Origin: a virus
DNA length: 64,000 nucleotides
Virus record (IMG/VR): IMGVR_UViG_3300011113_000675
Span: 78,444-142,443 of that record
Reading direction: 5' to 3' (one strand)
Below the pieces are notes generated by a model that saw only the letters and a list, made by a program, of their open reading frames with translations, was not told the DNA's origin and made no database searches. The number at the start of each line of letters is the position of its first letter. Position 1 is the stretch's first letter. The translations under genes and the position numbers were made by a program. Below, one piece after another: positions 1 through 64,000 of this stretch.

Positions 1-267
1 CTCTCCAGAATGAATCAAACCGAGTGTCTTACATACAGTTCTATCCGTATCAATGGATAGAAATGCTTTGTCAACCATTTTTAGGTTTTCGATAATGAAC
101 ATTCTTTCATCTTCGTCTTGGAACTCTTTACTACCTTTCAACTCTCTCTGTTTGTCGTTATTTACAATTACATAGAGTTTATCCCCATGTTCTTTGGCTT
201 TATTGAAATATTCAATATGACCTTTATGAACAGGATTAAAATATCCGCTTACAATTACAATTTTCAT
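1..267 (-). CDS. Cytidylyltransferase-family nucleotidyltransferase (partial, runs off window start)
   Basis: Not in ORF track; reads MKIVIVSGYFNPVHKGHIEYFNKAKEHGDKLYVIVNND..., with G.F.P.HxGH motif. Confidence 0.85.
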   Translation of the reverse strand, partial: MKIVIVSGYFNPVHKGHIEYFNKAKEHGDKLYVIVNNDKQRELKGSKEFQDEDERMFIIENLKMVDKAFLSIDTDRTVCKTLGLIHSGE

Positions 268-452
268 TTCGTTTCGTAGGTTAAAGTTTCTAATTCTAGT
301 TCACTTTCATAGAAATATGGACATGCCCAAACAGGTTTATCACATTTGAGTTTAACCATTCTTCCTTTGTTGTATCCAAGAGAAATGACTATTGCCCATC
401 CTGAATACTTTGTTTTAACTCTGTCTCCAACTTTTAATTCGCTAAATGTCAT
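264..452 (-). CDS. Hypothetical protein
   Basis: 62-aa ORF overlapping neighbours in a tight operon. Confidence 0.6.
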   Translation of the reverse strand: MTFSELKVGDRVKTKYSGWAIVISLGYNKGRMVKLKCDKPVWACPYFYESELELETLTYETK

Positions 453-750
453 CTTCTACAGTATCGAGTTCAAAGTTACTAAATTTTAATCCCCACATCA
501 AAGAAATCATTGACATTTGTTGTTCAGCCATTTTAGCATACATACGAAGTTCTTTCATAAGGTATTTTTTACCCCATTTTTTCCATTCTTCGTTTTGTTC
601 CATAGTCATAGTCCAATCAGTATACCAACTATCCTTACGGTCCTTGACATCGTCAAATGTTACGGGATGACCTGCGATCTCGAACATCTTGTTTATCATA
701 TCGACAACCATTTTTTGTTTTTTCTGTTCTTTAGATAATCTCGGTTTCAT
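442..750 (-). CDS. Hypothetical protein
   Basis: 102-aa ORF just downstream of tRNA-Cys. Confidence 0.7.
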   Translation of the reverse strand: MKPRLSKEQKKQKMVVDMINKMFEIAGHPVTFDDVKDRKDSWYTDWTMTMEQNEEWKKWGKKYLMKELRMYAKMAEQQMSMISLMWGLKFSNFELDTVEDDI

Positions 751-766
751 AATTTTTATTGTTTAG

Positions 767-840
767 AGGTCAAGAAGGGATTCGAACCCTTGGATACTTG
801 TTTTGCAGACAAGCCCCTTAAGCCACTTGGGTACTTGACC
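767..840 (-). tRNA. tRNA-Cys(GCA)
   Basis: Cloverleaf GGTCAAG/CTTGACC, anticodon arm CTTGT-CTGCAAA-ACAAG, T-loop TTCGAAT. Confidence 0.95.
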
Positions 841-846
841 GTTTTG

Positions 847-918
847 TGTGACCGAAGAGAATCGAACTCTTACATGAAGTGCCACAAACTTCCGCCCTAC
901 CATTAGGCCACAGCCACC
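847..918 (-). tRNA. tRNA-His(GTG)
   Basis: G-1 then GTGGCTG/CGGTCAC acceptor, anticodon arm GAAGT-TTGTGGC-ACTTC, T-loop TTCGATT. Confidence 0.9.
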
Positions 919-933
919 ATATAATCTTAATGT

Positions 934-1001
934 AAGTCAGGACGGGTTTCTAACCCGCTCTTCAGTTAATCACTGCGTGCTGCCATTTACACCACCTGAC
1001 T
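934..1001 (-). ncRNA. tRNA-like RNA (mimic 1), shortened anticodon arm
   Basis: Acceptor AGTCAGG/CCTGACT, D arm, T arm GCGGG-TTAGAAA-CCCGT; anticodon arm only CAGT-GATTA-ACTG. Confidence 0.65.
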
Positions 1002-1067
1002 AATTTTTAGATTTCTAAAACTCATCCCTAACGGGGTAAAGAAACTCCATCTTATTTGTTTTTTGCG

Positions 1068-1158
1068 TAGTCAGGACAGGATTCGAACCTGTAACTTTTG
1101 TCTTTTGGTTCCGAAAATCGGATTACTCACCAACACGTTACCCTTGCGTCACCTGACT
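1068..1158 (-). ncRNA. tRNA-like RNA (mimic 2), anticodon loop replaced by a bulged hairpin
   Basis: Same AGTCAGG/CCTGACT acceptor, perfect T arm ACAGG-TTCGAAT-CCTGT; central arm TTGGT-GAGTAA-TCCGA-TTT-TCGGA-ACCAA. Confidence 0.7.
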
Positions 1159-1168
1159 ATAAAGTGAA

Positions 1169-1245
1169 TGGTACTCCGTACGGGACTCGAACCCGTAAGC
1201 TCTCCCGTGAAAGGGGAGTGTCCTAACCAATTAGACGAACGGAGC
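1169..1245 (-). tRNA. tRNA-Glu(TTC), CCA encoded
   Basis: GCTCCGT/ACGGAGT acceptor, anticodon arm CTCCC-CTTTCAC-GGGAG. Confidence 0.95.
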
Positions 1246-1257
1246 TTGTTTGTCTTA

Positions 1258-1287
1258 CAAAGATACTACAATATTTCAAAGAACAAA
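1258..1287 (-). promoter_or_regulatory. Bacteroidota-type promoter and/or boxA-like element upstream of tRNA-Glu
   Basis: TTTG-N18-TATCTTTG; overlaps GTTCTTTGAAATATTG. Confidence 0.55.
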
Positions 1288-1296
1288 AGAAGTCAT

Positions 1297-1330
1297 AAAA
1301 AAACCCCGAACTTTTTTTAAGAGTTCGGGG
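1297..1330 (-). terminator. Intrinsic terminator (attenuator segments 3:4)
   Basis: CCCCGAACT...AGTTCGGGG stem followed by T7. Confidence 0.85.
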
Positions 1331-1370
1331 TTTGAAAAATTAGTTTTTACAAGTAAAAAAAATTTCTATC

Positions 1371-1460
1371 TTATGACATCCGAACTACAGGGCAAATAGG
1401 TTCATAACAACAATTTTCTTGTTGATTATTACTGATAATATTATGACTTGTAGTTCTCAT
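1371..1460 (-). CDS. Putative attenuator leader peptide MRTTSHNIISNNQQENCCYEPICPVVRMS
   Basis: 29-aa ORF right after a consensus promoter; carries segments 1 (GAACTACA) and 2 (TGTAGTTCGG) that pair alternatively with each other or with the terminator arm. Confidence 0.65.
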   Translation of the reverse strand: MRTTSHNIISNNQQENCCYEPICPVVRMS

Positions 1461-1476
1461 TGTTCTATAATTACTT

Positions 1477-1507
1477 CAAATGTATGAAATGTTTTAATTT
1501 TGTCAAA
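1477..1507 (-). promoter_or_regulatory. Bacteroidota sigmaA-type promoter for the leader peptide
   Basis: TTTG-N19-TACATTTG. Confidence 0.75.
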
Positions 1508-1554
1508 TGTTTTTTATGGATAGAACTTTTAATTCTATGCATATATTTATTATT

Positions 1555-1926
1555 ATGGAAAAAAAAGTTTGTTCAACCTGCAATGAAGAAAAACCATTGA
1601 CTGATTTTTATTTGCGCAATTCAAGAAATAATAAACCTTATGATAGATGTAAAAAATGTTTTAACCGTTATTGTGGTGACCGATGGATCACTAAAAAGAT
1701 TAACGCAATAATTTACAAAGGTTCTAAATGCCTTGATTGCTTTTTATCCTATCCTAATGAACCATATGTAATTTTTGATTTTCATCATCGTGAGCCAAAC
1801 GAAAAAGATTTCGATTGGGGTAAATTAAGATTGAAATCTGATAATACCATAAAGTCCGAATTAGATAAATGTGATTTACTATGTTCAAATTGTCATAGAA
1901 AACGACATCATTTATCTGATTTGTAG
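1555..1926 (+). CDS. HNH homing endonuclease
   Basis: CxxC zinc motifs, FDFHH...KCDLLCSNCHRKRH; start placed after TATTTAT motif; antisense within tRNA cluster. Confidence 0.85.
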   Translation: MEKKVCSTCNEEKPLTDFYLRNSRNNKPYDRCKKCFNRYCGDRWITKKINAIIYKGSKCLDCFLSYPNEPYVIFDFHHREPNEKDFDWGKLRLKSDNTIKSELDKCDLLCSNCHRKRHHLSDL

Positions 1927-1995
1927 CCCCACCAAGATTCGAACTTGGAAATCTTCTTTAGAAGAGAAGCGGTATATCCCTTTACCTATGGAGCC
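1924..1995 (-). tRNA. tRNA-Arg(TCT)
   Basis: GGCTCCA/TGGGGCT acceptor, anticodon arm CTTCT-CTTCTAA-AGAAG. Confidence 0.93.
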
Positions 1996-2011
1996 TTAAC
2001 CGATTATTGAA

Positions 2012-2176
2012 TTACTTCAATAAATCAATCTTTTTTGCGACTTCTTCGGCTTCCGCCATAAGTTTGTCCGATTGGGTTCTGTTGGAATGAGAAGCCTTAT
2101 AAGCTTCTTCCATCAACTTCTTATAAGTTTCTTGTAACCTTTCCTTTTCAGTTTTTTTCTTGAATATCCCGAACAT
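2012..2176 (-). CDS. Lacal_2735-family-like small protein (Flavobacteria type)
   Basis: Not in ORF track; MFGIFKKKTEKERLQETYKKLMEEAYKASHSNRTQSDKLMAEAEEVAKKIDLLK resembles this family as recalled. Confidence 0.7.
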   Translation of the reverse strand: MFGIFKKKTEKERLQETYKKLMEEAYKASHSNRTQSDKLMAEAEEVAKKIDLLK

Positions 2177-2187
2177 AATTTAGAATT

Positions 2188-2501
2188 AACACTATCGTCT
2201 TTGAAAGTTTATTTAACGTTTATGCCTGACGGCTAGATAATTTTCTTTCAAGTTTATCAAGACGTGAATCCATTGTTCGATAAATGTCATCGACAATTCT
2301 ATCACGATCTCTCAGTTGATTTTCAATTTCTCTTGCAAGAAATTGGTGAATCTGTTGTATTTCTTCTTTTTGTTTATTCACCCTAACAAAAGCCATAACC
2401 GCAACCACCGCAACTGCAATGACCACAATTATAGACATTCCTAAAATAAATGATATTAAATCCATATGATTTTCTCCTTTATTTCAAAGAACGATAGTGT
2501 T
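2188..2501. repeat. 19/20-nt inverted repeat bracketing ORF 2220-2465
   Basis: AACACTATCG-TCTTTGAAA (2188-2206) vs TTTCAAAGAACGATAGTGTT (2482-2501). Confidence 0.8.
2220..2465 (-). CDS. Membrane-anchored coiled-coil hypothetical protein
   Basis: N-terminal TM helix then charged heptads. Confidence 0.7.
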   Translation of the reverse strand: MDLISFILGMSIIVVIAVAVVAVMAFVRVNKQKEEIQQIHQFLAREIENQLRDRDRIVDDIYRTMDSRLDKLERKLSSRQA

Positions 2502-2503
2502 TG

Positions 2504-2587
2504 TATCAGGAGAGGGAATCGAACCCTCACTCGCGTTGGCGAACAACATTTTAAGTGTTGCGTGTCTACCTATTCCACCACCCCGAC
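2504..2587 (-). tRNA. tRNA-Leu(TAA)
   Basis: Long variable arm, anticodon arm CAACA-CTTAAAA-TGTTG; TACATTTG promoter box upstream. Confidence 0.95.
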
Positions 2588-2612
2588 ATTGTTTTACAAA
2601 TGTAATCGATTT

Positions 2613-3263
2613 TCAGATACTTTCAACCCGATGTTTCATGATTTCACAATACTTCTCGTCGACATCATAACTAACAGAATTAAACCCCAACTCTTTGGCA
2701 ACTTTACTGGTGGTTCCACTTCCACCAAAAACGTCAATGATTGTTTGGTTTGGTTCTGCAGTTGTTAAAATAATTCTTCTGATGACTTCCTCAGGTATCT
2801 GACAAGGGTGTTCGGTCTTTTCCTTACTCACATTCTTTACCTGATTGATTTCCCACCAATCATAAAGTTTTGCTCCCGTCTTTCCTTCGGCAATTCGTTG
2901 TTGAATCCTTTTATCTTTGAGATTTTTGTATGGTTGTCTAACCTTTCTAAAATCAGGCTTACATCCCCACCATGAAATTAAACGACTTTGTTTCCCTGTG
3001 TTTGAATTATACACCCAACAAACAACCTGTTCACACTTGGCCTTTATTGCTTTTGGTAACAAGTTGATTGTTTCTTCGGGGTAATGAATGATTACACAAG
3101 GGGTTGGGATTTTGGATAATAGTTCAATATAATCCTCTTCACTTAATTTGTCTTTGTATTCGTTGTACGAATATTCTTGATTATAAGGTGGGTCTGTAAT
3201 TGTTAATCCTTTTGGTATGACGCAGTTTCTGAAGTCGTCATTGATAATTGTTGTTTCCACCAT
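2613..3263 (-). CDS. DNA N6-adenine/N4-cytosine methyltransferase (beta class)
   Basis: ITDPPY catalytic motif, HPCQIP, DVFGGSGTT SAM-binding motif. Confidence 0.9.
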   Translation of the reverse strand: MVETTIINDDFRNCVIPKGLTITDPPYNQEYSYNEYKDKLSEEDYIELLSKIPTPCVIIHYPEETINLLPKAIKAKCEQVVCWVYNSNTGKQSRLISWWGCKPDFRKVRQPYKNLKDKRIQQRIAEGKTGAKLYDWWEINQVKNVSKEKTEHPCQIPEEVIRRIILTTAEPNQTIIDVFGGSGTTSKVAKELGFNSVSYDVDEKYCEIMKHRVESI

Positions 3264-3280
3264 AAAATTAATTAATCACC

Positions 3281-3979
3281 TTAAAATTCTTCTTCCCAAA
3301 TTGTATTGGACTTGTCTATAATAGTGTTGTATGTGTGTTTTAATATAACAGTTTTTTCCTTAAAATCAAACTCAAATTCTCCTTGAGATCCTTCATTAAT
3401 TTCCCAACCTCCGAAGTTTTCTTCTAATTCTTTATAACACCAATTTTCTATTTCGGTTGGTACAGGTTCACCATTATCGAAATCCGACTCGATATATCCA
3501 CTATCTCCCCCTCCGTTATACTTCAAGGTCATGTAACCATCTTCAGGAATTTCCATATCTTCAAAGACCCCTTTTTCTTCCCACTCTTCAATCATATCAT
3601 CGTATTCAACTCCACTCGTGTCTCCTTCATCATTATAACTATAGATGTGAGTTAAAGATATTTCTTTTTTTACAGAATCAATTGTAATTTCGAATCGTTG
3701 ATAATCCATGTAAGCACTATCAGGCAATTCTGTTTCTAAATCTTCATCTTCAAAATAAAAGATAATTCTTTTCAGTATTGGTACAAGTCCGTCTGGAATT
3801 TCTGCAACATAATTATTGTCAAAGTGGGTTGGAAAGTCCTCATCACTGTATGAAATTTGTTCATGATCTGGTTCCATTTCGAATTGAATATCTCCATATT
3901 TCATTCCCAATGAAGCAAGATATCTCGCTACTCTCCCTAAATATTTTTTTTCTTCTGGTAATAGTATATTTTCTGCCAT
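3281..3979 (-). CDS. DUF6878-like acidic protein
   Basis: YNGGGDSGYIE...GGWEINEGSQGEF motif; start placed after TATTTAT. Confidence 0.6.
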   Translation of the reverse strand: MAENILLPEEKKYLGRVARYLASLGMKYGDIQFEMEPDHEQISYSDEDFPTHFDNNYVAEIPDGLVPILKRIIFYFEDEDLETELPDSAYMDYQRFEITIDSVKKEISLTHIYSYNDEGDTSGVEYDDMIEEWEEKGVFEDMEIPEDGYMTLKYNGGGDSGYIESDFDNGEPVPTEIENWCYKELEENFGGWEINEGSQGEFEFDFKEKTVILKHTYNTIIDKSNTIWEEEF

Positions 3980-3990
3980 ACAAATAAATA

Positions 3991-4344
3991 TCAGTCTTCG
4001 AATTCTAATTTGACTGTCTTCAACATCCACTGTGGTCTTTGACTGGACGCCACATTATTAACCCACTCTTTTGCTGACGGAATGTAATTGTTACAATCCT
4101 CTTTTACATGTTGTTCTCCAACATAACGGGTGTACACCGTTTTACCATCGGAGTTTTTGAATTCGGTCCCGAACCTTTTTTCCATTTCAAAAATTCCTTC
4201 ACTATGGTGTCTGAACATTCTATGTAAGGAATCACCAAACCAAGATTTGGTCTCATCCAACCATTCGTGGAGGTGAATATAGTCTTCGGGTTTTCCACCA
4301 AATTTTTTGGCAGATGATTTAGCATGTAAGTTTGGATGTGCCAC
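3991..4344 (-). CDS. DUF6915-like His-rich protein
   Basis: MAHPxxHAxSSAKKFGG.PEDY..LHEWLDETK...HRMFRHHSEGIF...GEQHVKED pattern. Confidence 0.7.
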   Translation of the reverse strand: MAHPNLHAKSSAKKFGGKPEDYIHLHEWLDETKSWFGDSLHRMFRHHSEGIFEMEKRFGTEFKNSDGKTVYTRYVGEQHVKEDCNNYIPSAKEWVNNVASSQRPQWMLKTVKLEFED

Positions 4345-4353
4345 AATAAAACT

Positions 4354-5070
4354 TCAATTTATTTTTTTTATGTAAATTTTAATATTGTTTCCTGCAAAAT
4401 AATGGTTTCCAATCAATTCAAAATTAGTTCTGTTAGCTAAAACTTCATTATAAATGTTTGCTCCTTTTCCGAAAATAGGATATTCTATTTTTTTCCAAAT
4501 TTCATTATTTGGAAAAACCCACTGTAAATTCGTATCTTTCATCCAATTATCATCGATTAAGATAATTCCACCTTTTGGCATAAGATTTTGTATGGATTCA
4601 AATTCTTTCCAATGATGAAGTGTTGAAGGAAAAGGATTGAACAAGTCCAAGTCAAAACTATCCAAATGAACTATGTTGGGAACAAATGGGGGTCTTTTGA
4701 GAAATTCGACGGAATCCATACAATAAGTTTTGTAATTAATCCCATGAAAATTTTCCGAAAAAATTTCCTCACTTTGTTCACATGATACACAATCAGTATC
4801 AACCGAAGCCATCCGACCTCCGTAATTATGGACTAAACTTCCTAAAAAAAATCCGAACAAACCGTAACCTACTTTTCCACTTGTACCAGTTTCAATTAGA
4901 TTTATTTCGTCAAAATCGAAATGTTGTGAAATTAAATCTTTAAAAATTTGAATCTGATTAACTCTGTTTTGAACCAAGAAGGAATTTTCTGAGTCAGAAA
5001 CATGCTTACTCATGAAATTTTTGTACTCCATTTCAGCATGATTCAGTGAAAAAATTAATTTATCTGACAT
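4354..5070 (-). CDS. Class I SAM-dependent methyltransferase
   Basis: [29 protein letters not shown] motifs. Confidence 0.75.
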
Positions 5071-5089
5071 ATTAGTTTTTACAATTATG

Positions 5090-5174
5090 CAGAGGAGGAC
5101 GGATTCGAACCCCCGTTACCTTTCAGTAAAATAGTTTTCAAGACTACCGCCATAAACCACTCGGCCACTCCTCT
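5090..5174 (-). tRNA. tRNA-Ser(TGA)
   Basis: AGAGGAG/CTCCTCT acceptor, G73, long variable arm, GTAGT-CTTGAAA-ACTAT. Confidence 0.92.
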
Positions 5175-5667
5175 ATTTTATTACTTTGTACCCAAAATTA
5201 TGTAAAACATCTTTACATAATTCTATAAATTCTTCAACACTTAAATTACCTTTAGCAAAATTTGCTTCGGGTGTTGCAACACCCAAGTTTTCAAAAGTAG
5301 ATTCACCACCCTTGGATACAGGAACAATATGGTCAAATTGATATTTAGTCACATCCGACGTATCAATTTCCCTACCCGATAAATAACATTTCGTTACTGA
5401 GTCCAAATACTCTTGGATTTTGACTCTATCGAAATATTTCGAATTATACGTTATGTTTTCACCTTTATATCTATCGATAAAGTGCTCCTGTTTTTTTAAC
5501 CAAGGATGTAGATTTCTTTGTTTTACCACTCTCTGATACGCTTTTTCTTTTTGTCCTAATCCACAATGGTATGATATTGTAGAACGAGAACATCCAAGTT
5601 CTTTTTCTATTTGTTTGTAACTTTTTCCCTCTTCCCTAAGATTTAGTATCTGTTTTTTTAATTCCAT
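5173..5667 (-). CDS. HNH endonuclease with N-terminal HTH
   Basis: [24 protein letters not shown]; [11 protein letters not shown]...NL...ANFAKG. Confidence 0.85.
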
Positions 5668-5793
5668 ACATATAAATATAAGGTTCGAAACAAAAAGATA
5701 CGAACTTAAACACAAATAATAGGAATGAGTATTTGCAACTGCCCATTCCCTTCAAAAGACCTACCCTGGTACGTTCTAGCGTGGTAAGTAATT

Positions 5794-5868
5794 TGGAGCT
5801 CCCACTCGGAATCGAACCAAGTTATCATGATTACAAGTCATGCGCATCGCCAGCAATGCTTTAGGAGC
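5794..5868 (-). tRNA. tRNA-Thr(TGT), CCA encoded
   Basis: GCTCCTA/TGGGAGC acceptor, CATGA-CTTGTAA-TCATG. Confidence 0.95.
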
Positions 5869-5876
5869 TTTTTCTA

Positions 5877-6605
5877 TTATTGGTTTCTTAATCCTCTGAT
5901 GTAAACATCATTTCTCGAATTTAGATTCAACACCATACCACGATCAGTTGTTGTGTATATCCTGTATTGTCCAGCGGGAATACGATTACCAGTATAATTA
6001 ATCACTACTTCTGACAAAACATTATCAGTTTTAATATCTTTTGGAGATCCAGTCCCTTCAACAATACGTATCCAAGTTTGTCTTTTTGTATCGTTGTTCA
6101 TAGCATTAATTGGTATTAGAACTACGATATAAGAAAAACTATCATTAACAGTATTTTTTGCAATTTTTACTGTTTTGAAATTAAATGCTTGGACAGGATT
6201 ACCAAATGTGTCAATTCCTCCACTTGTTTGGGGAACATCAACTTGCATAATTTGTGGTAATCTACCATCAATCCAGTGAGGCATATTAATATAATTTGAA
6301 AAATTTGGAAAATTGGATTTCATGTTCTCTCCAAGACCAACCCCATGAAACCCAACGAAGGGTAATCTTCCGGTGAATGGTACAGTCATCAAATAGTTCC
6401 TAATCATCGTATGTTTCGATCTTGGTTCAACGAAAATATACGCTCTCAACGATGTTTGTGTACCACCAACACTCGATGTTGACATAGTTGCATGTTCCAT
6501 GTTAACAACTGGATTGATTTCACTACCAAGAATATCTTCTTTCGAACAAGATGTTAGAAATACTAAAAATGTGAGGAGAGACAGTAATAAGTGTTTAATT
6601 TTCAT
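5877..6605 (-). CDS. Lipoprotein of unknown function
   Basis: Signal peptide with lipobox LTSC. Confidence 0.7.
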   Translation of the reverse strand: MKIKHLLLSLLTFLVFLTSCSKEDILGSEINPVVNMEHATMSTSSVGGTQTSLRAYIFVEPRSKHTMIRNYLMTVPFTGRLPFVGFHGVGLGENMKSNFPNFSNYINMPHWIDGRLPQIMQVDVPQTSGGIDTFGNPVQAFNFKTVKIAKNTVNDSFSYIVVLIPINAMNNDTKRQTWIRIVEGTGSPKDIKTDNVLSEVVINYTGNRIPAGQYRIYTTTDRGMVLNLNSRNDVYIRGLRNQ

Positions 6606-6644
6606 GATTGTTTTGTTTTATTGTGTTTTTATCGAGTTTCAAAG

Positions 6645-6718
6645 TGGGCCTGGTAGGAATCGAACCTACTACCTTCACATTATGAGTGTGCCGCTCTAAC
6701 CTAGTGAGCTACAGGCCC
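6645..6718 (-). tRNA. tRNA with CAT anticodon, probably Ile2
   Basis: GGGCCTG/CAGGCCC-A acceptor typical of Ile2; GCACA-CTCATAA-TGTGA; TACCTTTG box upstream. Confidence 0.85.
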
Positions 6719-6841
6719 GATTAATGTAAATACTAATTACGTTTGTTCTTTAATCAACATGACAAAGGTAATAAAATTTTTAATTTACAACAACTTTCGT
6801 TTCTAAAAAAAATAAATTACTTTTGTCGAAATATTTGATAA

Positions 6842-7327
6842 ATGAGTACAGTATTAGTTTTGAACTCTGATTACACTCCTTTGAATGTAACAAGTGTACA
6901 GAGAGGATTTGTTTTGGTCACCAAAGGAAAGGCGGAAGTGTTAAGGTCGGATGAGAATCCAATTGTAACAGGTTACAAGACGTTTATACGACCCGTTATC
7001 ATACGCCTATTGAAATATATCAGACATAGAACAAGGCTCAATAAACCGAATCGTAGTCGTATCTATAAAAGGGACGGATATGAGTGTGTTTATTGTGGGT
7101 CAAAAAAGAATCTAACATTAGACCACGTAATACCCAAATCAAGAGGAGGTTCCAATGAATGGACAAACTTAGTTACTTGTTGCTCAAAGTGTAATAGAGA
7201 TAAGGACAACAAAACTCCTGAGGAAGCTAAAATGCTAATGAAAAAACCAGCATACGAACCACCAATAATGTATGATAATGTGGTATTATTAAATGTCTGG
7301 ACAGATTTTCAGAAATCTTTTGTATAA
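6842..7327 (+). CDS. HNH endonuclease (McrA-like, VLVLN-type)
   Basis: RDGYECVYCG...LTLDHVIPKSRGG...NLVTCCSKCNRDK; TACTTTTG box upstream. Confidence 0.9.
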   Translation: MSTVLVLNSDYTPLNVTSVQRGFVLVTKGKAEVLRSDENPIVTGYKTFIRPVIIRLLKYIRHRTRLNKPNRSRIYKRDGYECVYCGSKKNLTLDHVIPKSRGGSNEWTNLVTCCSKCNRDKDNKTPEEAKMLMKKPAYEPPIMYDNVVLLNVWTDFQKSFV

Positions 7328-7366
7328 AATAAAAATTGTATTAACTTTGTGGAAAATAAATTAGAT

Positions 7367-8047
7367 ATGAACATCGGACAAGAATTTCAAAACTATTACG
7401 TAAAACATTTGGGTAAGGGGTCCTTGGACCTTCACAATTTCTCAAGTCAAATTCAATCATCAATGACTCCTTATATTCTTGAAGAACGAGAAATGAGAGC
7501 AACTCAAATCGATATCTTCTCAAGATTGATGAGAGACAGAATTATTTGGGTGGCTGGTCCTGTGGATGATAGAATGTCCACTATTGTACAAGCACAGTTA
7601 ATGTTTATGGACAATGTTGATAAGACGGACATTACAATGCACATTGATAGTCCAGGTGGAAGTGTGAAGTCAGGATTGTCTATGGTTGATGTAATGAACT
7701 ACATTGCTTGTGATATCAGAACTGTAAACACGGGTATGGCGGCATCTATGGGTTCCGTATTGTTGGGGGCAGGAACCAAAGGAAAGAGAAGTTCATTAAG
7801 ATTTTCGAGAACGATGTTACACCAATCTTCTGGAGGATTCGGAGGAAATATTCAGGATGCTGAAATCAGTATGAAAGAATGGCATAAATTGAATGACATT
7901 CTATTTAATCTTCTTGGTGAGTACTGTGGAAAAGACCCTGAACAAGTTAAGTTAGACGCTACCCGAGATTTGTGGTTAGATAGTGAACAAGCTCTCGAAT
8001 ATGGAATTATTGACGAGATTGTTAAAACGAAAAAGAGGGGTAAATAA
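7367..8047 (+). CDS. clpP: ATP-dependent Clp protease proteolytic subunit
   Basis: DIFSRLMRDRII, IDSPGGSV, AASMGSVLL (Ser), MLHQ (His), RDLWL (Asp). Confidence 0.95.
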   Translation: MNIGQEFQNYYVKHLGKGSLDLHNFSSQIQSSMTPYILEEREMRATQIDIFSRLMRDRIIWVAGPVDDRMSTIVQAQLMFMDNVDKTDITMHIDSPGGSVKSGLSMVDVMNYIACDIRTVNTGMAASMGSVLLGAGTKGKRSSLRFSRTMLHQSSGGFGGNIQDAEISMKEWHKLNDILFNLLGEYCGKDPEQVKLDATRDLWLDSEQALEYGIIDEIVKTKKRGK

Positions 8048-8062
8048 CCCCTCTTTTTTTTT
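8033..8062 (+). terminator. Intrinsic terminator after clpP
   Basis: AAGAGGGG-TAAATAA-CCCCTCTT then T-run. Confidence 0.8.
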
Positions 8063-8128
8063 AGACTTAGAACACCCCCTTTTCTTTTTGTTCGTCAGTT
8101 TATCACAAAATAATTTTACTTATTTTGG

Positions 8129-8797
8129 CTACGGTGTGAATAATCCTCCATCCACATCAGGTTTCAATTTGTCATAAACTTTAGACGCCTTTTCACTCAT
8201 TTTACTAAATAAATCACATACTATATCACTAATTTTTCTTTCCACATTTTCCACAAACGTTTGGTCTTTGACTGCATCCGCTAAAGCACTATTCAAGAAT
8301 TTTGATTCAATCGTATTGGGCCCACTTTGTCCCATAATTCTTTCATGTACCGCCTTGGATAAAGATTCTGCAACTAACTTGGATAACTCATCACAACTTC
8401 TCAATGATTGAGCAAACTTCGTTGGATCTGAAGACAATGAGGACTTTAAAGATTCTTTGAAATAATCCGCTAATTCCAATGATTTCATCAGCGAATCGAC
8501 CAACGGTCCAATGATTGTTTGAAAAACTCCTGTCATCCCGTCTCCGAAAATTTTACCTATAAAGTCTTTCAATTGTTCGTTCAATAAATTTATTTCTTCT
8601 AAGTAATTTATTTCGTAAACAAGTTTGTAGGCGATTTTTTCTTGTTTCGATTTTGTCAAATAACCGAAATTTTTGATATTATATTCAGATTCAAAAATCA
8701 TAAGAATCCTATTCTTCACCAAACTTTGTTCGATCAAGAGTTTTTCTTTTCTTTCTTTTGTTTCTAAGATTGCTTTTTTTATTTTTATTTCTAACAT
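8129..8797 (-). CDS. Hypothetical helical protein with leader ending LLIEQ
   Basis: 222-aa ORF in operon with 8806-10074. Confidence 0.7.
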   Translation of the reverse strand: MLEIKIKKAILETKERKEKLLIEQSLVKNRILMIFESEYNIKNFGYLTKSKQEKIAYKLVYEINYLEEINLLNEQLKDFIGKIFGDGMTGVFQTIIGPLVDSLMKSLELADYFKESLKSSLSSDPTKFAQSLRSCDELSKLVAESLSKAVHERIMGQSGPNTIESKFLNSALADAVKDQTFVENVERKISDIVCDLFSKMSEKASKVYDKLKPDVDGGLFTP

Positions 8798-8805
8798 GAG
8801 TGTAA

Positions 8806-10074
8806 TTACTTAATTCTCCATATTGAATCCGGTCCTTGTGTTAATGGTCCTCCCGCCACACGACCTGATAAAACATCTAACATATTATCAATATTTCGAC
8901 CACCTCTTCCTAATACACCAAATTTTCCATAGTGCTGGTCTTTACAAGCCTGAACAATTCTTCTTGCTTGTGCAATTGTTGTAGGGTCAACGACGATACT
9001 ATTCTTTTGTTGGAATGATGTGTAAAAATCTCTGATATTTTTTCTACAAACTGATTTATCAATCGATTGGTTATCTAAAATATCACTTAAAATACTATCT
9101 CGTCTTCTAAGTGTGGATTGTTGATTAGGATCGGAGTATCCTGCCGCTGGCCCAATTTGCGTTGGTTCTGTAACAGGTTCATCTGTTTGTGTTTGTTGGG
9201 TGACAGGTTGGGCTTCTTGTGCCGCAGGTTGTGTTTCTTTTTGGTTGAGTATCTGTGAAAAGAATTCTTCGGAATTTCTACTCTCGAAATTTAGCTCCCC
9301 AATACTACTTTTCATTGTAAAGTTTGAATCTCCATCACAACTCCATTCACCGTTGTCAGTGAAAACTCCATTTGTGAACTGTTTCCAAGTTTTCTTCCCA
9401 TCTGCCCAACTGTTAAATCTCCAAATCAGGTTTGTTATTTTAAATATTACTTCAAATTCATTTTTACCCTCTATGGTATTTTGTAAGTGGCTAAAGCTCG
9501 AATAAAGATACTTGTTCGCTCGAAAAAAAGTTTGAATACATGAGAATATGTCATCAGGTTGAGTTTGTTGTGTGACAGGCTGTGTTCCTTTTGAGATTTG
9601 TCCAAATTCCTTTGGTGCTAAACGTAACTGCGAATCCGAAGTTTTTACTTTACTTTGAACTGGATTAGCCGCAACCCTCATTTTTTCATCTGATTTTTTG
9701 AGTAATGCTTTGATGGTCTCAGGTCCAACTATACCATCCTTCTTCAATGGTTCCCCCTCATCATTTTTATTTTCTGATTGAAATTTTTCAACTTGTGCTT
9801 TAGTTAAACTACCAAAATCATCATCAACCTCACCTGATTTACTAATATTTGTATATCCCGCAGAAATCAACAACTCCTGTATTTTACCCACAATTGGACC
9901 TTTCATTCCAGATTTAACAACAGATTTACCATTTTTTATATCATCAATTGTCAAGTCTGTCGTTTGTTCCAAAACTAAAGTCTTATTTTCAGTCAAGGTT
10001 TTAGACAAATCATACTTCATCATCAACTTTACTCTCTCTAATGCTTCTTGGGGGTTATATTTCGCCTTAACCAT
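8806..10074 (-). CDS. Peptidoglycan-binding-domain protein with leader
   Basis: G..V..IQELL..AGY...DDDFGSLTKAQVEKFQ...DGIVGPET; leader ends VLEQ; TATTTAT upstream. Confidence 0.8.
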   Translation of the reverse strand: MVKAKYNPQEALERVKLMMKYDLSKTLTENKTLVLEQTTDLTIDDIKNGKSVVKSGMKGPIVGKIQELLISAGYTNISKSGEVDDDFGSLTKAQVEKFQSENKNDEGEPLKKDGIVGPETIKALLKKSDEKMRVAANPVQSKVKTSDSQLRLAPKEFGQISKGTQPVTQQTQPDDIFSCIQTFFRANKYLYSSFSHLQNTIEGKNEFEVIFKITNLIWRFNSWADGKKTWKQFTNGVFTDNGEWSCDGDSNFTMKSSIGELNFESRNSEEFFSQILNQKETQPAAQEAQPVTQQTQTDEPVTEPTQIGPAAGYSDPNQQSTLRRRDSILSDILDNQSIDKSVCRKNIRDFYTSFQQKNSIVVDPTTIAQARRIVQACKDQHYGKFGVLGRGGRNIDNMLDVLSGRVAGGPLTQGPDSIWRIK

Positions 10075-10106
10075 ATTTACTAATTTATATTATAAATACA
10101 CGTAAT

Positions 10107-10352
10107 TTACCAAATTTGATTTGCGGCTCCTCTTGTAAGACCTGTTTCCCATTTTTCGCCAGATGCACCTAATCTATTCGCTTTACCTCTTGTAATTGTA
10201 TATGAGTCAGACCATTTTGGGACTTTTCCTCCACCACCTCCTGAAGATGCCGGAGCAGCCCCAGCATCATCTTGTTCACCCATTTCATCTTTAGTTCCCA
10301 TTTGAGAATACTTAGAAAAAAAATCTATAAGGAAGTCAACGTCTAAAATCAT
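10107..10352 (-). CDS. Hypothetical protein with duplicated TRGxAN motif
   Basis: KWSDSYTITRGKAN / KWETGLTRGAAN; TATTTAT upstream. Confidence 0.65.
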   Translation of the reverse strand: MILDVDFLIDFFSKYSQMGTKDEMGEQDDAGAAPASSGGGGGKVPKWSDSYTITRGKANRLGASGEKWETGLTRGAANQIW

Positions 10353-10400
10353 ACTAATAAATATTTGTTTAATTAGAAATTTTTTTTTACTCTTTGAAAG

Positions 10401-10931
10401 ATGAAAAAGATTATACCTCTAATTCTTTTATTTTTAACCTCTTGTCAATTCTACGTCACCGAAATTAAGGATGTTACGTTGAGTGGAAAGTATGTTGTTT
10501 CCAAATTGGAAATTACAAATGTTGACCAAAATCAAACTAAAGACCAAATTTACTTAGTGGGAGACACGTACGTAAATCAAAATCTCCCCCATCCATTCAA
10601 TAACATCAAGATTAACAATTTTTACATACACTTTGACTATTCTACAGTCAAAATGGATTTCCTCGGGTCAACAAAGTCAGGTGAAGATATTTGGAGATAT
10701 GGTGTCAATCCTGATGAAATTTTTTATAACATATTTGGAACGACTCCATTCCACTCTGGGTACCTTCAATACGACTACACATCAAAAGATGGAAGCCACG
10801 TTTTGTTAACATTTATGATCGAAGATGACGGTTTTGAAACACTTCAACTAAAATCCTCAGGAGCTTGGTTTGGTGGTAAATTTGGTCAAAAACAAGTTAT
10901 GACAATTCAATTAACTCGAGTTGGTCCTTAA
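10401..10931 (+). CDS. Lipoprotein (lipocalin-like beta protein)
   Basis: Lipobox LTSC; LSGKYVV strand; beta-rich. Confidence 0.65.
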   Translation: MKKIIPLILLFLTSCQFYVTEIKDVTLSGKYVVSKLEITNVDQNQTKDQIYLVGDTYVNQNLPHPFNNIKINNFYIHFDYSTVKMDFLGSTKSGEDIWRYGVNPDEIFYNIFGTTPFHSGYLQYDYTSKDGSHVLLTFMIEDDGFETLQLKSSGAWFGGKFGQKQVMTIQLTRVGP

Positions 10932-11230
10932 TAGAATTCAGGTTGTGGGATTGAATCGGGATTAACGATATAATATTCATTCAGAAAGGACATCAACTCC
11001 TCTTCATCCAACTCTACTTTTTCTTCATCATCATAAGAATCCTCTTCAATTTCATCATCGAAAAAATCAAAAGATTCCGTGATTAAATCGAAACCATAAC
11101 TCTCGACAATGTTGTAATCGATAACGTCGATTCTAACGACATCTTCTTCGTCTTCAATAGTTCTGAACGAAACTTCCAAAAGGTTTTTCTCACCGTTAAA
11201 GTAGTAAGAGACGATTTCTTTTATTTCCAT
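10928..11230 (-). CDS. Acidic hypothetical protein
   Basis: ORF with D/E-rich middle. Confidence 0.65.
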   Translation of the reverse strand: MEIKEIVSYYFNGEKNLLEVSFRTIEDEEDVVRIDVIDYNIVESYGFDLITESFDFFDDEIEEDSYDDEEKVELDEEELMSFLNEYYIVNPDSIPQPEFY

Positions 11231-11369
11231 ATGACAACAATTTATTAACAAATATTAGAAAATATATGAAAAGTCATATATTTGTTGGAATTAAATAAAA
11301 AACCCCATATTTCTATGGGGTTGAAACTCATCTGAGTCGGTCCTACGAGACTATCGTAGGAGGGGTAAT

Positions 11370-12824
11370 TTATTTTATCACTTTCATTCTATTCATCATT
11401 TCCACAATTTTGTTTTTTTGATTGTGGAAGGATTCTTGTAAATCTTCATCCATTTCAAATTCTTCCTCTTCTTCAACTTCCTCTTCATTGTAACTTGACC
11501 TTTGATATGGTCCTGCACTACCAGGTCCTTTGGAATCAAAGTCATATGGAGGGTCCATTTCACCATAAATTCCTTGAGAACCTGATACATCAACTTCATC
11601 TATTTCATCGGCAAATGCTGATTCCATGAACATAAAGTCCTCTTCTTCTTCCTCTTCTTGTCCTCCGCATTCTTCGTAATAACCAGTAATTAAATCTTCT
11701 CCGAACCAATCTTTACAGATGTCATGTAATTCATCAAACATCTCATCACCTTCAGGATTTTGTCCCGTTTCTGCAAAGAAATTATCGATTGCCGAAGAAA
11801 TTATATTGTCAGCATATTCAAATTCATCACTGAAATCATTACACATATCCCATTGAGTTTTTTCAAATTCAATGAAAGTCAACAAGTTGTCATAAGTTAT
11901 CCCTCTTCTTCTGAATCTAATCATGTTCTCAGGTGCTTGCTCTTCCATTTCTCCCTCGGTTGGATATACTTCATCAGGACCGTCACTTATAAAGTCATAT
12001 GCTGGTTTGATGTTACTAATATCCATGTCGGGAGCATTACCACCTCCTGTATAACCTTGTTCATCGATAGTTTCCATCCCCTTCAACAAATCTTTGTCGA
12101 TAAGACCAACTTTTATTAAACGGTTCAATAAAGTTTTTCTAGGAAGTTTTCTCAAATATCTAATTACAATCGGCGGGATATCTTCCCCATATTGACCGAA
12201 TAAATTATTCAAGATTTCATTTTCTTTTGGAGATGGGATAAATGAAGCTCTCGATCTTGATGCTTTCATCCCTCTCGGACCTTTCTCATAAGGCATATCA
12301 TCCATGAATTGTTCGTCCATTTCTTCACCAGCTTGTAAGTCCTCGAATCCATCATCTTCATTGTCAGGATCTTCGTATTCACCTTCTGATTTTATTTTTT
12401 TCATGTGGTGCATTTTTTCAAAAGTATCTACACTATTAGATGGTCCTTCGATGTAATCAAATCCTGCAGATGGGTTCAAATCTTCTTCATCATAGATATC
12501 ATCTAATTTGCCAACACCTTCTTCCATTTCTCTGCCACCACATTGTTCACATATACCTTCAGCCATTCGACCTCCGCATTGTTCACACATTTCTTTTTCT
12601 TCAACTTGTTCGTTGATTCCCATATTTGTATATTTCTTAACCTCACCTTTGTTGTTAACAACCATTCCGTCTTTGTCACCAGCGAAATCGTAGGTATATA
12701 AAGGTTGAGTGTTTGAAACCTGTGGTTGCATGGTTTGGTATCCATTATACAAACTCTTGTGTTGGTCCAAAATATTTTGTTTCTCTGTTGCAGATAATTG
12801 ACCTAATCCAAAGTATCCTCTCAT
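11370..12824 (-). CDS. Very acidic modular protein; putative head core/internal polyprotein
   Basis: Repeated INEQ/MDEQ/IDEQ/MEEQ, tandem CEQCGG, repeated P.YDF.S.GP; TATTTAT upstream. Confidence 0.65.
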   Translation of the reverse strand: MRGYFGLGQLSATEKQNILDQHKSLYNGYQTMQPQVSNTQPLYTYDFAGDKDGMVVNNKGEVKKYTNMGINEQVEEKEMCEQCGGRMAEGICEQCGGREMEEGVGKLDDIYDEEDLNPSAGFDYIEGPSNSVDTFEKMHHMKKIKSEGEYEDPDNEDDGFEDLQAGEEMDEQFMDDMPYEKGPRGMKASRSRASFIPSPKENEILNNLFGQYGEDIPPIVIRYLRKLPRKTLLNRLIKVGLIDKDLLKGMETIDEQGYTGGGNAPDMDISNIKPAYDFISDGPDEVYPTEGEMEEQAPENMIRFRRRGITYDNLLTFIEFEKTQWDMCNDFSDEFEYADNIISSAIDNFFAETGQNPEGDEMFDELHDICKDWFGEDLITGYYEECGGQEEEEEEDFMFMESAFADEIDEVDVSGSQGIYGEMDPPYDFDSKGPGSAGPYQRSSYNEEEVEEEEEFEMDEDLQESFHNQKNKIVEMMNRMKVIK

Positions 12825-12870
12825 AACTATTAGTTTTATTAATAAATACTTTTATTTCTTTGTTTTTTCA

Positions 12871-12983
12871 TTTGACATTATTTCAGATAAATTTTATTAT
12901 TGTATTACACAAGTGAGTTTCATATTTTCATCCGATAGTATCTTGGTAATTTATTTATCGCCTCAATTTATGGGCTCACTTGT
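12871..12983 (+). promoter_or_regulatory. Host-type promoter plus long 5'-UTR hairpin for the 13-17.7 kb operon
   Basis: TTTG-N20-TATTATTG; ACAAGTGAGTTTCATA pairs with TATGGGCTCACTTGT, inner CGATA/TATCG. Confidence 0.6.
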
Positions 12984-12995
12984 TACTTCTCTACT

Positions 12996-13250
12996 ATGAC
13001 AATCAACAACTACGATATCGACGAATACGCTGAAGGTGCCATCATTTTGGATGGACTAGATGAAGCCATAATTGGAATTGTCGAAGAGTTCGGAAACGGA
13101 CCTCGAATCCTATATTCAAAAAACAAAATCCTCAACATTCTCTGTGAAAGAGATTCAATGACTCATTCTGAGGCAGAAGAGTTTTACGACTACAATATCA
13201 TCGGTTTATACGCTGGAGAACAAAACCCGATATTTTTGGTTTCCGAGTAA
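12996..13250 (+). CDS. Conserved phage hypothetical protein
   Basis: DGLDEAIIG...EAEEFYDYNIIGLYAGEQNPIF pattern familiar from large phages. Confidence 0.75.
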   Translation: MTINNYDIDEYAEGAIILDGLDEAIIGIVEEFGNGPRILYSKNKILNILCERDSMTHSEAEEFYDYNIIGLYAGEQNPIFLVSE

Positions 13251-13280
13251 TTTTTTATTATCATTGTAAAAAACAAAAAA

Positions 13281-13469
13281 ATGTATTGGAAAGTCAACTA
13301 CGGTAAATTTGTAACATTTACAGGAAGGTATTGGATAATACCTTGTATATCAATTTGGTATGATAGATACTATTTTCTTGAAACAGGAATTGAAACTCCT
13401 GCTTTCGGGTTTCAGATTAGCTTTCTCAATTTTGCTTACGGAATAAGAATACAAAAACAATACTATTAA
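13281..13469 (+). CDS. Hypothetical protein
   Basis: ORF in dense plus-strand operon. Confidence 0.55.
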   Translation: MYWKVNYGKFVTFTGRYWIIPCISIWYDRYYFLETGIETPAFGFQISFLNFAYGIRIQKQYY

Positions 13470-13473
13470 AACT

Positions 13474-13644
13474 ATGAAAAAGAAAATATTTCAAGGTATC
13501 GCCTTAATTGGAGTGTTTACTTTAGGTATGTACACTGCAAGTCAATTTGTGTTTGGTACCCCAGTGGATACCCATAGATGGTTAATAACTACCCTAGCGA
13601 TTGTACTGCTTTTGTCATTCGCCGACGAGAAAGAAAAAGAATAA
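13474..13644 (+). CDS. Small 2-TM membrane protein
   Basis: Not in ORF track; MKKKIFQGIALIGVFTLGMY...; fills operon gap. Confidence 0.6.
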   Translation: MKKKIFQGIALIGVFTLGMYTASQFVFGTPVDTHRWLITTLAIVLLLSFADEKEKE

Positions 13645-13647
13645 TGT

Positions 13648-13875
13648 ATGAAACTATTTTGTAAAATTGGGCTTCATTATTGGAAAACCAAAAAGGAAAA
13701 ACATGAAGTAATTGACCACCCAAAAGGTAGAAAAGACATAAGGGTTAATGTCCGAGAATGTAAACTCTGTGGTGATAGACAATATTATTCTCTACCAGAT
13801 AAGAATGATTTACGGACATGGAAACCATGTCCATTCAAAAAAACCGATAAAATAACATTAAATCAAATTAAATAA
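13648..13875 (+). CDS. Small Cys/His protein (possibly DUF1660-like)
   Basis: MKLFCKIGLHYW...RECKLCG. Confidence 0.55.
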   Translation: MKLFCKIGLHYWKTKKEKHEVIDHPKGRKDIRVNVRECKLCGDRQYYSLPDKNDLRTWKPCPFKKTDKITLNQIK

Positions 13876-13876
13876 T

Positions 13877-14098
13877 ATGCAAACATTAGTATTCAACACC
13901 AAAACCAAAAACGTAACAGTCTACTCAGACAAACCTGGATCGACAATGATTTCCAACTTTTCAGACGTTCCGACTGTAAAAGTTATGGAATCTTATTATG
14001 AAGTGATGCAAAAACAAACCGATGACACTGGAATTGAAAATCGTATTCCTGTTGCAAGATTTCCAATTGCAAACACAAATATGTTAATCCAAAGTTAA
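13877..14098 (+). CDS. Hypothetical protein
   Basis: ORF in operon. Confidence 0.65.
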   Translation: MQTLVFNTKTKNVTVYSDKPGSTMISNFSDVPTVKVMESYYEVMQKQTDDTGIENRIPVARFPIANTNMLIQS

Positions 14099-14102
14099 AC
14101 AC

Positions 14103-14303
14103 ATGAAACCCAACTTAGAGAAAATATTGAGTAAATACATTGTTCACACCGGATTTTTTGACAGAGATTCGGTGGAAAAATGTATGGAAAAATCTTATGA
14201 TTTGGGGATTAAAGAATTTTTGAATTGGTTATCAAAACAAGGACATTTGTCAGACAACATAAATTACATTATAGAGGAATGGAATAGTCAAAATAAAAAA
14301 TGA
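14103..14303 (+). CDS. Hypothetical protein
   Basis: ORF in operon. Confidence 0.6.
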   Translation: MKPNLEKILSKYIVHTGFFDRDSVEKCMEKSYDLGIKEFLNWLSKQGHLSDNINYIIEEWNSQNKK

Positions 14304-14629
14304 AATATTATTTTTTGGTTTTGGTGTTTCAAATTATGTTCAATATCTTTAAGGTGTTGGAAATAAAATACACCTATGAGAATAAGTTAGGTCTCTTACT
14401 GTATAACTCCGTCTACATCAATTTGGTTGCACTGGCATCAGTATATTGGTCTTTGGACAGATTATTTGAAGGTGATTGGTGGATTATACCATTTTATCTT
14501 GCAGGAAGCGTAATTGGGAAATGGATTGCCATGCGTCATATTGAAAACATCAGATACAAAATATTCAAATTATTCGGGAAAAAAATTAGTAAGTTGCAAC
14601 ATAAATTTTCAAATCGAGATGAAGACTAA
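14300..14629 (+). CDS. Multi-pass membrane protein
   Basis: Three hydrophobic segments; ATGA overlap with upstream gene. Confidence 0.65.
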   Translation: MKYYFLVLVFQIMFNIFKVLEIKYTYENKLGLLLYNSVYINLVALASVYWSLDRLFEGDWWIIPFYLAGSVIGKWIAMRHIENIRYKIFKLFGKKISKLQHKFSNRDED

Positions 14630-15245
14630 CATAGAAAGTACGTTTGAATTCAAGGACAATAGACCTTTCAAAGAAAAGACATTGGATTTTCTTCAAAGTC
14701 TTATGTTTTGGAAGGGAAGAAAAAAAGGAATGATTTTTACCCGAGATATTTCTTTCGACGAAATCCGTGCAGTTTTTTTCCCAAAAAATTTTTACGAAAA
14801 GTATCATTATTTAGGATCAGTTCCTTACCGAGAAGATGGAAAATTGTTTAAAGCATTGTATCCTTTAGTTCTTGCAATGGATTATGAGGCAAAACCGAAA
14901 TGGTGTCCAAGATGGGTTCTTCGTTTTCTACACTTATTCGGTTCTGATAACTCCATTGTAAGAGTTCGTAATTTCACTTTACATAATTGGGAGAAAAAAC
15001 TTACAAAAGGAATGATGATTTGGGATTACAAAACCAAGTGGACCGACTATGATTTGAGAATTTCAATAAACGCTCCAAAGCATCTACAGGATTTGGCGGA
15101 TTACATCGAAGATGGATATTATTCTAAGGGGAGACAAGAAGAATTAGTGGGGCAAATCAAAGCTATCGATCCTGAGGCAAAAATAGTTTGGGGCAGTGTG
15201 GATAGATTAGTTGACCAATTAAATAAATTGAGAGATACTAAATAA
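14619..15245 (+). CDS. Hypothetical protein
   Basis: Long ORF; start placed at MKTNIES. Confidence 0.75.
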   Translation: MKTNIESTFEFKDNRPFKEKTLDFLQSLMFWKGRKKGMIFTRDISFDEIRAVFFPKNFYEKYHYLGSVPYREDGKLFKALYPLVLAMDYEAKPKWCPRWVLRFLHLFGSDNSIVRVRNFTLHNWEKKLTKGMMIWDYKTKWTDYDLRISINAPKHLQDLADYIEDGYYSKGRQEELVGQIKAIDPEAKIVWGSVDRLVDQLNKLRDTK

Positions 15246-15253
15246 TTAATGAC

Positions 15254-15409
15254 ATGACAACAACATTAATATTTTTAATCATTTGTATAACCCTATTTCC
15301 TGTGACATGGCTTTGGATTAAACGAATTGATTATATGCATAAAAATCATCCTGACTACAAAGGTGAAGATTTATTTGACGAAAATGAAAAAGACAATTTC
15401 AAAAATTAA
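15254..15409 (+). CDS. Small membrane-anchored protein
   Basis: Not in ORF track; TM then IDYMHKNHPDYKGEDLF. Confidence 0.55.
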   Translation: MTTTLIFLIICITLFPVTWLWIKRIDYMHKNHPDYKGEDLFDENEKDNFKN

Positions 15410-15493
15410 GACAGTGCTTAAAGACATTTGGTTAGGATTTACATTATCAAATGAATTTAGAAATAACCATCAACAATGGCCCAAAATTTAGTT

Positions 15494-16633
15494 ATGAATA
15501 ACATAGATATGCAATATCAACAACTACTCGGAGACATTCTAGAGAATGGTGTTGAAAAAAATGATAGAACAGGAACTGGTACTCTTTCAGTATTTGGTAG
15601 ACAAATTCGTCACAAAATGAGTGAAGGATTCCCTTTACTTACAACCAAGAAGATGGCATGGAAAACTATGGTGACAGAACTCCTATGGTTCTTACGTGGT
15701 GATACAAATATCAAATTCCTATTGGATTATGATTGTCATATTTGGGATGGTGATGCGTACAAAAATTATTTTAACAAAAATAAAGCTGATATATTCCATC
15801 CAATATTACCACAAGATGCGTTTATCAATGCAATTAAAACTATTCCAGATTTTGCAAAAGAGTATGGTGATTTAGGTCCAATCTATGGTAAACAATGGAG
15901 AAGTTGGAAAAAGCCTAAATGGGTTGAAACTGAAATGTCAATTGCAAGTGGAGGTACTCATGGAGGAAGTGAGTATAAACCGATTTATATTGACCAAATC
16001 CAAAACCTAATCAACGAACTCAAAACAAATCCGGATAGTAGAAGATTGATGGTTAGTGCTTGGAATGTAGGTGAATTAGACAAAATGGTTTTACCACCCT
16101 GTCATTATGGATTTCAAGTTTATACAAGAGAGTTAAAAGTTTGGGAAAGATTGAATTTGGCATCGAAAACCTATGATTCATTCGACCCATTTGATTTTGG
16201 AACTCCTGACGATGTAGACCATGACGAAATTGATAAATTATATCCAGTCCCAAAACGGGGAATCTCTTTAATGTGGAACCAACGAAGTGTAGACACGTTT
16301 TTAGGTTTACCATTTAACATTGCTTCTTATGGATTATTGTTGGAAATTATTGCAAGGGAAGTCAATATGGTTCCTGATGAATTGATTGGTAATTTGGGAG
16401 ATGTTCATCTATACAAAAACCATATCGAACAAGCAAAAGAACAAATGTATCGGAGACCTTATGATTTACCAAAAGTTAAAATCACTGAAAGAAATTGGTA
16501 TCAACATGAGTTAGTAAAAAAACGTTTAGGTGAAAAAACTTTCGAACAAAAAATTATGAGTTATAGACCTGAGTGTTTCGAATTAGTGGGATATCAGTCA
16601 CATGAAAAAATCAAAGCACCATTAAGTAATTAG
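15494..16633 (+). CDS. thyA: Thymidylate synthase
   Basis: DRTGTGT, FPLLTTKK, ELLWFLRG, SRRLMVSAWN, LPPCH, QRSVDTFLGLPFNIASY, DVHLYKNH. Confidence 0.97.
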   Translation: MNNIDMQYQQLLGDILENGVEKNDRTGTGTLSVFGRQIRHKMSEGFPLLTTKKMAWKTMVTELLWFLRGDTNIKFLLDYDCHIWDGDAYKNYFNKNKADIFHPILPQDAFINAIKTIPDFAKEYGDLGPIYGKQWRSWKKPKWVETEMSIASGGTHGGSEYKPIYIDQIQNLINELKTNPDSRRLMVSAWNVGELDKMVLPPCHYGFQVYTRELKVWERLNLASKTYDSFDPFDFGTPDDVDHDEIDKLYPVPKRGISLMWNQRSVDTFLGLPFNIASYGLLLEIIAREVNMVPDELIGNLGDVHLYKNHIEQAKEQMYRRPYDLPKVKITERNWYQHELVKKRLGEKTFEQKIMSYRPECFELVGYQSHEKIKAPLSN

Positions 16634-16648
16634 TAAAAATACAAAATT

Positions 16649-16900
16649 ATGAAAGAAACTTTAAATACTGAAATTTTAGATAGGGCAATGTGGAATATGT
16701 ATCAAACTATGAAAGATGATAATTTTCAATTTGATGGATATTCAAATGAAGATAAAGTTATGATGGTAAATCACATATTACCATACTTTGAAAAGATAGG
16801 GGAGTATGAGATTTGTAAAGAACTTTATGACCAAATCACACCCAGCAATAAAAGCACCTTTGTCAAATCGATCCATGCAGATTGTCATTCTACTCAGTAA
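16649..16900 (+). CDS. Hypothetical protein
   Basis: ORF in operon. Confidence 0.55.
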   Translation: MKETLNTEILDRAMWNMYQTMKDDNFQFDGYSNEDKVMMVNHILPYFEKIGEYEICKELYDQITPSNKSTFVKSIHADCHSTQ

Positions 16901-17111
16901 AGATGTTCCTAAGGAGATTTCAGAGTTAATCTTGGAACACAAGTTGGAGGGTGGTTACTCGATAGATTACGCTCTAAATTCTTTGGTTTCCTATTTTAAT
17001 GGTAAAGAAATTATTATATTTGATTTTACAAAGTATCTCAGATTGGACAACAGATTTAGTGGATACGAAATAGACGATTACGGAACAAAAATAGTTATAA
17101 ATTTCAAATAA
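16875..17111 (+). CDS. Hypothetical protein
   Basis: ORF in operon; start placed at MQIVILL. Confidence 0.55.
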   Translation: MQIVILLSKDVPKEISELILEHKLEGGYSIDYALNSLVSYFNGKEIIIFDFTKYLRLDNRFSGYEIDDYGTKIVINFK

Positions 17112-17348
17112 ATGTTACATCTAACTGAAACACAAAAAAAACAAACTTATGAGATAAGTTTGGAGTCGAATGGTATTGTTGTCGGGTCATTTGTAAAAAT
17201 TGATGGATTCTTCTATTATTACCCACCCAAAGAAAGATTTTGGGGATGTTACTCAGAAGAATTTCTCAAGAGTTTATCAAATGAATTAGAAAAATTAAAT
17301 TACCCAATAAATAAAAGTATTGACGAATACTTCGAATTACAAACATAG
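17112..17348 (+). CDS. Hypothetical protein
   Basis: ORF abutting upstream stop. Confidence 0.6.
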   Translation: MLHLTETQKKQTYEISLESNGIVVGSFVKIDGFFYYYPPKERFWGCYSEEFLKSLSNELEKLNYPINKSIDEYFELQT

Positions 17349-17502
17349 AATTATATCATGGAAGATTCGAAAGCTCGTTGCAAATGTGGTTGGCCTTGGA
17401 TATTCCATTATAATTCGAAAGGGAAAATAAATGCAGTATTCAAAGCCAAGATTCCACCAAAAACTATTACAGATTATATAAATGGAGATTATTGGCTAAA
17501 AA

Positions 17503-17703
17503 ATGAAAAAAGTTAAAGAAGTATTTGTAATTTTTAATCCTTACGATAATGGATACTATGATGGGTATGGATATTTTCGAGGGATTTTGTTTAGTAAAAA
17601 ATATGCCGAAAAAGAAATGGCAGTTTCGGAAATGGAAAAAATTCTTGATCGTTCAAGTGGACAAACTTTCTTGAAGATTGAATCATTTAACACTTTCTCG
17701 TGA
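17503..17703 (+). CDS. Hypothetical protein
   Basis: Last ORF before hairpin GGGAGAGAT...ATCTCTCCC. Confidence 0.55.
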   Translation: MKKVKEVFVIFNPYDNGYYDGYGYFRGILFSKKYAEKEMAVSEMEKILDRSSGQTFLKIESFNTFS

Positions 17704-17745
17704 AATCAAGGATAATTCAGGGAGAGATAATTAATCTCTCCCATT

Positions 17746-17979
17746 TTATTCACCAGAAGAAAGTTTCTTCCACGAATCTGTCGAACTAATCAGTGCTAAT
17801 CCAGATCCATTTTCCCATTGAACACTAATTATTTTTTCATCTTCATTGGGTTCGAAAGGGTCTGAAGATATATTGGTTACTTTTCCAATCGTACCAGGAG
17901 GTACTCCAATTTCCCCATCCATGTGATAGCACATGACTTTATCTCCAACTTTTAATTCTGCGTTTAATGATCCTTTCAT
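17746..17979 (-). CDS. DUF4314-like small beta-barrel protein
   Basis: VPPGTIGKV...ISVQWENGSGLALI motif. Confidence 0.6.
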   Translation of the reverse strand: MKGSLNAELKVGDKVMCYHMDGEIGVPPGTIGKVTNISSDPFEPNEDEKIISVQWENGSGLALISSTDSWKKLSSGE

Positions 17980-17983
17980 AACA

Positions 17984-18007
17984 ATAAATATATACAATAT
18001 ATTTATA
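17984..18007. promoter_or_regulatory. Back-to-back TATTTAT motifs serving divergent genes
   Basis: ATAAATA (minus gene) and TATTTATA (plus gene) within 33 bp of intergenic DNA. Confidence 0.7.
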
Positions 18008-18012
18008 ATCAT

Positions 18013-18633
18013 ATGGAATTTTTAATTACAGAATCTCAACTAAGAGTTCTTCTTCAAGAAGAAGAAAAATCCCAATTAGGGTTATACGTGAAAAACATGT
18101 ACGCCTTCACAAAACAAATGATAAATAAAGTTTTCAAATCTTATGGTATAAACTTAAGAATGTTGTTAACTTGGGGTACATCAGTTGGAGGTTTGGTTCT
18201 TCCTTTAGACCAATATTTGAGAACTCAACATTTAGGTTTGAATGAAGACCAAAGAATGTTGGTATTAGTTGGAATTATTTTTGCTTTATTTTTTGAGACC
18301 AAGAGACCATTTATGAAAATTATGTCCTTGATTGAAAAAAATGGTTTAGAAGATATTTTTCAGGATGGTCTTCGAAAAGGAACTGAATTGAGAGATGCAT
18401 TTACAAACTTTTTATCGTCCGCTAACACAGGAGTTGGAACATTTTTGGAAGCTATCGCCTACAGTTTCCTAATTCCTATTATTACAGATGTTCAATCCGT
18501 ATTAGGTCAAACTGAAGACATCGAAACCGCAGCAATATTGATTGTTGAAAGATTGTTGGCCGCGGGAGTTATCTTAATTGGAAGACAAACTTTGATTGAT
18601 GTAGTGAAAAACGTTTTGAAAAAATTAGGATAA
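18013..18633 (+). CDS. Leader-bearing protein with hydrophobic helices
   Basis: MEFLITESQLRVLLQEE leader. Confidence 0.75.
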   Translation: MEFLITESQLRVLLQEEEKSQLGLYVKNMYAFTKQMINKVFKSYGINLRMLLTWGTSVGGLVLPLDQYLRTQHLGLNEDQRMLVLVGIIFALFFETKRPFMKIMSLIEKNGLEDIFQDGLRKGTELRDAFTNFLSSANTGVGTFLEAIAYSFLIPIITDVQSVLGQTEDIETAAILIVERLLAAGVILIGRQTLIDVVKNVLKKLG

Positions 18634-18640
18634 CAACACT

Positions 18641-19027
18641 CTAATTTACAAGGTTAACAACTTCGGTACAAACCAATGGATTTTCTATCCCAAAGTAAAT
18701 TAAAACATCTGATAATAAATCATTGGTTTTACGAACTACCATATAATAAGATCCACGTTCGGCGGTTAAAGTTCTTTCTCCCGCCAAATCTTTAATCGCG
18801 GAAAAAAATATATCTGACCCTCCTCCTGATGGTAAAATATAAAGGGTATATTCAATATATTCTTTGTCACTGACTTGTCTATAAATTTTTGTCCCTGTTA
18901 ATTCCATTTTGAATTTTGTATGGAATTTGAAAGATTCATCAACGCCAGGTGGAGTCCATTCCAAATCGAATGTATGTGTTTCTAAAAATCTGTTAATACT
19001 ATTCCATAAAGGACTTGATGGTTCCAT
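18641..19027 (-). CDS. Hypothetical protein
   Basis: ORF in operon. Confidence 0.65.
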   Translation of the reverse strand: MEPSSPLWNSINRFLETHTFDLEWTPPGVDESFKFHTKFKMELTGTKIYRQVSDKEYIEYTLYILPSGGGSDIFFSAIKDLAGERTLTAERGSYYMVVRKTNDLLSDVLIYFGIENPLVCTEVVNLVN

Positions 19028-19030
19028 ATC

Positions 19031-19297
19031 CTATAATTCTTCAATTTCGACAACCAATTGGGCCGGTCCTTTTATGACTCTGTGCCAAACAAATTTGGGA
19101 ATGTGAATATGACTGGCCCGAGACAATTTGACCGGCAATTCATTTTCCATTTGAAATGACCATCCACCATCTTCAATTATGGTCACATTTCGGTCATTTA
19201 AGTCTTGGTGCCACTTCAATTCTTCTTCCTCCACATCAGGGTTAAATGTCCTGATTTTTTTATTATCTACTTCTATTTGTTCAAAAGGAAAATCCAT
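19031..19297 (-). CDS. Cupin-like small protein
   Basis: LKWHQD...IHIPKFVWHRVIKG. Confidence 0.55.
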   Translation of the reverse strand: MDFPFEQIEVDNKKIRTFNPDVEEEELKWHQDLNDRNVTIIEDGGWSFQMENELPVKLSRASHIHIPKFVWHRVIKGPAQLVVEIEEL

Positions 19298-19920
19298 TAC
19301 CAAGAATTTGAAGATGATAATCCGAGTTGTTTTGCGTACCGACCTACATTACAGCTCCAGTATCCTGCGGTGGTTCTGTCTTTCTTTTGGTCACACTTAT
19401 GTCGTGCTCTGAATGATTTTGCCGCTCCCTTATTTTTGTTTCTAACTCTCAAGTTAGGATCTCCAAAAGATACTTTTTTGATTCCTCCACTCGGAGATTT
19501 CACATAAACCGCAAATTTCTTAGGTCCACCTGAAGTTCTAAATGGTTTATTTAACTTGACATTTTTACCTCTATGTTTTGCTTCCTCTAAAACATCCTCG
19601 TCATCGTCTTCTTCCATCAAAAATGGAGCATCGAGATAAATTAATTGTCCTTTGACCATTACTTTCTTACCCAAATCAGATTCTACCATTAACGTATCCT
19701 CCTCATTCAATTCAATCTTACCAGCTTCCCACAATCTTCTTACTTCATTTACCAAATCAAAATAACTTTCAGAATATGCTCTGAAAATATTATTTGTCAA
19801 AGTCAATTCATTATCAACATGGTATTTCAATGCTTCAGAAAGTTCAACAGACTCTTTAATAATTAAAGATTTGTTCAAATGGTCTTCTAATGTTTCTTTG
19901 ATAAGTTGTCTTAAATCCAT
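19297..19920 (-). CDS. Phage protein with basic C-terminal domain (DUF5754-like)
   Basis: Acidic N-part ending VLEE, then KKFAVYV...KKVSFGD...SFRARHKC...AGYWS. Confidence 0.6.
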   Translation of the reverse strand: MDLRQLIKETLEDHLNKSLIIKESVELSEALKYHVDNELTLTNNIFRAYSESYFDLVNEVRRLWEAGKIELNEEDTLMVESDLGKKVMVKGQLIYLDAPFLMEEDDDEDVLEEAKHRGKNVKLNKPFRTSGGPKKFAVYVKSPSGGIKKVSFGDPNLRVRNKNKGAAKSFRARHKCDQKKDRTTAGYWSCNVGRYAKQLGLSSSNSW

Positions 19921-19946
19921 TGGTTTGTTATTTCTTATAAATACTC

Positions 19947-20564
19947 TTACTCCTTATTAAATTTTAATTTCCAATACACCCCGCCAGTCACATAAGGAGT
20001 GAAACTTCCTGTCACCCCATCGAAGGTTCGATTTGCGACACCTCCACCAAGTTGAAATATTTTGTCATCCTTTGTTTTCAACAAAATGCTTGTTCCAAGT
20101 GAATTGACCCAATCTTGATGGCTCAACGCTCCATTCAATCCAACATATACCTGATTTCTAACTTTCGGTGGTTCAGGTGCTGGTTCTCTTACAATTTTTG
20201 GTTTGATATTCGCGGTAAATTTTCTTGCAACAACATTATTTTGGGATATGGTGTCAAACAAATATATGACCCCCTGATTATTACTCAAGGTTATTGTATC
20301 TTGAACAAAATTTTTCAAGTAAAAATTTTTAAGGATGAATGCCGTATCAACAAGTGGAGTTGGAGCTGGCACTTCAACAATTTTTTCAACTTCGACTTCG
20401 TATGGAACTTCAACTTCAACCTCGTATATGAGTTCCTGAGGGATTGTATCATATACCAACTTTTCCTCGATTTGAATCTGTGGAGGAACAAAAAACTGAA
20501 GGAATATTATTGCTCCAACCATCAGGAGGATTATTATGTGTCTTATGTCAAATATCTTTTTCAT
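19947..20564 (-). CDS. Membrane-anchored protein with C-terminal beta strands
   Basis: N-terminal TM, VEVEVP repeats, terminal GGVYWKL strand. Confidence 0.65.
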   Translation of the reverse strand: MKKIFDIRHIIILLMVGAIIFLQFFVPPQIQIEEKLVYDTIPQELIYEVEVEVPYEVEVEKIVEVPAPTPLVDTAFILKNFYLKNFVQDTITLSNNQGVIYLFDTISQNNVVARKFTANIKPKIVREPAPEPPKVRNQVYVGLNGALSHQDWVNSLGTSILLKTKDDKIFQLGGGVANRTFDGVTGSFTPYVTGGVYWKLKFNKE

Positions 20565-20568
20565 ATCA

Positions 20569-21906
20569 TTATAGAATAAATCTTGAACCAATTAAGAAAT
20601 TGTTTAGTATTGGGGACTTAGGTTCGGTTGACCCCATGGCTCTATAGTTTAGGCTTAGTCCGAATCGTTTACTTATTTTGTAGTCGAATGATGAACCAAC
20701 CAAAAAGGAAAAATTTCTATTCACTGTGGTTTCACCTGTTCTTGAGTTGTATGAGATTGGTGAGTTGATTAAGAAAACCTGTGGGGATAAACTGAGTTTG
20801 GTATTGACCGTGTATGGTTTTGTCCAAAATACAACTGCTGACGTTGAGAGAGATAGTTTGAATACTCTATTGATTCGTCTTGTTTCAATATCAACTTCTG
20901 TGTCTCGTAATAACAATGTTATTACACCTACGTTATATCCATACGTTCCATATTTTGGGTTCGGCTTGATGTTGGTATATCCAACTAACCCCATATAATT
21001 TCCCTCCAAATATGCCCCTGTAATTGAGTAAGAATGGATTTGATTCAATTTACCCTGTTGGAAATCCATTTTGGTATATCCTCCACCCAAGGCAAACTGA
21101 TTCAACGTACTCCAAATCATGGCGTTTGCACTCCAAGTTTCATTTCCTGCCAATGATGATTGACTAATTCCGAAGGAGGCAATCGCACTGTATTTCATAT
21201 CGGGTCCCTGTGTGGTTGTTAAATCGGATGCAACCAACATTGGATTCACGGGAGCTGTTTTCTTTTTGTCTCCTTTCCCTTTTCCATCAGAACTTTCTTC
21301 ATTACTTTCACTAGATTCTCCACCTTCAGAACTACTCTCTTCAGATCCTCCTTCACTTGAACTCGACTCACTTGAACTTGATTCTGAGGAACTAGATTCA
21401 CTTGAGCTTGATGATGAAGAGGATTCTTGTGATGAGGATTGTGAGGATGAACTTGAAGTTGAGCTCGAAGATGAGGAAGTTGGTGTTGAACTCGCCGCTG
21501 ACGAAGATGCGGTGGAGGACGCAGTCGAAGACGCTGCCGATGATGCTGCGGATGAAGCGGCGGAGGAGGCTGCCGATGATGCGGCTGAAGAGGCTGCGTT
21601 TGCCGCGGCTTGGGAAACTGCCTGTGTTACAGTTTGAGTTACAACAACACTTACAGGACAGGGGGCGGCAAAAATACTGTTAATCCAAGTTGTAACCTCC
21701 CCTGATAAAAATTGTTGGTAATTGAATACTTTCGATTTACTACGAACAATTATGAGGACACCCGCATTTGTTTGGATGGGGAATGATACAACATAAGTTT
21801 TCGAATCACAGGGGTCAATGTAAGTTTGAGTTACAACTTGTCCCTGTGATTCGCTGATGAAAAACATCACAAAAAATAATATCAACAATATTTTTAGAAT
21901 TTTCAA
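20569..21906 (-). CDS. Secreted protein with Ser/Ala/Glu linker and putative outer-membrane beta-barrel
   Basis: Signal peptide; ~110-aa AASS/SSSE tract; alternating strands ending FLIGSRFIL. Confidence 0.7.
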   Translation of the reverse strand: MKILKILLILFFVMFFISESQGQVVTQTYIDPCDSKTYVVSFPIQTNAGVLIIVRSKSKVFNYQQFLSGEVTTWINSIFAAPCPVSVVVTQTVTQAVSQAAANAASSAASSAASSAASSAASSAASSTASSTASSSAASSTPTSSSSSSTSSSSSQSSSQESSSSSSSSESSSSESSSSESSSSEGGSEESSSEGGESSESNEESSDGKGKGDKKKTAPVNPMLVASDLTTTQGPDMKYSAIASFGISQSSLAGNETWSANAMIWSTLNQFALGGGYTKMDFQQGKLNQIHSYSITGAYLEGNYMGLVGYTNIKPNPKYGTYGYNVGVITLLLRDTEVDIETRRINRVFKLSLSTSAVVFWTKPYTVNTKLSLSPQVFLINSPISYNSRTGETTVNRNFSFLVGSSFDYKISKRFGLSLNYRAMGSTEPKSPILNNFLIGSRFIL

Positions 21907-21927
21907 TTTTCATCAGTTTCAAAAAAA

Positions 21928-22647
21928 TTATTCTGTAAAGATTCCTTTCTTAATCATTCTATCCAAAATTCTTGCACAAGCAATGTCGAGTGCTTTTTTG
22001 GTTGCGATTGATATTGTAGACTGATTGAATTTCACTTCATCTACTGTCGCATCAGATAAGAAAGTTAGTTCTCTTGTTGTGGTTGCTTCACCAAGACCTG
22101 AGGCGGCAAATACAACACCAGTTTCAGCATTTGTGAATCTAACCTGAAGACCAATTCTTGTAACCATCATATTTTTCACACCGTCCTTTAGATTTATAGT
22201 TTCATCTTCAGAAACCGAATAATCATAACATTCGATTGTGACAAAATATTCTGCAAGGTTGATTTTACCGAATCCATCAAGTTGATTCTCTGAAATACCT
22301 GCCTGAGACGCTTGAAATTGTTTTACCATCCTGTTCTTAATCTCTGTTTTGTCTTCAGTAAATTTGAATCTATTGAGATTTTCAAGATATTCCATTGATA
22401 TGTTTGCAACACCAAGTCCAACTCTCTTCTCCTTCAACTCAGGATACATCTCATACATTTCGTCAGAAATACCTGCCTTAAGAATTTGAATTGGAATTTG
22501 TTTTCCTTCATAATCCATAAATTGACTAATGTCAATTGCGGTTTCAAATGACGCTTTGTATTGTTCAGTTTTGGTGCTTCCCAATGTTTGGGCATACAAT
22601 CCGTTACTGAAAATCAGTGCGGTCAATAATAACAATAATTTTTTCAT
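21928..22647 (-). CDS. CsgG/HfaB-like secreted protein
   Basis: Signal peptide; LENLNRFKFTE, AEYFVTI, IGLQVRFTNAETGVVFAASGLGEA. Confidence 0.6.
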   Translation of the reverse strand: MKKLLLLLTALIFSNGLYAQTLGSTKTEQYKASFETAIDISQFMDYEGKQIPIQILKAGISDEMYEMYPELKEKRVGLGVANISMEYLENLNRFKFTEDKTEIKNRMVKQFQASQAGISENQLDGFGKINLAEYFVTIECYDYSVSEDETINLKDGVKNMMVTRIGLQVRFTNAETGVVFAASGLGEATTTRELTFLSDATVDEVKFNQSTISIATKKALDIACARILDRMIKKGIFTE

Positions 22648-22669
22648 GTTCACCTTTTTTTGTATTTCA

Positions 22670-22831
22670 TTATGGTCTTTTAGGCCATGCCCAACCTTTT
22701 TTCTTACCTCTAAGAAGTAGATAAGTCGTTCCTCCGAAAAATATTGTTAAAAACAATATCGGAGATTCAATCACAAACATGGTTGTCATCAGCAATGTGA
22801 TTAGAACCATAAAACTAAATCCTTGTTCCAT
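22670..22831 (-). CDS. Small 2-TM protein
   Basis: Not in ORF track; MEQGFSFMVLITLL...RGKKKGWAWPKRP. Confidence 0.55.
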   Translation of the reverse strand: MEQGFSFMVLITLLMTTMFVIESPILFLTIFFGGTTYLLLRGKKKGWAWPKRP

Positions 22832-22836
22832 AATTT

Positions 22837-23160
22837 TTACCATTTTGGAGCGGTCTCTTTGAACTCGTCTCCTTCTTTTTTAGGTTTATTTTCTGCTTGT
22901 TTTTGAGGTGCAGATTCTTCTGCCTTCTCTCTGATTATCACAGTTTCTTTTCCGCCAGACTGTTGTTGCTGTTGATTGTTGTTGTTGATGATTACTGGGA
23001 TTGGTTGTTGAACGGGTGCTGCAACTTCTTCTTCTCCACCGAGGAATTTACTTGTCATAACACCTCCAGCTCCGAGAACCGCAGTTGTCAACAATCCGAT
23101 GATTGTTTTTTTCAAACCTGTCCAAGTTCCGTCATTGTGATCTTCTGTTTCTTCACTCAT
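22837..23160 (-). CDS. Single-TM protein with N/Q-rich tail
   Basis: TM IIGLLTTAVLGAGGV; NNNNQQQQQ. Confidence 0.65.
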   Translation of the reverse strand: MSEETEDHNDGTWTGLKKTIIGLLTTAVLGAGGVMTSKFLGGEEEVAAPVQQPIPVIINNNNQQQQQSGGKETVIIREKAEESAPQKQAENKPKKEGDEFKETAPKW

Positions 23161-23182
23161 TTTTTTGTTGTTTGATTTTAGT

Positions 23183-23539
23183 TTATTTAACGATTATTGG
23201 ATATTTTATCTCATTCCCTGAGATGTCGATGAAGAGTAAATCGTAATACCCTTTTTTTTCATTCGAGAGGTCATATGTCTTCTCGGTAGTTTCATTCATT
23301 GCAGTAAATCCTTCTTTCTTGATTGGTTCTTCAGACCCGAACGGAAATATCTGAACAGAGTATTTTGCACCTATTGTGGTGCTAAAAACAATCTGAACTA
23401 TATTGTCCGATACTGTGACTGATTTAATTGTTGTTGATGTTGAAAGTTGTCCCAAATCGATTGAGGTTTCCTCAATGAATGGATCGGTGCAACTATACAT
23501 CACAAGAAAAAGAAATAATATTGTTAATGTTTTTTTCAT
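23183..23539 (-). CDS. Lipoprotein with small Ig-like domain
   Basis: Lipobox MYSC; KKGYYDLLF...YPIIVK resembles a T9SS-CTD-like sandwich. Confidence 0.6.
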   Translation of the reverse strand: MKKTLTILFLFLVMYSCTDPFIEETSIDLGQLSTSTTIKSVTVSDNIVQIVFSTTIGAKYSVQIFPFGSEEPIKKEGFTAMNETTEKTYDLSNEKKGYYDLLFIDISGNEIKYPIIVK

Positions 23540-23540
23540 T

Positions 23541-25646
23541 TTAGAAGTAGTTATATCCTGTCAATTTAATTTGTGTGTTATTCAAGTTGATTCCCAACTG
23601 AACTCCGTTGTTTCCACTTGCATCCATGTTCGGAGAAACCTTGATTGATGTTAGAATATCAACACCATTTCCGATAGTTGAAAATTTCAATTTGAATGGG
23701 GTTGCATTTCCACTTATCGGTGTTTTGTTTTGGTCTAACGAACCAAACTTTACTTTTCCATCTACAGAGTTCACGAAAACATACCATGTGTTAGGTAGGT
23801 TGCTTTGTAATTCTTCGAATTTCAATTTTGTTTGGTCGTAGGTGAATTCGAACTGAAGACCCCCCAAAGTATTTCCATTTGTGTTTATATTGATTGGGAT
23901 CTCGATAGTGTTTGTTGTCACCGTCAAATTTGATAGATTTACATCTATCGATGGGACATTATTAGGAGTGTTAATGAACATTCCAAGTGCATCTGTTTTG
24001 AATGATGTATTGTTTTTCAAACTATTTGATGCTCTACTTACAACTGATGCAATTCCATTGTTACTTACAACAACTTGAGACGAATGAGAACGATTCACAT
24101 CACCCCAAAGGAGATATTTCAAATACACAAGAGTATTTGACCCTATTGTTCCTGTTTTAACTAAAACTTTTGGGGTTGTGAAATTCTTCCAATTGGTTGT
24201 TGTTATTGAACCCCATGAAATGGATGGGTTAGTATTAAATTCAACTTCAGTTCTGATTCCATAATCATTACCATTTATGTTTCTTATGTATGGAAGGAAT
24301 GTTGTTCCTATAATCGAAGCAAAATCCGATGGAACCTTATATGATGCCCATGTTGCGTCTTTACTTACAAATTCAACTGGTCCATTGTATAAGTCCAACA
24401 ACTGTAAACTCTTAATGTCCTCGGGAATAATGTTTGTATTGATAAATTCTCTCATGTCAATGAGGACTCTTGAAGATGCTTGTCCATAGTTATTTACTGT
24501 CAATACAACCCACTCAACCTCTCCTGAAACAGTTCTTGCATCAGTTGAAACCCAAGTAGGAACATTCATATAACCACCGCTTCCTTGTGTATAACCTTCA
24601 GGAACTGTAGTTATATTGTCGATTCCAACGACTTGAGCCAATAATTTTGGTAAGTCACCACCATCTATATTTTTGTTTCTATTGATGTCAGCGGCATACA
24701 AAGATTGACCTGTATTGATTACAGTTCCTTTACTACCATCAAGACCCATAGTTGTGAATTCTGATTGTGCTGAGGTGAAATCAGATACGCTGATTGCTCC
24801 ATTATATATGGTGTTTAATTTGTCTGATTCGTGTTGAACAGTAACCTCATAAACTTTATTTTCAGATAAAAGGGATTGGTTAATATCGACATTCCCATTT
24901 GTTAATATTGGGAATGACTGAACAGTATTGGTGACCGTGTCCCTAAATGCAACTTTGAGACCTGATATGTTGAAAAGGTTCGAATTGACATCAACTTTCG
25001 CTGTGACAAGTTTTCCTGTATTTTGATTCAAAATAACATCAGTTGTCAATGGAGTTTCCATTATTGTAGAAACTTGTTGCCCATTTCCATTCCATCCAGC
25101 TGCAAAATTCAACTTTATCGGATTAAATGTTGTTGCCGTAGAAGTTGGTTTTACTCTGAATCTGATGACCAAGAAATTCTCGTAATTTGTATTATTAACA
25201 CCAGAATTACTTGCCCAAGTAATCATGGCTCTTATAATGGTATTATTTGAACTTTGGTTGAAAGTATATCCCGCGGTTTGAAACCTCGTGGTTCCGTTTG
25301 TGTTGGTTGAATTTCCAACATATGAATATCCAGGATAATTCTGAAATGATATTTGTGGGTTTGAATTAACAGGTAAAATTCCTCCACTGCCTACAACTCC
25401 AGTGTGATTGATCGTAATTAAATCGAAGTGACTTTTATCATATTCCAAATCAAACAATACTTGTTTGATTACGTTGTCACCATTTCCATTGGCAACCACA
25501 ATAACATTAAACTCATCACCTCTGTCTATGACTTGATTATTCAAATCTGAGATGACCTTGTCACTTGGAAATTTGAATTTCATATTGGATTGACCAAATG
25601 ACACAAATGATGTAATCAGTAAAGCAAATAATAGTGTATATCTCAT
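23541..25646 (-). CDS. Secreted cohesin/dockerin-like domain protein
   Basis: Signal peptide; cohesin-like N- and C-terminal domains (GLQFEFTYDQTKLKFE); dockerin EF-hand ADINRNKNIDGGDL and WGDVN. Confidence 0.7.
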   Translation of the reverse strand: MRYTLLFALLITSFVSFGQSNMKFKFPSDKVISDLNNQVIDRGDEFNVIVVANGNGDNVIKQVLFDLEYDKSHFDLITINHTGVVGSGGILPVNSNPQISFQNYPGYSYVGNSTNTNGTTRFQTAGYTFNQSSNNTIIRAMITWASNSGVNNTNYENFLVIRFRVKPTSTATTFNPIKLNFAAGWNGNGQQVSTIMETPLTTDVILNQNTGKLVTAKVDVNSNLFNISGLKVAFRDTVTNTVQSFPILTNGNVDINQSLLSENKVYEVTVQHESDKLNTIYNGAISVSDFTSAQSEFTTMGLDGSKGTVINTGQSLYAADINRNKNIDGGDLPKLLAQVVGIDNITTVPEGYTQGSGGYMNVPTWVSTDARTVSGEVEWVVLTVNNYGQASSRVLIDMREFINTNIIPEDIKSLQLLDLYNGPVEFVSKDATWASYKVPSDFASIIGTTFLPYIRNINGNDYGIRTEVEFNTNPSISWGSITTTNWKNFTTPKVLVKTGTIGSNTLVYLKYLLWGDVNRSHSSQVVVSNNGIASVVSRASNSLKNNTSFKTDALGMFINTPNNVPSIDVNLSNLTVTTNTIEIPININTNGNTLGGLQFEFTYDQTKLKFEELQSNLPNTWYVFVNSVDGKVKFGSLDQNKTPISGNATPFKLKFSTIGNGVDILTSIKVSPNMDASGNNGVQLGINLNNTQIKLTGYNYF

Positions 25647-25647
25647 T

Positions 25648-26142
25648 TTAGTTGTTTTCAAATAATTGATTCACCAAGACACCCGATGCTTTCTTCAAAG
25701 CATTACTCAAAGATTGTTGATTGAAGTTTCCTCCATTGTCTACTATCAAGGTCGACATGGAAATTTCAGATGACTCTTCTTCTACAACAATTTCTTTGGT
25801 TTTTTTCCCATCAACTTTCAAAACACCTTTCAATCGAATTACAACTGACTCCTTATCCTTGTGGATTACAGAAAAATTTGACTTAGTTTTTAACACATCC
25901 AAATACACAATTTCCACAACCAACTTAGTGGATGAGTCAGGATCTAAATCAAAATTTTGTTCTTGTAAAAACTCCTCAATGATATTTCTGACACCGAATT
26001 CTAAATTTCGATTACCAGCAAGATTTCCAATCTGAATCTTGTTAGAAACAGATTCAACCCATATAACATCATTGTTTTGTAAGGTGGGGTGAGGCATTGC
26101 AAATTGCAAAATGCTCACCAAAAGGAGTATAAGCAAATTCAT
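25648..26142 (-). CDS. Secreted alpha/beta protein (LptE/CsgG-like topology)
   Basis: Signal peptide; first gene of operon; TATTTAT upstream. Confidence 0.55.
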   Translation of the reverse strand: MNLLILLLVSILQFAMPHPTLQNNDVIWVESVSNKIQIGNLAGNRNLEFGVRNIIEEFLQEQNFDLDPDSSTKLVVEIVYLDVLKTKSNFSVIHKDKESVVIRLKGVLKVDGKKTKEIVVEEESSEISMSTLIVDNGGNFNQQSLSNALKKASGVLVNQLFENN

Positions 26143-26264
26143 TCGATAGTATCTTGGTTACTATAAATACTCAAAAAAGAGTATTCGGGCCAAAAATTTT
26201 ATTATTTTATTCTATTAACCCTATCCGTTTTTTTGAATATTTATGAAAATAAACATAAATTACT

Positions 26265-27092
26265 ATGATACTAAAGAATGGGTCTAAGGGAGAAGACGTT
26301 AAAAAACTCCAAGCGAAATTAGGTTTAGTAGCCGACGGGGTTTTCGGGTCTGGAACCGAAGCAGCGGTAAAAAAATGGCAAGCCGCAAACGGATTAACTG
26401 CTGACGGTATTGTTGGCGAAGGAACTTGGACAAAGATGTTCGGAGAAAAACAACTTATCACAGAACCATCAACTCCAATAGTTAATGCTGGTCCTTTGAA
26501 GTTGGAAAACCTTAAAGGTCACATCCCTGATGCGGTCATTGCTCAGATTCCTGATGCAGCTAAAAAATTCAACATTTCTAATCCATTACGTTTGGCACAC
26601 TTCTTGGCTCAGTGTGGTCATGAATCTGCTGGATTCAAAGCGGTTCAAGAAAACTTGAACTACTCTGCCGATGGTTTGAAAAAAATATTCCCTAAGTATT
26701 TCCCTGGTAATCTTGCTGAAGGTTATGCAAGAAACCCTGAGAAGATTGCTTCCAAAGTTTATGGAGGTAGAATGGGTAATGGAGATGAAACAACCAAAGA
26801 AGGTTTCAAATTTAGAGGACGTGGTTACATTCAATTGACAGGAAAAGACAACTATACAAAATTTGCGAAATTTATCGGAGAAGATACAGTTGGAAATCCT
26901 GACTTAGTTGCAACAAAATATCCTTTAGCATCTGCGGCATTTTTCTTTGATTCCAACAAATTATGGGAAATCTGCGATAGAGGAGCGGATGATGCAACAG
27001 TAACTGCAGTAACAAAAAGAGTTAATGGTGGTACTATCGGTCTTGCAGATAGAATCAAACACTTCAAAGAGTACTTTGGATTGTTGAAATAA
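26265..27092 (+). CDS. Endolysin: peptidoglycan-binding domain plus glycoside hydrolase family 19
   Basis: DGVFGSGTEAAVKKWQ; AHFLAQCGHES; FRGRGYIQLTG; VTKRVNGG. Confidence 0.93.
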   Translation: MILKNGSKGEDVKKLQAKLGLVADGVFGSGTEAAVKKWQAANGLTADGIVGEGTWTKMFGEKQLITEPSTPIVNAGPLKLENLKGHIPDAVIAQIPDAAKKFNISNPLRLAHFLAQCGHESAGFKAVQENLNYSADGLKKIFPKYFPGNLAEGYARNPEKIASKVYGGRMGNGDETTKEGFKFRGRGYIQLTGKDNYTKFAKFIGEDTVGNPDLVATKYPLASAAFFFDSNKLWEICDRGADDATVTAVTKRVNGGTIGLADRIKHFKEYFGLLK

Positions 27093-27185
27093 AAGTTGAA
27101 AATAAACCTCAACAATTTTAATTATTTATTCTTGTGGGTTTCGCAGAGTAAATTTTTATTGTATCTTTGTTGTAAATAAATAACC

Positions 27186-27425
27186 ATGATGACAATGAAT
27201 ATGACTTCCGCAATCAAAGATTTCAAATGGGTATTAAAACTACTCCAATCTTCGAAGAGTAAAGCACATTTAGACACAACACTTCGGTGTTTCAATCTTT
27301 GGGAAAACAAACATACCAAAGATAAACTCACTGAAGCAGATGCTGATGCGGTAAAACATATGAGATATCAATTTTGGTGTTTTTTCAAAAATAAAAATTC
27401 AAGATTTGGACTCTTACCAAAGTAA
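27186..27425 (+). CDS. Hypothetical protein
   Basis: TATCTTTG box upstream. Confidence 0.6.
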   Translation: MMTMNMTSAIKDFKWVLKLLQSSKSKAHLDTTLRCFNLWENKHTKDKLTEADADAVKHMRYQFWCFFKNKNSRFGLLPK

Positions 27426-27487
27426 AAAAATTACTCTGTGCATATCGTGAATCGAATTTTTTTGAAAATTTACATATTTATTTACAC

Positions 27488-27563
27488 AATCGCTCACAAA
27501 GTGAGTGTTCTCATATATCCCTTTATTTAAGACCCACATTTTTTGGTGGGTCTTATTTTTTTT
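27488..27563 (+). ncRNA. Putative small RNA
   Basis: TATTTAT at 27475-27481, hairpin CGCTCAC-AAA-GTGAGTG, terminator TAAGACCCAC/GTGGGTCTTA+T-run, no ORF within. Confidence 0.5.
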
Positions 27564-27592
27564 ACTATATTTGTATATTAAATCTAAAGACT

Positions 27593-28093
27593 ATGAACTG
27601 GAAAAACCTAACTTATCCAATCCGAAGAAAATACCAACAAATCAAACGAGTAATCGACTTTTTACCGATTATTTGGAATGGATTCGATTTTGATTACACC
27701 TATTCAATTCAACTTTTCAAGAAACAACTCGAAAGACAAGCAAAGTATTTCGAGTCGGGTAAATCATATTCAGAAAGGGCAGACCAAAATGTGTCAAGAA
27801 TCAGAACCGCAATTCGTTTGATGGATAAAGTTTATGATGAAGAATATTCCACAGAATGGCCCGATATACTCAGAGAGAAATACGGAGATGATGTTTTAGA
27901 TTGGGATTGGGAAGAAACAAGTCAAGGAAGTGGTCTTTCTTATCACAGATGGAAGTTTGAAACTTGGGATAATGCCGAAGAAATTAGACAAATGAAACTC
28001 GACCTGATTAGTAAAGGAGAGGCAAAACAAAAGAACGCCGAAGAATTATTATGGAAATTTATAGGGCACAATATTCGTTACTGGTGGGATTGA
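27593..28093 (+). CDS. Hypothetical protein
   Basis: TATATTTG box upstream; ends YWWD. Confidence 0.75.
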   Translation: MNWKNLTYPIRRKYQQIKRVIDFLPIIWNGFDFDYTYSIQLFKKQLERQAKYFESGKSYSERADQNVSRIRTAIRLMDKVYDEEYSTEWPDILREKYGDDVLDWDWEETSQGSGLSYHRWKFETWDNAEEIRQMKLDLISKGEAKQKNAEELLWKFIGHNIRYWWD

Positions 28094-28094
28094 T

Positions 28095-28226
28095 ATGAAA
28101 ATATATGAAATTTACGGGCAAATCTATCTTTTCCCATTTGTGAAAATAACCCATACCAAAAAACTCAATGGTGATTTGGAATTCATCATTGGTTGGTTGA
28201 AGTGGGAATTGACAATAAAATTATGA
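28095..28226 (+). CDS. Small hypothetical protein
   Basis: 43-aa ORF filling gap, ATGA overlap with next gene. Confidence 0.5.
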   Translation: MKIYEIYGQIYLFPFVKITHTKKLNGDLEFIIGWLKWELTIKL

Positions 28227-28903
28227 AAAAGAAAATAACATTCATCTCTGACACTCACAACAAACACAAACACCTTACAAGTAAGGGGATGGGAAATATA
28301 TTGGGTAGTGGAGATATACTCGTACACGCAGGAGACTGCACAAGTATGGGATATAAACATGAAATCGAACAGTTTTTGGAATGGTTTTCAAATACTGATT
28401 TCAAACATAAAATTTTCATTGCCGGAAATCACGATTTCGGATTCGAACAACAAACCGATATAGCGCAAGTATATAAAGACTTAGGAGTAATCTATTTGTT
28501 TGATAATGAAGTTACCATAGATGGAATAAAGTTTTATGGAAGTCCTTGGCAACCTGAATTCCACAATTGGGCGTTCAATCTGTCAAGAGGAGAAGAATTG
28601 GCAGAAAAATGGGAACAAATTCCAAATGATGTTGATGTTCTAATCACTCACGGACCAGCTTATGGAATCTTGGATTACGCTCCAATAGGTGGTCATGTTG
28701 GTTGTGAAGAATTATATCGCAAGATTGTGGAGGTGAAACCTAAAATTCACGTTTGTGGTCACATTCACGATGGATATGGGCAAAAAACTATGGGTGGAAT
28801 TGAATTTCTTAATGCTTCAGTTCTAAACGAAAGATATGAATATGCTCACAAACCAATTGTTGTAGAATACGATACTGAAACAAAAGAAATTAATTATATC
28901 TAA
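28223..28903 (+). CDS. Calcineurin-like metallophosphoesterase
   Basis: SDTH, AGD, GNHD, THGP, GHIH motifs. Confidence 0.92.
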   Translation: MKKKITFISDTHNKHKHLTSKGMGNILGSGDILVHAGDCTSMGYKHEIEQFLEWFSNTDFKHKIFIAGNHDFGFEQQTDIAQVYKDLGVIYLFDNEVTIDGIKFYGSPWQPEFHNWAFNLSRGEELAEKWEQIPNDVDVLITHGPAYGILDYAPIGGHVGCEELYRKIVEVKPKIHVCGHIHDGYGQKTMGGIEFLNASVLNERYEYAHKPIVVEYDTETKEINYI

Positions 28904-28904
28904 A

Positions 28905-29321
28905 ATGAAAAAAATGTATAAGGTCTATTTGGATGATGTCAGAACTCCATTAGATAATGATTGGGAAATTGCAAGAAATTATGACCAATTCGTAGAAATA
29001 ATCCAAAGGTTGGGATTGGAAAATATTGAAGTAATTTCTTTGGACCACGATTTGGACGACTCGGCAATTGCGGAATATTACGCCAATGCCAAACCAAATA
29101 ACACCTTGAACTATGACAACATTTTGGAGAAGACAGGTATGGATTGTTGTAAGTTTTTGGTTCAGGAAAGTATGGACACTAACATTTCTTTACCTCAAGT
29201 TTATGTTCATTCGTCCAATCCACCAGGTAGAGAAAATATGATGGGGTTAATCAACAATTATTTGAAAAGTTGCGGATTACCTGAAACCTGTGAAAGAAAA
29301 ATTGTGAAGTTCAGTGTATAA
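28905..29321 (+). CDS. Cyclic-phosphate-processing receiver-domain protein
   Basis: VYLDDVRTP, ISLDHDL, TGMDCCKFL, VHSSNPPGRENM. Confidence 0.8.
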   Translation: MKKMYKVYLDDVRTPLDNDWEIARNYDQFVEIIQRLGLENIEVISLDHDLDDSAIAEYYANAKPNNTLNYDNILEKTGMDCCKFLVQESMDTNISLPQVYVHSSNPPGRENMMGLINNYLKSCGLPETCERKIVKFSV

Positions 29322-29345
29322 AAAAAAGATGGAGAAATCCATCTT

Positions 29346-29558
29346 TTATTTTTTTGTTCGTGTACGTTTTCTCGCTTCCTGAGCCAAATCCCCTAAAGTT
29401 TTCTTTTTCTGTTCTGTAGGATGTTTGTATCCTGCCTTGTATTTGAATTCTACAGATACGGGCCCATTTCTATTAATATCCGAATTGTACTTAAAAACAG
29501 ATATTGATTCCTCATCTTCGAATGTAATCTCCCACTTTGTTGTTCCTGATGTTCTCAT
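29346..29558 (-). CDS. Hypothetical protein
   Basis: TATCTTTG box just upstream. Confidence 0.6.
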   Translation of the reverse strand: MRTSGTTKWEITFEDEESISVFKYNSDINRNGPVSVEFKYKAGYKHPTEQKKKTLGDLAQEARKRTRTKK

Positions 29559-29621
29559 AGAACAAAGATACTCAACTTTTTCATAAAAAAAACCCCCACT
29601 CTTTCGGGTGGGGATTTTTTG

Positions 29622-29873
29622 TTACTCTTCGATTGAGTCTGACTTACCTTTGTTAATCCACTTGTCGACAGAACCGATTCCAAAGGAACCAAGAACTAAC
29701 CACAAGAATGAATTAAAGATAAATTCGTTAATCACAAGATCTTTCCCTAAAGTTCCTGTTACGATGTCGGCAATAGCGAATCCAGCCATCATTAAGAAAG
29801 CTAAGAAACCTACAACACTTTTTTCATTGATTGAGTTGTTGTCATTGAACAACTGAGATAAGAATTTTTTCAT
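29622..29873 (-). CDS. Holin-like 2-TM protein
   Basis: 83 aa, two TM helices, charged C-terminus; TATTTAT upstream. Confidence 0.55.
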   Translation of the reverse strand: MKKFLSQLFNDNNSINEKSVVGFLAFLMMAGFAIADIVTGTLGKDLVINEFIFNSFLWLVLGSFGIGSVDKWINKGKSDSIEE

Positions 29874-29930
29874 AGTATTTTGGTAATTTACTTACCAATA
29901 AATATCAGAGAAAACCTATAACTTTAGTTG

Positions 29931-31061
29931 TTAGAAATTTTGAGATTGCTTTATTCTTAAAATAAAATTATCAACTACAGTCTGACACTCTGCCTGAGTA
30001 ACTAATTGTCCTCCGTTTTTACTCAATAAAGTTTTAATTGTCAAAATATTTTGTGTACCTGCACCTGTCGTGTAAAGATATCCTCCACAACCCCCAACAT
30101 TAGTTGGTTGTGCGAAAGAAGTTACAGTTCCAAATGTCGAGTTCCAATTAGGGTGACCTAATAAAATATATAAGTCACAGTGTGATGGATCTCCAGCATT
30201 GTAAGTCTCTCGGAAGAATGAGTAGACGGTAAATCCACTTACAGTTGCTCCACTATAAATTGTTCCACTAGCTAACGTTCCTCCTCCATCAGCTCCTGAA
30301 TTACCTCCTGTTTGAAATCCAATAGGTAGGTTAGGACCATAAGTTTCATTGTCTCTCGATCCCAAAACTGTTAGTGGTAAATAGGTTAAACTTTGTGTTC
30401 CAGTGTATTGTTGATATCCCAAACTAATGTATCCAAAACTCGTGTCTAAAGTTTGAGTTGTTGCAGATTGAGTGTAATCAACCGCGAATGGGTATGCTCC
30501 TGGATTATAACCTCCAGTACCAACGTATTCAGTGTTTGCAACTATCCATGGTGAAGAAATATTACCATTATCATACATGTCTCCACCTCCGTCCTCTATG
30601 AAATAACTATTACCATCCAATTGATAAGCGTAAAAACTTGGATTCCTGAATTCAGGCATGTAATTTCTTAAATATTCTGCTATAGTTTGAAGTTCAGAAT
30701 ACGGTGTTTTTGGAGAATAAGATGTCCAATATCCATTTGCATTCAACCAAGTTGCGGCGTCTGTACCACCTGTAAAGCTCTGGCCAAATAAACTATTTGT
30801 ATATTGAACAAAAGAGTTTTCAGTCAATAATGGACTTCTAAAAAAGCCTACAGATGCAGTCACACCCGATAATGGTGTTGGTTGAGTATTTCCTGAAACC
30901 GACTGAGCAATGACGTATCCTAATTCTTCATCGGGTCCATTCCAATACTGTGGACTATTGGTAAATCCTGATGTTGGGGCCCCGATTGATAAGTCCCCTA
31001 TTTGAGATGTTCCTGCAATTGAGGGTCCTGGATTGTATGCGAAAGGTCTTGCTTTTGCCAT
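29931..31061 (-). CDS. Putative virion structural/fibre protein
   Basis: G/S/T/N-rich beta protein; TATTTAT upstream. Confidence 0.55.
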   Translation of the reverse strand: MAKARPFAYNPGPSIAGTSQIGDLSIGAPTSGFTNSPQYWNGPDEELGYVIAQSVSGNTQPTPLSGVTASVGFFRSPLLTENSFVQYTNSLFGQSFTGGTDAATWLNANGYWTSYSPKTPYSELQTIAEYLRNYMPEFRNPSFYAYQLDGNSYFIEDGGGDMYDNGNISSPWIVANTEYVGTGGYNPGAYPFAVDYTQSATTQTLDTSFGYISLGYQQYTGTQSLTYLPLTVLGSRDNETYGPNLPIGFQTGGNSGADGGGTLASGTIYSGATVSGFTVYSFFRETYNAGDPSHCDLYILLGHPNWNSTFGTVTSFAQPTNVGGCGGYLYTTGAGTQNILTIKTLLSKNGGQLVTQAECQTVVDNFILRIKQSQNF

Positions 31062-31090
31062 GATTTTTTAATAATAAATATACAGGCACT

Positions 31091-31250
31091 AAAAAAGGGG
31101 ACACCGTCGTGTCCCCCAATTTTCCCCGTCGAGAAAATGTAGCGTGTCTTGTTGGATTAGGCTGATCACAAACCTCAAGGATGGATGGTCCTTTGTTTTA
31201 TTTATCGTCTCAAAACATCCAATAGTGACGTGTTTAATTCTATCTTTTTC
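31091..31250 (-). ncRNA. Putative structured RNA (four-way junction) ending in a terminator
   Basis: TTGGAT/ATCCAA closing stem around three hairpins; GGGGACAC/GTGTCCCC+T6; TATCTTTG box at 31256-31263. Confidence 0.4.
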
Positions 31251-31385
31251 AAGGTCAAAGATACAGGAAACAACAACTTCTAACCTCCGATACCTGATTT
31301 TACGTTTTTCTAATTTATAAAGCGGAGAAGAAATTGTGAAGGTGAGTAAGGGAAAACACCACTATCAAACATTCCGCTATCCATT

Positions 31386-31478
31386 TGGTGGCTGGGAGTG
31401 GGTTCGAACCACTGGCTCATCGGTGTTCACCCGATTGCTCTACCATGAATTCCGAAGAACTCCTGAGCTACCACAACC
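31386..31478 (-). tRNA. Aberrant tRNA-Phe(GAA)-like gene with D-loop hairpin insertion, CCA encoded
   Basis: ATCGG-GTGAACA-CCGAT anticodon arm, AGTGG-TTCGAAC-CCACT T arm, GAGTTC-TTCG-GAATTC inside D loop. Confidence 0.7.
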
Positions 31479-31699
31479 ATATTGTTTCTCAGGGTTTGGA
31501 ACCGAGTATCTTTCATCACCTGTAAGTCCCAAACCCTTTACAAATATAGAAAATTGTTTTCGGACTGTCAAACTATTTATGAAAAAAAGCCTCCCCTTTT
31601 TTGGGGCGTTTAGGACCGTTCCAGTTATGGGACAATTTAAGAGAACGATTCGCTACCGTTCTCTTTTTTTTGTTGCAACTATTTATAGAAAAAAATAAT

Positions 31700-31837
31700 A
31701 TGGCAAAAGGTACAAAGGGTGGATCTTCATCCCAATCTCGTAAAATTTCATTTGGAAAGAAAAGAACAGGTGTTGCAAAAAAAAGTTATTCCAAATACGA
31801 GCAAAAACCTAAAAAATATTTGGGTCAGGGAAGATAA
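31700..31837 (+). CDS. Small basic protein
   Basis: MAKGTKGG...KKYLGQGR, 45 aa, K-rich; TATTTAT upstream. Confidence 0.7.
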   Translation: MAKGTKGGSSSQSRKISFGKKRTGVAKKSYSKYEQKPKKYLGQGR

Positions 31838-31874
31838 ACCGAGTTTTTTTATTTTTTTTTAATATATTTTTATC

Positions 31875-32165
31875 ATGTCAGATAAGAAACGTAGATTCTA
31901 TCGCCTTTTGGAAACCTATATGAATAAGTGTCGAAAAGAAGAGATTGAACTTGTATACGGTAAAGACGCAAAAATTAAAATTCACAATTGGACCCATAAT
32001 GTTAAAGGAGACCAATTTATATTTGAATTAATTGTTGTGTTGGGAAATACGATTAACGAATCCGTTATGGACACAGGTCTCGCCGAAGTCTTATTAAAAG
32101 ATGCTCTACAATATTTTTATCCCGAAGTAACAAAAGTATGTTATATGACAAGATTTGATGTCTGA
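31875..32165 (+). CDS. Hypothetical protein
   Basis: 96-aa ORF. Confidence 0.6.
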   Translation: MSDKKRRFYRLLETYMNKCRKEEIELVYGKDAKIKIHNWTHNVKGDQFIFELIVVLGNTINESVMDTGLAEVLLKDALQYFYPEVTKVCYMTRFDV

Positions 32166-32167
32166 GA

Positions 32168-32452
32168 TTATAGACCTGTAGGATTTTTGGATTGTAAAAA
32201 TTCAACTTTGACTGTTAGAGCCGCCACTTGTTCTGTAAGTTTCAAAATTGTTGCTCTCATTTCGTCCTTTTCTCTCGATGAACTTTCTAAAAGTGCTTCT
32301 AATTTGGCTATTCTGTCTTTGCAGTCATGTCGGATGAAATCTTCATCTCTTTCTCTTTTCATTGCTCTTTTTTCATAAAATCTCCAAGCTGAACCTCCAC
32401 CTAAAACTGTAATCAGAGTCATTACGACCGTCCAAATAGTTTGTGTCTCCAT
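32168..32452 (-). CDS. TM plus coiled-coil protein (possible lysis accessory)
   Basis: N-terminal TM, heptad repeat; TATTTAT upstream. Confidence 0.6.
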   Translation of the reverse strand: METQTIWTVVMTLITVLGGGSAWRFYEKRAMKRERDEDFIRHDCKDRIAKLEALLESSSREKDEMRATILKLTEQVAALTVKVEFLQSKNPTGL

Positions 32453-32596
32453 TTTTGCACTTTTTGATGATAAATATAAGAGAAAAGATAAATAAATTAT
32501 TTTTTGAACAAAAAACTTTTAGTCGAAAGGGCAATAATTATTATTCTTATAGAATAATAATATAATATTAAAAATATAAAAACTAGTGCACTAGTT

Positions 32597-32845
32597 CTAA
32601 GTAAAATCCACACAACACTCAAAACCAAATAATGAATTTAAAAAATTTGTTACGTCCATTACTGTGTCGACACCAGTCTCATTTTTTTTCAGTTGTATAA
32701 AAAAAGTATGAGAATCTGGAACCCAATCATCTTTGATTTCATCGTGTAGATAAGTTGGTAATACGACCATGTCCACAACTTCCAAATTTGGGAATGAATT
32801 TTTGAGAGCTTTTAAACAAATTTTTTTTAATTTATCTTCGACCAT
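32597..32845 (-). CDS. Hypothetical protein
   Basis: ORF in operon. Confidence 0.55.
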   Translation of the reverse strand: MVEDKLKKICLKALKNSFPNLEVVDMVVLPTYLHDEIKDDWVPDSHTFFIQLKKNETGVDTVMDVTNFLNSLFGFECCVDFT

Positions 32846-33210
32846 GTCATATCACTGTTTAATACTGTGGAATAAAGATATTTTTGATTCCATAAGGAAG
32901 GTTCAATTATGGAAAGAAACTTTGTCCCATCCTTTTTCTCGTAGAGGTGGTAAATCTCCCCTATAATCGGTTCAAATCTATAAGATGAGTCGTAGACCTC
33001 CTGAGTAATAAGAAACGAATTTTGAAGGGTTTCTGCCTCTTTTAGGAGTTCTTGATATCTTCGGTTGAATATCTTGTTTGCTTTATCGGTTCCGTTTTGT
33101 TTGAACGGTGTCAAATCGGTGGGTACAATCTTTGGGGCACCAACATGATGGGGATATTCCATCAAATTTGGAGTCAAATTTACTTTATCGATATGAGATT
33201 GTGTTGACAT
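32827..33210 (-). CDS. DUF2452-like protein
   Basis: YP..VGAPKI.P, FEPIIGEIYHLY, FLSIIEP..W, LNSDMTW. Confidence 0.7.
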   Translation of the reverse strand: MSTQSHIDKVNLTPNLMEYPHHVGAPKIVPTDLTPFKQNGTDKANKIFNRRYQELLKEAETLQNSFLITQEVYDSSYRFEPIIGEIYHLYEKKDGTKFLSIIEPSLWNQKYLYSTVLNSDMTWSKIN

Positions 33211-33266
33211 AAAAAAACCTCGGATATACCGAGGTTAAATATAAACATTATTTTTTGAGATACAAA

Positions 33267-33764
33267 TTATTCTCCTTTTATCATTCCCAAGCTGTGTTTC
33301 AAAAATTCTTTTGCTCTTTGAGAAACATTGGACAAGGCATAAACTTTTTCGATGTCCTTTACAAGTTCCTCACCGTGTTCGTTTTCTTTGTACAACTCGA
33401 TAATTTTATCCATCGCTTTATTACATTGATTTTTGGTTTCATCAAAATAGTTGTAGGGTTTGAATGCTTTCAAATGATTCATGATGTTATATGCAACATG
33501 CTCTCCACCATCAGTAATATTAGGGTGAATTCTCAAAGTCTTTAATAATTCAATTCTATCAGTAAGGGCTCCTACACCATTTTTTCGAAGTTGTACTCCC
33601 TCGATATAGTCTTCAAGTTCGTCAGATCCAACAATGTCTTCAAGGGTCTTAACGTTTCCACCATGACAGAATTTTCTATCACCTTTTTCTTCTGATTGCT
33701 CAATCATGTATAATTTTTTGATTGACTGTTTTTCTTCTTCTGTAAGTACAAATCTTTTGCTCAT
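33267..33764 (-). CDS. Leader-bearing hypothetical protein
   Basis: MSKRFVLTEEEKQSIKKLYMIEQ; TATTTAT upstream. Confidence 0.75.
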   Translation of the reverse strand: MSKRFVLTEEEKQSIKKLYMIEQSEEKGDRKFCHGGNVKTLEDIVGSDELEDYIEGVQLRKNGVGALTDRIELLKTLRIHPNITDGGEHVAYNIMNHLKAFKPYNYFDETKNQCNKAMDKIIELYKENEHGEELVKDIEKVYALSNVSQRAKEFLKHSLGMIKGE

Positions 33765-33820
33765 ACCGATAAATATATCAATCATTGTAAATTACTAATC
33801 TATTTATCCATAAAAAACAC

Positions 33821-34468
33821 ATGAAAAGAATTTTATACTTTATATCAGTAATTTTATTATCCCTATTATTTGCGAGTTCAACTCAGCTACAAGATGAGGT
33901 GGTTCTAAAACACACAAATTACACTTCAACATTTAGCATCTCAAAAAAATATCCCGTGATTGTTGAGTGGTGGGTTACAAAGGCAAAGGTAAGTTGTCCA
34001 ACACCTTTAAAAAGAAAAGATAATTTCAAACCAGATCCATTATTACCACAACACACAGACATTGCGAAGGATTATGTAGGTAGTGGATATGATAGAGGAC
34101 ATATGATGCCAGCGGCAGACAATTTATGTCAGACTCAACAGATTCAAGACGAAAGTTTTTATTTTTCTAACATGGCGGCTCAAACACATAGGTTAAATGC
34201 TGGAGATTGGAAATCATTGGAAACATTTACTCGGGACGAATCTAAGTTGAAGGATTCAATCCATGTTTGGGCGGGTAATGTTGGGGAAGTAAAAAAAATA
34301 GGAAGTGTGTCCGTCCCAAAATATTGTTGGAAAGTTATTCACATTAAAAAGGAAAATAAGTGGGTAGCGTACTTGTTTGAAAACAATACGTCAGCTCCTG
34401 ATGGATTCAAAAACAACGAAGTCGCCCTTAAGGACATTATGTCCTTAACTGGTTTTACATTTCGCTAA
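33821..34468 (+). CDS. DNA/RNA non-specific endonuclease (NucA/EndoG type), secreted
   Basis: Signal peptide; GYDRGHMMP, SNMAAQ, LNAGDWKSLE, VPKYCWKV. Confidence 0.9.
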   Translation: MKRILYFISVILLSLLFASSTQLQDEVVLKHTNYTSTFSISKKYPVIVEWWVTKAKVSCPTPLKRKDNFKPDPLLPQHTDIAKDYVGSGYDRGHMMPAADNLCQTQQIQDESFYFSNMAAQTHRLNAGDWKSLETFTRDESKLKDSIHVWAGNVGEVKKIGSVSVPKYCWKVIHIKKENKWVAYLFENNTSAPDGFKNNEVALKDIMSLTGFTFR

Positions 34469-34682
34469 ACAAATATTTGTTAATATTGTCTATAGTGAAG
34501 ACCGTTTCTCTCTTATCATAGACATGTTCCCACAATGTTTTGTTTTTAAGATATGGGTGAGGTTGAGACTTCGCCCATTTTTTTCCCATCTCATAGTCTT
34601 CGACTTTGTAGGTTAATTTTTTAGTTGGTTTTGTTGCGAACCAACTTCTCACCGTCATTTTTAGTTGATGTATCATAAGCAT
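34455..34682 (-). CDS. Hypothetical protein
   Basis: 75-aa ORF. Confidence 0.5.
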   Translation of the reverse strand: MLMIHQLKMTVRSWFATKPTKKLTYKVEDYEMGKKWAKSQPHPYLKNKTLWEHVYDKRETVFTIDNINKYLFSEM

Positions 34683-34716
34683 AAAAAAACCCCTAATGTA
34701 AGGGGTCTAAAGTTTT

Positions 34717-34911
34717 TTATAGATATAATTTCTGTGTATCCAAATAAAGTTGTTTCATTCGTCCTTCCAAAATAGTAATTTGTTTTTGGTCGGCTTCCGA
34801 AACATCAAAACTTTTGGCTTTAATCAGTCTAACTTGTTCCGCCATTTTTTCGTATCTGAATAACATGTCGTTGTAAAGTTTTGCTTTTTCGTCGTTTGTT
34901 AAATAACCCAT
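34717..34911 (-). CDS. Small coiled-coil protein
   Basis: TATTTAT upstream, terminator downstream. Confidence 0.6.
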   Translation of the reverse strand: MGYLTNDEKAKLYNDMLFRYEKMAEQVRLIKAKSFDVSEADQKQITILEGRMKQLYLDTQKLYL

Positions 34912-34956
34912 AATTTTGTTTTTTATAAATATATTCTGAGATTTTAAAATTGTAAA

Positions 34957-35238
34957 TTACTTTTCGTATTTGATTTCGGTATGTGCTTTCTTAATTCCGT
35001 CAAGACCTTTATAAATCAAATCCTTAACTTCAGGACGAGTTTTCTTTCCTCCCTTAAACATTGATATTAATTCTTCCAAACTATCAATTACTTCTTCACT
35101 TGCATCGATTACATCCAAATTACCATTATCAGTGTCTGTTTGCATGGGTTGTGTATATATGTCCAAGTCCATGGCAACACTATTTGACCCTGTTTCAACT
35201 AATTTTTTATATTGACTTTCACTAATAATGACTTTCAT
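34957..35238 (-). CDS. Leader-bearing hypothetical protein
   Basis: MKVIISESQYKKLVE. Confidence 0.75.
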   Translation of the reverse strand: MKVIISESQYKKLVETGSNSVAMDLDIYTQPMQTDTDNGNLDVIDASEEVIDSLEELISMFKGGKKTRPEVKDLIYKGLDGIKKAHTEIKYEK

Positions 35239-35273
35239 CGTAATCTCGATTATATTTATAAATACATAAAAGT

Positions 35274-35864
35274 ATGGATATGAGACAAATTATAAAATTA
35301 ATCTTCGTTTTGTCATTAGTTATTATGACATCTTGTTCAAGTCAACAAGGAATAGTTTATAGAAATTGTGATTGTAATACCACAAACTTTGGGTTTGGAT
35401 GGAATAATAATCCATATTGGGGGTTAAACAACGGATTTTATGGATGGAATAACCCATTTTGGGGATGGAATAGTTGGAATTGGTACCCTTATCGTGTAAT
35501 TCCGAGATATTACGTATATCCGAATAGAATTCAACCATCTGAACCTTCGAGATATGAAAGAAGACAGACTATTGGAGCTAGACCAAGTAGAAGTTTCCAA
35601 AATGAACCAAGTAATACAGATAATTTGTATCCAAGAAGAACTGAATCGAACAGATTTGAGAATCAAACTCCAAATAGATGGGAATCACCATCTAGAACTC
35701 AACCAAATAGAGTAGAAACACCTTCGAGGGTTCAACAAAGGACCAATTCAAACGTTAACACTCAACCAAGTCGTGTGGAATCACCTTCAAGAGTCCAACA
35801 ACGAACAAATACACCTGTCACAACACAACCAACAAGAAGTAGAGTCCAAAACAGGGAAAATTAA
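35274..35864 (+). CDS. Lipoprotein with W/N/G-rich segment and PSR/ESP repeats
   Basis: Lipobox MTSC; GWNNP repeats; RVESPSRVQQRTN repeats. Confidence 0.7.
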   Translation: MDMRQIIKLIFVLSLVIMTSCSSQQGIVYRNCDCNTTNFGFGWNNNPYWGLNNGFYGWNNPFWGWNSWNWYPYRVIPRYYVYPNRIQPSEPSRYERRQTIGARPSRSFQNEPSNTDNLYPRRTESNRFENQTPNRWESPSRTQPNRVETPSRVQQRTNSNVNTQPSRVESPSRVQQRTNTPVTTQPTRSRVQNREN

Positions 35865-36070
35865 GGTTTTTTTGGTTTTTTTGAGGATTTATCCTTCCAT
35901 TCTAACCAAAAACCTGTTGCAACAACGATATTCATGCCCATGGACGCAATAATTTCATGTAAATCATCGTAAATGTTGGTTGTTAGGTGTACATGCCCAA
36001 CAATCCAAAAAGGAATTGATAAATTCGAGGCAATCCACTTAATCAAAAACTTAAAAAACTTCAATTTCAT
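35861..36070 (-). CDS. Small membrane protein
   Basis: Two hydrophobic segments. Confidence 0.55.
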   Translation of the reverse strand: MKLKFFKFLIKWIASNLSIPFWIVGHVHLTTNIYDDLHEIIASMGMNIVVATGFWLEWKDKSSKKPKKP

Positions 36071-36521
36071 GTAAAAAATGTTCTACTGTAATGTTTTTTT
36101 CGGGAATGTGCTTTTTGAGCTCCAAAAATCGTCTTACAAGACTGTATGGAAACCCATATCGTTCATTAAGTTTCCAATTTTTGGTATTTTCTTGGGTAAT
36201 TCCGTCAATATAATAAGAAATATCCAAACTTCTCCTTGAAATTTGGTTTATTGGGTGTCCAAAACTACTTTCTACCCATTTTTTTAACAAAATTTGATAT
36301 TCTTTCTGTTCCAAAGAGAAAAAATAAAAAAAATCATCAAAAAACTTCGGGTTATAGTGTAATTTTCCCTCACTATCGTACTGAAAATACCAATTTACCT
36401 CTTCTAAATCCAAAATCCATATATCTTTACCATAGGGATAGTAAATTTTACCCGATATTTCATTAAAAAGTCGTTGAAAAATGAATTTTCTCAGTTTTTT
36501 ATTGTCTATTATAGTCACCAA
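36051..36521 (-). CDS. Hypothetical protein, paralogue of 43814-44539
   Basis: IWILD..NWYFQY..EGKL...FF..FSL...WVE. Confidence 0.65.
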   Translation of the reverse strand: MVTIIDNKKLRKFIFQRLFNEISGKIYYPYGKDIWILDLEEVNWYFQYDSEGKLHYNPKFFDDFFYFFSLEQKEYQILLKKWVESSFGHPINQISRRSLDISYYIDGITQENTKNWKLNERYGFPYSLVRRFLELKKHIPEKNITVEHFLHEIEVF

Positions 36522-36820
36522 AAAAAAAATATATTATAAATTATATAAAGAACATAGGTATATACAAAAAAACCCTCATTCAATGAGGGATTTATTTGGA
36601 TTTTCTTTTCGTTAAAAAATAACGTATCCCTTTTACATCGAAAAACTCAGTGCCGACCTCAAAAACATGTTTTTTCAGAGGTTCGAACGTCAAAACTTCA
36701 TCAGAATATTTTAAGAGAATCCTGTTTTCTTCGATTTTAATTAAATTGATATTTTCCATAACTAAAATATAAGAAATTTTTCCAATAAAAAAAACCTCAC
36801 TTCAAAGGTGAGGTCAAATT

Positions 36821-37216
36821 TTAAGGAAACTCTGCGTTGAGTTTATCAACACTCGAGGTACATTCACATTGGGTTATGTTGAATACTTTATTCCCATCAG
36901 TTCTTTTGGCATACCAATCATTTTCAATCTTTATGTATCTCCATCTTGTATCACCTGGATATTGTTTGAGATTAGCCTCATCTTCGAATTTCTGAGTTAT
37001 GTTTGTATCAGTTACTGGTGGACATGGTTTTACTCTACATCCACTTGAGGAAGTCGTTGTTGCCTCAGATGGGTATGAGCCTATATTATTGGCCTCAAAA
37101 AAAGATGCACTCACTTCACCTTCAGTTTCAGTTGCAGTACTTTGCTCTAACATCAACTTTTTGTGTAAGTTAATTATTCTAACTTTTTCTTCTTCGGATA
37201 CTATAAACTTTTTCAT
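36821..37216 (-). CDS. Leader-bearing hypothetical protein
   Basis: MKKFIVSEEEKVRIINLHKKLMLEQ. Confidence 0.75.
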   Translation of the reverse strand: MKKFIVSEEEKVRIINLHKKLMLEQSTATETEGEVSASFFEANNIGSYPSEATTTSSSGCRVKPCPPVTDTNITQKFEDEANLKQYPGDTRWRYIKIENDWYAKRTDGNKVFNITQCECTSSVDKLNAEFP

Positions 37217-37917
37217 TAAATTAAATTATTATCTTTTTGATACTGAACCAATTTATCTTTTGTTTTATTTCCAAATATACCATCGGTAACTAATTTAGTA
37301 CCTGTACCTTTTTCATTCAAGAAATGTTGAAGCTGGACCACTTTGGGTCCCCGACTATCAAATTTTAAAGGAAAATCAGATGTGTCTGTTTCATCAGACG
37401 TATCAGAATCCGAATCACCAGTTTGACTTGAGTATGTTTCTCCACCGTCTTTTTTTATAGTAAAATTCGAATCTCCATCACATGCCCACTCCCCTCTTTC
37501 GGCGAAAACAAGGTTCTTCATATTGACCCATCTTAGCTTGTTATCTGAGTTAGGTTTATAAAATATCCATATTTCTGTTGGAGAAATTCTAATACCTTTC
37601 GAATCATCCCAATTTATGATTTCAACTCCTTTTTCTCTGAAATGATTCAGGATACAATTGAAATTGAAGACCCAAGCAAATGATTTAGACGAAAACGTAT
37701 AATCTCCAGAGGTGACAAAATAATTGTCATTTCCATCACATTCCCATGTTCCAGTGTCTAAAATTTCCATATTTTTTGTATGGGTCCATTTTCCATCATC
37801 ATAGAATTCCCATGATTCTGATCTGCCAATATAATGCAAAATATATGAATCATATTCCCTCCAGGTATATGTTCTTGCATCAGCAGCTTTCTTAACACAT
37901 TCTCTATTTCTACTCAT
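37216..37917 (-). CDS. Protein with two GxWxCDG repeats and C-terminal peptidoglycan-binding domain
   Basis: GTWECDGNDN, GEWACDGDSN; GPKVVQLQHFL...DGIFGNKT. Confidence 0.75.
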   Translation of the reverse strand: MSRNRECVKKAADARTYTWREYDSYILHYIGRSESWEFYDDGKWTHTKNMEILDTGTWECDGNDNYFVTSGDYTFSSKSFAWVFNFNCILNHFREKGVEIINWDDSKGIRISPTEIWIFYKPNSDNKLRWVNMKNLVFAERGEWACDGDSNFTIKKDGGETYSSQTGDSDSDTSDETDTSDFPLKFDSRGPKVVQLQHFLNEKGTGTKLVTDGIFGNKTKDKLVQYQKDNNLI

Positions 37918-37918
37918 A

Positions 37919-39652
37919 TTATTGTCGATTTCTACCAGATTGTTGATTTCTACCAGGTCTAGCCGGAGGTGGTGTTGGTCCTTGTCTTGGTGTAGTGTCT
38001 ACTCCTTGTACATCAGTTGGTGTTAGTACTCTCGTTAAAGAATCAAGTCTTTGTCGATCGAGTTGATTAGCTCTCATTGCGGAATCCAACCTTGCCTGAC
38101 TCACATCTGCTAAAGAATCTAATTCTCGTTGATATCGTACCGCTTCAGCTCCAGCGTTTTGAGCCGCCTCGATTGACAAATCTCGTATACCTCCTTGCGT
38201 GACCCAATAATCCGTTTCATCAATCAATTTTTGCCAAATATTTGTAAATGGGTTCAATGCTTTAAGTACATCCACCACGGGGATTGGTAATTCTTTCCCG
38301 TGTATTTTAATAAATTCATCAGTATATATACCCATCGCTTTCTTGAATTCTTCGAACATGAAATATTTTACTGCTTCGGTGGTCTCTTCAAACGGTATTT
38401 CTTGAGTGATAAGACTATTTTTAATGTATTCCCATAACCCGAAGAAAACTGGCCAAACAATTTTAGCAACTCCTTGGAAATATAAATATAAGTACCAAGC
38501 CCCTTTTGGTACTCCATATCTTAGTAAGAAACTTTTATAAATTGCCGAAATGTTAGTTGCATATCCTATAGTTATTCCTGAAAATATTCTTTGTAAGAGT
38601 TTTGCCCAGCCTGTAGTAATTCCTACTAATTTATCCTTTGTCATATTAACAAAAGGAACCCATTGGAAAGCATCACTTATTTCTTGGATTAACTGATTAT
38701 CATCTAACACACTCTTGAAATATGATTCAGCATTCTTGCCAAGTGCCTCATTTGCTTTTAGAGCTTGAACTATGTCCAACCCTTTATCTGTACCTGTAGC
38801 CTTATTTACTTCACGTTGAATTAAATTATAAATTTCTTGTTTAACTAAATCTTCGTTTTTCCTAAGTGCTTCGATTTCTGTATCAATTAATCGATATAAT
38901 TCTGCTGGTGATTCTGCTTCATTTATCAATTTATCAGCAGCTTCTTTGAGATAACCCACAATTCTCTCCATACTTTGAGCCCTTTGACCCTTGAACCTAT
39001 TCAATAGATTGGTAATAGTGTATTTCAACTTAGCTCTAAATCCTCTGAACGCGCCGAGTCCCATGAGTTTTTTATCCACAATACTCAAAACACCTGGTGC
39101 AATTTCATCCCATTTTTTGAAAGTATCTCGTAAATCTTTCATCAGTTTATCGTCTGGAACATTTTTGGGTGGTGGGGTGATTGGATTCCTTGGTACTCCA
39201 TCCAAAACATCTTTGATTTGTTTCTTAATAATTTTGTCTATTCCAGGCCATTGCTCGAAAAGACCCTCGAGGGCTCGCAACTGACTATCAATTATTTCAT
39301 CATCTATTCTTAGATTATTTTTTTTGAAATCCGTTAGACGGTTTGTTACAGCTGTAATCTCGGCTTGATAACTATCATCCAAAACCCCAAATATTCTTGG
39401 AATAATCTCGTCGGCAAACCTTTTTTCCAAGGTTACTAATTCGGATAAAACCTCAACTGCTTCCACATCAGTTTTTGCGTTTCGTAAACGTAAAAATTCA
39501 TCAGAGTGCTTTGCGAAAAGTTCCGCCAATTCATCACCCAAACTCAAAAGTACGTCGGCAATCGCTTTGTATCGAGATTCAGTAAGTAATTGAACTTCCA
39601 TTAAAACTCTCATTCTTGAGATTTCTTCATTTAACGTTTTTCTATTTTTCAT
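37919..39652 (-). CDS. Large leader-bearing helical protein with hydrophobic segments
   Basis: MKNRKTLNEEISRMRVLMEVQLLTES. Confidence 0.75.
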   Translation of the reverse strand: MKNRKTLNEEISRMRVLMEVQLLTESRYKAIADVLLSLGDELAELFAKHSDEFLRLRNAKTDVEAVEVLSELVTLEKRFADEIIPRIFGVLDDSYQAEITAVTNRLTDFKKNNLRIDDEIIDSQLRALEGLFEQWPGIDKIIKKQIKDVLDGVPRNPITPPPKNVPDDKLMKDLRDTFKKWDEIAPGVLSIVDKKLMGLGAFRGFRAKLKYTITNLLNRFKGQRAQSMERIVGYLKEAADKLINEAESPAELYRLIDTEIEALRKNEDLVKQEIYNLIQREVNKATGTDKGLDIVQALKANEALGKNAESYFKSVLDDNQLIQEISDAFQWVPFVNMTKDKLVGITTGWAKLLQRIFSGITIGYATNISAIYKSFLLRYGVPKGAWYLYLYFQGVAKIVWPVFFGLWEYIKNSLITQEIPFEETTEAVKYFMFEEFKKAMGIYTDEFIKIHGKELPIPVVDVLKALNPFTNIWQKLIDETDYWVTQGGIRDLSIEAAQNAGAEAVRYQRELDSLADVSQARLDSAMRANQLDRQRLDSLTRVLTPTDVQGVDTTPRQGPTPPPARPGRNQQSGRNRQ

Positions 39653-40937
39653 TTCCTTGTTTTTTTTCGTCAGATTTCATTTTTAATAGTTCCAACGTTT
39701 TGGAATCAACTATACCAGTTTCTTCCAATTCATTATTCCATTGAAACAATATAACTGCGTCAAAAGTATTATTACCGAAATCTCCATCGACACCTTTTTT
39801 CTCTGTATTATATCCTTTCAAAGTCAATCCATACTCCAAACTATCCAACATCTCTTGTACTTTTCTTACAGATTCTCCTTTTTGTCCGAATTCAATAACA
39901 TATGGTTTTTTTGTTTTTGGGTCAATTTTTCCTGCCAACACATCCTGAATCGGTGGTGATATCATTTGATTTTCAGATTTTATCTTTTCCTCTAATCCTC
40001 TCATGGTTTCCTGATGTTCTTGTTCCAGTCGTGCTGACTCTGTGCAATCAACTTGTTTTAATAAATTAGGATTATCCTTGAACATTTGTTCGTGTTTCTT
40101 AAAATAGTCTCCTACTTCTTTTACAATACGTTCTTTAATCTTGGGATCTTTGAGAAACTGTACCAATTGATAAAAAGATGAATCCTGACGTAGTTTCATT
40201 TTTTCTTCATCGGTTCCATAAAGGGCTAAATAAACTTCATCATATGTGTAGTAAATCCCTCCAATTGTAAAACCGAGCTTACCAAGACTCCAACTCATTT
40301 TTGTCAACAATAACACTGTCCCAAATAATAATTTACCACCAGTTTGTAGTATATTCGCAACGACTTGAGTGACGAAATATTTTTGTGTCAGATTTGCAAT
40401 TTTCTGAGAATGTTGGGTAAGTTCTGACATTAATTCATCGGCTTGTTTTACTATTGCCTTTTCTGCGTCGGTCAATGTTTTCCTTTTAGCAAGTTCCCTA
40501 CCCTTTTTGATGGTATCAAGGACCTGTTTTTTTCCTCTAGCCATGCTTCTTGAAACTCTTGGGCTCATGAGAGCAAATTCTGATGCAGGAATCAAACAAA
40601 AAGATAAAACCAATCCCGCCATGTAGTCGTCATCTTCATATAAATAAAGCCCTCCATCAGCAAGACACGCTGCGGTTGAAACTCCCAAAAGAACTCCAGA
40701 TGCTGGTGATGGAATTAATCCTAAGAGACCTGCTGCAACGTCGACAAAAGTCAACCAATCATGTGCATCCCATGTTCTCATCCACTGTGGTGTTTTCGTG
40801 ACTAACAATCCACCTGGAGAGAGCCCCCAGGCGCTTATGTTATTAAGTCCGATTTGCTCGTTGAGAACATTAACTCCCATCAAACTTTGAATTCGTTCTA
40901 TTTCAGATTCATAAAGATATTTACCTCCTTGGTTCAC
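39642..40937 (-). CDS. Leader-bearing protein with hydrophobic helices and C-terminal peptidoglycan-binding domain
   Basis: EIERIQSLMGVNVLNEQ; GESVRKVQEML...DGDFGNNT...TGIVDSKT; GTG start after TATTTAT. Confidence 0.75.
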   Translation of the reverse strand: MNQGGKYLYESEIERIQSLMGVNVLNEQIGLNNISAWGLSPGGLLVTKTPQWMRTWDAHDWLTFVDVAAGLLGLIPSPASGVLLGVSTAACLADGGLYLYEDDDYMAGLVLSFCLIPASEFALMSPRVSRSMARGKKQVLDTIKKGRELAKRKTLTDAEKAIVKQADELMSELTQHSQKIANLTQKYFVTQVVANILQTGGKLLFGTVLLLTKMSWSLGKLGFTIGGIYYTYDEVYLALYGTDEEKMKLRQDSSFYQLVQFLKDPKIKERIVKEVGDYFKKHEQMFKDNPNLLKQVDCTESARLEQEHQETMRGLEEKIKSENQMISPPIQDVLAGKIDPKTKKPYVIEFGQKGESVRKVQEMLDSLEYGLTLKGYNTEKKGVDGDFGNNTFDAVILFQWNNELEETGIVDSKTLELLKMKSDEKKQGNEK

Positions 40938-40998
40938 AATTAAATCTTTTTTATATAAATATATTGGTAATATCAATTATTTTGTATACTTTTGTTTC

Positions 40999-41253
40999 AT
41001 GATAAATTGGAACATTGGATCGAAAATAAAGTCTCTCGCAAAAAAAACAATTCACGTTATTGAGTCGATTGAGACTGTTGAAGGAAAAACTGTGATTTTC
41101 ACTGAAGACACAAAATGTTTTCCAGCTGAAGATGTTAAAGAACATTACGACTCGTTCGTAGCAGAATACTTTATGAAAGTGTTTTCAGGACAGGAACCCA
41201 CCATCGAAGATCGAGAAAAGATGAAAAAAATATTCAGGGCAAAAAAACAGTGA
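40999..41253 (+). CDS. Hypothetical protein
   Basis: TACTTTTG box upstream. Confidence 0.6.
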   Translation: MINWNIGSKIKSLAKKTIHVIESIETVEGKTVIFTEDTKCFPAEDVKEHYDSFVAEYFMKVFSGQEPTIEDREKMKKIFRAKKQ

Positions 41254-41269
41254 TTTATAATAAGTAATG

Positions 41270-43723
41270 TTATTCCTTCAAATGATTAAACCTGAAGACA
41301 ATGTTTTCCTCTTCAGGTTTATCTGAAAACAACGGACCCAAATATTCTCTGAAGTTGTTTCTCAACTTCATCTCGATTTGTTTTTCAACCTTTTCGGGAG
41401 TAAGGTTTGGTATTTCACCTTTCAAATAGTTTTCCGGTGTTGGAACTTGTTTTCCGTCTATCACTTTCAAAACGTCTTGAATATCCACGTTTACGACGTT
41501 CTTGTCGTCAATGTCTTCAACGGAAGAAATTTTGAACTTGATACTAATTTTCGGTTCCGCACCATAAGACGGAGATTTTGCGGTTGAAACTTTTTGAGAT
41601 ACTAATGAAGGTGCCATATCTCTAAATGCCTTTCGTTTAAGTTCCATAACTTTCTCATGAGTAACACCTCTCTCAATCATTTCCATTTCCTGACGAGACA
41701 ATAGATAAACTTGGGACTCTAAGGTGTCGTTCCATCTATATGGTCGAGACGCATTCATTTGCTTCCCTGTGGAGGAAGAATATCTATCTGAGGTTTCATA
41801 CCACTTACCGTCTTTGTAGATATAAACTGGATACCACCCATAAGACTCGACAATATATATCTTTCCATCCATTGTTGCTCTCCAATATCCTCTTAGGTTT
41901 GAACCCTTAAATGGAAGTTGTGCTTTGGTATAAACCTTGGCATTATAATTTGGAGTACGTTTCCCTTTCATCTTTCTCGGATCGATAAAGTTGTCCTTTG
42001 TCAATGATGAATAATCACCATCTTGTCGATAGTTCAAAAGATATAATTCCAAAATATATGGTGCAAAATCGGGATCGATTCCGAAATAAGGTAAATAATC
42101 CTTGATTGCTGTTTGTAAGTCTCTTTTGTTGTTGTAATTACTTTTTTGGGTATTAAGAATTTTGAATAGCTTGACAATCACCTTATTCGGTTCAATATCA
42201 ATGTTGACCGCCTCATTCATCATATCATCACCACAAGCGGTAAGATAATATTCCATCAAATCATCACCATACCAATTTTGGGCCAAGGGGAAAATTATAT
42301 CGATAAATTTTTCATAACTACCCTCGGGAAAATAATCTTCATTGACAGTGAAAAAATGGTCAATCGCCATAGCGATAATGTTACCGGAATATTCGTATTC
42401 ATCGGCATAGTCTCCACAAAGATCTGGAAATTCCTCCTGTGTCTCAAGAATATATTTCATGAAGGATTCCTTATTAACCCTTCGTTTCAATCTATCCATA
42501 AAGTCAGACTCAGACAATAATTCATGCTGTGATTCAACAATTCTTTGAAGTTGTAATTCTGTCAAAATGTAATCTTTTTTCATTTTCGATTCCGTAACTT
42601 GTATAGGTATTGTGGGTAAATCTGGATTATTCCAACCTAATTTTGGATAATTTGTACTTAAATATATATCATCCATCGGATTTTTAGACAGAGCTTTTTC
42701 AAGTTCAGATGCAATATTTTTTTGGTCATTGAAACTAATTCTTATAAGTTTTATTCCATTCTCCTTACAGAATTTGTTTTTCGCCAAATCGTTCAATACC
42801 CTTTCTTTGTATCCCTCCAAACCTCTGTACCTACCCTCTACAGGAAAAAAATGTTGTCTCCCATCGAATTCTGCGATTACAACGGTTCCATCTTCTTTAA
42901 CGAAATAAGCGTCCGATTTTAATTTATTTCGATTTCCACTTCCTTTAAAACTGTACGCCCCTAATTTTTTTTCTGTATCGACCGTATATCCTGAAACTTT
43001 TAGTGTGTCCACCATAGTGTATTCTCCCTTCCACTTGATATTTCTTTCCTTGTTGCACACAGGACAAGCAAATTTTAAGTGGTTATCAAAGTATGCTACG
43101 GTACCCTTAGGATAAAGATTTACTGGTGTCTCGTGATTAGTACATTTGAAATTTTTTACAAAGAGTCTAGTTTGATTCGATCCTTCACTTCTCGGAACTA
43201 AATAAAAATTTTCTTTTTCGAAACTTAGCGTTGTATCTTGAGGAACCGTACTCATAAACTTTTCTATCTTGGAATCAAGATCTTGTGGATACATTTGATT
43301 AAGCCATTCAGAATAACATTTTTTACATGAGTTTTGTTTTAATTGTTCCAATCTGATTTCACCAACCTCTCCATGAACTACTCCTTCTGAATCTGTTTTT
43401 TCACATATTACTCCATCGATGGTTTTGTGATGCCTCTCATCTTTACCATACGTAACATTATCAAAGTTAAAATCAGGAAATAATTCTTTAAGCTTTTCAG
43501 TAGTCTGTTTGTTGTCCTTATCTTTTAATTCGGACAACATATTTTGCATGGTAAGAGTTTGGTCACCAGTACGATTTCTTCTATTACTAATCCATACTGC
43601 TATATCATTGTATTCGGGACTTTCATAAAAATCCTTCAATGTATTGAATTGAGAAATATATTCTTTAACTGAATCTATATCCCATTTTGATTCTCTACCT
43701 TCCGAAATTACTTCCATACTCAT
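41270..43723 (-). CDS. Multidomain protein: zinc ribbons plus Vsr/DUF559-like endonuclease fused to further modules
   Basis: CxxC pairs; SDAYF...IAEFDGRQHF...NDLAKNKFCKENGIKLIRIS; internal second leader MKKDYILTELQLQRIVES. Confidence 0.75.
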   Translation of the reverse strand: MSMEVISEGRESKWDIDSVKEYISQFNTLKDFYESPEYNDIAVWISNRRNRTGDQTLTMQNMLSELKDKDNKQTTEKLKELFPDFNFDNVTYGKDERHHKTIDGVICEKTDSEGVVHGEVGEIRLEQLKQNSCKKCYSEWLNQMYPQDLDSKIEKFMSTVPQDTTLSFEKENFYLVPRSEGSNQTRLFVKNFKCTNHETPVNLYPKGTVAYFDNHLKFACPVCNKERNIKWKGEYTMVDTLKVSGYTVDTEKKLGAYSFKGSGNRNKLKSDAYFVKEDGTVVIAEFDGRQHFFPVEGRYRGLEGYKERVLNDLAKNKFCKENGIKLIRISFNDQKNIASELEKALSKNPMDDIYLSTNYPKLGWNNPDLPTIPIQVTESKMKKDYILTELQLQRIVESQHELLSESDFMDRLKRRVNKESFMKYILETQEEFPDLCGDYADEYEYSGNIIAMAIDHFFTVNEDYFPEGSYEKFIDIIFPLAQNWYGDDLMEYYLTACGDDMMNEAVNIDIEPNKVIVKLFKILNTQKSNYNNKRDLQTAIKDYLPYFGIDPDFAPYILELYLLNYRQDGDYSSLTKDNFIDPRKMKGKRTPNYNAKVYTKAQLPFKGSNLRGYWRATMDGKIYIVESYGWYPVYIYKDGKWYETSDRYSSSTGKQMNASRPYRWNDTLESQVYLLSRQEMEMIERGVTHEKVMELKRKAFRDMAPSLVSQKVSTAKSPSYGAEPKISIKFKISSVEDIDDKNVVNVDIQDVLKVIDGKQVPTPENYLKGEIPNLTPEKVEKQIEMKLRNNFREYLGPLFSDKPEEENIVFRFNHLKE

Positions 43724-43813
43724 AAATACCCAATAAAAACGAAATCCCTATGATTATAAAATAGAATTGTCATATTGGAAAAAAAACAATATATTTGTTC
43801 AACAACTAATTTT

Positions 43814-44539
43814 ATGAATCCGGGTCTCAAAAAAGTCGTATTTCGAAAACTGAATTTGGATTTATCCAAGGTTGAAATCATTTTGGCTGAAAATCACTCC
43901 ATTTGGTTCATCGACCGTGCAAATAAGTATTGGTACTTTGAATTGGAAAAATCAGGTAAGTTATGGTGGAGATATGAGTTTTTTACCGATTTTTTTATCC
44001 TTTTTTCTCTCAAAATCGATGAATTCCAACCTCTACTCTCTGAATGGGTGGAAGGGATTTTCGATAGTAATGTAAACATGACTCCGCGATCCGGACATAG
44101 ACTTCATAGCACGGTAGAAGGTATCCTCAATCATGGATACAGAAAGGGATCTCGTAAGATAGATGAGGTACTAAATCGTGAGATTAACGAAATTGATGGG
44201 GGAGAGTTATTTAATGATAGTACAGTGGTAAAGGTTCTCAATATTGATATAAACGAAACAATAGGAACCACAATTCGAGAACCAAATCAAATAATCGAGG
44301 TGATGAATCGTGAAGATATACTTAATCATAAGGTCGTTTCAATTTCACATGGGAATGAACTCATTGATATACACAATCAGATTCTTCTTAATGAGTTAGT
44401 ATATGAAGTTGAATCTGCAGATCCTTTGGACACACCAGCACACGATTCGGTGGATGAAGTATTAAAATACAAAGTAACCCGAACCATACCCGACCTTAGT
44501 GAATCACTGACAGAAATCGATATTTTATTGAACCAATAA
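43814..44539 (+). CDS. Hypothetical protein with degenerate VxEVLN repeats
   Basis: N-domain paralogous to 36051-36521; TATATTTG box upstream. Confidence 0.65.
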   Translation: MNPGLKKVVFRKLNLDLSKVEIILAENHSIWFIDRANKYWYFELEKSGKLWWRYEFFTDFFILFSLKIDEFQPLLSEWVEGIFDSNVNMTPRSGHRLHSTVEGILNHGYRKGSRKIDEVLNREINEIDGGELFNDSTVVKVLNIDINETIGTTIREPNQIIEVMNREDILNHKVVSISHGNELIDIHNQILLNELVYEVESADPLDTPAHDSVDEVLKYKVTRTIPDLSESLTEIDILLNQ

Positions 44540-44580
44540 TTTATTATGGAGGTTTAATTTTTTTTTATTATATTTTTTGT

Positions 44581-44964
44581 ATGGAAAAACCGAAAGTTCA
44601 TAATGTAACGGAATGTCCCTCATGTAAAATCCCAAAAGGATGGGGGGAAGAAATTATAATTTGTAATCATGAATTATATTGTGGTAAATTACTTTGTTTC
44701 AAGGAAGGTGCAAAATTCTCAATGCACTACCACATGATTAAAGATGAAACTTGGTATGTTGATGAAGGTCAATTCATTTATAGATGGATTGATACAGAAA
44801 CTGCACAAGTTAATGAACAAATCTTGAATGTCGGAGATGTCGTAAGACAACGACCAGGACAACCACATCAACTCGAAGCTCTTACCAAAGGTGTGGTCTT
44901 CGAAGTATCAACAGAACACTTTGATTCGGATTCATATAGAATTTGGAAAGGAGATACACAATGA
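44581..44964 (+). CDS. Cupin (sugar isomerase-like)
   Basis: KGWGEE, FSMHYHMIKDETWYV, PGQPHQL, EVST. Confidence 0.8.
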   Translation: MEKPKVHNVTECPSCKIPKGWGEEIIICNHELYCGKLLCFKEGAKFSMHYHMIKDETWYVDEGQFIYRWIDTETAQVNEQILNVGDVVRQRPGQPHQLEALTKGVVFEVSTEHFDSDSYRIWKGDTQ

Positions 44965-45362
44965 AGATTTGGTTAAATGGTTGTTTTGATGTCCTACATC
45001 ACGGACATTTCAAATTAATACAACATGCTACCTCATTTGGTGGTCAAGTTATGATTGGAATCGATTCTGATGAACGAGTAAAAAAACTAAAAGGAGAAGG
45101 GAGACCATTTCACTCCGAAAGTGAAAGAGCATTCAATCTTAAACAAATCTCAGGAGTAGATTCCGTAGTGGTGTTTGATTCTGATGAAATGTTAAGAGAA
45201 ATTCTCGAACGTTATAAACCCGATAAATTTATTATAGGCTCAGATTATCTTGGAAAAAAAATAATCGGACAAGAGTTTGCAAAACAAGTTGTAATCTTCA
45301 ACAGACTTGATAAATTTTCAACCACTGAAATACTAAATTATGCAAATAACGATAATAGGTGA
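44961..45362 (+). CDS. HldE/RfaE domain II-like nucleotidyltransferase
   Basis: NGCFDVLHHGH, GIDSD, KGEGRP, GSDY, FSTT. Confidence 0.85.
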   Translation: MKIWLNGCFDVLHHGHFKLIQHATSFGGQVMIGIDSDERVKKLKGEGRPFHSESERAFNLKQISGVDSVVVFDSDEMLREILERYKPDKFIIGSDYLGKKIIGQEFAKQVVIFNRLDKFSTTEILNYANNDNR

Positions 45363-46083
45363 ACTATGCCATGACGTATTCATCTATGGTGATGTGAAAA
45401 GACTATGCCCCGAAGCTCCAGTTCCAATTTTAACAGACATCGTCACAGAATCTAACTTAGGAATGGCCGGAAATGTCAAGGAAAATTTAAAGGCACATGA
45501 TCCTTCACTAAAAATATCATTGATTCACCAAACAAATTCAATTACCAAAACGAGATATATCGATCACAAAACAAATCATATGTTTCTTAGAGTTGACGAA
45601 GGTGAAGATAATATTGATTCATTAATACTTACATCAGAAATAATTGAAGAAATCTCAAAGTCGGATTTAGTAATTGTCAGTGATTACAACAAAGGATTTT
45701 TGAACGACGAAACTTTGATTCAAATTGGTAAGTTATCAAAACTATCCGTAATTGACACCAAAAAAATTATTACCAAAAGACTAATTGAATCATTTACTTT
45801 TATGAAGTTGAATGAACACGAATATCAACGAAACAAGTTCATTTCAGATAAGAACAAAGATAAACTTATAATCACGTTGGGAATGCATGGTGCTAAACAT
45901 GACGACATTGTATATTTATCACCATCTCCAAAACAAACGATTGATGTTAGTGGTGCTGGGGATACATTTACGGCATTTTTTAGTTTGAAATATTATGAAA
46001 CTAAAAATATTTCGGAATCAATAAAATTTGCAAATCAAATGGCGTCTATTGTTGTATCCAAAAGAGGTGTAGCAACTCCGTAA
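45340..46083 (+). CDS. HldE/RfaE domain I-like PfkB sugar kinase
   Basis: RLCPEAPVP, GMAGNV, SDYNKG, DVSGAGDTF. Confidence 0.88.
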   Translation: MQITIIGELCHDVFIYGDVKRLCPEAPVPILTDIVTESNLGMAGNVKENLKAHDPSLKISLIHQTNSITKTRYIDHKTNHMFLRVDEGEDNIDSLILTSEIIEEISKSDLVIVSDYNKGFLNDETLIQIGKLSKLSVIDTKKIITKRLIESFTFMKLNEHEYQRNKFISDKNKDKLIITLGMHGAKHDDIVYLSPSPKQTIDVSGAGDTFTAFFSLKYYETKNISESIKFANQMASIVVSKRGVATP

Positions 46084-46089
46084 GTCAAG

Positions 46090-46419
46090 TTATACACTAA
46101 AACTTTCACCACATCCACATGTTCTTGATGCGTTCGGGTTTCTCCATTCGAATCCCTTACCATTCAACCCATCCTCATAATCTAATTCGGTACCAACCAA
46201 ATACAACAAAGATAATTTATTGATGCAAACTTGAATGGTATCAAGATCGACAATTGTGTCTGTTGGTTCTACCTTATCATCAAACTTCATTTGATAAGAT
46301 AATCCACTACAACCTCCCCCAATTACTCCGACTCTTAACTTATGAGTTTCAGGAGATATACCCTCATTCTCCATTAAAACCATAAGTTGATTTTTTGCTC
46401 GTTCTGATAGTGTAACCAT
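46090..46419 (-). CDS. iscA: IscA/HesB Fe-S cluster carrier
   Basis: GGGCSGLSY, NPNASRTCGCGESF. Confidence 0.92.
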   Translation of the reverse strand: MVTLSERAKNQLMVLMENEGISPETHKLRVGVIGGGCSGLSYQMKFDDKVEPTDTIVDLDTIQVCINKLSLLYLVGTELDYEDGLNGKGFEWRNPNASRTCGCGESFSV

Positions 46420-46428
46420 ATAAAATTA

Positions 46429-46731
46429 TTAAAAAAGACCTAAATCGGAAACTTCTACTCCCGTTAAATCATATACGAGTCTTCTGACTACTTTTCCAGC
46501 TTCCTTATCACTCAGTAAAAATAAGTCCATAATAGAACTGAAAATTCTTTCATCGATGTTGAAGTAATACGCATTCATTTCAGGTGAATAAACTAGCACC
46601 GCGGTTTCTCGTCCATTCTTTTCGAAAATCTCCAATGTTGGAATTTCGGAATTTTTCAATTCCCCTAATTCGTTGAGTAAGTATTTTGTTGCGATTGTCT
46701 CTAATCTTGACTTATTTATCTCATATTTCAT
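46429..46731 (-). CDS. Small leader-bearing paralogue-family protein
   Basis: MKYEINKSRL...LFLL..KE...VV. Confidence 0.65.
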   Translation of the reverse strand: MKYEINKSRLETIATKYLLNELGELKNSEIPTLEIFEKNGRETAVLVYSPEMNAYYFNIDERIFSSIMDLFLLSDKEAGKVVRRLVYDLTGVEVSDLGLF

Positions 46732-47059
46732 CTAAATCTATATGGTTAAAGGTTCCGAAATGCATTACTTTTGGTGGTTCGATACCAAGGTAGTTTGAAA
46801 ACCATTTTCTGATTGATTCCTTTTTTTCTTCATAATCAAGTGAAAACATATTTACTAACGGGTCTGAAATTTTTGCCCTATCGAAGAATACTCTGTCTTC
46901 AGATTCATTACTCATAAACACTATTTCTCCATTTTTGGTGGCAAAAACCCATTGTTTGTAATTTTTTTTACCTGGAACCCAAACTAAATCATTATATGCA
47001 TCATTCAAAAAATATGCCCCCAAGTCAATCAGTCTCGATTCTGTGATTATTACCTTCAT
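46721..47059 (-). CDS. Small leader-bearing paralogue-family protein
   Basis: MKVIITESRL...MFSL...IRKWF. Confidence 0.7.
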   Translation of the reverse strand: MKVIITESRLIDLGAYFLNDAYNDLVWVPGKKNYKQWVFATKNGEIVFMSNESEDRVFFDRAKISDPLVNMFSLDYEEKKESIRKWFSNYLGIEPPKVMHFGTFNHIDLDEI

Positions 47060-47071
47060 AAGTAATAAATA

Positions 47072-57686: not shown

Positions 57687-57734
57687 AAAAAAGGGGATGG
57701 GGATTAGAACGGATGGTGCGGTATACGAATATCC
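57687..57734. repeat. Intergenic repeat copy 1
   Basis: AAAAGGGGATGGGGATTAGAACG...GCGGTATACGAATATCC. Confidence 0.8.
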
Positions 57735-57735
57735 A

Positions 57736-57897
57736 TCATGACATCTTGTTCTTTAATATCTTCATTTCCCTTTCCAAACCTTCAATCTTATATCGAATCA
57801 TCCGTTGCAAATCCTCCTCACCATACCTGATGGCAGATGCCAACATCTTATTCAAATTTTCAATTCTATCCTCCAAATCATTAAGTTGCTTTTTCAT
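57736..57897 (-). CDS. Small coiled-coil protein
   Basis: Not in ORF track; MKKQLNDLEDRIENLNKML...; TATATTTG upstream. Confidence 0.6.
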   Translation of the reverse strand: MKKQLNDLEDRIENLNKMLASAIRYGEEDLQRMIRYKIEGLEREMKILKNKMS

Positions 57898-57941
57898 AAG
57901 ACAAATATAAAAAAACCCCCACCATAAGTGAGGGTTTCAAA

Positions 57942-58529
57942 TTAAATTATTTCCCAATCGATTTCACCATACTGGTCATAATCATCATTCTCATCGTGAG
58001 TGGAACCGTCAATATCTTCCTCAACCTTTCTATAAGCCTCACATGCACTTCTTGCCATAACCGTATGAGTCCATGTCTGAACGCAAGAACGAGACGCCTG
58101 AATGGTATATTCCGTTTCCTCATTCTCTTCCCATCCTTCTTCATCCTCGCAGTCATCGTCAACAACATTCTTAGTTTTTTCGGGAACCCTTCCAAACTTA
58201 TCGATTGATTCCATCAAAGAATTTCTAAATGCAATCAAATCCTTCAGAGAATAAATCTTAAATGAATAACTTGAGCAAGGGGATCCATTCACACCAATCT
58301 CAACAAATTCCTTTGTTCCATCAAAACCATCCCAATGATAAATGGATAGACCTGAGGCATTATCAAATTCCAAAGTGGAATTATCAACATACATATAATC
58401 CAAATGCCAATCATCAGGATTGGAATCCTTCATATCTTTATACTCCTTCTCCAAATCACGAAGTTGGGTCAACGCTTTGGAATACTTCTTCTCAAAAGAT
58501 TTCTTCCACTTATCACTATATTCTGCCAT
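57942..58529 (-). CDS. Acidic hypothetical protein
   Basis: 195-aa ORF followed by terminator. Confidence 0.7.
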   Translation of the reverse strand: MAEYSDKWKKSFEKKYSKALTQLRDLEKEYKDMKDSNPDDWHLDYMYVDNSTLEFDNASGLSIYHWDGFDGTKEFVEIGVNGSPCSSYSFKIYSLKDLIAFRNSLMESIDKFGRVPEKTKNVVDDDCEDEEGWEENEETEYTIQASRSCVQTWTHTVMARSACEAYRKVEEDIDGSTHDENDDYDQYGEIDWEII

Positions 58530-58566
58530 AACAAATTTTTTATAATGATAAGAAAAATTTTTTAAT

Positions 58567-58609
58567 AAAAAAAGGGGTTGGGGATTAGAACGACCGAAGG
58601 GAGAACGGA
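58567..58609. repeat. Intergenic repeat copy 2
   Basis: AAAAGGGGTTGGGGATTAGAACGACCGAAGGGAGAACGGA. Confidence 0.85.
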
Positions 58610-58615
58610 AATATG

Positions 58616-59860
58616 TTACGCGAGATTTTTATCTGTAGTGTTGGGCTTTCCCATAGCGATAGAATTACTGAAATTCAAAAAGTCTGCCAACGTTTTTTTA
58701 CTATATATCCACTGAGATAAGAAAATCCGCAAGTCAGAATCAATATTCGTTTTTCCGTTGACTGAATTAATTATCATCTCTTTTGTAATTTTCTGGTCTG
58801 GTTTCAATTTAAAATAACGTCTAATTTCAGACAAAGTTGACATAACTTCATTTGGGTTTCTGAGGTGAACCTCATCATTTTTGAGTCGCCATAAATAAGT
58901 GTCGGAAATTTTACTTGACGCATTTTCATCAAACCCTTGTGTCATTAGGAATTTTTTCAATCTCTGAAAATTGGTTTCAGGTGTACCACTCGTATCGTCT
59001 CCTAAAAACTTTTTTATTACCCAATCATCAAATTTATTGGATTCATAAGGATGGAATTTATGATAATCATCTAGAATATGTTGAATCTCATGAATCATAA
59101 ATGACAATGCTTCATTTTCACTATAATCATTAGCCACCCTACAATTTATGTTTATAGGCACATCATACCCATTAATAAAAAGGCCTGGTCTTACCCATCC
59201 ACCCGCGATATCATCACTTATAACATATTCGATTGGTATTTGTGATAGTATCTTATTATATTCGGCAAAATGTTTCTCGACCGTGCTTTTATCGTATTTG
59301 AATGATTTAGCAAACCTATCTTTAGTCGATGGATGGTTCAACCAATTTCTCCACCAATCAGTCGCTTTTTTTAGTAAATCAGAATTATATTTAGATTTAC
59401 AACGATAAAAAATTTCATTTTGTTTTTTTATTTCATCTCCCTCCACCGTGCCTACACGAACAAAAGGTATGTTAATCGATTTAAGAACAGGAGCCTTACC
59501 TGGAATTGTATAAACAAAAGTCAAATTTCCTGTAAAACTTCCTTCTCCTACTGATTGATTAAAATCCAGTGTAATAAAATCTACCTGCTTTGATAGGATT
59601 TGTTTTGAATACTTTTTTTCTCCATCAAAATATTCGAAAATTGGGGAACTTTTTTCAATGTTCACAATTATCGGAGAGATATTATTTTTATTATGAATTG
59701 AAATTTTTCCAGATTTTTTTGGAAGTATGTAAGCTCCACTTTTAGGGTCCACACCATAAGCAACAATCAAAATATTATTATCAGAAAACAAAACTTTGTC
59801 CTCAGACTGTTCATTTAATACCACCCGATTGTATTGACTCTCTGTAATCAAAATATTCAT
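58616..59860 (-). CDS. Leader-bearing zinc metallopeptidase-like protein
   Basis: MNILITESQY...LNEQ; HEIQH plus downstream NEVMS glutamate. Confidence 0.65.
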   Translation of the reverse strand: MNILITESQYNRVVLNEQSEDKVLFSDNNILIVAYGVDPKSGAYILPKKSGKISIHNKNNISPIIVNIEKSSPIFEYFDGEKKYSKQILSKQVDFITLDFNQSVGEGSFTGNLTFVYTIPGKAPVLKSINIPFVRVGTVEGDEIKKQNEIFYRCKSKYNSDLLKKATDWWRNWLNHPSTKDRFAKSFKYDKSTVEKHFAEYNKILSQIPIEYVISDDIAGGWVRPGLFINGYDVPININCRVANDYSENEALSFMIHEIQHILDDYHKFHPYESNKFDDWVIKKFLGDDTSGTPETNFQRLKKFLMTQGFDENASSKISDTYLWRLKNDEVHLRNPNEVMSTLSEIRRYFKLKPDQKITKEMIINSVNGKTNIDSDLRIFLSQWIYSKKTLADFLNFSNSIAMGKPNTTDKNLA

Positions 59861-59883
59861 AACAATAAATACACAATATCATG

Positions 59884-59948
59884 AAAAAAGGGGTTGGGGA
59901 TTAGAACGACCGAAGGGAGAACGGACGGGGCGGTATACGAATATCCCC
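59884..59948. repeat. Intergenic repeat copy 3 (longest)
   Basis: Contains both the copy-2 core and the copy-1 tail GCGGTATACGAATATCC. Confidence 0.85.
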
Positions 59949-60007
59949 AAAATTTTTCCAAAAATTTTTTTTAACAAATGGGGTCATAAAAAAATAGGGG
60001 GGTCATG

Positions 60008-60301
60008 TTATAATAAACTTTCAGGGTCAGTGGTCTCAACTCCATCAATTTCTATGTCAGGAAACTTTCTCCTTAAATAATTAAACAACAACTTATTGGT
60101 ATCATCCCCGAACATTGCTTTCAACGAATTCGCTTCCGAACTATTTCCATAGTAAAACCTCTGTTCCCACCAATCCCCAAATATTCTTCCATCCCCAGTT
60201 CTGTACTCACGACTTACCGGACGAAATTTCAAATCATAGGTCGATTCCATGTACTTCTCAAAAATATCATACAATCTACTCTCGTTGATAATGTATCTCA
60301 T
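60008..60301 (-). CDS. Small leader-bearing paralogue-family protein
   Basis: MRYIINESRL...MFG...KFPD. Confidence 0.7.
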   Translation of the reverse strand: MRYIINESRLYDIFEKYMESTYDLKFRPVSREYRTGDGRIFGDWWEQRFYYGNSSEANSLKAMFGDDTNKLLFNYLRRKFPDIEIDGVETTDPESLL

Positions 60302-60322
60302 AACTTATTCCTTGAAGGGGGA

Positions 60323-60640
60323 TTAATAATATATTGAATAATAGGATGCAATAACCCTTTCATCGGGGAATCTCTTCTCAAACCATTTTACAAACATCTC
60401 CTCAGTTTGAGATTGATTCAAATTGAACATGGACATTATTGTAGAAAATAATTCTCGAGCAACTCCCAAGTGTCGTCCAAAATACTGAAATATTATATTA
60501 TCATTTTTATCAAGAAGGTCGAAGTCCTCCTTTTCCCCAAGTTGATGACTTGACTTTGTTCTGATCAGTCTCCCCACCGCCAAAGTAATATACTTATCAA
60601 TCAAGCTTACAAGTCTGTCTTCTGAAATAATATAATCCAT
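60323..60640 (-). CDS. Small leader-bearing paralogue-family protein
   Basis: MDYIISEDRL...MFNL...KWF..RFPD. Confidence 0.7.
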   Translation of the reverse strand: MDYIISEDRLVSLIDKYITLAVGRLIRTKSSHQLGEKEDFDLLDKNDNIIFQYFGRHLGVARELFSTIMSMFNLNQSQTEEMFVKWFEKRFPDERVIASYYSIYY

Positions 60641-60693
60641 AATTAATAAATACCCACAAAATAAAAAACCCCTCTATAAGGGAGGGGTTTCAA

Positions 60694-61107
60694 TTATATC
60701 TTCACAGGAGATTTTGCTTTTTTAATTATACATTCTCCAACATCCTTAAGTTTTCCCATAACTGTAAAAATATTATCCCCAGTAGACTTCGACAAGTCGG
60801 AGGTACAAGGTCCATATTTTGTGATATCCAATGGAAGTTGTTTAGTGTCCCCAATTTCTTTAGCAAGATCTTTACAACTTTTAGGTAGTTCCATATTCGG
60901 AGCGTCGAAATGAGTTTTGAAACAATCAACCACCATATCTGACGTGTTTGTTCCAGTGACCTGTTCCTTCACCACTGGCTTTACATCCCCAAGTTTTGAA
61001 TTTACCAATTTGGAGAAACTCTCAGTCATTACCTTCATTCCCCCTGTATGTTGCTCACGGATAGAGTTCTTCTCTTGTTCCGATAAATCATTTAATAAGT
61101 GTTTCAT
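60694..61107 (-). CDS. Leader-bearing Cys-containing protein
   Basis: LSEQEKNSIREQH...VVKEQ. Confidence 0.7.
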   Translation of the reverse strand: MKHLLNDLSEQEKNSIREQHTGGMKVMTESFSKLVNSKLGDVKPVVKEQVTGTNTSDMVVDCFKTHFDAPNMELPKSCKDLAKEIGDTKQLPLDITKYGPCTSDLSKSTGDNIFTVMGKLKDVGECIIKKAKSPVKI

Positions 61108-61142
61108 AATTTTAAGTTTATTATAAATACTCAACACTCCCG

Positions 61143-61190
61143 AAAAAGGGGCTGGGGATTCCTACGACCGAAGGGAGAACGCGGATCCGA
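61143..61190. repeat. Intergenic repeat copy 4
   Basis: AAAAAGGGGCTGGGGATT...ACGACCGAAGGGAGAACG. Confidence 0.8.
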
Positions 61191-61203
61191 ACAACAATAA
61201 AAA

Positions 61204-61887
61204 TTATTGTATACTCTCCAATAAACAATCCGCTTCCGATCTCCACAATTCACCAATGTAGGCTTTCAAATCCTCAAGACTATCTCCACCCATTTTATTA
61301 TTCATACGTAACAAATGGTGCTCAATAGAATACTTTTCAAATGTACACCCATAATTCTCAAAGTTACTTGTTTTGTGAACTGATTTGGAACCATTCATGT
61401 GACTCAATGTCATATACTGCTGAATTACATCGAAATCAACAATGTAAAACGTGGGTTGAAAGTTATTCACACAATCTATCAAACAAATTATATACCCACC
61501 ATCAATATTTTGGTAGGGACGCAAATTCCTTAACCTGTAATGATTATTCTTTCCCAAAAAAGTAACCTTGATTTCGAAACTCTTTATACGGGAATATTTT
61601 GACCAATGATTATGAGTATATACGAAAACCTTTCCATCATCCATAAGTAAATTCCCCCTTGAGGCATAAACCCTAATCTCACAGTCCCCACAATTTTCAG
61701 ATTCAGGAACTTCCAACAATCGATCAACCTCTTGAATAATCTTCTTTTCCAAATACTTTCCGTAAGCAGATGGGGAATAACCCAAATAACACTCCAAAAT
61801 AAAATCGTTGAAGGGTAAATGATACGGAACATCATTGTTCTTACTATTCTGAAATCTTTCAATCGCCAATTCTAACTTCGTCTTCAT
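61204..61887 (-). CDS. Restriction-endonuclease-like PD-(D/E)xK protein
   Basis: YGKYLE...GDC...FEIKV...NLRPYQ; TAACTTTG upstream. Confidence 0.55.
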   Translation of the reverse strand: MKTKLELAIERFQNSKNNDVPYHLPFNDFILECYLGYSPSAYGKYLEKKIIQEVDRLLEVPESENCGDCEIRVYASRGNLLMDDGKVFVYTHNHWSKYSRIKSFEIKVTFLGKNNHYRLRNLRPYQNIDGGYIICLIDCVNNFQPTFYIVDFDVIQQYMTLSHMNGSKSVHKTSNFENYGCTFEKYSIEHHLLRMNNKMGGDSLEDLKAYIGELWRSEADCLLESIQ

Positions 61888-62014
61888 ATATAGAGTTTTT
61901 TTACAAAGTTAAAACTAATTTGACAATCACCAAAAATTTCCCAAAAATTTTTTTCCTTAAATAGGGGTGATTTTATTTAGGGGGGTTGTGTTCTATAAAA
62001 TAAAAAACCCCTCG

Positions 62015-62353
62015 TTAATGGGAGGGGTTCATTTTCTTATAATCCAAATAACCTTGTTTTATTTTGTTATTGATTACCTTGTTTTTAACATACTTGAAGA
62101 ATTCCTCCACATCATCAACTTCTCTCTCATTGTCATACTCCAAACTACCCAATGTTTTCCATAAGACTTCTGATTTATAATCTTCGAAATCTTCAGGTTC
62201 AAAACCACCAACATTTATATCAGATATTGCCTCATCCACATAATTGTTAATTATTTCAGACCTTCTTAAATAAAAAGGTTTATCATTTTCATTGATTACC
62301 ATTTTAACAATATTTTCCAAATCTGATTCAGTAAGTCTTACAATCTTTTTCAT
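62015..62353 (-). CDS. Leader-bearing acidic protein
   Basis: MKKIVRLTESDLENIVKMVINE. Confidence 0.75.
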   Translation of the reverse strand: MKKIVRLTESDLENIVKMVINENDKPFYLRRSEIINNYVDEAISDINVGGFEPEDFEDYKSEVLWKTLGSLEYDNEREVDDVEEFFKYVKNKVINNKIKQGYLDYKKMNPSH

Positions 62354-62430
62354 ATTAATAAATACCCAAAAAGGGTCATTTTTTCCCCAAAAATTTTTTT
62401 GCGTAATATAGGGGATTATCCCCCCTAAAC

Positions 62431-62631
62431 TGACATTCTGACACCCCGTAAGGGGGGATACGGGGGAGGGGGGTCCCCATATGGGGGGGTAGACCCCATG
62501 CCAGAGGGGAGGTCTTAGATATATTTATTTATCCCCCGCCCCCTGTGACTTATCCACAAGTTATTAATGTGGATAACTTGTGGACATAAACAGAATAATA
62601 TATTGTGGATAAGTGGTATGACAGATAGTCA
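62431..62631. promoter_or_regulatory. Putative replication origin part 1: G-tracts, DnaA boxes, palindromes
   Basis: TTATCCACA 62550-62558; TGTGGATAA 62568-62576 and 62604-62612; four G-runs 62452-62489. Confidence 0.65.
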
Positions 62632-62674
62632 ATAATAAAAAGTACGTAGGGGTAACCGAAGAATGTTCTGTATA

Positions 62675-62977
62675 TTACTTAAGAAATATAATTAACCGAG
62701 AGGGGTTAAGACCATAGTATGTATATAACCATTCTCTAACTACCTTCTTGATTTCTTTCTCTGACAAGTCAAACATGTCTCTCAATCTCGAGGACACATC
62801 TCCGTAGAACACAACAGAGTCATCCCCTTCATCATACTCAAACACATGTGTATTGTTGATTGGATTAATATACAATACTGAGTTGTCTAATGGTTCCTCA
62901 ATAAGGTCGGGGAACTTATCGTTAACAAACTTAACTGCCAGATCCATTAACCGTGATTCTCTGATGATTACTTTCAT
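62675..62977 (-). CDS. Small leader-bearing paralogue-family protein
   Basis: MKVIIRESRL...MFDL..KE.KKVVREWL. Confidence 0.7.
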   Translation of the reverse strand: MKVIIRESRLMDLAVKFVNDKFPDLIEEPLDNSVLYINPINNTHVFEYDEGDDSVVFYGDVSSRLRDMFDLSEKEIKKVVREWLYTYYGLNPSRLIIFLK

Positions 62978-63129
62978 AATAATAAATACAATTACTTCTT
63001 GGTTTTGTACGCGCTACTTAACATAATCCAGATTATATAACATGGTTCTATAACTCCCCCAACCTTTTATTGTATTATATGGGGAAAGTTTAGATGGCCC
63101 TAAAAAGTGGTACCATGGTGATAACCATG

Positions 63130-63564
63130 TTAGATTTGCATATAAGGTTGTTCCCCTGGCTTACGATTGATGTGCCATGTCCCCAATTCAATATTACGAT
63201 TACGGAACTTGAACTCATCAGGAAGGGCGGGGTTCTCAGCCACATCTTGGATTGTTCTCCTTATCTCATTACGAACTGTCTTGTATTCATCAAACTCCAT
63301 ATCGTTTATAAGGTTGGGGTACGAATAGTCAATGTACTTCCCCGCATCAATCAACTCCTGAATCCATTCCTTTGTCTCATGACCATAAGCCTTAGAAAAT
63401 TCATTGGGGTCGAACTCAAAGTTCAAAAAAATTGTTGTATAGAGATCCAAGTCCTCCTGTCTGACAAACACATCCTTAATCCATGGGAATCTCTTTTTTA
63501 ATGCTCTCTTAATCAACTTGAAAGCATAAACATCATATATATCTTCAGGTGTAGTCTTCCCCAT
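63130..63564 (-). CDS. Hypothetical protein
   Basis: 144-aa ORF; TATTTAT upstream. Confidence 0.65.
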   Translation of the reverse strand: MGKTTPEDIYDVYAFKLIKRALKKRFPWIKDVFVRQEDLDLYTTIFLNFEFDPNEFSKAYGHETKEWIQELIDAGKYIDYSYPNLINDMEFDEYKTVRNEIRRTIQDVAENPALPDEFKFRNRNIELGTWHINRKPGEQPYMQI

Positions 63565-63577
63565 GGTTTACTGTTTA

Positions 63578-63835
63578 TTATAAATACTCAGCCTTAATCA
63601 TCTTTTGACATACCTCCACAATTTCCTTGGGGAATATCTCATAATCAGACACTTCGTATAACTTCTCAATCTTGGCATCAACACATACCCAAGCATCCAT
63701 GCCAATAGGTTTCCTGTTAAACCCAATCTTTGCTCTCTCAAAATACAGAGAACCAACCTCTTCATCATTGAAGGAGATAATAAACCTAATTCTCCCCTCC
63801 TCCATTTTGTCCATCGTGTAAATAAAATCTGTCAT
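63578..63835 (-). CDS. Hypothetical protein
   Basis: ORF with start placed at MTDFIY. Confidence 0.55.
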   Translation of the reverse strand: MTDFIYTMDKMEEGRIRFIISFNDEEVGSLYFERAKIGFNRKPIGMDAWVCVDAKIEKLYEVSDYEIFPKEIVEVCQKMIKAEYL

Positions 63836-63872
63836 GTTGATAAGTATACGTTCGGAACATATAAAAATAAAG

Positions 63873-63976
63873 TTATCCACATACTGACATTATGTCTGGC
63901 GGGGTCGTCATGTGGAAAACTTTTTCCATTGTGGATAACTTTTATGACCAAAAAACTTGATTTTGTCAAAATGTCA
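63873..63976. promoter_or_regulatory. Second DnaA-box cluster
   Basis: TTATCCACA 63873-63881, TGTGGAAAA 63911-63919, TGTGGATAA 63930-63938. Confidence 0.65.
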
Positions 63977-64000
63977 GGGGAGCGTTACATGGGGGATAAT

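Follow-up and report, generated by a model that had tools for sequence, protein, structure and literature searches.

Does the DNA in front of a phage tRNA array decide when the array is transcribed? To our knowledge, the regulation of phage tRNA genes is almost unknown, and the purpose of carrying them has long been debated. The roles proposed for such genes include codon compensation and escape from tRNA-cleaving defences (PMC10264068, PMC11464382). The window, by which we mean the whole stretch of 64,000 nucleotides that was analysed, makes up the final 64 kb of a 142-kb record from an uncultured virus, and it carries a promoter, a short ORF and a terminator ahead of a block of tRNA genes. 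Comparison with related loci makes it likely, in our judgement, that this element is a ribosome-dependent leader-peptide transcription attenuator, which gates the phage tRNA array and is coupled to a host-type boxA.

All attenuator parts lie on the minus strand. In the order of transcription, the locus consists of tRNA-Arg, an HNH endonuclease gene on the opposite strand, the promoter P1, the ORF, a long hairpin, an A/U-rich spacer, the terminator, the box of a proximal promoter (P2) and the tRNAs. The module is compact, with a size of about 250 nt. The features upstream and downstream of the P2 box are as follows.

1995-1923, minus strand: tRNA-Arg, the upstream end of the locus in transcription order
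1507-1926, opposite (plus) strand: HNH endonuclease gene (PHROG, E 7e-31)
1507-1477, minus strand: P1 promoter, with the -33 element TTTG at 1507-1504, a 19-nt spacer and the -7 box TACATTTG at 1484-1477
1460-1371, minus strand: leader ORF of 29 codons, with ATG at 1460 and TAA at 1373-1371, reaching from segment 1 to segment 2
1456-1449, minus strand: segment 1, formed by codons 2-4, which supplies the 5' strand of the anti-antiterminator helix
1424-1408, minus strand: central 6-bp hairpin, codons 13-18, the tip of the long 1:2 hairpin
1389-1380, minus strand: segment 2, which pairs with segment 1 (via 1389-1382) or with the terminator 5' arm (via 1386-1380) and lies 7 nt before the stop codon
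1332-1297, minus strand: intrinsic terminator, with an 11-bp stem within 1332-1302, a 9-nt loop and seven T at 1303-1297; its 5' arm is segment 3 and its 3' arm segment 4
766-1245, minus strand: the regulated block as a whole, made up of the next five entries
1245-1169, minus strand: tRNA-Glu (ARAGORN and Rfam)
about 1158-1066, minus strand: first tRNA-like RNA (fold of 1168-1066, z -1.3)
about 1000-931, minus strand: second tRNA-like RNA (cloverleaf-like fold of 1000-924, z -3.1)
917-846, minus strand: tRNA-His (ARAGORN and Rfam)
840-766, minus strand: tRNA-Cys (ARAGORN and Rfam)

P1 belongs to the Bacteroidetes type of promoter, with TTGACA-16-TACATT as an alternative reading, and the leader ATG lies 16 nt downstream of its -7 box. 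Counting the strict motif TTTG-N17-21-TANNTTTG gave 15 occurrences for the window, compared with 4.3 +/- 2.3 for shuffles; a sigma-70 scan was uninformative (36 sites, 33 expected). In most relatives, a -7-like box and a -33-like TTG are found upstream of the leader ATG. P1 starts right after tRNA-Arg in relatives without the HNH gene, and since tRNA-Arg adjoins P1 in the closest loci (L003 and L006), this gene is, on that comparison, an insertion in the window phage. The array itself extends past the window start, where genes for Tyr, Gln, Ser(GCT) and Ile tRNAs follow. Rfam searches of the locus yielded nothing but tRNAs above threshold; the sub-threshold matches to NsiR1 and IsrM fall on the terminator and were rejected as chance.

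Segment 1 is paired with segment 2 when 1472-1290 is folded to minimum energy (-42.9 kcal/mol, z -4.7, with none of 200 shuffles as good). The terminator hairpin has a folding energy of -16.3 kcal/mol, and a simple terminator scan missed it only because the loop limit of the scan was 8. Positions 1386-1380 of segment 2 are complementary to 1328-1322 in the terminator 5' arm (duplex -10.7 kcal/mol, shuffle p 0.012). This helix has 7 bp, as cautioned in the first-pass annotation, a description of the locus made from the sequence alone, which had proposed an attenuator with these same alternative pairings. Its minus-strand coordinates and pairings proved exact, base for base. The claimed TTTG-N19 promoter ahead of the ORF and the unannotated 29-aa ORF itself are both present, the terminator that it placed at 1330-1297 and called strong has the 11-bp stem followed by seven U, and its tRNA-Glu, tRNA-His and tRNA-Cys were each found by two programs. 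The two RNAs that it described as mimics of tRNAs do have tRNA-like folds, but neither is called by ARAGORN or Rfam.

Alternative helices in related elements

The GenBank phage collection contained no relatives of the locus; matches there were of tRNA-Glu size only, with 6% coverage. In IMG/VR, 47 loci were identified via the 102-residue protein encoded downstream of tRNA-Cys, and further loci were retrieved using one leader pattern and three patterns derived from the conserved box that follows the terminator. The first set fetched by pattern was biased, as its pattern held the ATG and the central hairpin, and further sets were fetched via the conserved box (boxA, see below) alone. To count as an element, a locus had to combine an intrinsic terminator with the conserved box and to have tRNA genes no more than 700 nt downstream; uncultured viral contigs yielded 42 distinct elements of this kind. 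All related elements stand ahead of tRNA arrays. They comprise at least seven leader lineages that cannot be aligned with each other: type 1, which includes the window, type 2 (L119, L160, L178, L124), L250/L259, L189, L073, L072 and L166. Kinship among contigs inflates raw counts, and we therefore relied on tests across deep lineages.

In 41 of the 42 distinct elements, the interval from a promoter-like box to the terminator contains an ATG-initiated ORF of 18-36 codons, compared with 27% of shuffled leaders. According to the first-pass annotation, an ORF and alternative pairings that were not conserved in relatives would refute attenuation. What we found is that the ORF, the exclusive 1:2, 2:3 and 3:4 pairing and the position ahead of the tRNAs are kept in 41 of the 42 elements, and that they are kept even in those leader types that have no alignable sequence. 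In type-1 relatives, the distance from the ATG to the central hairpin is fixed at 12 codons, with a single in-frame insertion of 3 nt.

The two competing helices were analyzed separately in each lineage. For the 2:3 helix, the terminator 5' arm and the start of the loop were matched to their best pairing site in the leader, with 1000 dinucleotide shuffles per lineage; for the 1:2 helix, the same procedure was applied to segment 2 and the 5' part of the ORF. Across seven deep lineages, complementarity exceeded that of the dinucleotide shuffles both for segments 2 and 3 (Fisher p 2.5e-6) and for segments 1 and 2 (Fisher p 3e-4). In one lineage, L189, the 2:3 pairing was not significant (p 0.49). 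For each of the 17 representatives, the end of the best 2:3 duplex falls in the range from 29 nt before to 12 nt past the ORF end. In every lineage, unconstrained folding pairs segment 2 with the first 5-12 codons to give a long hairpin, and the 2:3 helix forms when the 5' part and the terminator 3' arm are masked. The antiterminator of the window (7 bp, -10.7 kcal/mol, versus -16.3 kcal/mol for the terminator) is the weakest among the lineages.

Comparison of related tRNA loci, along the lines of the alignment suggested in the first-pass annotation as a check, revealed both a kept leader and compensatory changes. In L191 and L259, an A in segment 2 faces a U in segment 3 while segment 4 still has a G, which is a lineage-specific compensation, and segments 2, 3 and 4 change together in L250 and between type-2 subgroups. 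Among 27 relatives, 98.8% of cells are paired in the central hairpin and 99.2% in the terminator, which is kept in all relatives; by column counts, pairing in the type-1 alignment is high (83-99%). The central hairpin was part of one search pattern, and it is kept also in relatives found only through boxA. Two top pairs of the 1:2 helix switch between G-C and A-U across relatives. In the alignable type-1 set the segments show little variation; column-wise covariation of the 2:3 helix is consequently weak, and 31 of 500 shuffles attain its score.

boxA and the proximal promoter

The conserved box that follows the terminator overlaps the box of the proximal promoter, and a similar element is located further upstream on the same strand.

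1287-1258, minus strand: P2, proximal promoter, with the -33 element TTTG at 1287-1284 and the -7 box TATCTTTG at 1265-1258; its spacer is boxA
1284-1269, minus strand: boxA, predicted rRNA-type loading site for Nus factors, GTTCTTTGAAATATTG
2492-2477, minus strand: second boxA-like element, matching 14 of the 16 positions of the boxA 16-mer, with tRNA-Leu ending 10 nt upstream and an 81-codon ORF starting 11 nt downstream

We searched 61 genomes of Flavobacteriales, the presumed host clade, with the boxA 16-mer and obtained 15 matches, 14 of which are in rRNA operons. Seven of these are located 88-126 nt before the 5' end of 16S, downstream of a TAnnTTTG promoter, and the other seven are in the spacer after tRNA-Ala and before 23S. 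These two sites, in the 16S leader and in the 16S-23S spacer, are where boxA is classically located. Compared with GYTCTTTAANA, the E. coli consensus (PMC5725501), the window boxA agrees at 10 of the 11 positions. The 16-mer is present as a single exact copy in the 142-kb record and is nearly invariant across lineages whose leaders have nothing else in common. The second boxA-like element occupies the same place in L003, L006, L063 and L129. In Bacteroidales, the 16-mer was found 20 times in Dysgonomonas gadei and nine times in Bacteroides sp. 519, and no 16S start lies within 1.5 kb downstream in the eight inspected copies of those 29. Among the matches listed for the bare 16-mer scan, most are due to chance.

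The first-pass annotation described positions 1258-1287 as a second promoter-like box that could give basal expression, and listed this as a caveat. The box is indeed present, but most of it is the rRNA-type boxA, which had not been recognised, and a boxA inside the presumed second promoter strengthens, rather than weakens, the case for read-through. The P2 box ends 12 nt before tRNA-Glu. Its -7 box (TA, two variable bases, TTTG) looks like that of a real promoter, and it is found in 30 of 37 elements, with TA and TTTG invariant. In the other seven, where boxA abuts the tRNA, and in further relatives it is missing; relatives without it include L160, L175, L072, L250, L259 and others, in which the tRNA starts 25-57 nt after boxA. 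The P2 spacer was also considered as a general class of phage promoter and rejected, with only one exact copy in the window.

Judged by its sequence, P2 can bypass the gate in the window phage. The transcripts from the two promoters would differ: boxA is on the P1 RNA that passes the terminator, and since it lies upstream of the likely P2 start, it is absent from the P2 RNA. The relatives that have no P2 can make their tRNAs only by passing the terminator, and boxA is there necessarily on the tRNA precursor. Relatives with a terminator, boxA and tRNAs and no proximal promoter thus indicate that read-through would be the working route. Together with the presence of boxA only on transcripts that have passed, they provide what we see as the strongest structural argument that the terminator would serve as a gate and not as an end.

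The same boxA allows another explanation, namely that the element is a leader like that of an rRNA operon and nothing else, in which P1 is the plain promoter of the array, the hairpins are boxB-like, the ORF is incidental and unsensed, and the terminator is a leaky or insulating stop for transcripts arriving from upstream tRNAs. The boxA is real in this sense, and host rRNA leaders also have a hairpin just before it, in one case followed by a short T run (L224). Moreover, tRNA genes are found directly upstream of P1 in relatives, and L246 has a terminator, boxA and tRNAs without an ORF. Such a leader, however, does not account for ORFs in all the other elements, for the recurrent complementarity of segments 2 and 3 in unrelated leaders or for the frame- and position-specific match of codons to tRNAs described below, and a boxA that comes after the terminator cannot itself carry polymerase through it. 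We consider this explanation unlikely.

Leader codons and downstream tRNAs

A recount of the window leader gave three Cys, two Glu and one His codons, the numbers reported initially, along with a proposed match to the downstream tRNAs. This match holds at the level of the family, where it is in frame and upstream of segment 2, but not for the window alone, where it does not rise above background: six of 28 codons match Glu, His and Cys, versus a mean of 7.3 with the arrays of other phages, and 14 of 28 is reached only if the Tyr, Gln, Ser(GCT) and Ile tRNAs further downstream are counted. None of the last five codons of the window leader, which overlap segment 2, is cognate.

For the family, we counted those leader codons that the leading tRNAs of the downstream array (eight at most) can read, and shuffled the tRNA arrays among 27 representatives. 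The count was 231 of 744 codons, compared with 167 +/- 10 with arrays permuted (p <= 5e-5). When the set was reduced to eight deep lineages, each represented once, exact permutation gave a p value of 1-3e-4. The +1 and +2 frames of the same leaders showed no codon match (p 0.15-0.47), nor did long ORFs of the same loci (p 0.26-0.28). The match therefore belongs to the reading frame and not to composition or phage codon usage, and these controls rule out the latter as its source. It is also confined to the region upstream of segment 2, where 35% of codons match (p 1.2-1.7e-4), versus 16% from segment 2 to the stop (p 0.2-0.7). This position fits the mechanism outlined below, because a stalled ribosome must sit there to free segment 2.

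Individual lineages follow the same trend. The leader of a lineage whose array has Ile and Phe first and lacks tRNA-Glu contains no Glu codon, and codons for just these amino acids abound in a leader that precedes Cys, Gln, Gln, Pro, Glu and Glu tRNAs. Such shifts of leader content with array content bear on the possibility of a general sensor of translation stress, in which the gate opens whenever ribosomes slow down on the leader and codon identity is secondary; the causes could be ribosome-targeting toxins or antibiotics, host shut-off, or arrest by the nascent peptide at the kept Cys-Trp region. Its architecture would be the same as that of the attenuator, the Cys-Trp and His-Ile positions recur in several lineages, and each amino acid is represented in a leader by no more than one to three codons, in contrast to his and phe leaders with their runs of codons. 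The kept Cys-Trp codons, however, double as the 3' arm of the central hairpin and may therefore be constrained as RNA, and together with the joint change of leader and array content this makes a purely general sensor quite unlikely.

Least probable, and in our view very unlikely, is a self-contained small gene, in which P1 makes an RNA of about 175 nt (a small RNA, or the message of a 29-residue peptide) with its own terminator beside an independent P2: P1 and the terminator do bound a compact unit with a very stable fold, P2 alone can drive the window tRNAs and the N-terminal pattern of the peptide is loosely kept across relatives, but the C-terminal frame changes between close relatives and most substitutions are non-synonymous, no Rfam family is found at threshold, tRNAs in relatives without P2 depend on passing the terminator, boxA past the terminator would be purposeless, and the match of codons to tRNAs is left unexplained. 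The frameshifted C-termini also led us to reject a small protein as the explanation. A T-box riboswitch was rejected too, with no T-box match at E <= 1 in positions 1-8000.

The proposed gate and known systems

The leader-peptide attenuator that we favour would work as follows. The RNA from P1 would begin with the 29-codon ORF, followed by the terminator, boxA and the tRNA genes. A ribosome that reaches the stop codon smoothly would cover segment 2, so that the terminator forms and transcription ends at about 1297; with no ribosome loaded, segment 1 would sequester segment 2 and the terminator would likewise form. When matching charged tRNAs are scarce, a ribosome stalled in codons 3 to about 20 would cover segment 1 and leave segment 2 free, and this would pair with the terminator arm and let polymerase read through. 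Consequently, tRNA output is probably higher when ribosomes read the matching codons slowly. The read-through RNA would carry boxA, on which host NusB/NusE are predicted to load, and polymerase loaded in this way should be able to transcribe the several kb that follow, made up of tRNA genes, which are not translated, and of small ORFs. Once phage tRNAs accumulate, stalling would end and the gate would close, which amounts to negative feedback on tRNA supply. In the window phage, P2 would add a basal route whose RNA has no boxA.

Leader-peptide attenuators include trpL, hisL, the multivalent ilvGMEDA leader and, in E. coli, the pheM leader of the pheST synthetase operon. With these the phage element shares a promoter-proximal short ORF, mutually exclusive 1:2, 2:3 and 3:4 helices and a terminator before the regulated genes. 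As in the trp and his type, the regulatory codons are upstream of segment 2, and a single leader samples several amino acids, as that of ilvGMEDA does. Unlike all of them, it would regulate tRNA genes themselves and not biosynthetic or synthetase genes, so that the loop would sense and correct tRNA supply directly. It is also viral and found in a Bacteroidota setting (TAnnTTTG promoters, no Shine-Dalgarno), and it differs in that segment 1 starts from codon 2, segment 2 is inside the ORF, each amino acid has one to three codons and boxA follows the terminator.

In rRNA antitermination, boxA acts with NusB/NusE and also with NusA, NusG and SuhB, and phage lambda has its nut sites. The phage 16-mer at 1284-1269 is identical to the Flavobacteriales element of 16S leaders and 16S-23S spacers, and as in lambda, the phage would borrow Nus factors of its host. 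In contrast to both systems, its boxA precedes a tRNA array, has a putatively regulated terminator immediately before it and lies across the spacer of a proximal promoter; unlike in lambda, no N-like protein or boxB is implied. Ribosome-stalling attenuators of the ermK type control antibiotic-resistance genes, and leaders of this kind have been found by Term-seq. There, too, a ribosome stalled on a short leader ORF frees an antiterminator and polymerase passes, but the stall comes from a ribosome-bound drug, whereas leader codons that track the downstream tRNAs point to decoding speed as the signal in the phage. T-box elements likewise sense the state of tRNA and control a terminator/antiterminator switch. 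Unlike the phage element, however, a T-box binds uncharged tRNA directly and without translation, is about 200 nt or longer, has specifier and T-box motifs and precedes synthetase or amino-acid genes.

A full-text literature search found no account of attenuation, leader peptides or boxA ahead of phage tRNA genes, which is not proof of absence. Leader-peptide attenuation itself is already known; what appears to be new is its application to tRNA genes, in a virus, and its combination with boxA. Starvation or host anticodon nucleases may be the trigger, as proposed in the first-pass annotation; the nuclease idea is speculation and fits current thinking on phage tRNAs (PMC10264068, PMC11464382). 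Tentatively, and with more doubt than confidence, one may extend this to Bacteroidota phages at large, whose tRNA arrays would then be self-correcting supply circuits with a multivalent leader written in the codons of the array, a boxA borrowed for processivity and a gate that serves as a sensor of tRNA-targeting immunity. If so, the gate would fire when anticodon nucleases (PrrC-, PARIS- or Schlafen-type) or host shut-off deplete tRNAs, and replacement tRNAs would be switched on only when needed.

Being compact, the module could serve as a reporter of tRNA availability in Flavobacterium. Its boxA would be a case of a non-lambdoid phage borrowing the rRNA antitermination machinery of its host for stable-RNA synthesis. 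If the gate is real, it would be the first case of leader-peptide attenuation controlling tRNA genes, and the output of phage tRNAs would be set by demand. The debate on why phages carry these genes would then become directly testable, with the leader stating which shortages matter to the phage.

The surroundings of the leader ORF and the tRNA-like RNAs

Between tRNA-Arg (1995-1923, minus strand) and P1, the promoter upstream of the 29-codon leader ORF and the tRNA array, lies a gene in the opposite orientation to the leader, which matched a PHROG profile (E = 7e-31) and had no Pfam match:
1507-1926, plus strand: HNH endonuclease gene
Loci L003 and L006 lack this gene, and there tRNA-Arg directly adjoins P1; this arrangement marks the HNH gene as recently inserted, with the leader kept intact. 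Because the PHROG alignment begins at residue 17 of the product, the true start is probably the Met codon at about 1555.

Leaders of related phages were also compared with the tRNA genes that follow them. In L092, L191 and their relatives the residues Val-Phe, Lys, Cys-Trp-Tyr and Met of the leader are ordered like the tRNAs encoded downstream (Val, Phe, Lys, Cys, Trp, Tyr, Met); outside this group colinearity of leader and array is only partial. In L188, L204 and L191 just 7 nt separate the end of a -7-like box from the ATG of the leader, and the resulting mRNAs may therefore be leaderless or almost so.

Two tRNA-like RNAs, called by neither ARAGORN nor Rfam, share an acceptor-stem sequence and lie between tRNA-Glu and tRNA-His:
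931-1000, minus strand: cloverleaf fold (z -3.1) in which the anticodon-arm position has a stem of 4 bp and a loop of 5 nt
1066-1158, minus strand: long insert (fold z -1.3)

A second boxA-like element and other signals of the tRNA region

The rRNA-type Nus-factor site (boxA) that separates the leader terminator from tRNA-Glu has a possible counterpart in the window:
2477-2492, minus strand: boxA-like element, 10 nt 3' of tRNA-Leu and 11 nt 5' of an 81-codon membrane-protein ORF
Its conservation was seen in four loci (L003, L006, L063 and L129), and its presence suggests that Nus-modified polymerase transcribes the entire tRNA region. Two further signals were noted:
6760-6800 (within), minus strand: TAccTTTG box, about 40 nt upstream of tRNA-Met (6718)
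31386-31478, minus strand: ARAGORN tRNA-SeC call (anticodon TCA, 93 nt), distant from the tRNA region
The former, around which no leader ORF, terminator or boxA was evident, may be the start of the entire tRNA region, and the latter may be spurious or else represent a suppressor-like tRNA.

Further contexts of boxA in phages and Bacteroidales

Locus L246 has the order promoter, structured leader, terminator, boxA and tRNAs, with no ORF of any kind in the leader, and in L245, L249 and L257 boxA lies 5 nt downstream of a TAtcTTTG box, and no tRNA is present within 1.2 kb. Judged from these arrangements, boxA is used by these phages in further contexts.

The boxA 16-mer occurs 20 times in the genome of Dysgonomonas gadei and nine times in that of Bacteroides sp. 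519 (loci L221-L230; reversed 16-mer control, 0). None of the eight copies read was followed within 1.5 kb by a 16S start. Several copies lie about 20-30 nt past promoter-like boxes, in repeated leader sequences and at contig ends. Operons led by boxA may be common in Bacteroidales.

Follow-up and report, generated by a model that had tools for sequence, protein, structure and literature searches.

Two tRNA-shaped RNA genes without an anticodon arm in a phage tRNA array belong to a large family with exchangeable inserts

Two elements in a phage tRNA array, which we designate A and B, are probably non-decoding, tRNA-shaped small RNA genes that are cut out of a phage tRNA operon as stable RNAs, with B working through the structured insert, or cargo, that it carries in place of an anticodon arm. 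What we observe directly is the anatomy of the two elements, their membership in a large family, compensated evolution, a flank signature of that family (which B carries as far as C74 and which A lacks), and the gain, loss, and swapping of single cassettes. To judge from their sequence, neither A nor B can decode.

The DNA analyzed (the window, 64,000 nucleotides in length) makes up the final 64 kb of an IMG/VR virus record of 142 kb, for which CheckV gives a completeness of 46%. A major capsid protein of the T4 type (Pfam Gp23, 207 bits) is encoded in this record, which marks it as part of the genome of a large T4-like phage. Eight tRNA genes were detected by ARAGORN and Rfam on the minus strand between positions 766 and 6718, with HNH endonuclease genes lying within the tRNA array at 5173-5715 and 6842-7327. 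Homing-type neighbors of this sort are also present in T4 (segB) and T5 (hegC/hegD). A and B are located on the minus strand, like all of the neighboring tRNAs, between tRNA-Glu and tRNA-His and 10 to 17 nt from the true tRNAs. Immediately upstream of B is tRNA-Glu(UUC) (1169..1245), with an encoded CCA that a 10-nt leader separates from B, while tRNA-His(GUG) (846-917) and tRNA-Cys(GCA) (766-840) are located downstream of A; all three are on the minus strand and were called by ARAGORN and Rfam. No terminator-like site was found on the minus strand from 1245 to 766, and no promoter- or terminator-like site was found among A, B, and their neighboring tRNAs. An open reading frame (442-750) starts 15 nt past tRNA-Cys.

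An earlier note on this DNA had described two tRNA mimics that have the same AGTCAGG/CCTGACT acceptor together with D and T arms. The window sequence confirmed this description and placed both on the minus strand, and the coordinates given in that note, including those of a 66-nt spacer at 1002-1067, were correct. Element B (1069..1158, minus strand), a tRNA-shaped RNA gene of 90 nt defined from its sequence and homologues, reads as follows from 1158 to 1069, with A73 at 1068: AGTCAGG-TG-ACGC-AAGGGTA-ACGT-G-TTGGT-GAGTAA-TCCGA-TTT-TCGGA-ACCAA-AAGACAAAAGTT-ACAGG-TTCGAAT-CCTGT-CCTGACT-A. The 7-bp acceptor (1158-1152 paired with 1075-1069, AGUCAGG/CCUGACU) is followed by U8-G9 and by a D arm with a 4-bp stem and a 7-nt loop (1149-1135), and the T arm (1092-1076, ACAGG-UUCGAAU-CCUGU) is perfect. 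In place of the anticodon and variable arms is the cargo (1093..1133), which consists of an outer stem, UUGGU/ACCAA (1133-1129 with 1109-1105), a GAGUAA bulge (1128-1123), an inner hairpin, UCCGA-UUU-UCGGA (1122-1110), and a tail, AAGACAAAAGUU (1104-1093), all read on the minus strand. B therefore contains, as the earlier note had claimed, a 10-bp bulged hairpin (6-nt bulge, 3-nt loop) where the anticodon arm would be, and it has no 5-bp/7-nt anticodon arm with U33.

B scored 19.0 bits (E 0.37) against the Rfam tRNA model (RF00005), below the gathering threshold of 29, and ARAGORN made no call for A or B, and no tmRNA call, on the window. The cloverleaf-like fold of B has a predicted energy of -23.3 kcal/mol, versus -24.6 for the minimum free energy (MFE) structure (a gap of 1.3). 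In the window's copy, C13 and A22 of the D stem are mismatched, which is the sole D-stem mismatch among the B homologues; when the G22 of the orthologues was placed at this position, the cloverleaf-like fold was the MFE structure.

Element A (935..1001, minus strand; nt 73 is a U at 934), a minimal tRNA-shaped RNA gene of 67 nt defined from its sequence and orthologues, reads from 1001 to 935 AGTCAGG-TG-GTGT-AAATGGCA-GCAC-G-CAGT-GATTA-ACTG-AAGA-GCGGG-TTAGAAA-CCCGT-CCTGACT-T. Its acceptor (1001-995 with 941-935, AGUCAGG/CCUGACU) is the same as that of B, and its D arm spans 992-977. The 5-bp/7-nt anticodon arm is missing here too; in its place is a mini-hairpin, the truncated arm of the earlier note, CAGU-GAUUA-ACUG (975-963; 4 bp, 5-nt loop), which a 4-nt variable region separates from the T arm (958-942). 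The T stem is closed by a G.U pair, and the T loop is UUAGAAA, with C56 replaced by A. The predicted fold of A is a near-cloverleaf (z = -3.4), and A had no match to the Rfam tRNA model at E values up to 10.

Exact patterns for the B cargo with its UUU loop and for the B D arm each returned no match in IMG/VR. Relatives of B were found by looser patterns anchored in the cargo only; since these sequences were selected by cargo, with no preselection of the tRNA frame, the frames that they carry are unbiased. In one cargo search, 5 of the 10 matches were chance matches within a coding region and were dropped. The B-type cargo was present on at least 16 lake contigs (11 metagenome stretches and 5 viral contigs), and at 14 of 16 loci the B-types are co-oriented within tRNA arrays, beside different tRNAs. 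In an alignment of 13 B-type sequences (A3; 12 distinct homologues aligned), 97.6% of stem cells were paired, and 10 pairs had changed on both sides (5 in the acceptor, 3 in the D stem, 1 in the T stem, and 1 in the cargo). None of 500 shuffles equaled the observed level, and slid controls gave at most 2 such pairs. The acceptors of B-types include AGUUAGG/CCUAACU, AGUCAGA/UCUGACU, GGUCAGG/CCUGACC, and AGCUAAG/CUUAGCU, and several G.U pairs are compatible with this strand alone. Given these compensatory changes and strand-specific G.U pairs, the alignment indicates that B is maintained by selection on its RNA fold and is not a decaying tRNA. The earlier note had named uncompensated stem decay in homologues as what would speak against it; the stems of the B-types are compensated.

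The cargo itself, GGUGAGUAAUCCG-loop-CGGAACCAAAAGAC, is invariant across this alignment, an invariance that is partly imposed by the search patterns. Only two places depart from it: the loop of the hairpin and, within the inner stem, the innermost pair (columns 41/47), which is A-U, once C-G, and twice unpaired. The loop ranges from 3 to 7 nt and has no conserved sequence (UUU, UUUA, UUAG, UUAUG, and others). Since the cargo helices hardly vary (one compensated pair and two unpaired cases), the case for the B hairpin comes mainly from its complementarity and its variable loop. Two loci (L188 and L210) carry the B cargo on a frame that differs in its acceptor (AGCUAAG), in its D arm, and in having GGCAGUA as a T loop unlike that of a tRNA, and in a sister form (L123) the flanks of the cargo are kept and GUAA and the inner hairpin are replaced. 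The discriminator is not fixed (B-types have A or G there, A-types have U, C, or none), and the 1:72 pair is A-U or G-C depending on the B-type.

Orthologues of A were found on at least 10 contigs (nine IMG/VR loci and L184). They have three types of 3' end before ACA (CCUGACU-U, CCUGACU-C, or CCUGAC-) and are otherwise identical apart from substitutions at position 26, one stem site, three loop sites, and one variable-region site. Five of these six sites are unpaired, and the sixth changes A-U to G.U, so that the pair is kept; with 27 of 67 bases unpaired, a binomial estimate, which is our own and not the output of a tool, gives a P of about 0.04 for this bias. The loop is the fastest-changing part of A (GAUUA, AAUCA, or AGUUA), and no double compensatory change was found among its orthologues. 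A occurs as a unit in differing neighborhoods, either after the 66-nt spacer or directly after tRNA-His. The earlier view that the remodeling does not look like random decay is borne out by the compensated pairs of the B-types and, in A, by variable sites that avoid or preserve stems. The case for full functionality is nevertheless weaker for A than for B in these comparisons, and A could be an element of weak function or one that is being lost.

To look for a wider family, IMG/VR was searched with a 21-nt pattern that covers the 3' half common to the two elements (T arm and acceptor strand). Among the matches listed were at least 120 viral stretches, several of which hold two to eight copies; together with the orthologues of A and B found elsewhere, this makes the two tRNA-shaped elements more than a chance observation. 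At one locus (L011), 3.4 kb contain eight copies; their 5' part, AGUCAGG-UG-GCGGAAUGGUAGACGC with its D arm of the tRNA-Leu type, is constant, as is their 3' part, and their middles, of 20 to 130 nt, are unrelated. The 143 loci fetched, from uncultured T4-like phages, contain at least 237 distinct elements, whose cargos form 195 clusters, 175 of them singletons; by inspection, the multi-member clusters show compensated changes. The acceptor is exactly AGUCAGG/CCUGACU in 196 of the 237 elements, with compensated or wobble variants in the others. A and B have this exact acceptor and likewise lie in a tRNA array, and what stands between their D and T arms is an insert other than an anticodon arm. 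The consensus D arm of the family, GGCGGAAUUGGUAGACGC, is Leu-type, and further D-arm subtypes exist; the D arms of B (GACGCAAGGGUAACGUG) and A (GGUGUAAAUGGCAGCAC) are not Leu-type. The T arm of B is identical to that of the family (ACAGGUUCGAAUCCUGU), and that of A has diverged (GCGGGUUAGAAACCCGU). Some members have next to no cargo, among them a 53-nt element and A. A covariance model built from the B-types (R1) gave B 111 bits, but this model is in effect a tRNA model that gives ordinary tRNAs 20 to 36 bits and so provides no test of family membership.

The flanks of the elements resemble those of the tRNAs beside which they lie. In 135 elements, U-1 was present in 114, A73 in 124, and C74 in 132; nt 75 was A or U in 116 and C in only 7, and nt 76 was A in 100. 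In 173 canonical tRNAs called by ARAGORN at the same loci, C74 was present in 172, nt 75 was A or U in 158, and nt 76 was A in 121, with leaders that were mostly AU or UU. The signature common to the family and the neighboring true tRNAs is thus U-1 together with N73-C74-W-A, which suggests that the maturation of these phages' tRNAs should extend to the tRNA-shaped RNAs. B, whose flanks are U-1, A73, C74, G75, and C76, matches this signature only up to C74. A has U-1 followed at its 3' end by U73 and A74; having no C74, it falls outside the signature.

In a scan of 185,579 prokaryotic genomes (one per species), the 3' half was found on only 18 contigs of metagenome-assembled genomes (MAGs). 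All of these carry cargo-bearing copies and all are from freshwater, and 10 of the 18 were binned with Bacteroidota. Since none of the 185,579 species genomes contained a canonical tRNA with this 3' half, we rejected the idea that the frame was copied from a host tRNA; the AGUCAGG frame is, by this survey, phage-specific. BLAST searches with the region, a canonical member, and the eight-copy array against 50,697 GenBank phage records recovered only pieces of ordinary tRNAs, and the frame was absent from the cultured phages among these records. tRNA finders miss members of the family or mislabel them as "tRNA-???," odd isotypes, or SeC. Neither a description of the family nor its literal sequence was found in the literature searched, and Rfam has no entry for it; the three bacterial tRNA-mimic families of a 2026 preprint are different RNAs.

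Close relatives of the window show how the cassettes come and go. A neighboring protein is 92 to 96% identical between the window and two other loci, L125 and L122, and tRNA-Glu, the 66-nt spacer, A, and tRNA-Cys are virtually identical in all three. B is absent from L125, where the junction lies at a TAC that tRNA-Glu and B have in common at their 3' ends. The B slot of L122 is filled by a 119-nt spacer and a 138-nt element with a different cargo. In the comparison with these loci, tRNA-Asn also takes the slot of tRNA-His. The 119-nt spacer also lies upstream of B-types in L184, L185, L189, and L190. These alignments indicate that exchange involves one tRNA or tRNA-like gene at a time and that the breakpoints fall at the conserved ends of these genes.

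The 66-nt spacer between B and A (1002..1067, minus strand) is a conserved module found at 14 loci or more, in each case beginning directly behind a tRNA-like 3' end; depending on the locus, A, tRNA-His, or other sequence comes next. It includes a small CCC-GUUA-GGG hairpin as well as what may be a micro-ORF of 11 codons. The earlier note had credited the spacer with a hairpin of its own; the hairpin is present, with one compensated variant in which C-G becomes U-A and the loop GUUA becomes UUCG, but the spacer as a whole folds no better than its shuffles (z -0.3). Because the changes in this variant also keep the 11-codon frame open, they do not distinguish the hairpin from the micro-ORF.

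From this anatomy, distribution, and pattern of change, we infer transcription, processing, and stability, as well as a working role for the cargo. A and B would be cotranscribed with tRNA-Glu, tRNA-His, and tRNA-Cys. The tRNA upper body (7-bp acceptor, T arm, and D arm) would make each of them an RNase P substrate at the 5' end and would also direct them into the tRNA 3'-end trimming and CCA-completion pathway. Release would yield stable RNAs of ~67 and ~90 nt (plus CCA), and the 66-nt spacer would be freed as well. The cargo of B, a 10-bp hairpin with an invariant GAGUAA bulge followed by AAAAGAC, is a candidate sequence-specific binding site for a protein or an RNA; since its sequence is conserved on quite different tRNA frames, a binding site is its most likely role. 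A would be a minimal version that acts through the upper body alone or is on its way out. At the level of DNA, each gene would behave as an exchangeable cassette whose junctions lie at the conserved tRNA-like ends. The combination of a constant top, cargos that are conserved within a type and unrelated between types, and rapid turnover appears to fit best with a frame for processing and stability that presents binding modules. A bolder and distinctly more tentative proposal is that T4-like lake phages possess a natural "tRNA scaffold," in which one constant upper body recruits the tRNA-processing machinery of the cell and presents hundreds of aptamer-like modules, traded as cassettes and deployed against host factors for takeover or counter-defense, the hairpin of B being possibly one such ligand with a partner of its own.

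Pure punctuation and upper-body decoys are the main alternatives to this reading. As punctuation, which the earlier note had proposed in the form of RNase P and RNase Z cutting, the elements would exist only so that RNase P and the 3' tRNA nucleases cut the long operon transcript and set free neighboring pieces such as the 66-nt spacer and downstream mRNAs, and the excised RNAs would have no further role. This is plausible insofar as the family flanks carry the leader and trailer signature of true tRNAs (although B keeps only U-1, A73, and C74), the conserved spacer always begins right after a tRNA-like 3' end, and the reading frame at 442-750 begins so soon after tRNA-Cys. However, the flanking true tRNAs would already do this job, and punctuation leaves unexplained a cargo that it does not need and that in B is invariant across frames and contexts, so we consider it unlikely. 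The elements would alternatively serve as decoys or sponges for factors that bind the upper body or 3' end, such as acceptor-end toxins, the CCA-adding enzyme, synthetases, or EF-Tu. The part of the family that is constant is exactly the acceptor/T/D body, near-cargoless members exist (the 53-nt element and A), and cassette turnover in near-identical phages resembles that of arms-race loci. The variation of both nt 73 (A or G) and the 1:72 pair (A-U or G-C) among B-types nevertheless argues against such decoys, as do 195 different structured cargos that they would not explain, and we regard this possibility, too, as a minor one. The earlier note had made two further suggestions. A decoy for anticodon nucleases of the PrrC, RloC, or PARIS type is not supported, as it would be expected to offer a 7-nt loop, which neither element has, and no part of either element is less conserved than its hairpin loop. 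Geometry makes a RelA ligand unlikely, as the anticodon that would reach the decoding center is lacking.

That the elements are degenerating, functionless tRNA genes is most relevant for A, which lacks C56 and C74, has an unstable 3' end, and shows no compensatory change; the D-stem mismatch in the window's B points the same way. Against this explanation, the B-types have compensated stems and have kept their cargo in many lakes and contexts, while in A the substitutions spare the pairing (P of about 0.04 by our estimate) and the element is retained as a unit in different neighborhoods, making degeneration improbable. It is still less probable that the constant ends are primarily DNA-level handles for recombination or homing that shuffle the cassettes, with the RNA as a by-product. 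Cassette junctions do lie at the conserved ends, and the array does contain HNH endonuclease genes (5173-5715 and 6842-7327), but a handle has no need of a T loop or a D arm, and the compensatory changes and strand-specific G.U pairs point to selection on an RNA fold. Finally, B might be a decoding tRNA with a hairpin mini-intron and an anticodon loop reading GAGUAA, given that ARAGORN calls B-type orthologues "tRNA-??? (agta)" and that the hairpin is near the canonical 37/38 intron position. Position 33 is A or G instead of U, however, the hairpin has no bulge-helix-bulge, the L123 sister subtype swaps out GUAA and the hairpin entirely, and we know of no such tRNA splicing in bacteria or phages; this explanation is hardly credible.

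More specific readings of the cargos were also considered. The B cargo shares GGUGAGUAAU with a conserved segment of 16S rRNA (E. coli nt 112), but a role as a 16S rRNA mimic was rejected because the match is within chance: 3.6% of shuffled cargos match too, and 12 non-B cargos of the family reach 10 to 12 nt. Pairing between the loop of A and the bulge of B (GAUUA/UAAUC) was likewise rejected, since the A loop varies while the B bulge is fixed and L125 has A without B. By inspection, the GAGUAA bulge gave neither a k-turn nor a sarcin-ricin reading.

If the RNAs are made and processed as we propose, the family would be among the largest unannotated families of phage non-coding RNAs. The B-type would be a good experimental entry to it, since its cargo is short and does not vary among many lakes and frames.

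Among known RNAs with a tRNA shape, canonical tRNA (RF00005), and class II tRNA-Leu above all, shares with the family its acceptor, D, and T arms, the U-1 leader, C74, and, mostly, A73. It differs in having an anticodon stem-loop, and A and B lie below the Rfam threshold and lack the Leu-type D arm. tmRNA is an RNase P substrate whose acceptor/T domain is likewise tRNA-like and lacks an anticodon, but it has G3:U70 where the elements have U3-A70, it is far longer, and its tag frame and pseudoknots are missing here. The use of a tRNA shape to carry something else has analogues. In the "tRNA scaffold" engineered for recombinant RNA expression and in eukaryotic or viral tRNA-like processing modules (the mascRNA of MALAT1 and the tRNA-miRNA genes of MHV68), the tRNA shape recruits RNase P and 3' processing and stabilizes an unrelated RNA set at the place of the anticodon arm. 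These systems are artificial or eukaryotic, whereas the present one would be natural, in phages, and in hundreds of versions; they serve as analogies only.

The closest known RNAs are RNA1 and RNA2 of T5 and the species 1 RNA of T4, with the likeness lying in architecture and setting. T5 RNA1 and RNA2 (NC_005859, misc_RNA T5s03 and T5s06) are annotated as "tRNA-like stable RNA with unknown functions" and, like A and B, are located in a tRNA cluster, on the tRNA strand, with HNH genes nearby. Their plan is the same too: an acceptor-like stem closes the molecule and is combined with a D-type hairpin, a T arm, and, where the anticodon arm would be, a structured insert. The D arm of RNA1 is Leu-type (CCGGAAUUGGUAGACGG), and RNA2 has the T arm of the family (GCAGGUUCGAAUCCUGU) and an internal CUCGUUCGAUUCGAG hairpin (UUCGAUU) that resembles some family cargos. 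In contrast to the family, they have other acceptor sequences and are two genes with no swappable series, and T5 is not T4-like. With the R1 model, RNA2 scored 16 bits (E 0.057) and RNA1 gave no hit, relative to 20 to 36 bits for ordinary tRNAs. In T4, the small stable RNAs rnaC and rnaD (species 1 and 2) end the tRNA cluster, next to segB. rnaC has CCGGGUUCGAAUCCCGG and an acceptor-like strand at its end, followed by ACAA, so that its trailer and T loop are as in the family. Unlike the family, rnaC and rnaD have no AGUCAGG acceptor and no recognizable D arm, and rnaD has no clear T arm; neither was detected by R1, itself no more specific than a tRNA model. Because these T4 and T5 RNAs are experimentally known to be stable, processing and stability are plausible for A and B as well. 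If our reading is true, T4 species 1 and 2 and T5 RNA1 and RNA2, a 50-year-old puzzle, would grow from curiosities into examples of a general phage strategy.

About 1 kb before the start of the window, the minus strand of the contig that contains it (G000, positions 77320-77477) carries a further tRNA-shaped element without an anticodon, the third of its kind. It is 158 nt long and is flanked by tRNA-Ser(GCU) on one side and tRNA-Ile on the other. Its acceptor stem is UGUAAGG/CCUUACA, unlike the AGUCAGG frame of A and B, the two anticodon-less genes of the window; its D arm holds an insert, and the T arm reads GAAGG-UUCGACU-CCUUC with the trailer GCAA. Since similar elements of 141 to 142 nt are present at two comparison loci, L181 (1004-1145) and L210 (13529-13669, minus strand), there is a second frame type of anticodon-less tRNA-shaped elements, apart from AGUCAGG.

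Extra inserts were also observed in certain members of the AGUCAGG family (for example, among loci L108, L069, and L053), where some carry a second insert in the D loop, GGCGGAAU-[hairpin]-UUGGUAGACGC, and some cargos, the variable middle regions, include an additional T-arm-like hairpin (…GUUCGAUUC…), as does T5 RNA2. Within the window, a solitary, intergenic tRNA-like gene of 93 nt with an encoded CCA (31386-31478, minus strand) was labeled tRNA-SeC(tca) by ARAGORN and received no call from Rfam. When read by eye, it is a tRNA whose D loop holds an extra 16-nt hairpin (GAGUUC-UUCG-GAAUUC) and whose anticodon loop, GUGAACA, gives the Phe anticodon GAA.

We also tallied the 3' ends of 173 true tRNA genes from loci L002 to L121 and the window. 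C74 is encoded in 172 of these genes and A is found at position 76 in 121, while C75 is avoided (3 of 173). This half-encoded CCA implies a particular 3'-end repair route for the tRNAs of these phages.

Upstream of tRNA-Glu, the minus strand carries a promoter-like site (TTGACA-16-TACATT) and, after it, a strong GC hairpin that has a U run (window 1296-1352 and 1479-1506). Rfam gives this hairpin a weak, NsiR1-like match of 24 bits. The hairpin may serve as a terminator or an attenuator ahead of the Glu-B-A-His-Cys block.

A conserved 119-nt inter-gene module containing …GGCCGAGGUGGUUCUUGGAG… was found ahead of differing tRNA-shaped elements (L122:4882-5000; L123:2440-2555; and upstream of homologues sharing the cargo of B in L184, L185, L189, and L190), and it is one more exchangeable non-coding unit in these tRNA arrays. 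HNH endonuclease genes, which may drive cassette exchange, are scattered among the tRNA array of the window: one at 5173-5715 (minus strand) and one at 6842-7327 (plus strand), with the Pfam domains HNH_4/HTH_38 and HNH_5 between them. A 139-aa open reading frame with Cys/His motifs (1507-1926, plus strand) is perhaps a further HNH gene; a Pfam search of it returned no match. The arrangement is parallel to that of T4, whose cluster includes segB, and of T5, where hegC/hegD are found.

Follow-up and report, generated by a model that had tools for sequence, protein, structure and literature searches.

In encapsulins, a short autonomous cargo-loading peptide addresses diverse enzymes into an HK97-fold shell; these signals are usually C-terminal, are not removed and bind directly to the shell protein, and encapsulins inject nothing. 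In extracellular contractile injection systems (eCIS; PVC and others), unrelated effectors are loaded for delivery by an N-terminal region of about 50 aa, but the contractile particle that takes them up, in its tube lumen, contains no DNA, and the system has neither a protease motif nor a capsid. Phage T4 loads a few proteins into its head via a 10-residue tag, and this tag has already been used to deliver foreign proteins. T4 gp21 cuts after L/I-x-E, and the capsid-targeting sequence (CTS) propeptides of 10–19 aa load the internal proteins (PMC9026906, PMC3012670), which in T-even phages form a diverse set with only the CTS in common (PMC3012670). In the giant phages phiKZ, 201phi2-1 and SPN3US, which package and eject protein in large mass, at least 19 head-internal proteins are cut after Glu (S/A-x-E) by a diverged gp21 homologue (PMC9026906). 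The phiKZ-type propeptides share no portable sequence family and have a small P3 residue, whereas the phage described here has a close S77 member and Ile or Leu at P3.

The DNA analysed here, a stretch of 64,000 nt (the window), belongs to a 142-kb contig that represents about 46% of an uncultured, ~300-kb freshwater Bacteroidota phage of the published bS21 group; at the DNA level, the region matched no known phage. As with the T4 CTS, carried by IPI, IPII, IPIII and the Alt propeptide and removed by gp21, short N-terminal tags ending in hydrophobic-x-Glu are found on unrelated proteins, and the phage shares with T4 the S77 protease family, the capsid and portal families and the position of the capsid cut site. 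The differences from T4 are the host phylum (Bacteroidota), the length of the tags (22–49 aa against 7–19 aa, i.e., 2–5 times longer), the presence of four to five tag families in one genome, and cargo of up to 550 aa that includes cell-wall enzymes; peptidoglycan binders and hydrolases are tail parts rather than head parts in T4, whereas here several are tagged cargoes. The tagged set is also far larger, as the initial annotation had proposed: T4 has 4–6 such genes, the half genome studied here about 27, and a complete relative at least 38. A1 tags (defined below) begin much like T4 Alt (M-x-x-L-I-T-E); this is taken as a resemblance of 6–7 residues only, the A1 profile failing to detect Alt and none of the tag profiles matching anything in T4 at E<0.01. 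The T4 CTS MKTYQEFIAE likewise has no detectable homology to the present tags, which, judged by sequence, appear to be analogous or very diverged rather than members of the T-even CTS family.

When the first 45 aa of 198 gene calls were compared with each other by BLAST, three leader clusters and one pair emerged; altogether, N-terminal leaders of four to five families occur on at least 23 ORFs in the window and on about 27 in the contig. The same clustering applied to T4 as a positive control finds the ipI/ipII/ipIII tags and shows the MELITE start of Alt, and it also gave one false "leader" cluster, which arose from translation of a conserved DNA element upstream. The leader type MKxIx(L/I)TESxL, initially annotated as a single type A, consists of two families: A1 (MKxIITESxL; 10 members, including the previously missed 46429) and A2 (a 22-aa tag ending in I-x-E-Q; three in the window and one outside). 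Type C has five members in the window and one immediately behind the capsid gene, and type B has four in the window. Leave-one-out profiles recovered 20 of 25 members, the left-out member ranking first for A1 in 9/10, A2 in 4/4, C in 5/6 and B in 2/5 cases; 56482, 8806, 33267 and 60405 (outside the window) are weak, and 52400 is marginally so. Every profile match is an ORF start or an internal ATG directly behind TATTTAT, the true starts of three genes having been moved to internal ATGs (55625, 61107 and 33764). Past residue 40 the tagged proteins are unrelated, except for common peptidoglycan (PG)-binding domains and one trio of ~100-aa paralogues (46429, 46721 and 62675). The leader family on unrelated proteins is thus real, and the translations agree with the ORFs and N-termini that had been read from the sequence. 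The genes are as follows, in window coordinates, with E values from the leave-one-out profiles.

18013..18633, plus strand: A1-tagged gene, 206 aa (E 1.5e-4; TATTTAT 6 nt upstream)
34957..35238, minus strand: A1-tagged gene, 93 aa (E 5e-6; TATTTAT upstream)
46429..46731, minus strand: A1-tagged gene, 100 aa, paralogue of 46721 and 62675 (E 5.5e-3)
46721..47059, minus strand: A1-tagged gene, 112 aa (E 4e-6; TATTTAT 5 nt upstream)
54396..55625, minus strand: A1-tagged gene, 409 aa from ATG 55625 (E 3.5e-5)
56482..57663, minus strand: doubtful A1 member, 393 aa (rank 40, not recovered; TATTTAT 5 nt upstream)
58616..59860, minus strand: A1-tagged gene, 414 aa, cargo fold unassigned (E 6e-4)
60008..60301, minus strand: A1-tagged gene, 97 aa (E 6e-6)
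60323..60640, minus strand: A1-tagged gene, 105 aa (E 3.5e-3)
62675..62977, minus strand: A1-tagged gene, 100 aa (E 1e-5)
50057..50464, minus strand: A2-tagged gene, 135 aa, 22-aa tag at 50399-50464 (E 3.5e-11)
53793..54323, minus strand: A2-tagged gene, 176 aa, 22-aa tag at 54258-54323 (E 7e-15)
62015..62353, minus strand: A2-tagged gene, 112 aa (E 5e-9)
49421..49972, minus strand: fourth leader form, 183 aa, leader of 25 aa ending in LMSE|Q (metagenome relatives have an A2 tag on the same cargo)
52400..53419, minus strand: B-tagged GH24 lysozyme with PG_binding_1, 339 aa, tag at ~53351-53419 (domain matches)
37919..39652, minus strand: B-tagged gene, 577 aa, cargo without family match (E 1e-4)
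39642..40976, minus strand: B-tagged gene with C-terminal PG_binding_1, true start uncertain (E 8e-4)
8806..10074, minus strand: doubtful B member, 422 aa, PG_binding_1 (not recovered; TATTTAT 17 nt upstream)
51082..52389, minus strand: C-tagged gene, 435 aa, 32-aa tag ending in LMSE|Q (E 2e-13)
36821..37216, minus strand: C-tagged gene, 131 aa (E 3e-5)
33267..33764, minus strand: marginal C member, 165 aa from ATG 33764 (E 0.1, rank 2)
60694..61107, minus strand: C2-tagged gene, 137 aa from ATG 61107, 48-aa tag ending in VVKE|Q (tag on 130 representative proteins)
11370..12824, minus strand: C-like tagged gene, 484 aa, boundary without Glu, the exception (E 1e-3)
8129..8797, minus strand: candidate, unclassified N-terminus with LLIE|QS (from sequence)
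19297..19920, minus strand: possible fifth tag type, MDLRQLIKE... (resembles a 6–7-member MNLQE... family in the complete relative G007)
55682..56377, minus strand: S-AdoMet lyase family protein, outside the leader families (in the cargo island; TATTTAT 3 nt upstream); it has an N-terminal extension of ~85 aa

The tag is the sole part that 51082 has in common with the gene behind the capsid gene. The leader at 49421, described initially as a fourth form, is a leader that looks like a diverged A2, and the leader of 60694, put at about 20 aa, measures 48–49 aa instead.

The ends of the tags were evaluated for the motif that T4 gp21 cuts. By chance alone, about 70% of proteins should contain an [LIVM]xE somewhere within 60 residues; therefore, only conservation at the boundary carries weight. 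In 212 A2-tagged proteins, the columns hold 2–4.3 bits through I-x-E-Q and 0.3 bits directly after it, with Ile at P3 in 93% and I, L or V in 212/212; the boundary Glu is present in all 113 matches that had not been selected for Glu. The C and C2 tags show the same boundary behavior in 362 matching cluster representatives, nearly all from residue 1, and the C2 tag is common to 130 representative proteins up to LVxE(Q/E). Similarity stops sharply right behind hydrophobic-x-Glu-(Gln/Ser), and the L/I-x-E of gp21 stands at the tag ends; [LIVM]xE also terminates the C, C2, B and D tags, 11370 being the exception. Within the proteins, [LIM]xE[QS] is 2.6 times commoner at residues 5–45 than elsewhere (P ~1e-6, a value to be read with the family members not being independent). 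The tags are by sequence charged amphipathic helices rather than Sec or Tat signals, and in an AF2 model of 52400 residues 1–40 are helical at pLDDT 38–54, forming a low-confidence extension apart from the confidently folded cargo domains.

Hundreds of otherwise unrelated metagenome proteins also begin with these tags. For instance, the A2 tag of 53793, used as the query, was found on 113 metagenome proteins, and the cargo of the 212 A2-tagged proteins falls into 110 BLAST families (median 129 aa, up to 476 aa). Tag swaps on one cargo are observed, e.g., in metagenome relatives the 49421 cargo stands behind an A2 tag. Variation of synonymous codons shows that it is the peptide of the tags that is conserved: identical residues of same-genome tags are encoded by different codons in about 40% of cases, and at 101 loci invariant Leu, Arg and Ser are drawn from different codon boxes. 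The tags are interchangeable modules selected as peptides, always N-terminal, on unrelated proteins. A tblastn search of 50,697 phage records detected no cultured phage with the A2 tag, a pattern search in Flavobacterium phage immuto did not find it either, and a literature search for the tag motif found no paper.

The tags co-occur with a T4-type head module. The initial annotation had invoked a T4-like prohead protease system, and its components were found, the contig encoding a T4-type TerL and, outside the window, a gp23-type capsid protein (Pfam Gp23, 1e-71), a gp20-type portal (Portal_T4, 4e-77) and a prohead protease at contig 51941-52657 (Peptidase_S77 PF03420, 3e-22; phrog_207, 9e-43) that keeps the His (NHP) and Ser (SSRG) motifs of gp21 in alignment. 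LINE|A of the capsid protein aligns with the gp23 cut site FLTE|A, and the scaffold, of pI 4.3, has [LIVM]xE 2.3 times denser than the proteome. A C-tagged OmpA-like gene lies directly behind the capsid gene; in the cultured relative immuto, tagged genes lie within the head module, and its own tag families also end in the S77 motif where conservation stops. Of 15 IMG/VR contigs with tags, 10 contain Peptidase_S77, as do 5/6 of those that are at least 90% complete. Contig G008 (93% complete, with tags and no S77) was rejected as a counter-example, its capsid protein and terminase being absent as well; it is uninformative because the head module simply lies outside the contig.

Of 27 leader genes, 18 have TATTTAT at most 70 nt upstream, and another 6 stand behind such a gene in the same orientation. 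The motif is also found before the genes of the portal, the protease, the scaffold and the long structural block and, in one copy, at the start of a run of small genes that includes an unannotated 385-aa ORF; 50 of its 94 copies are within 60 nt upstream of a same-strand start, a position that suggests a late promoter.

The cargo that can be named in this genome consists only of a GH24 lysozyme, PG-binding (PG_binding_1) and an OmpA-like domain, whereas tagged relatives have M23 peptidase domains, and glucosaminidase and GH19 domains are also seen in relatives. Lysozyme and PG binders from the initial list are thereby recovered, and peptidases are found on tagged relatives; nucleases were not found, and membrane-active helical proteins were not confirmed. 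Searches of Pfam, PHROGs and PDB sequences and one Atlas look-up gave no match for the cargo of 37919, 51082, 54396, 56482, 58616, 11370 and the small cargoes; for the majority of the cargo, no family could be recognised.

We regard it as fairly probable that the leaders are a greatly expanded T4-style capsid-targeting propeptide system, and a large swappable protein cargo is probably loaded into the capsid. The tagged genes would be made late, each from its own TATTTAT promoter; the 22–49-aa helical, mostly basic tag would dock the protein, within the prohead under assembly, on the strongly acidic scaffolding core; and Peptidase_S77 would cut after the tag-terminal hydrophobic-x-Glu, possibly also at an earlier such site in the tag, leaving the cargo free among the DNA, with which it would exit at infection. 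Since the tag is autonomous, recombination can place any protein behind it, which would account for a single tag having over 100 cargo families. Speaking against this reading are the greater length of the tags and their lack of similarity to MKTYQEFIAE, the missing Glu of 11370, and the peptidoglycan binders and hydrolases among the cargo. The initial interpretation is supported in part, for the tags, the motif, the protease and the set size, and not for the nuclease cargo.

Alternatively, the tags may direct proteins to a different part of the virion (tail-tube lumen, baseplate or neck), or to the head without being removed, the hydrophobic-x-Glu being a helix feature rather than a cut site and the tags acting like the N-terminal payload signals of eCIS. 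Cell-wall enzymes are typically tail-associated, and the named cargo, here and in relatives, is cell-wall directed; the endolysin role can be filled by an untagged PG_binding_1+GH19 protein at 26265-27092, and an A2-tagged gene at contig 44583-45053, coupled in translation to the structural block on the plus strand, would also be accommodated. However, four to five unrelated-looking families and those of immuto, all ending in the S77 motif where conservation stops, are left without explanation, as is the tagged gene beside the capsid gene; moreover, we know of no tail-loading signal in T4-type phages. This alternative is, in our view, unlikely.

Less likely still, and rather improbable, is that the tag is a recognition sequence for another common partner, such as a modifying enzyme (RiPP-like), a chaperone or an export route, even though leader-guided maturases likewise have as their signature a single tag shared by hundreds of unrelated proteins. 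Radical-SAM PF04055 was not found in the contig or in five tag-bearing relatives that are 98–100% complete, whereas 14/14 control genomes match, and a radical-SAM maturase tag was rejected on these grounds; besides, the helices are not Sec/Tat signals, and the cargo is far larger than RiPP cores. That the tags have no targeting role, being a by-product of a mobile promoter/start cassette for gene shuffling or of fast-diverging paralogues, would agree with tagged genes arranged as single-gene cassettes flanked by similar hairpin terminators and TATTTAT, and with the false cluster in the T4 control; in T4-type phages, promoter–stem-loop cassettes are known to shuffle genes (PMC2839356, PMC4122927). 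Upstream DNA of the tagged genes, however, is not conserved beyond the 7-mer, and together with the varying synonymous codons this led to rejection of a DNA-level cassette or translated promoter. The 22–49 conserved residues far exceed the need of a start context, the tag starts at the ATG in 100/102 cases, and the cargoes cannot be aligned with each other, all of which makes the absence of a targeting role highly improbable.

The T4-style targeting system that we favor is directly testable because the cultured Flavobacterium phage immuto has analogous tag families. As a more tentative proposal, held at slightly below even chances, about a tenth of the genes in ~300-kb freshwater Bacteroidota phages may form an arsenal of injected effectors, in which a few interchangeable helical tags of 22–49 aa would bring hundreds of unrelated families (among them cell-wall hydrolases, sigma-70 region-4 proteins and probably anti-defence factors) into the capsid, where the head protease would free them for delivery together with the DNA; such an arsenal would be to phages what effector repertoires are to secretion systems, and would amount to a natural and portable code for protein packaging. 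If the tags work like those of T4, they would constitute a small set of natural, sequence-defined packaging signals, and a place (the capsid interior) and timing (before phage expression) could be predicted for hundreds of "hypothetical" metagenome proteins. Abundant lake phages would then bring dozens of ready-made proteins into Bacteroidota cells at infection, which would change the study of early host take-over and counter-defence in such phages.

The initial annotation had reported that unrelated ORFs of this virus open with one of a few short leaders, and this observation is confirmed, with the ORFs named there translating to N-termini as described. When the N-terminal 45 residues from 198 gene calls were compared all against all by BLAST, they formed leader clusters that match the original types A, B and C, and type A is further differentiated into two forms, namely a short A1 (MKxIITESxL) and a 22-residue A2 ending in I-x-E-Q. 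In leave-one-out profiles, the omitted member ranked first among all other proteins for 9 of 10 A1, 4 of 4 A2, 5 of 6 C and 2 of 5 B leaders; the genes 56482 and 8806, together with gene 60405 outside the window, were not recovered by these profiles. All profile matches coincide with the first ATG of an ORF or with an internal one immediately 3′ of the 7-mer TATTTAT, and beyond residue 40 the proteins have no mutual match save for shared PG-binding domains and one paralogue trio of ~100 aa. The tags are mostly net basic, and the boundary Glu is absent from the C-like tagged gene 11370. A further candidate for tagged cargo is encoded outside the window at contig 75798-76532 (L002:16799-17533, + strand), namely an M23 peptidase (2e-24) whose N-terminal extension of ~50 aa ends LSE|SS, with TATTTAT 5 nt upstream.

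The conservation resides in the peptide, not in the DNA. Within the genome, about 40% of identical tag residues have differing codons and the 30 nt upstream of tagged genes are not conserved; among 101 A2 tags from IMG/VR, the invariant Leu, Arg and Ser are written with codons from different codon boxes. A DNA cassette as the origin of the shared starts is excluded by these codon data. N-terminal clustering on longest-ORF calls can nevertheless yield false leaders, as in the T4 control (NC_000866, loci L135-L143), where one false "leader" cluster (…GTIQLSTT…) stems from a DNA element that is conserved upstream and was translated as if it were coding.

Beyond this genome, the tags recur widely as portable modules that end sharply. 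A search with residues 1-40 of 53793 retrieved 113 metagenome proteins, which are 80-100% identical over the initial 22-23 residues and unrelated thereafter. In IMG/VR, at least 120 loci match a degenerate nucleotide pattern of the A2 core; the 80 loci listed contain 102 matches, of which 100 are found 5-6 codons downstream of an ATG and 66 are accompanied by TATTTAT within 40 nt. The pooled set of 212 A2-tagged proteins comprises 110 cargo families (median cargo, 129 aa); each column carries 2-4.3 bits of information as far as I-x-E-Q and 0.3 bits beyond it, and Ile occupies P3 in 93%. Similarly, in a search of 1.84 billion proteins at E ≤ 1e-3, a profile of the six C tags matches 362 cluster representatives, nearly all starting at residue 1, and the 60694-type tag in this search spans 48-49 residues and ends L-V-x-E-(Q/E). 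Tags are also exchanged on a given cargo; for example, relatives of 49421, which bears a fourth leader form, carry an A2 tag joined at exactly the same residue, and one member of a B-tagged hydrolase family has A1 in place of B. In a 294-kb relative (100% complete), 38 of 393 genes match tag profiles trained on this contig only, mostly in one region spanning the contig ends, and at least six more genes bear a further tag type. Flavobacterium phage vB_FspM_immuto follows this design with tag families of its own, several of which lie within the head module. Genes of these families are located at about 1803, 103762, 117587, 118588 and 125197; at 102250, 102836, 113144 and 123311; and at 25470 and 111631 of its record. 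No mention of the tag motif was found in a literature search.

The virus contig is 142,443 bp long, of which the window forms the last 64 kb, and is 46% complete according to CheckV; no DNA-level relatives were found among 50,697 phage records. Outside the window, the contig bears a T4-type head module:

Capsid protein (Pfam Gp23, 1e-71)
Prohead protease, Peptidase_S77 (3e-22), contig 51941-52657
Portal of gp20 type (4e-77)
Large terminase, T4-type
Contig 53228-53419 (L001:14229-14420), + strand: ribosomal protein bS21 gene, 63 aa (PF01165, 2e-7)

The bS21 gene lies inside the head module on the opposite strand, thereby placing the phage in the published group of bS21-encoding freshwater Bacteroidetes phages, which has genomes reaching 331 kb and published metatranscriptomes (bioRxiv 10.1101/2021.10.11.463225). 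Complete genomes of this group number roughly 50. By capsid protein, the nearest cultured relatives are vB_FspM_immuto (42% identity), Microcystis phage Mel-JY01 and Rhodothermus phage RM378. Both the NHP and the SSRG motif of gp21 are conserved in the protease, and LINE|A of the capsid protein aligns with the T4 cut site FLTE|A. The scaffold, encoded at contig 49993-51603, is extremely acidic, with a pI of 4.3 and an [LIVM]xE density 2.3 times that of the proteome. A tRNA-SeC gene (93 nt, anticodon tca, ARAGORN) at window 31386-31478 (− strand) lies apart from the eight ordinary tRNA genes clustered at 766-6718.

Of the 27 tagged genes, 18 are preceded by TATTTAT, and the motif also stands before the genes for portal, protease and scaffold and the long structural-block genes. 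Among its 94 copies, 50 are located no more than 60 nt upstream of a start on the same strand. In 21 of these 50 it ends 3-6 nt before the ATG (e.g., 53419, 59860, 62353 and 62977); should TATTTAT act as a -10-like element, the resulting mRNAs would have almost no 5′ leader or none at all, which may be linked to the phage's own bS21. At window 49378-62030 (− strand), the tagged genes are single-gene cassettes, in which one gene is followed by a GC-rich hairpin with a T-run, often of the form AACCCCACC...GGTGGGGTT, and the next is headed by TATTTAT; there are 24 terminator-like sites, versus 10.1 ± 3.2 in shuffles. Similar gene-shuffling cassettes, built of promoter and stem-loop, occur in T4-type phages.

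The cargo originally listed was verified in part. The only cargo that could be named comprises GH24 lysozyme, PG_binding_1 and OmpA-like domains, all cell-wall directed. Relatives' tagged cargo includes M23, glucosaminidase and GH19 domains. In T4, such activities are tail-borne, which speaks against capsid targeting. An untagged PG_binding_1 and GH19 protein at window 26265-27092 (+ strand), which is a different protein from the tagged lysozyme (GH24, 52400-53419), is likely the endolysin. Because the T4 counterparts are tail-borne and this untagged protein could serve as endolysin, the tagged enzymes are probably virion-borne, in the head or another compartment. An apparent five-gene operon could encode a cell-envelope-crossing set:

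Window 36821-43723, − strand: 817-aa protein; B-tagged PG-binding protein; B-tagged 577-aa protein; 233-aa PG_binding_1 protein; C-tagged 131-aa protein

A possible anti-restriction factor is encoded in the midst of the tagged genes at window 55682-56377 (− strand); it is an S-AdoMet lyase family protein (PF23780, 1e-8) that has an N-terminal extension of ~85 aa and whose gene follows TATTTAT by 3 nt. Three metagenome proteins (P0078, P0086 and P0099) join an A2 tag to a sigma-70 region-4 domain (PF04545) and, if packaged, would be candidate injected transcription factors.

The tags are best read as putative capsid-targeting signals. In T4, gp21 cleaves after L/I-x-E, N-terminal propeptides of 10-19 residues load internal proteins into the prohead core before being removed, and the internal proteins of T-even phages are a diverse set with that tag alone in common (PMC9026906; PMC3012670). 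An Asp instead of Glu at the equivalent position of the T4 capsid-targeting sequence prevents its processing (PMC9026906). As a positive control, T4 clustered in the same way returned the ipI, ipII and ipIII tags; Alt starts MELITE, which the A1 tags resemble. Against this reading, the tags here are longer than the T-even capsid-targeting sequences and not homologous to them, and 11370 lacks the boundary Glu. An S77 protease is encoded by 10 of 15 tag-bearing IMG/VR contigs and by five of the six that are at least 90% complete, the single exception also missing capsid and terminase genes. The gene of a C-tagged OmpA-like protein lies directly 3′ of the capsid gene. In the AlphaFold2 model of the tagged lysozyme, the PG-binding and GH24 domains are confident and the N-terminal 40 residues are helical, of low confidence and not packed on them. 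Stretches of 60 residues often contain a hydrophobic-x-Glu by chance; the weight lies in its conservation exactly at the end of similarity. A radical-SAM maturase tag is excluded, no radical-SAM domain having been found in the contig and five complete relatives.

The address-tag interpretation put forward in the initial annotation is supported in part: there is good support for a modular tag and for its link to a T4-type head, and packaging and injection of the tagged proteins are plausible. The system would be a much larger variant of T4-type capsid targeting.
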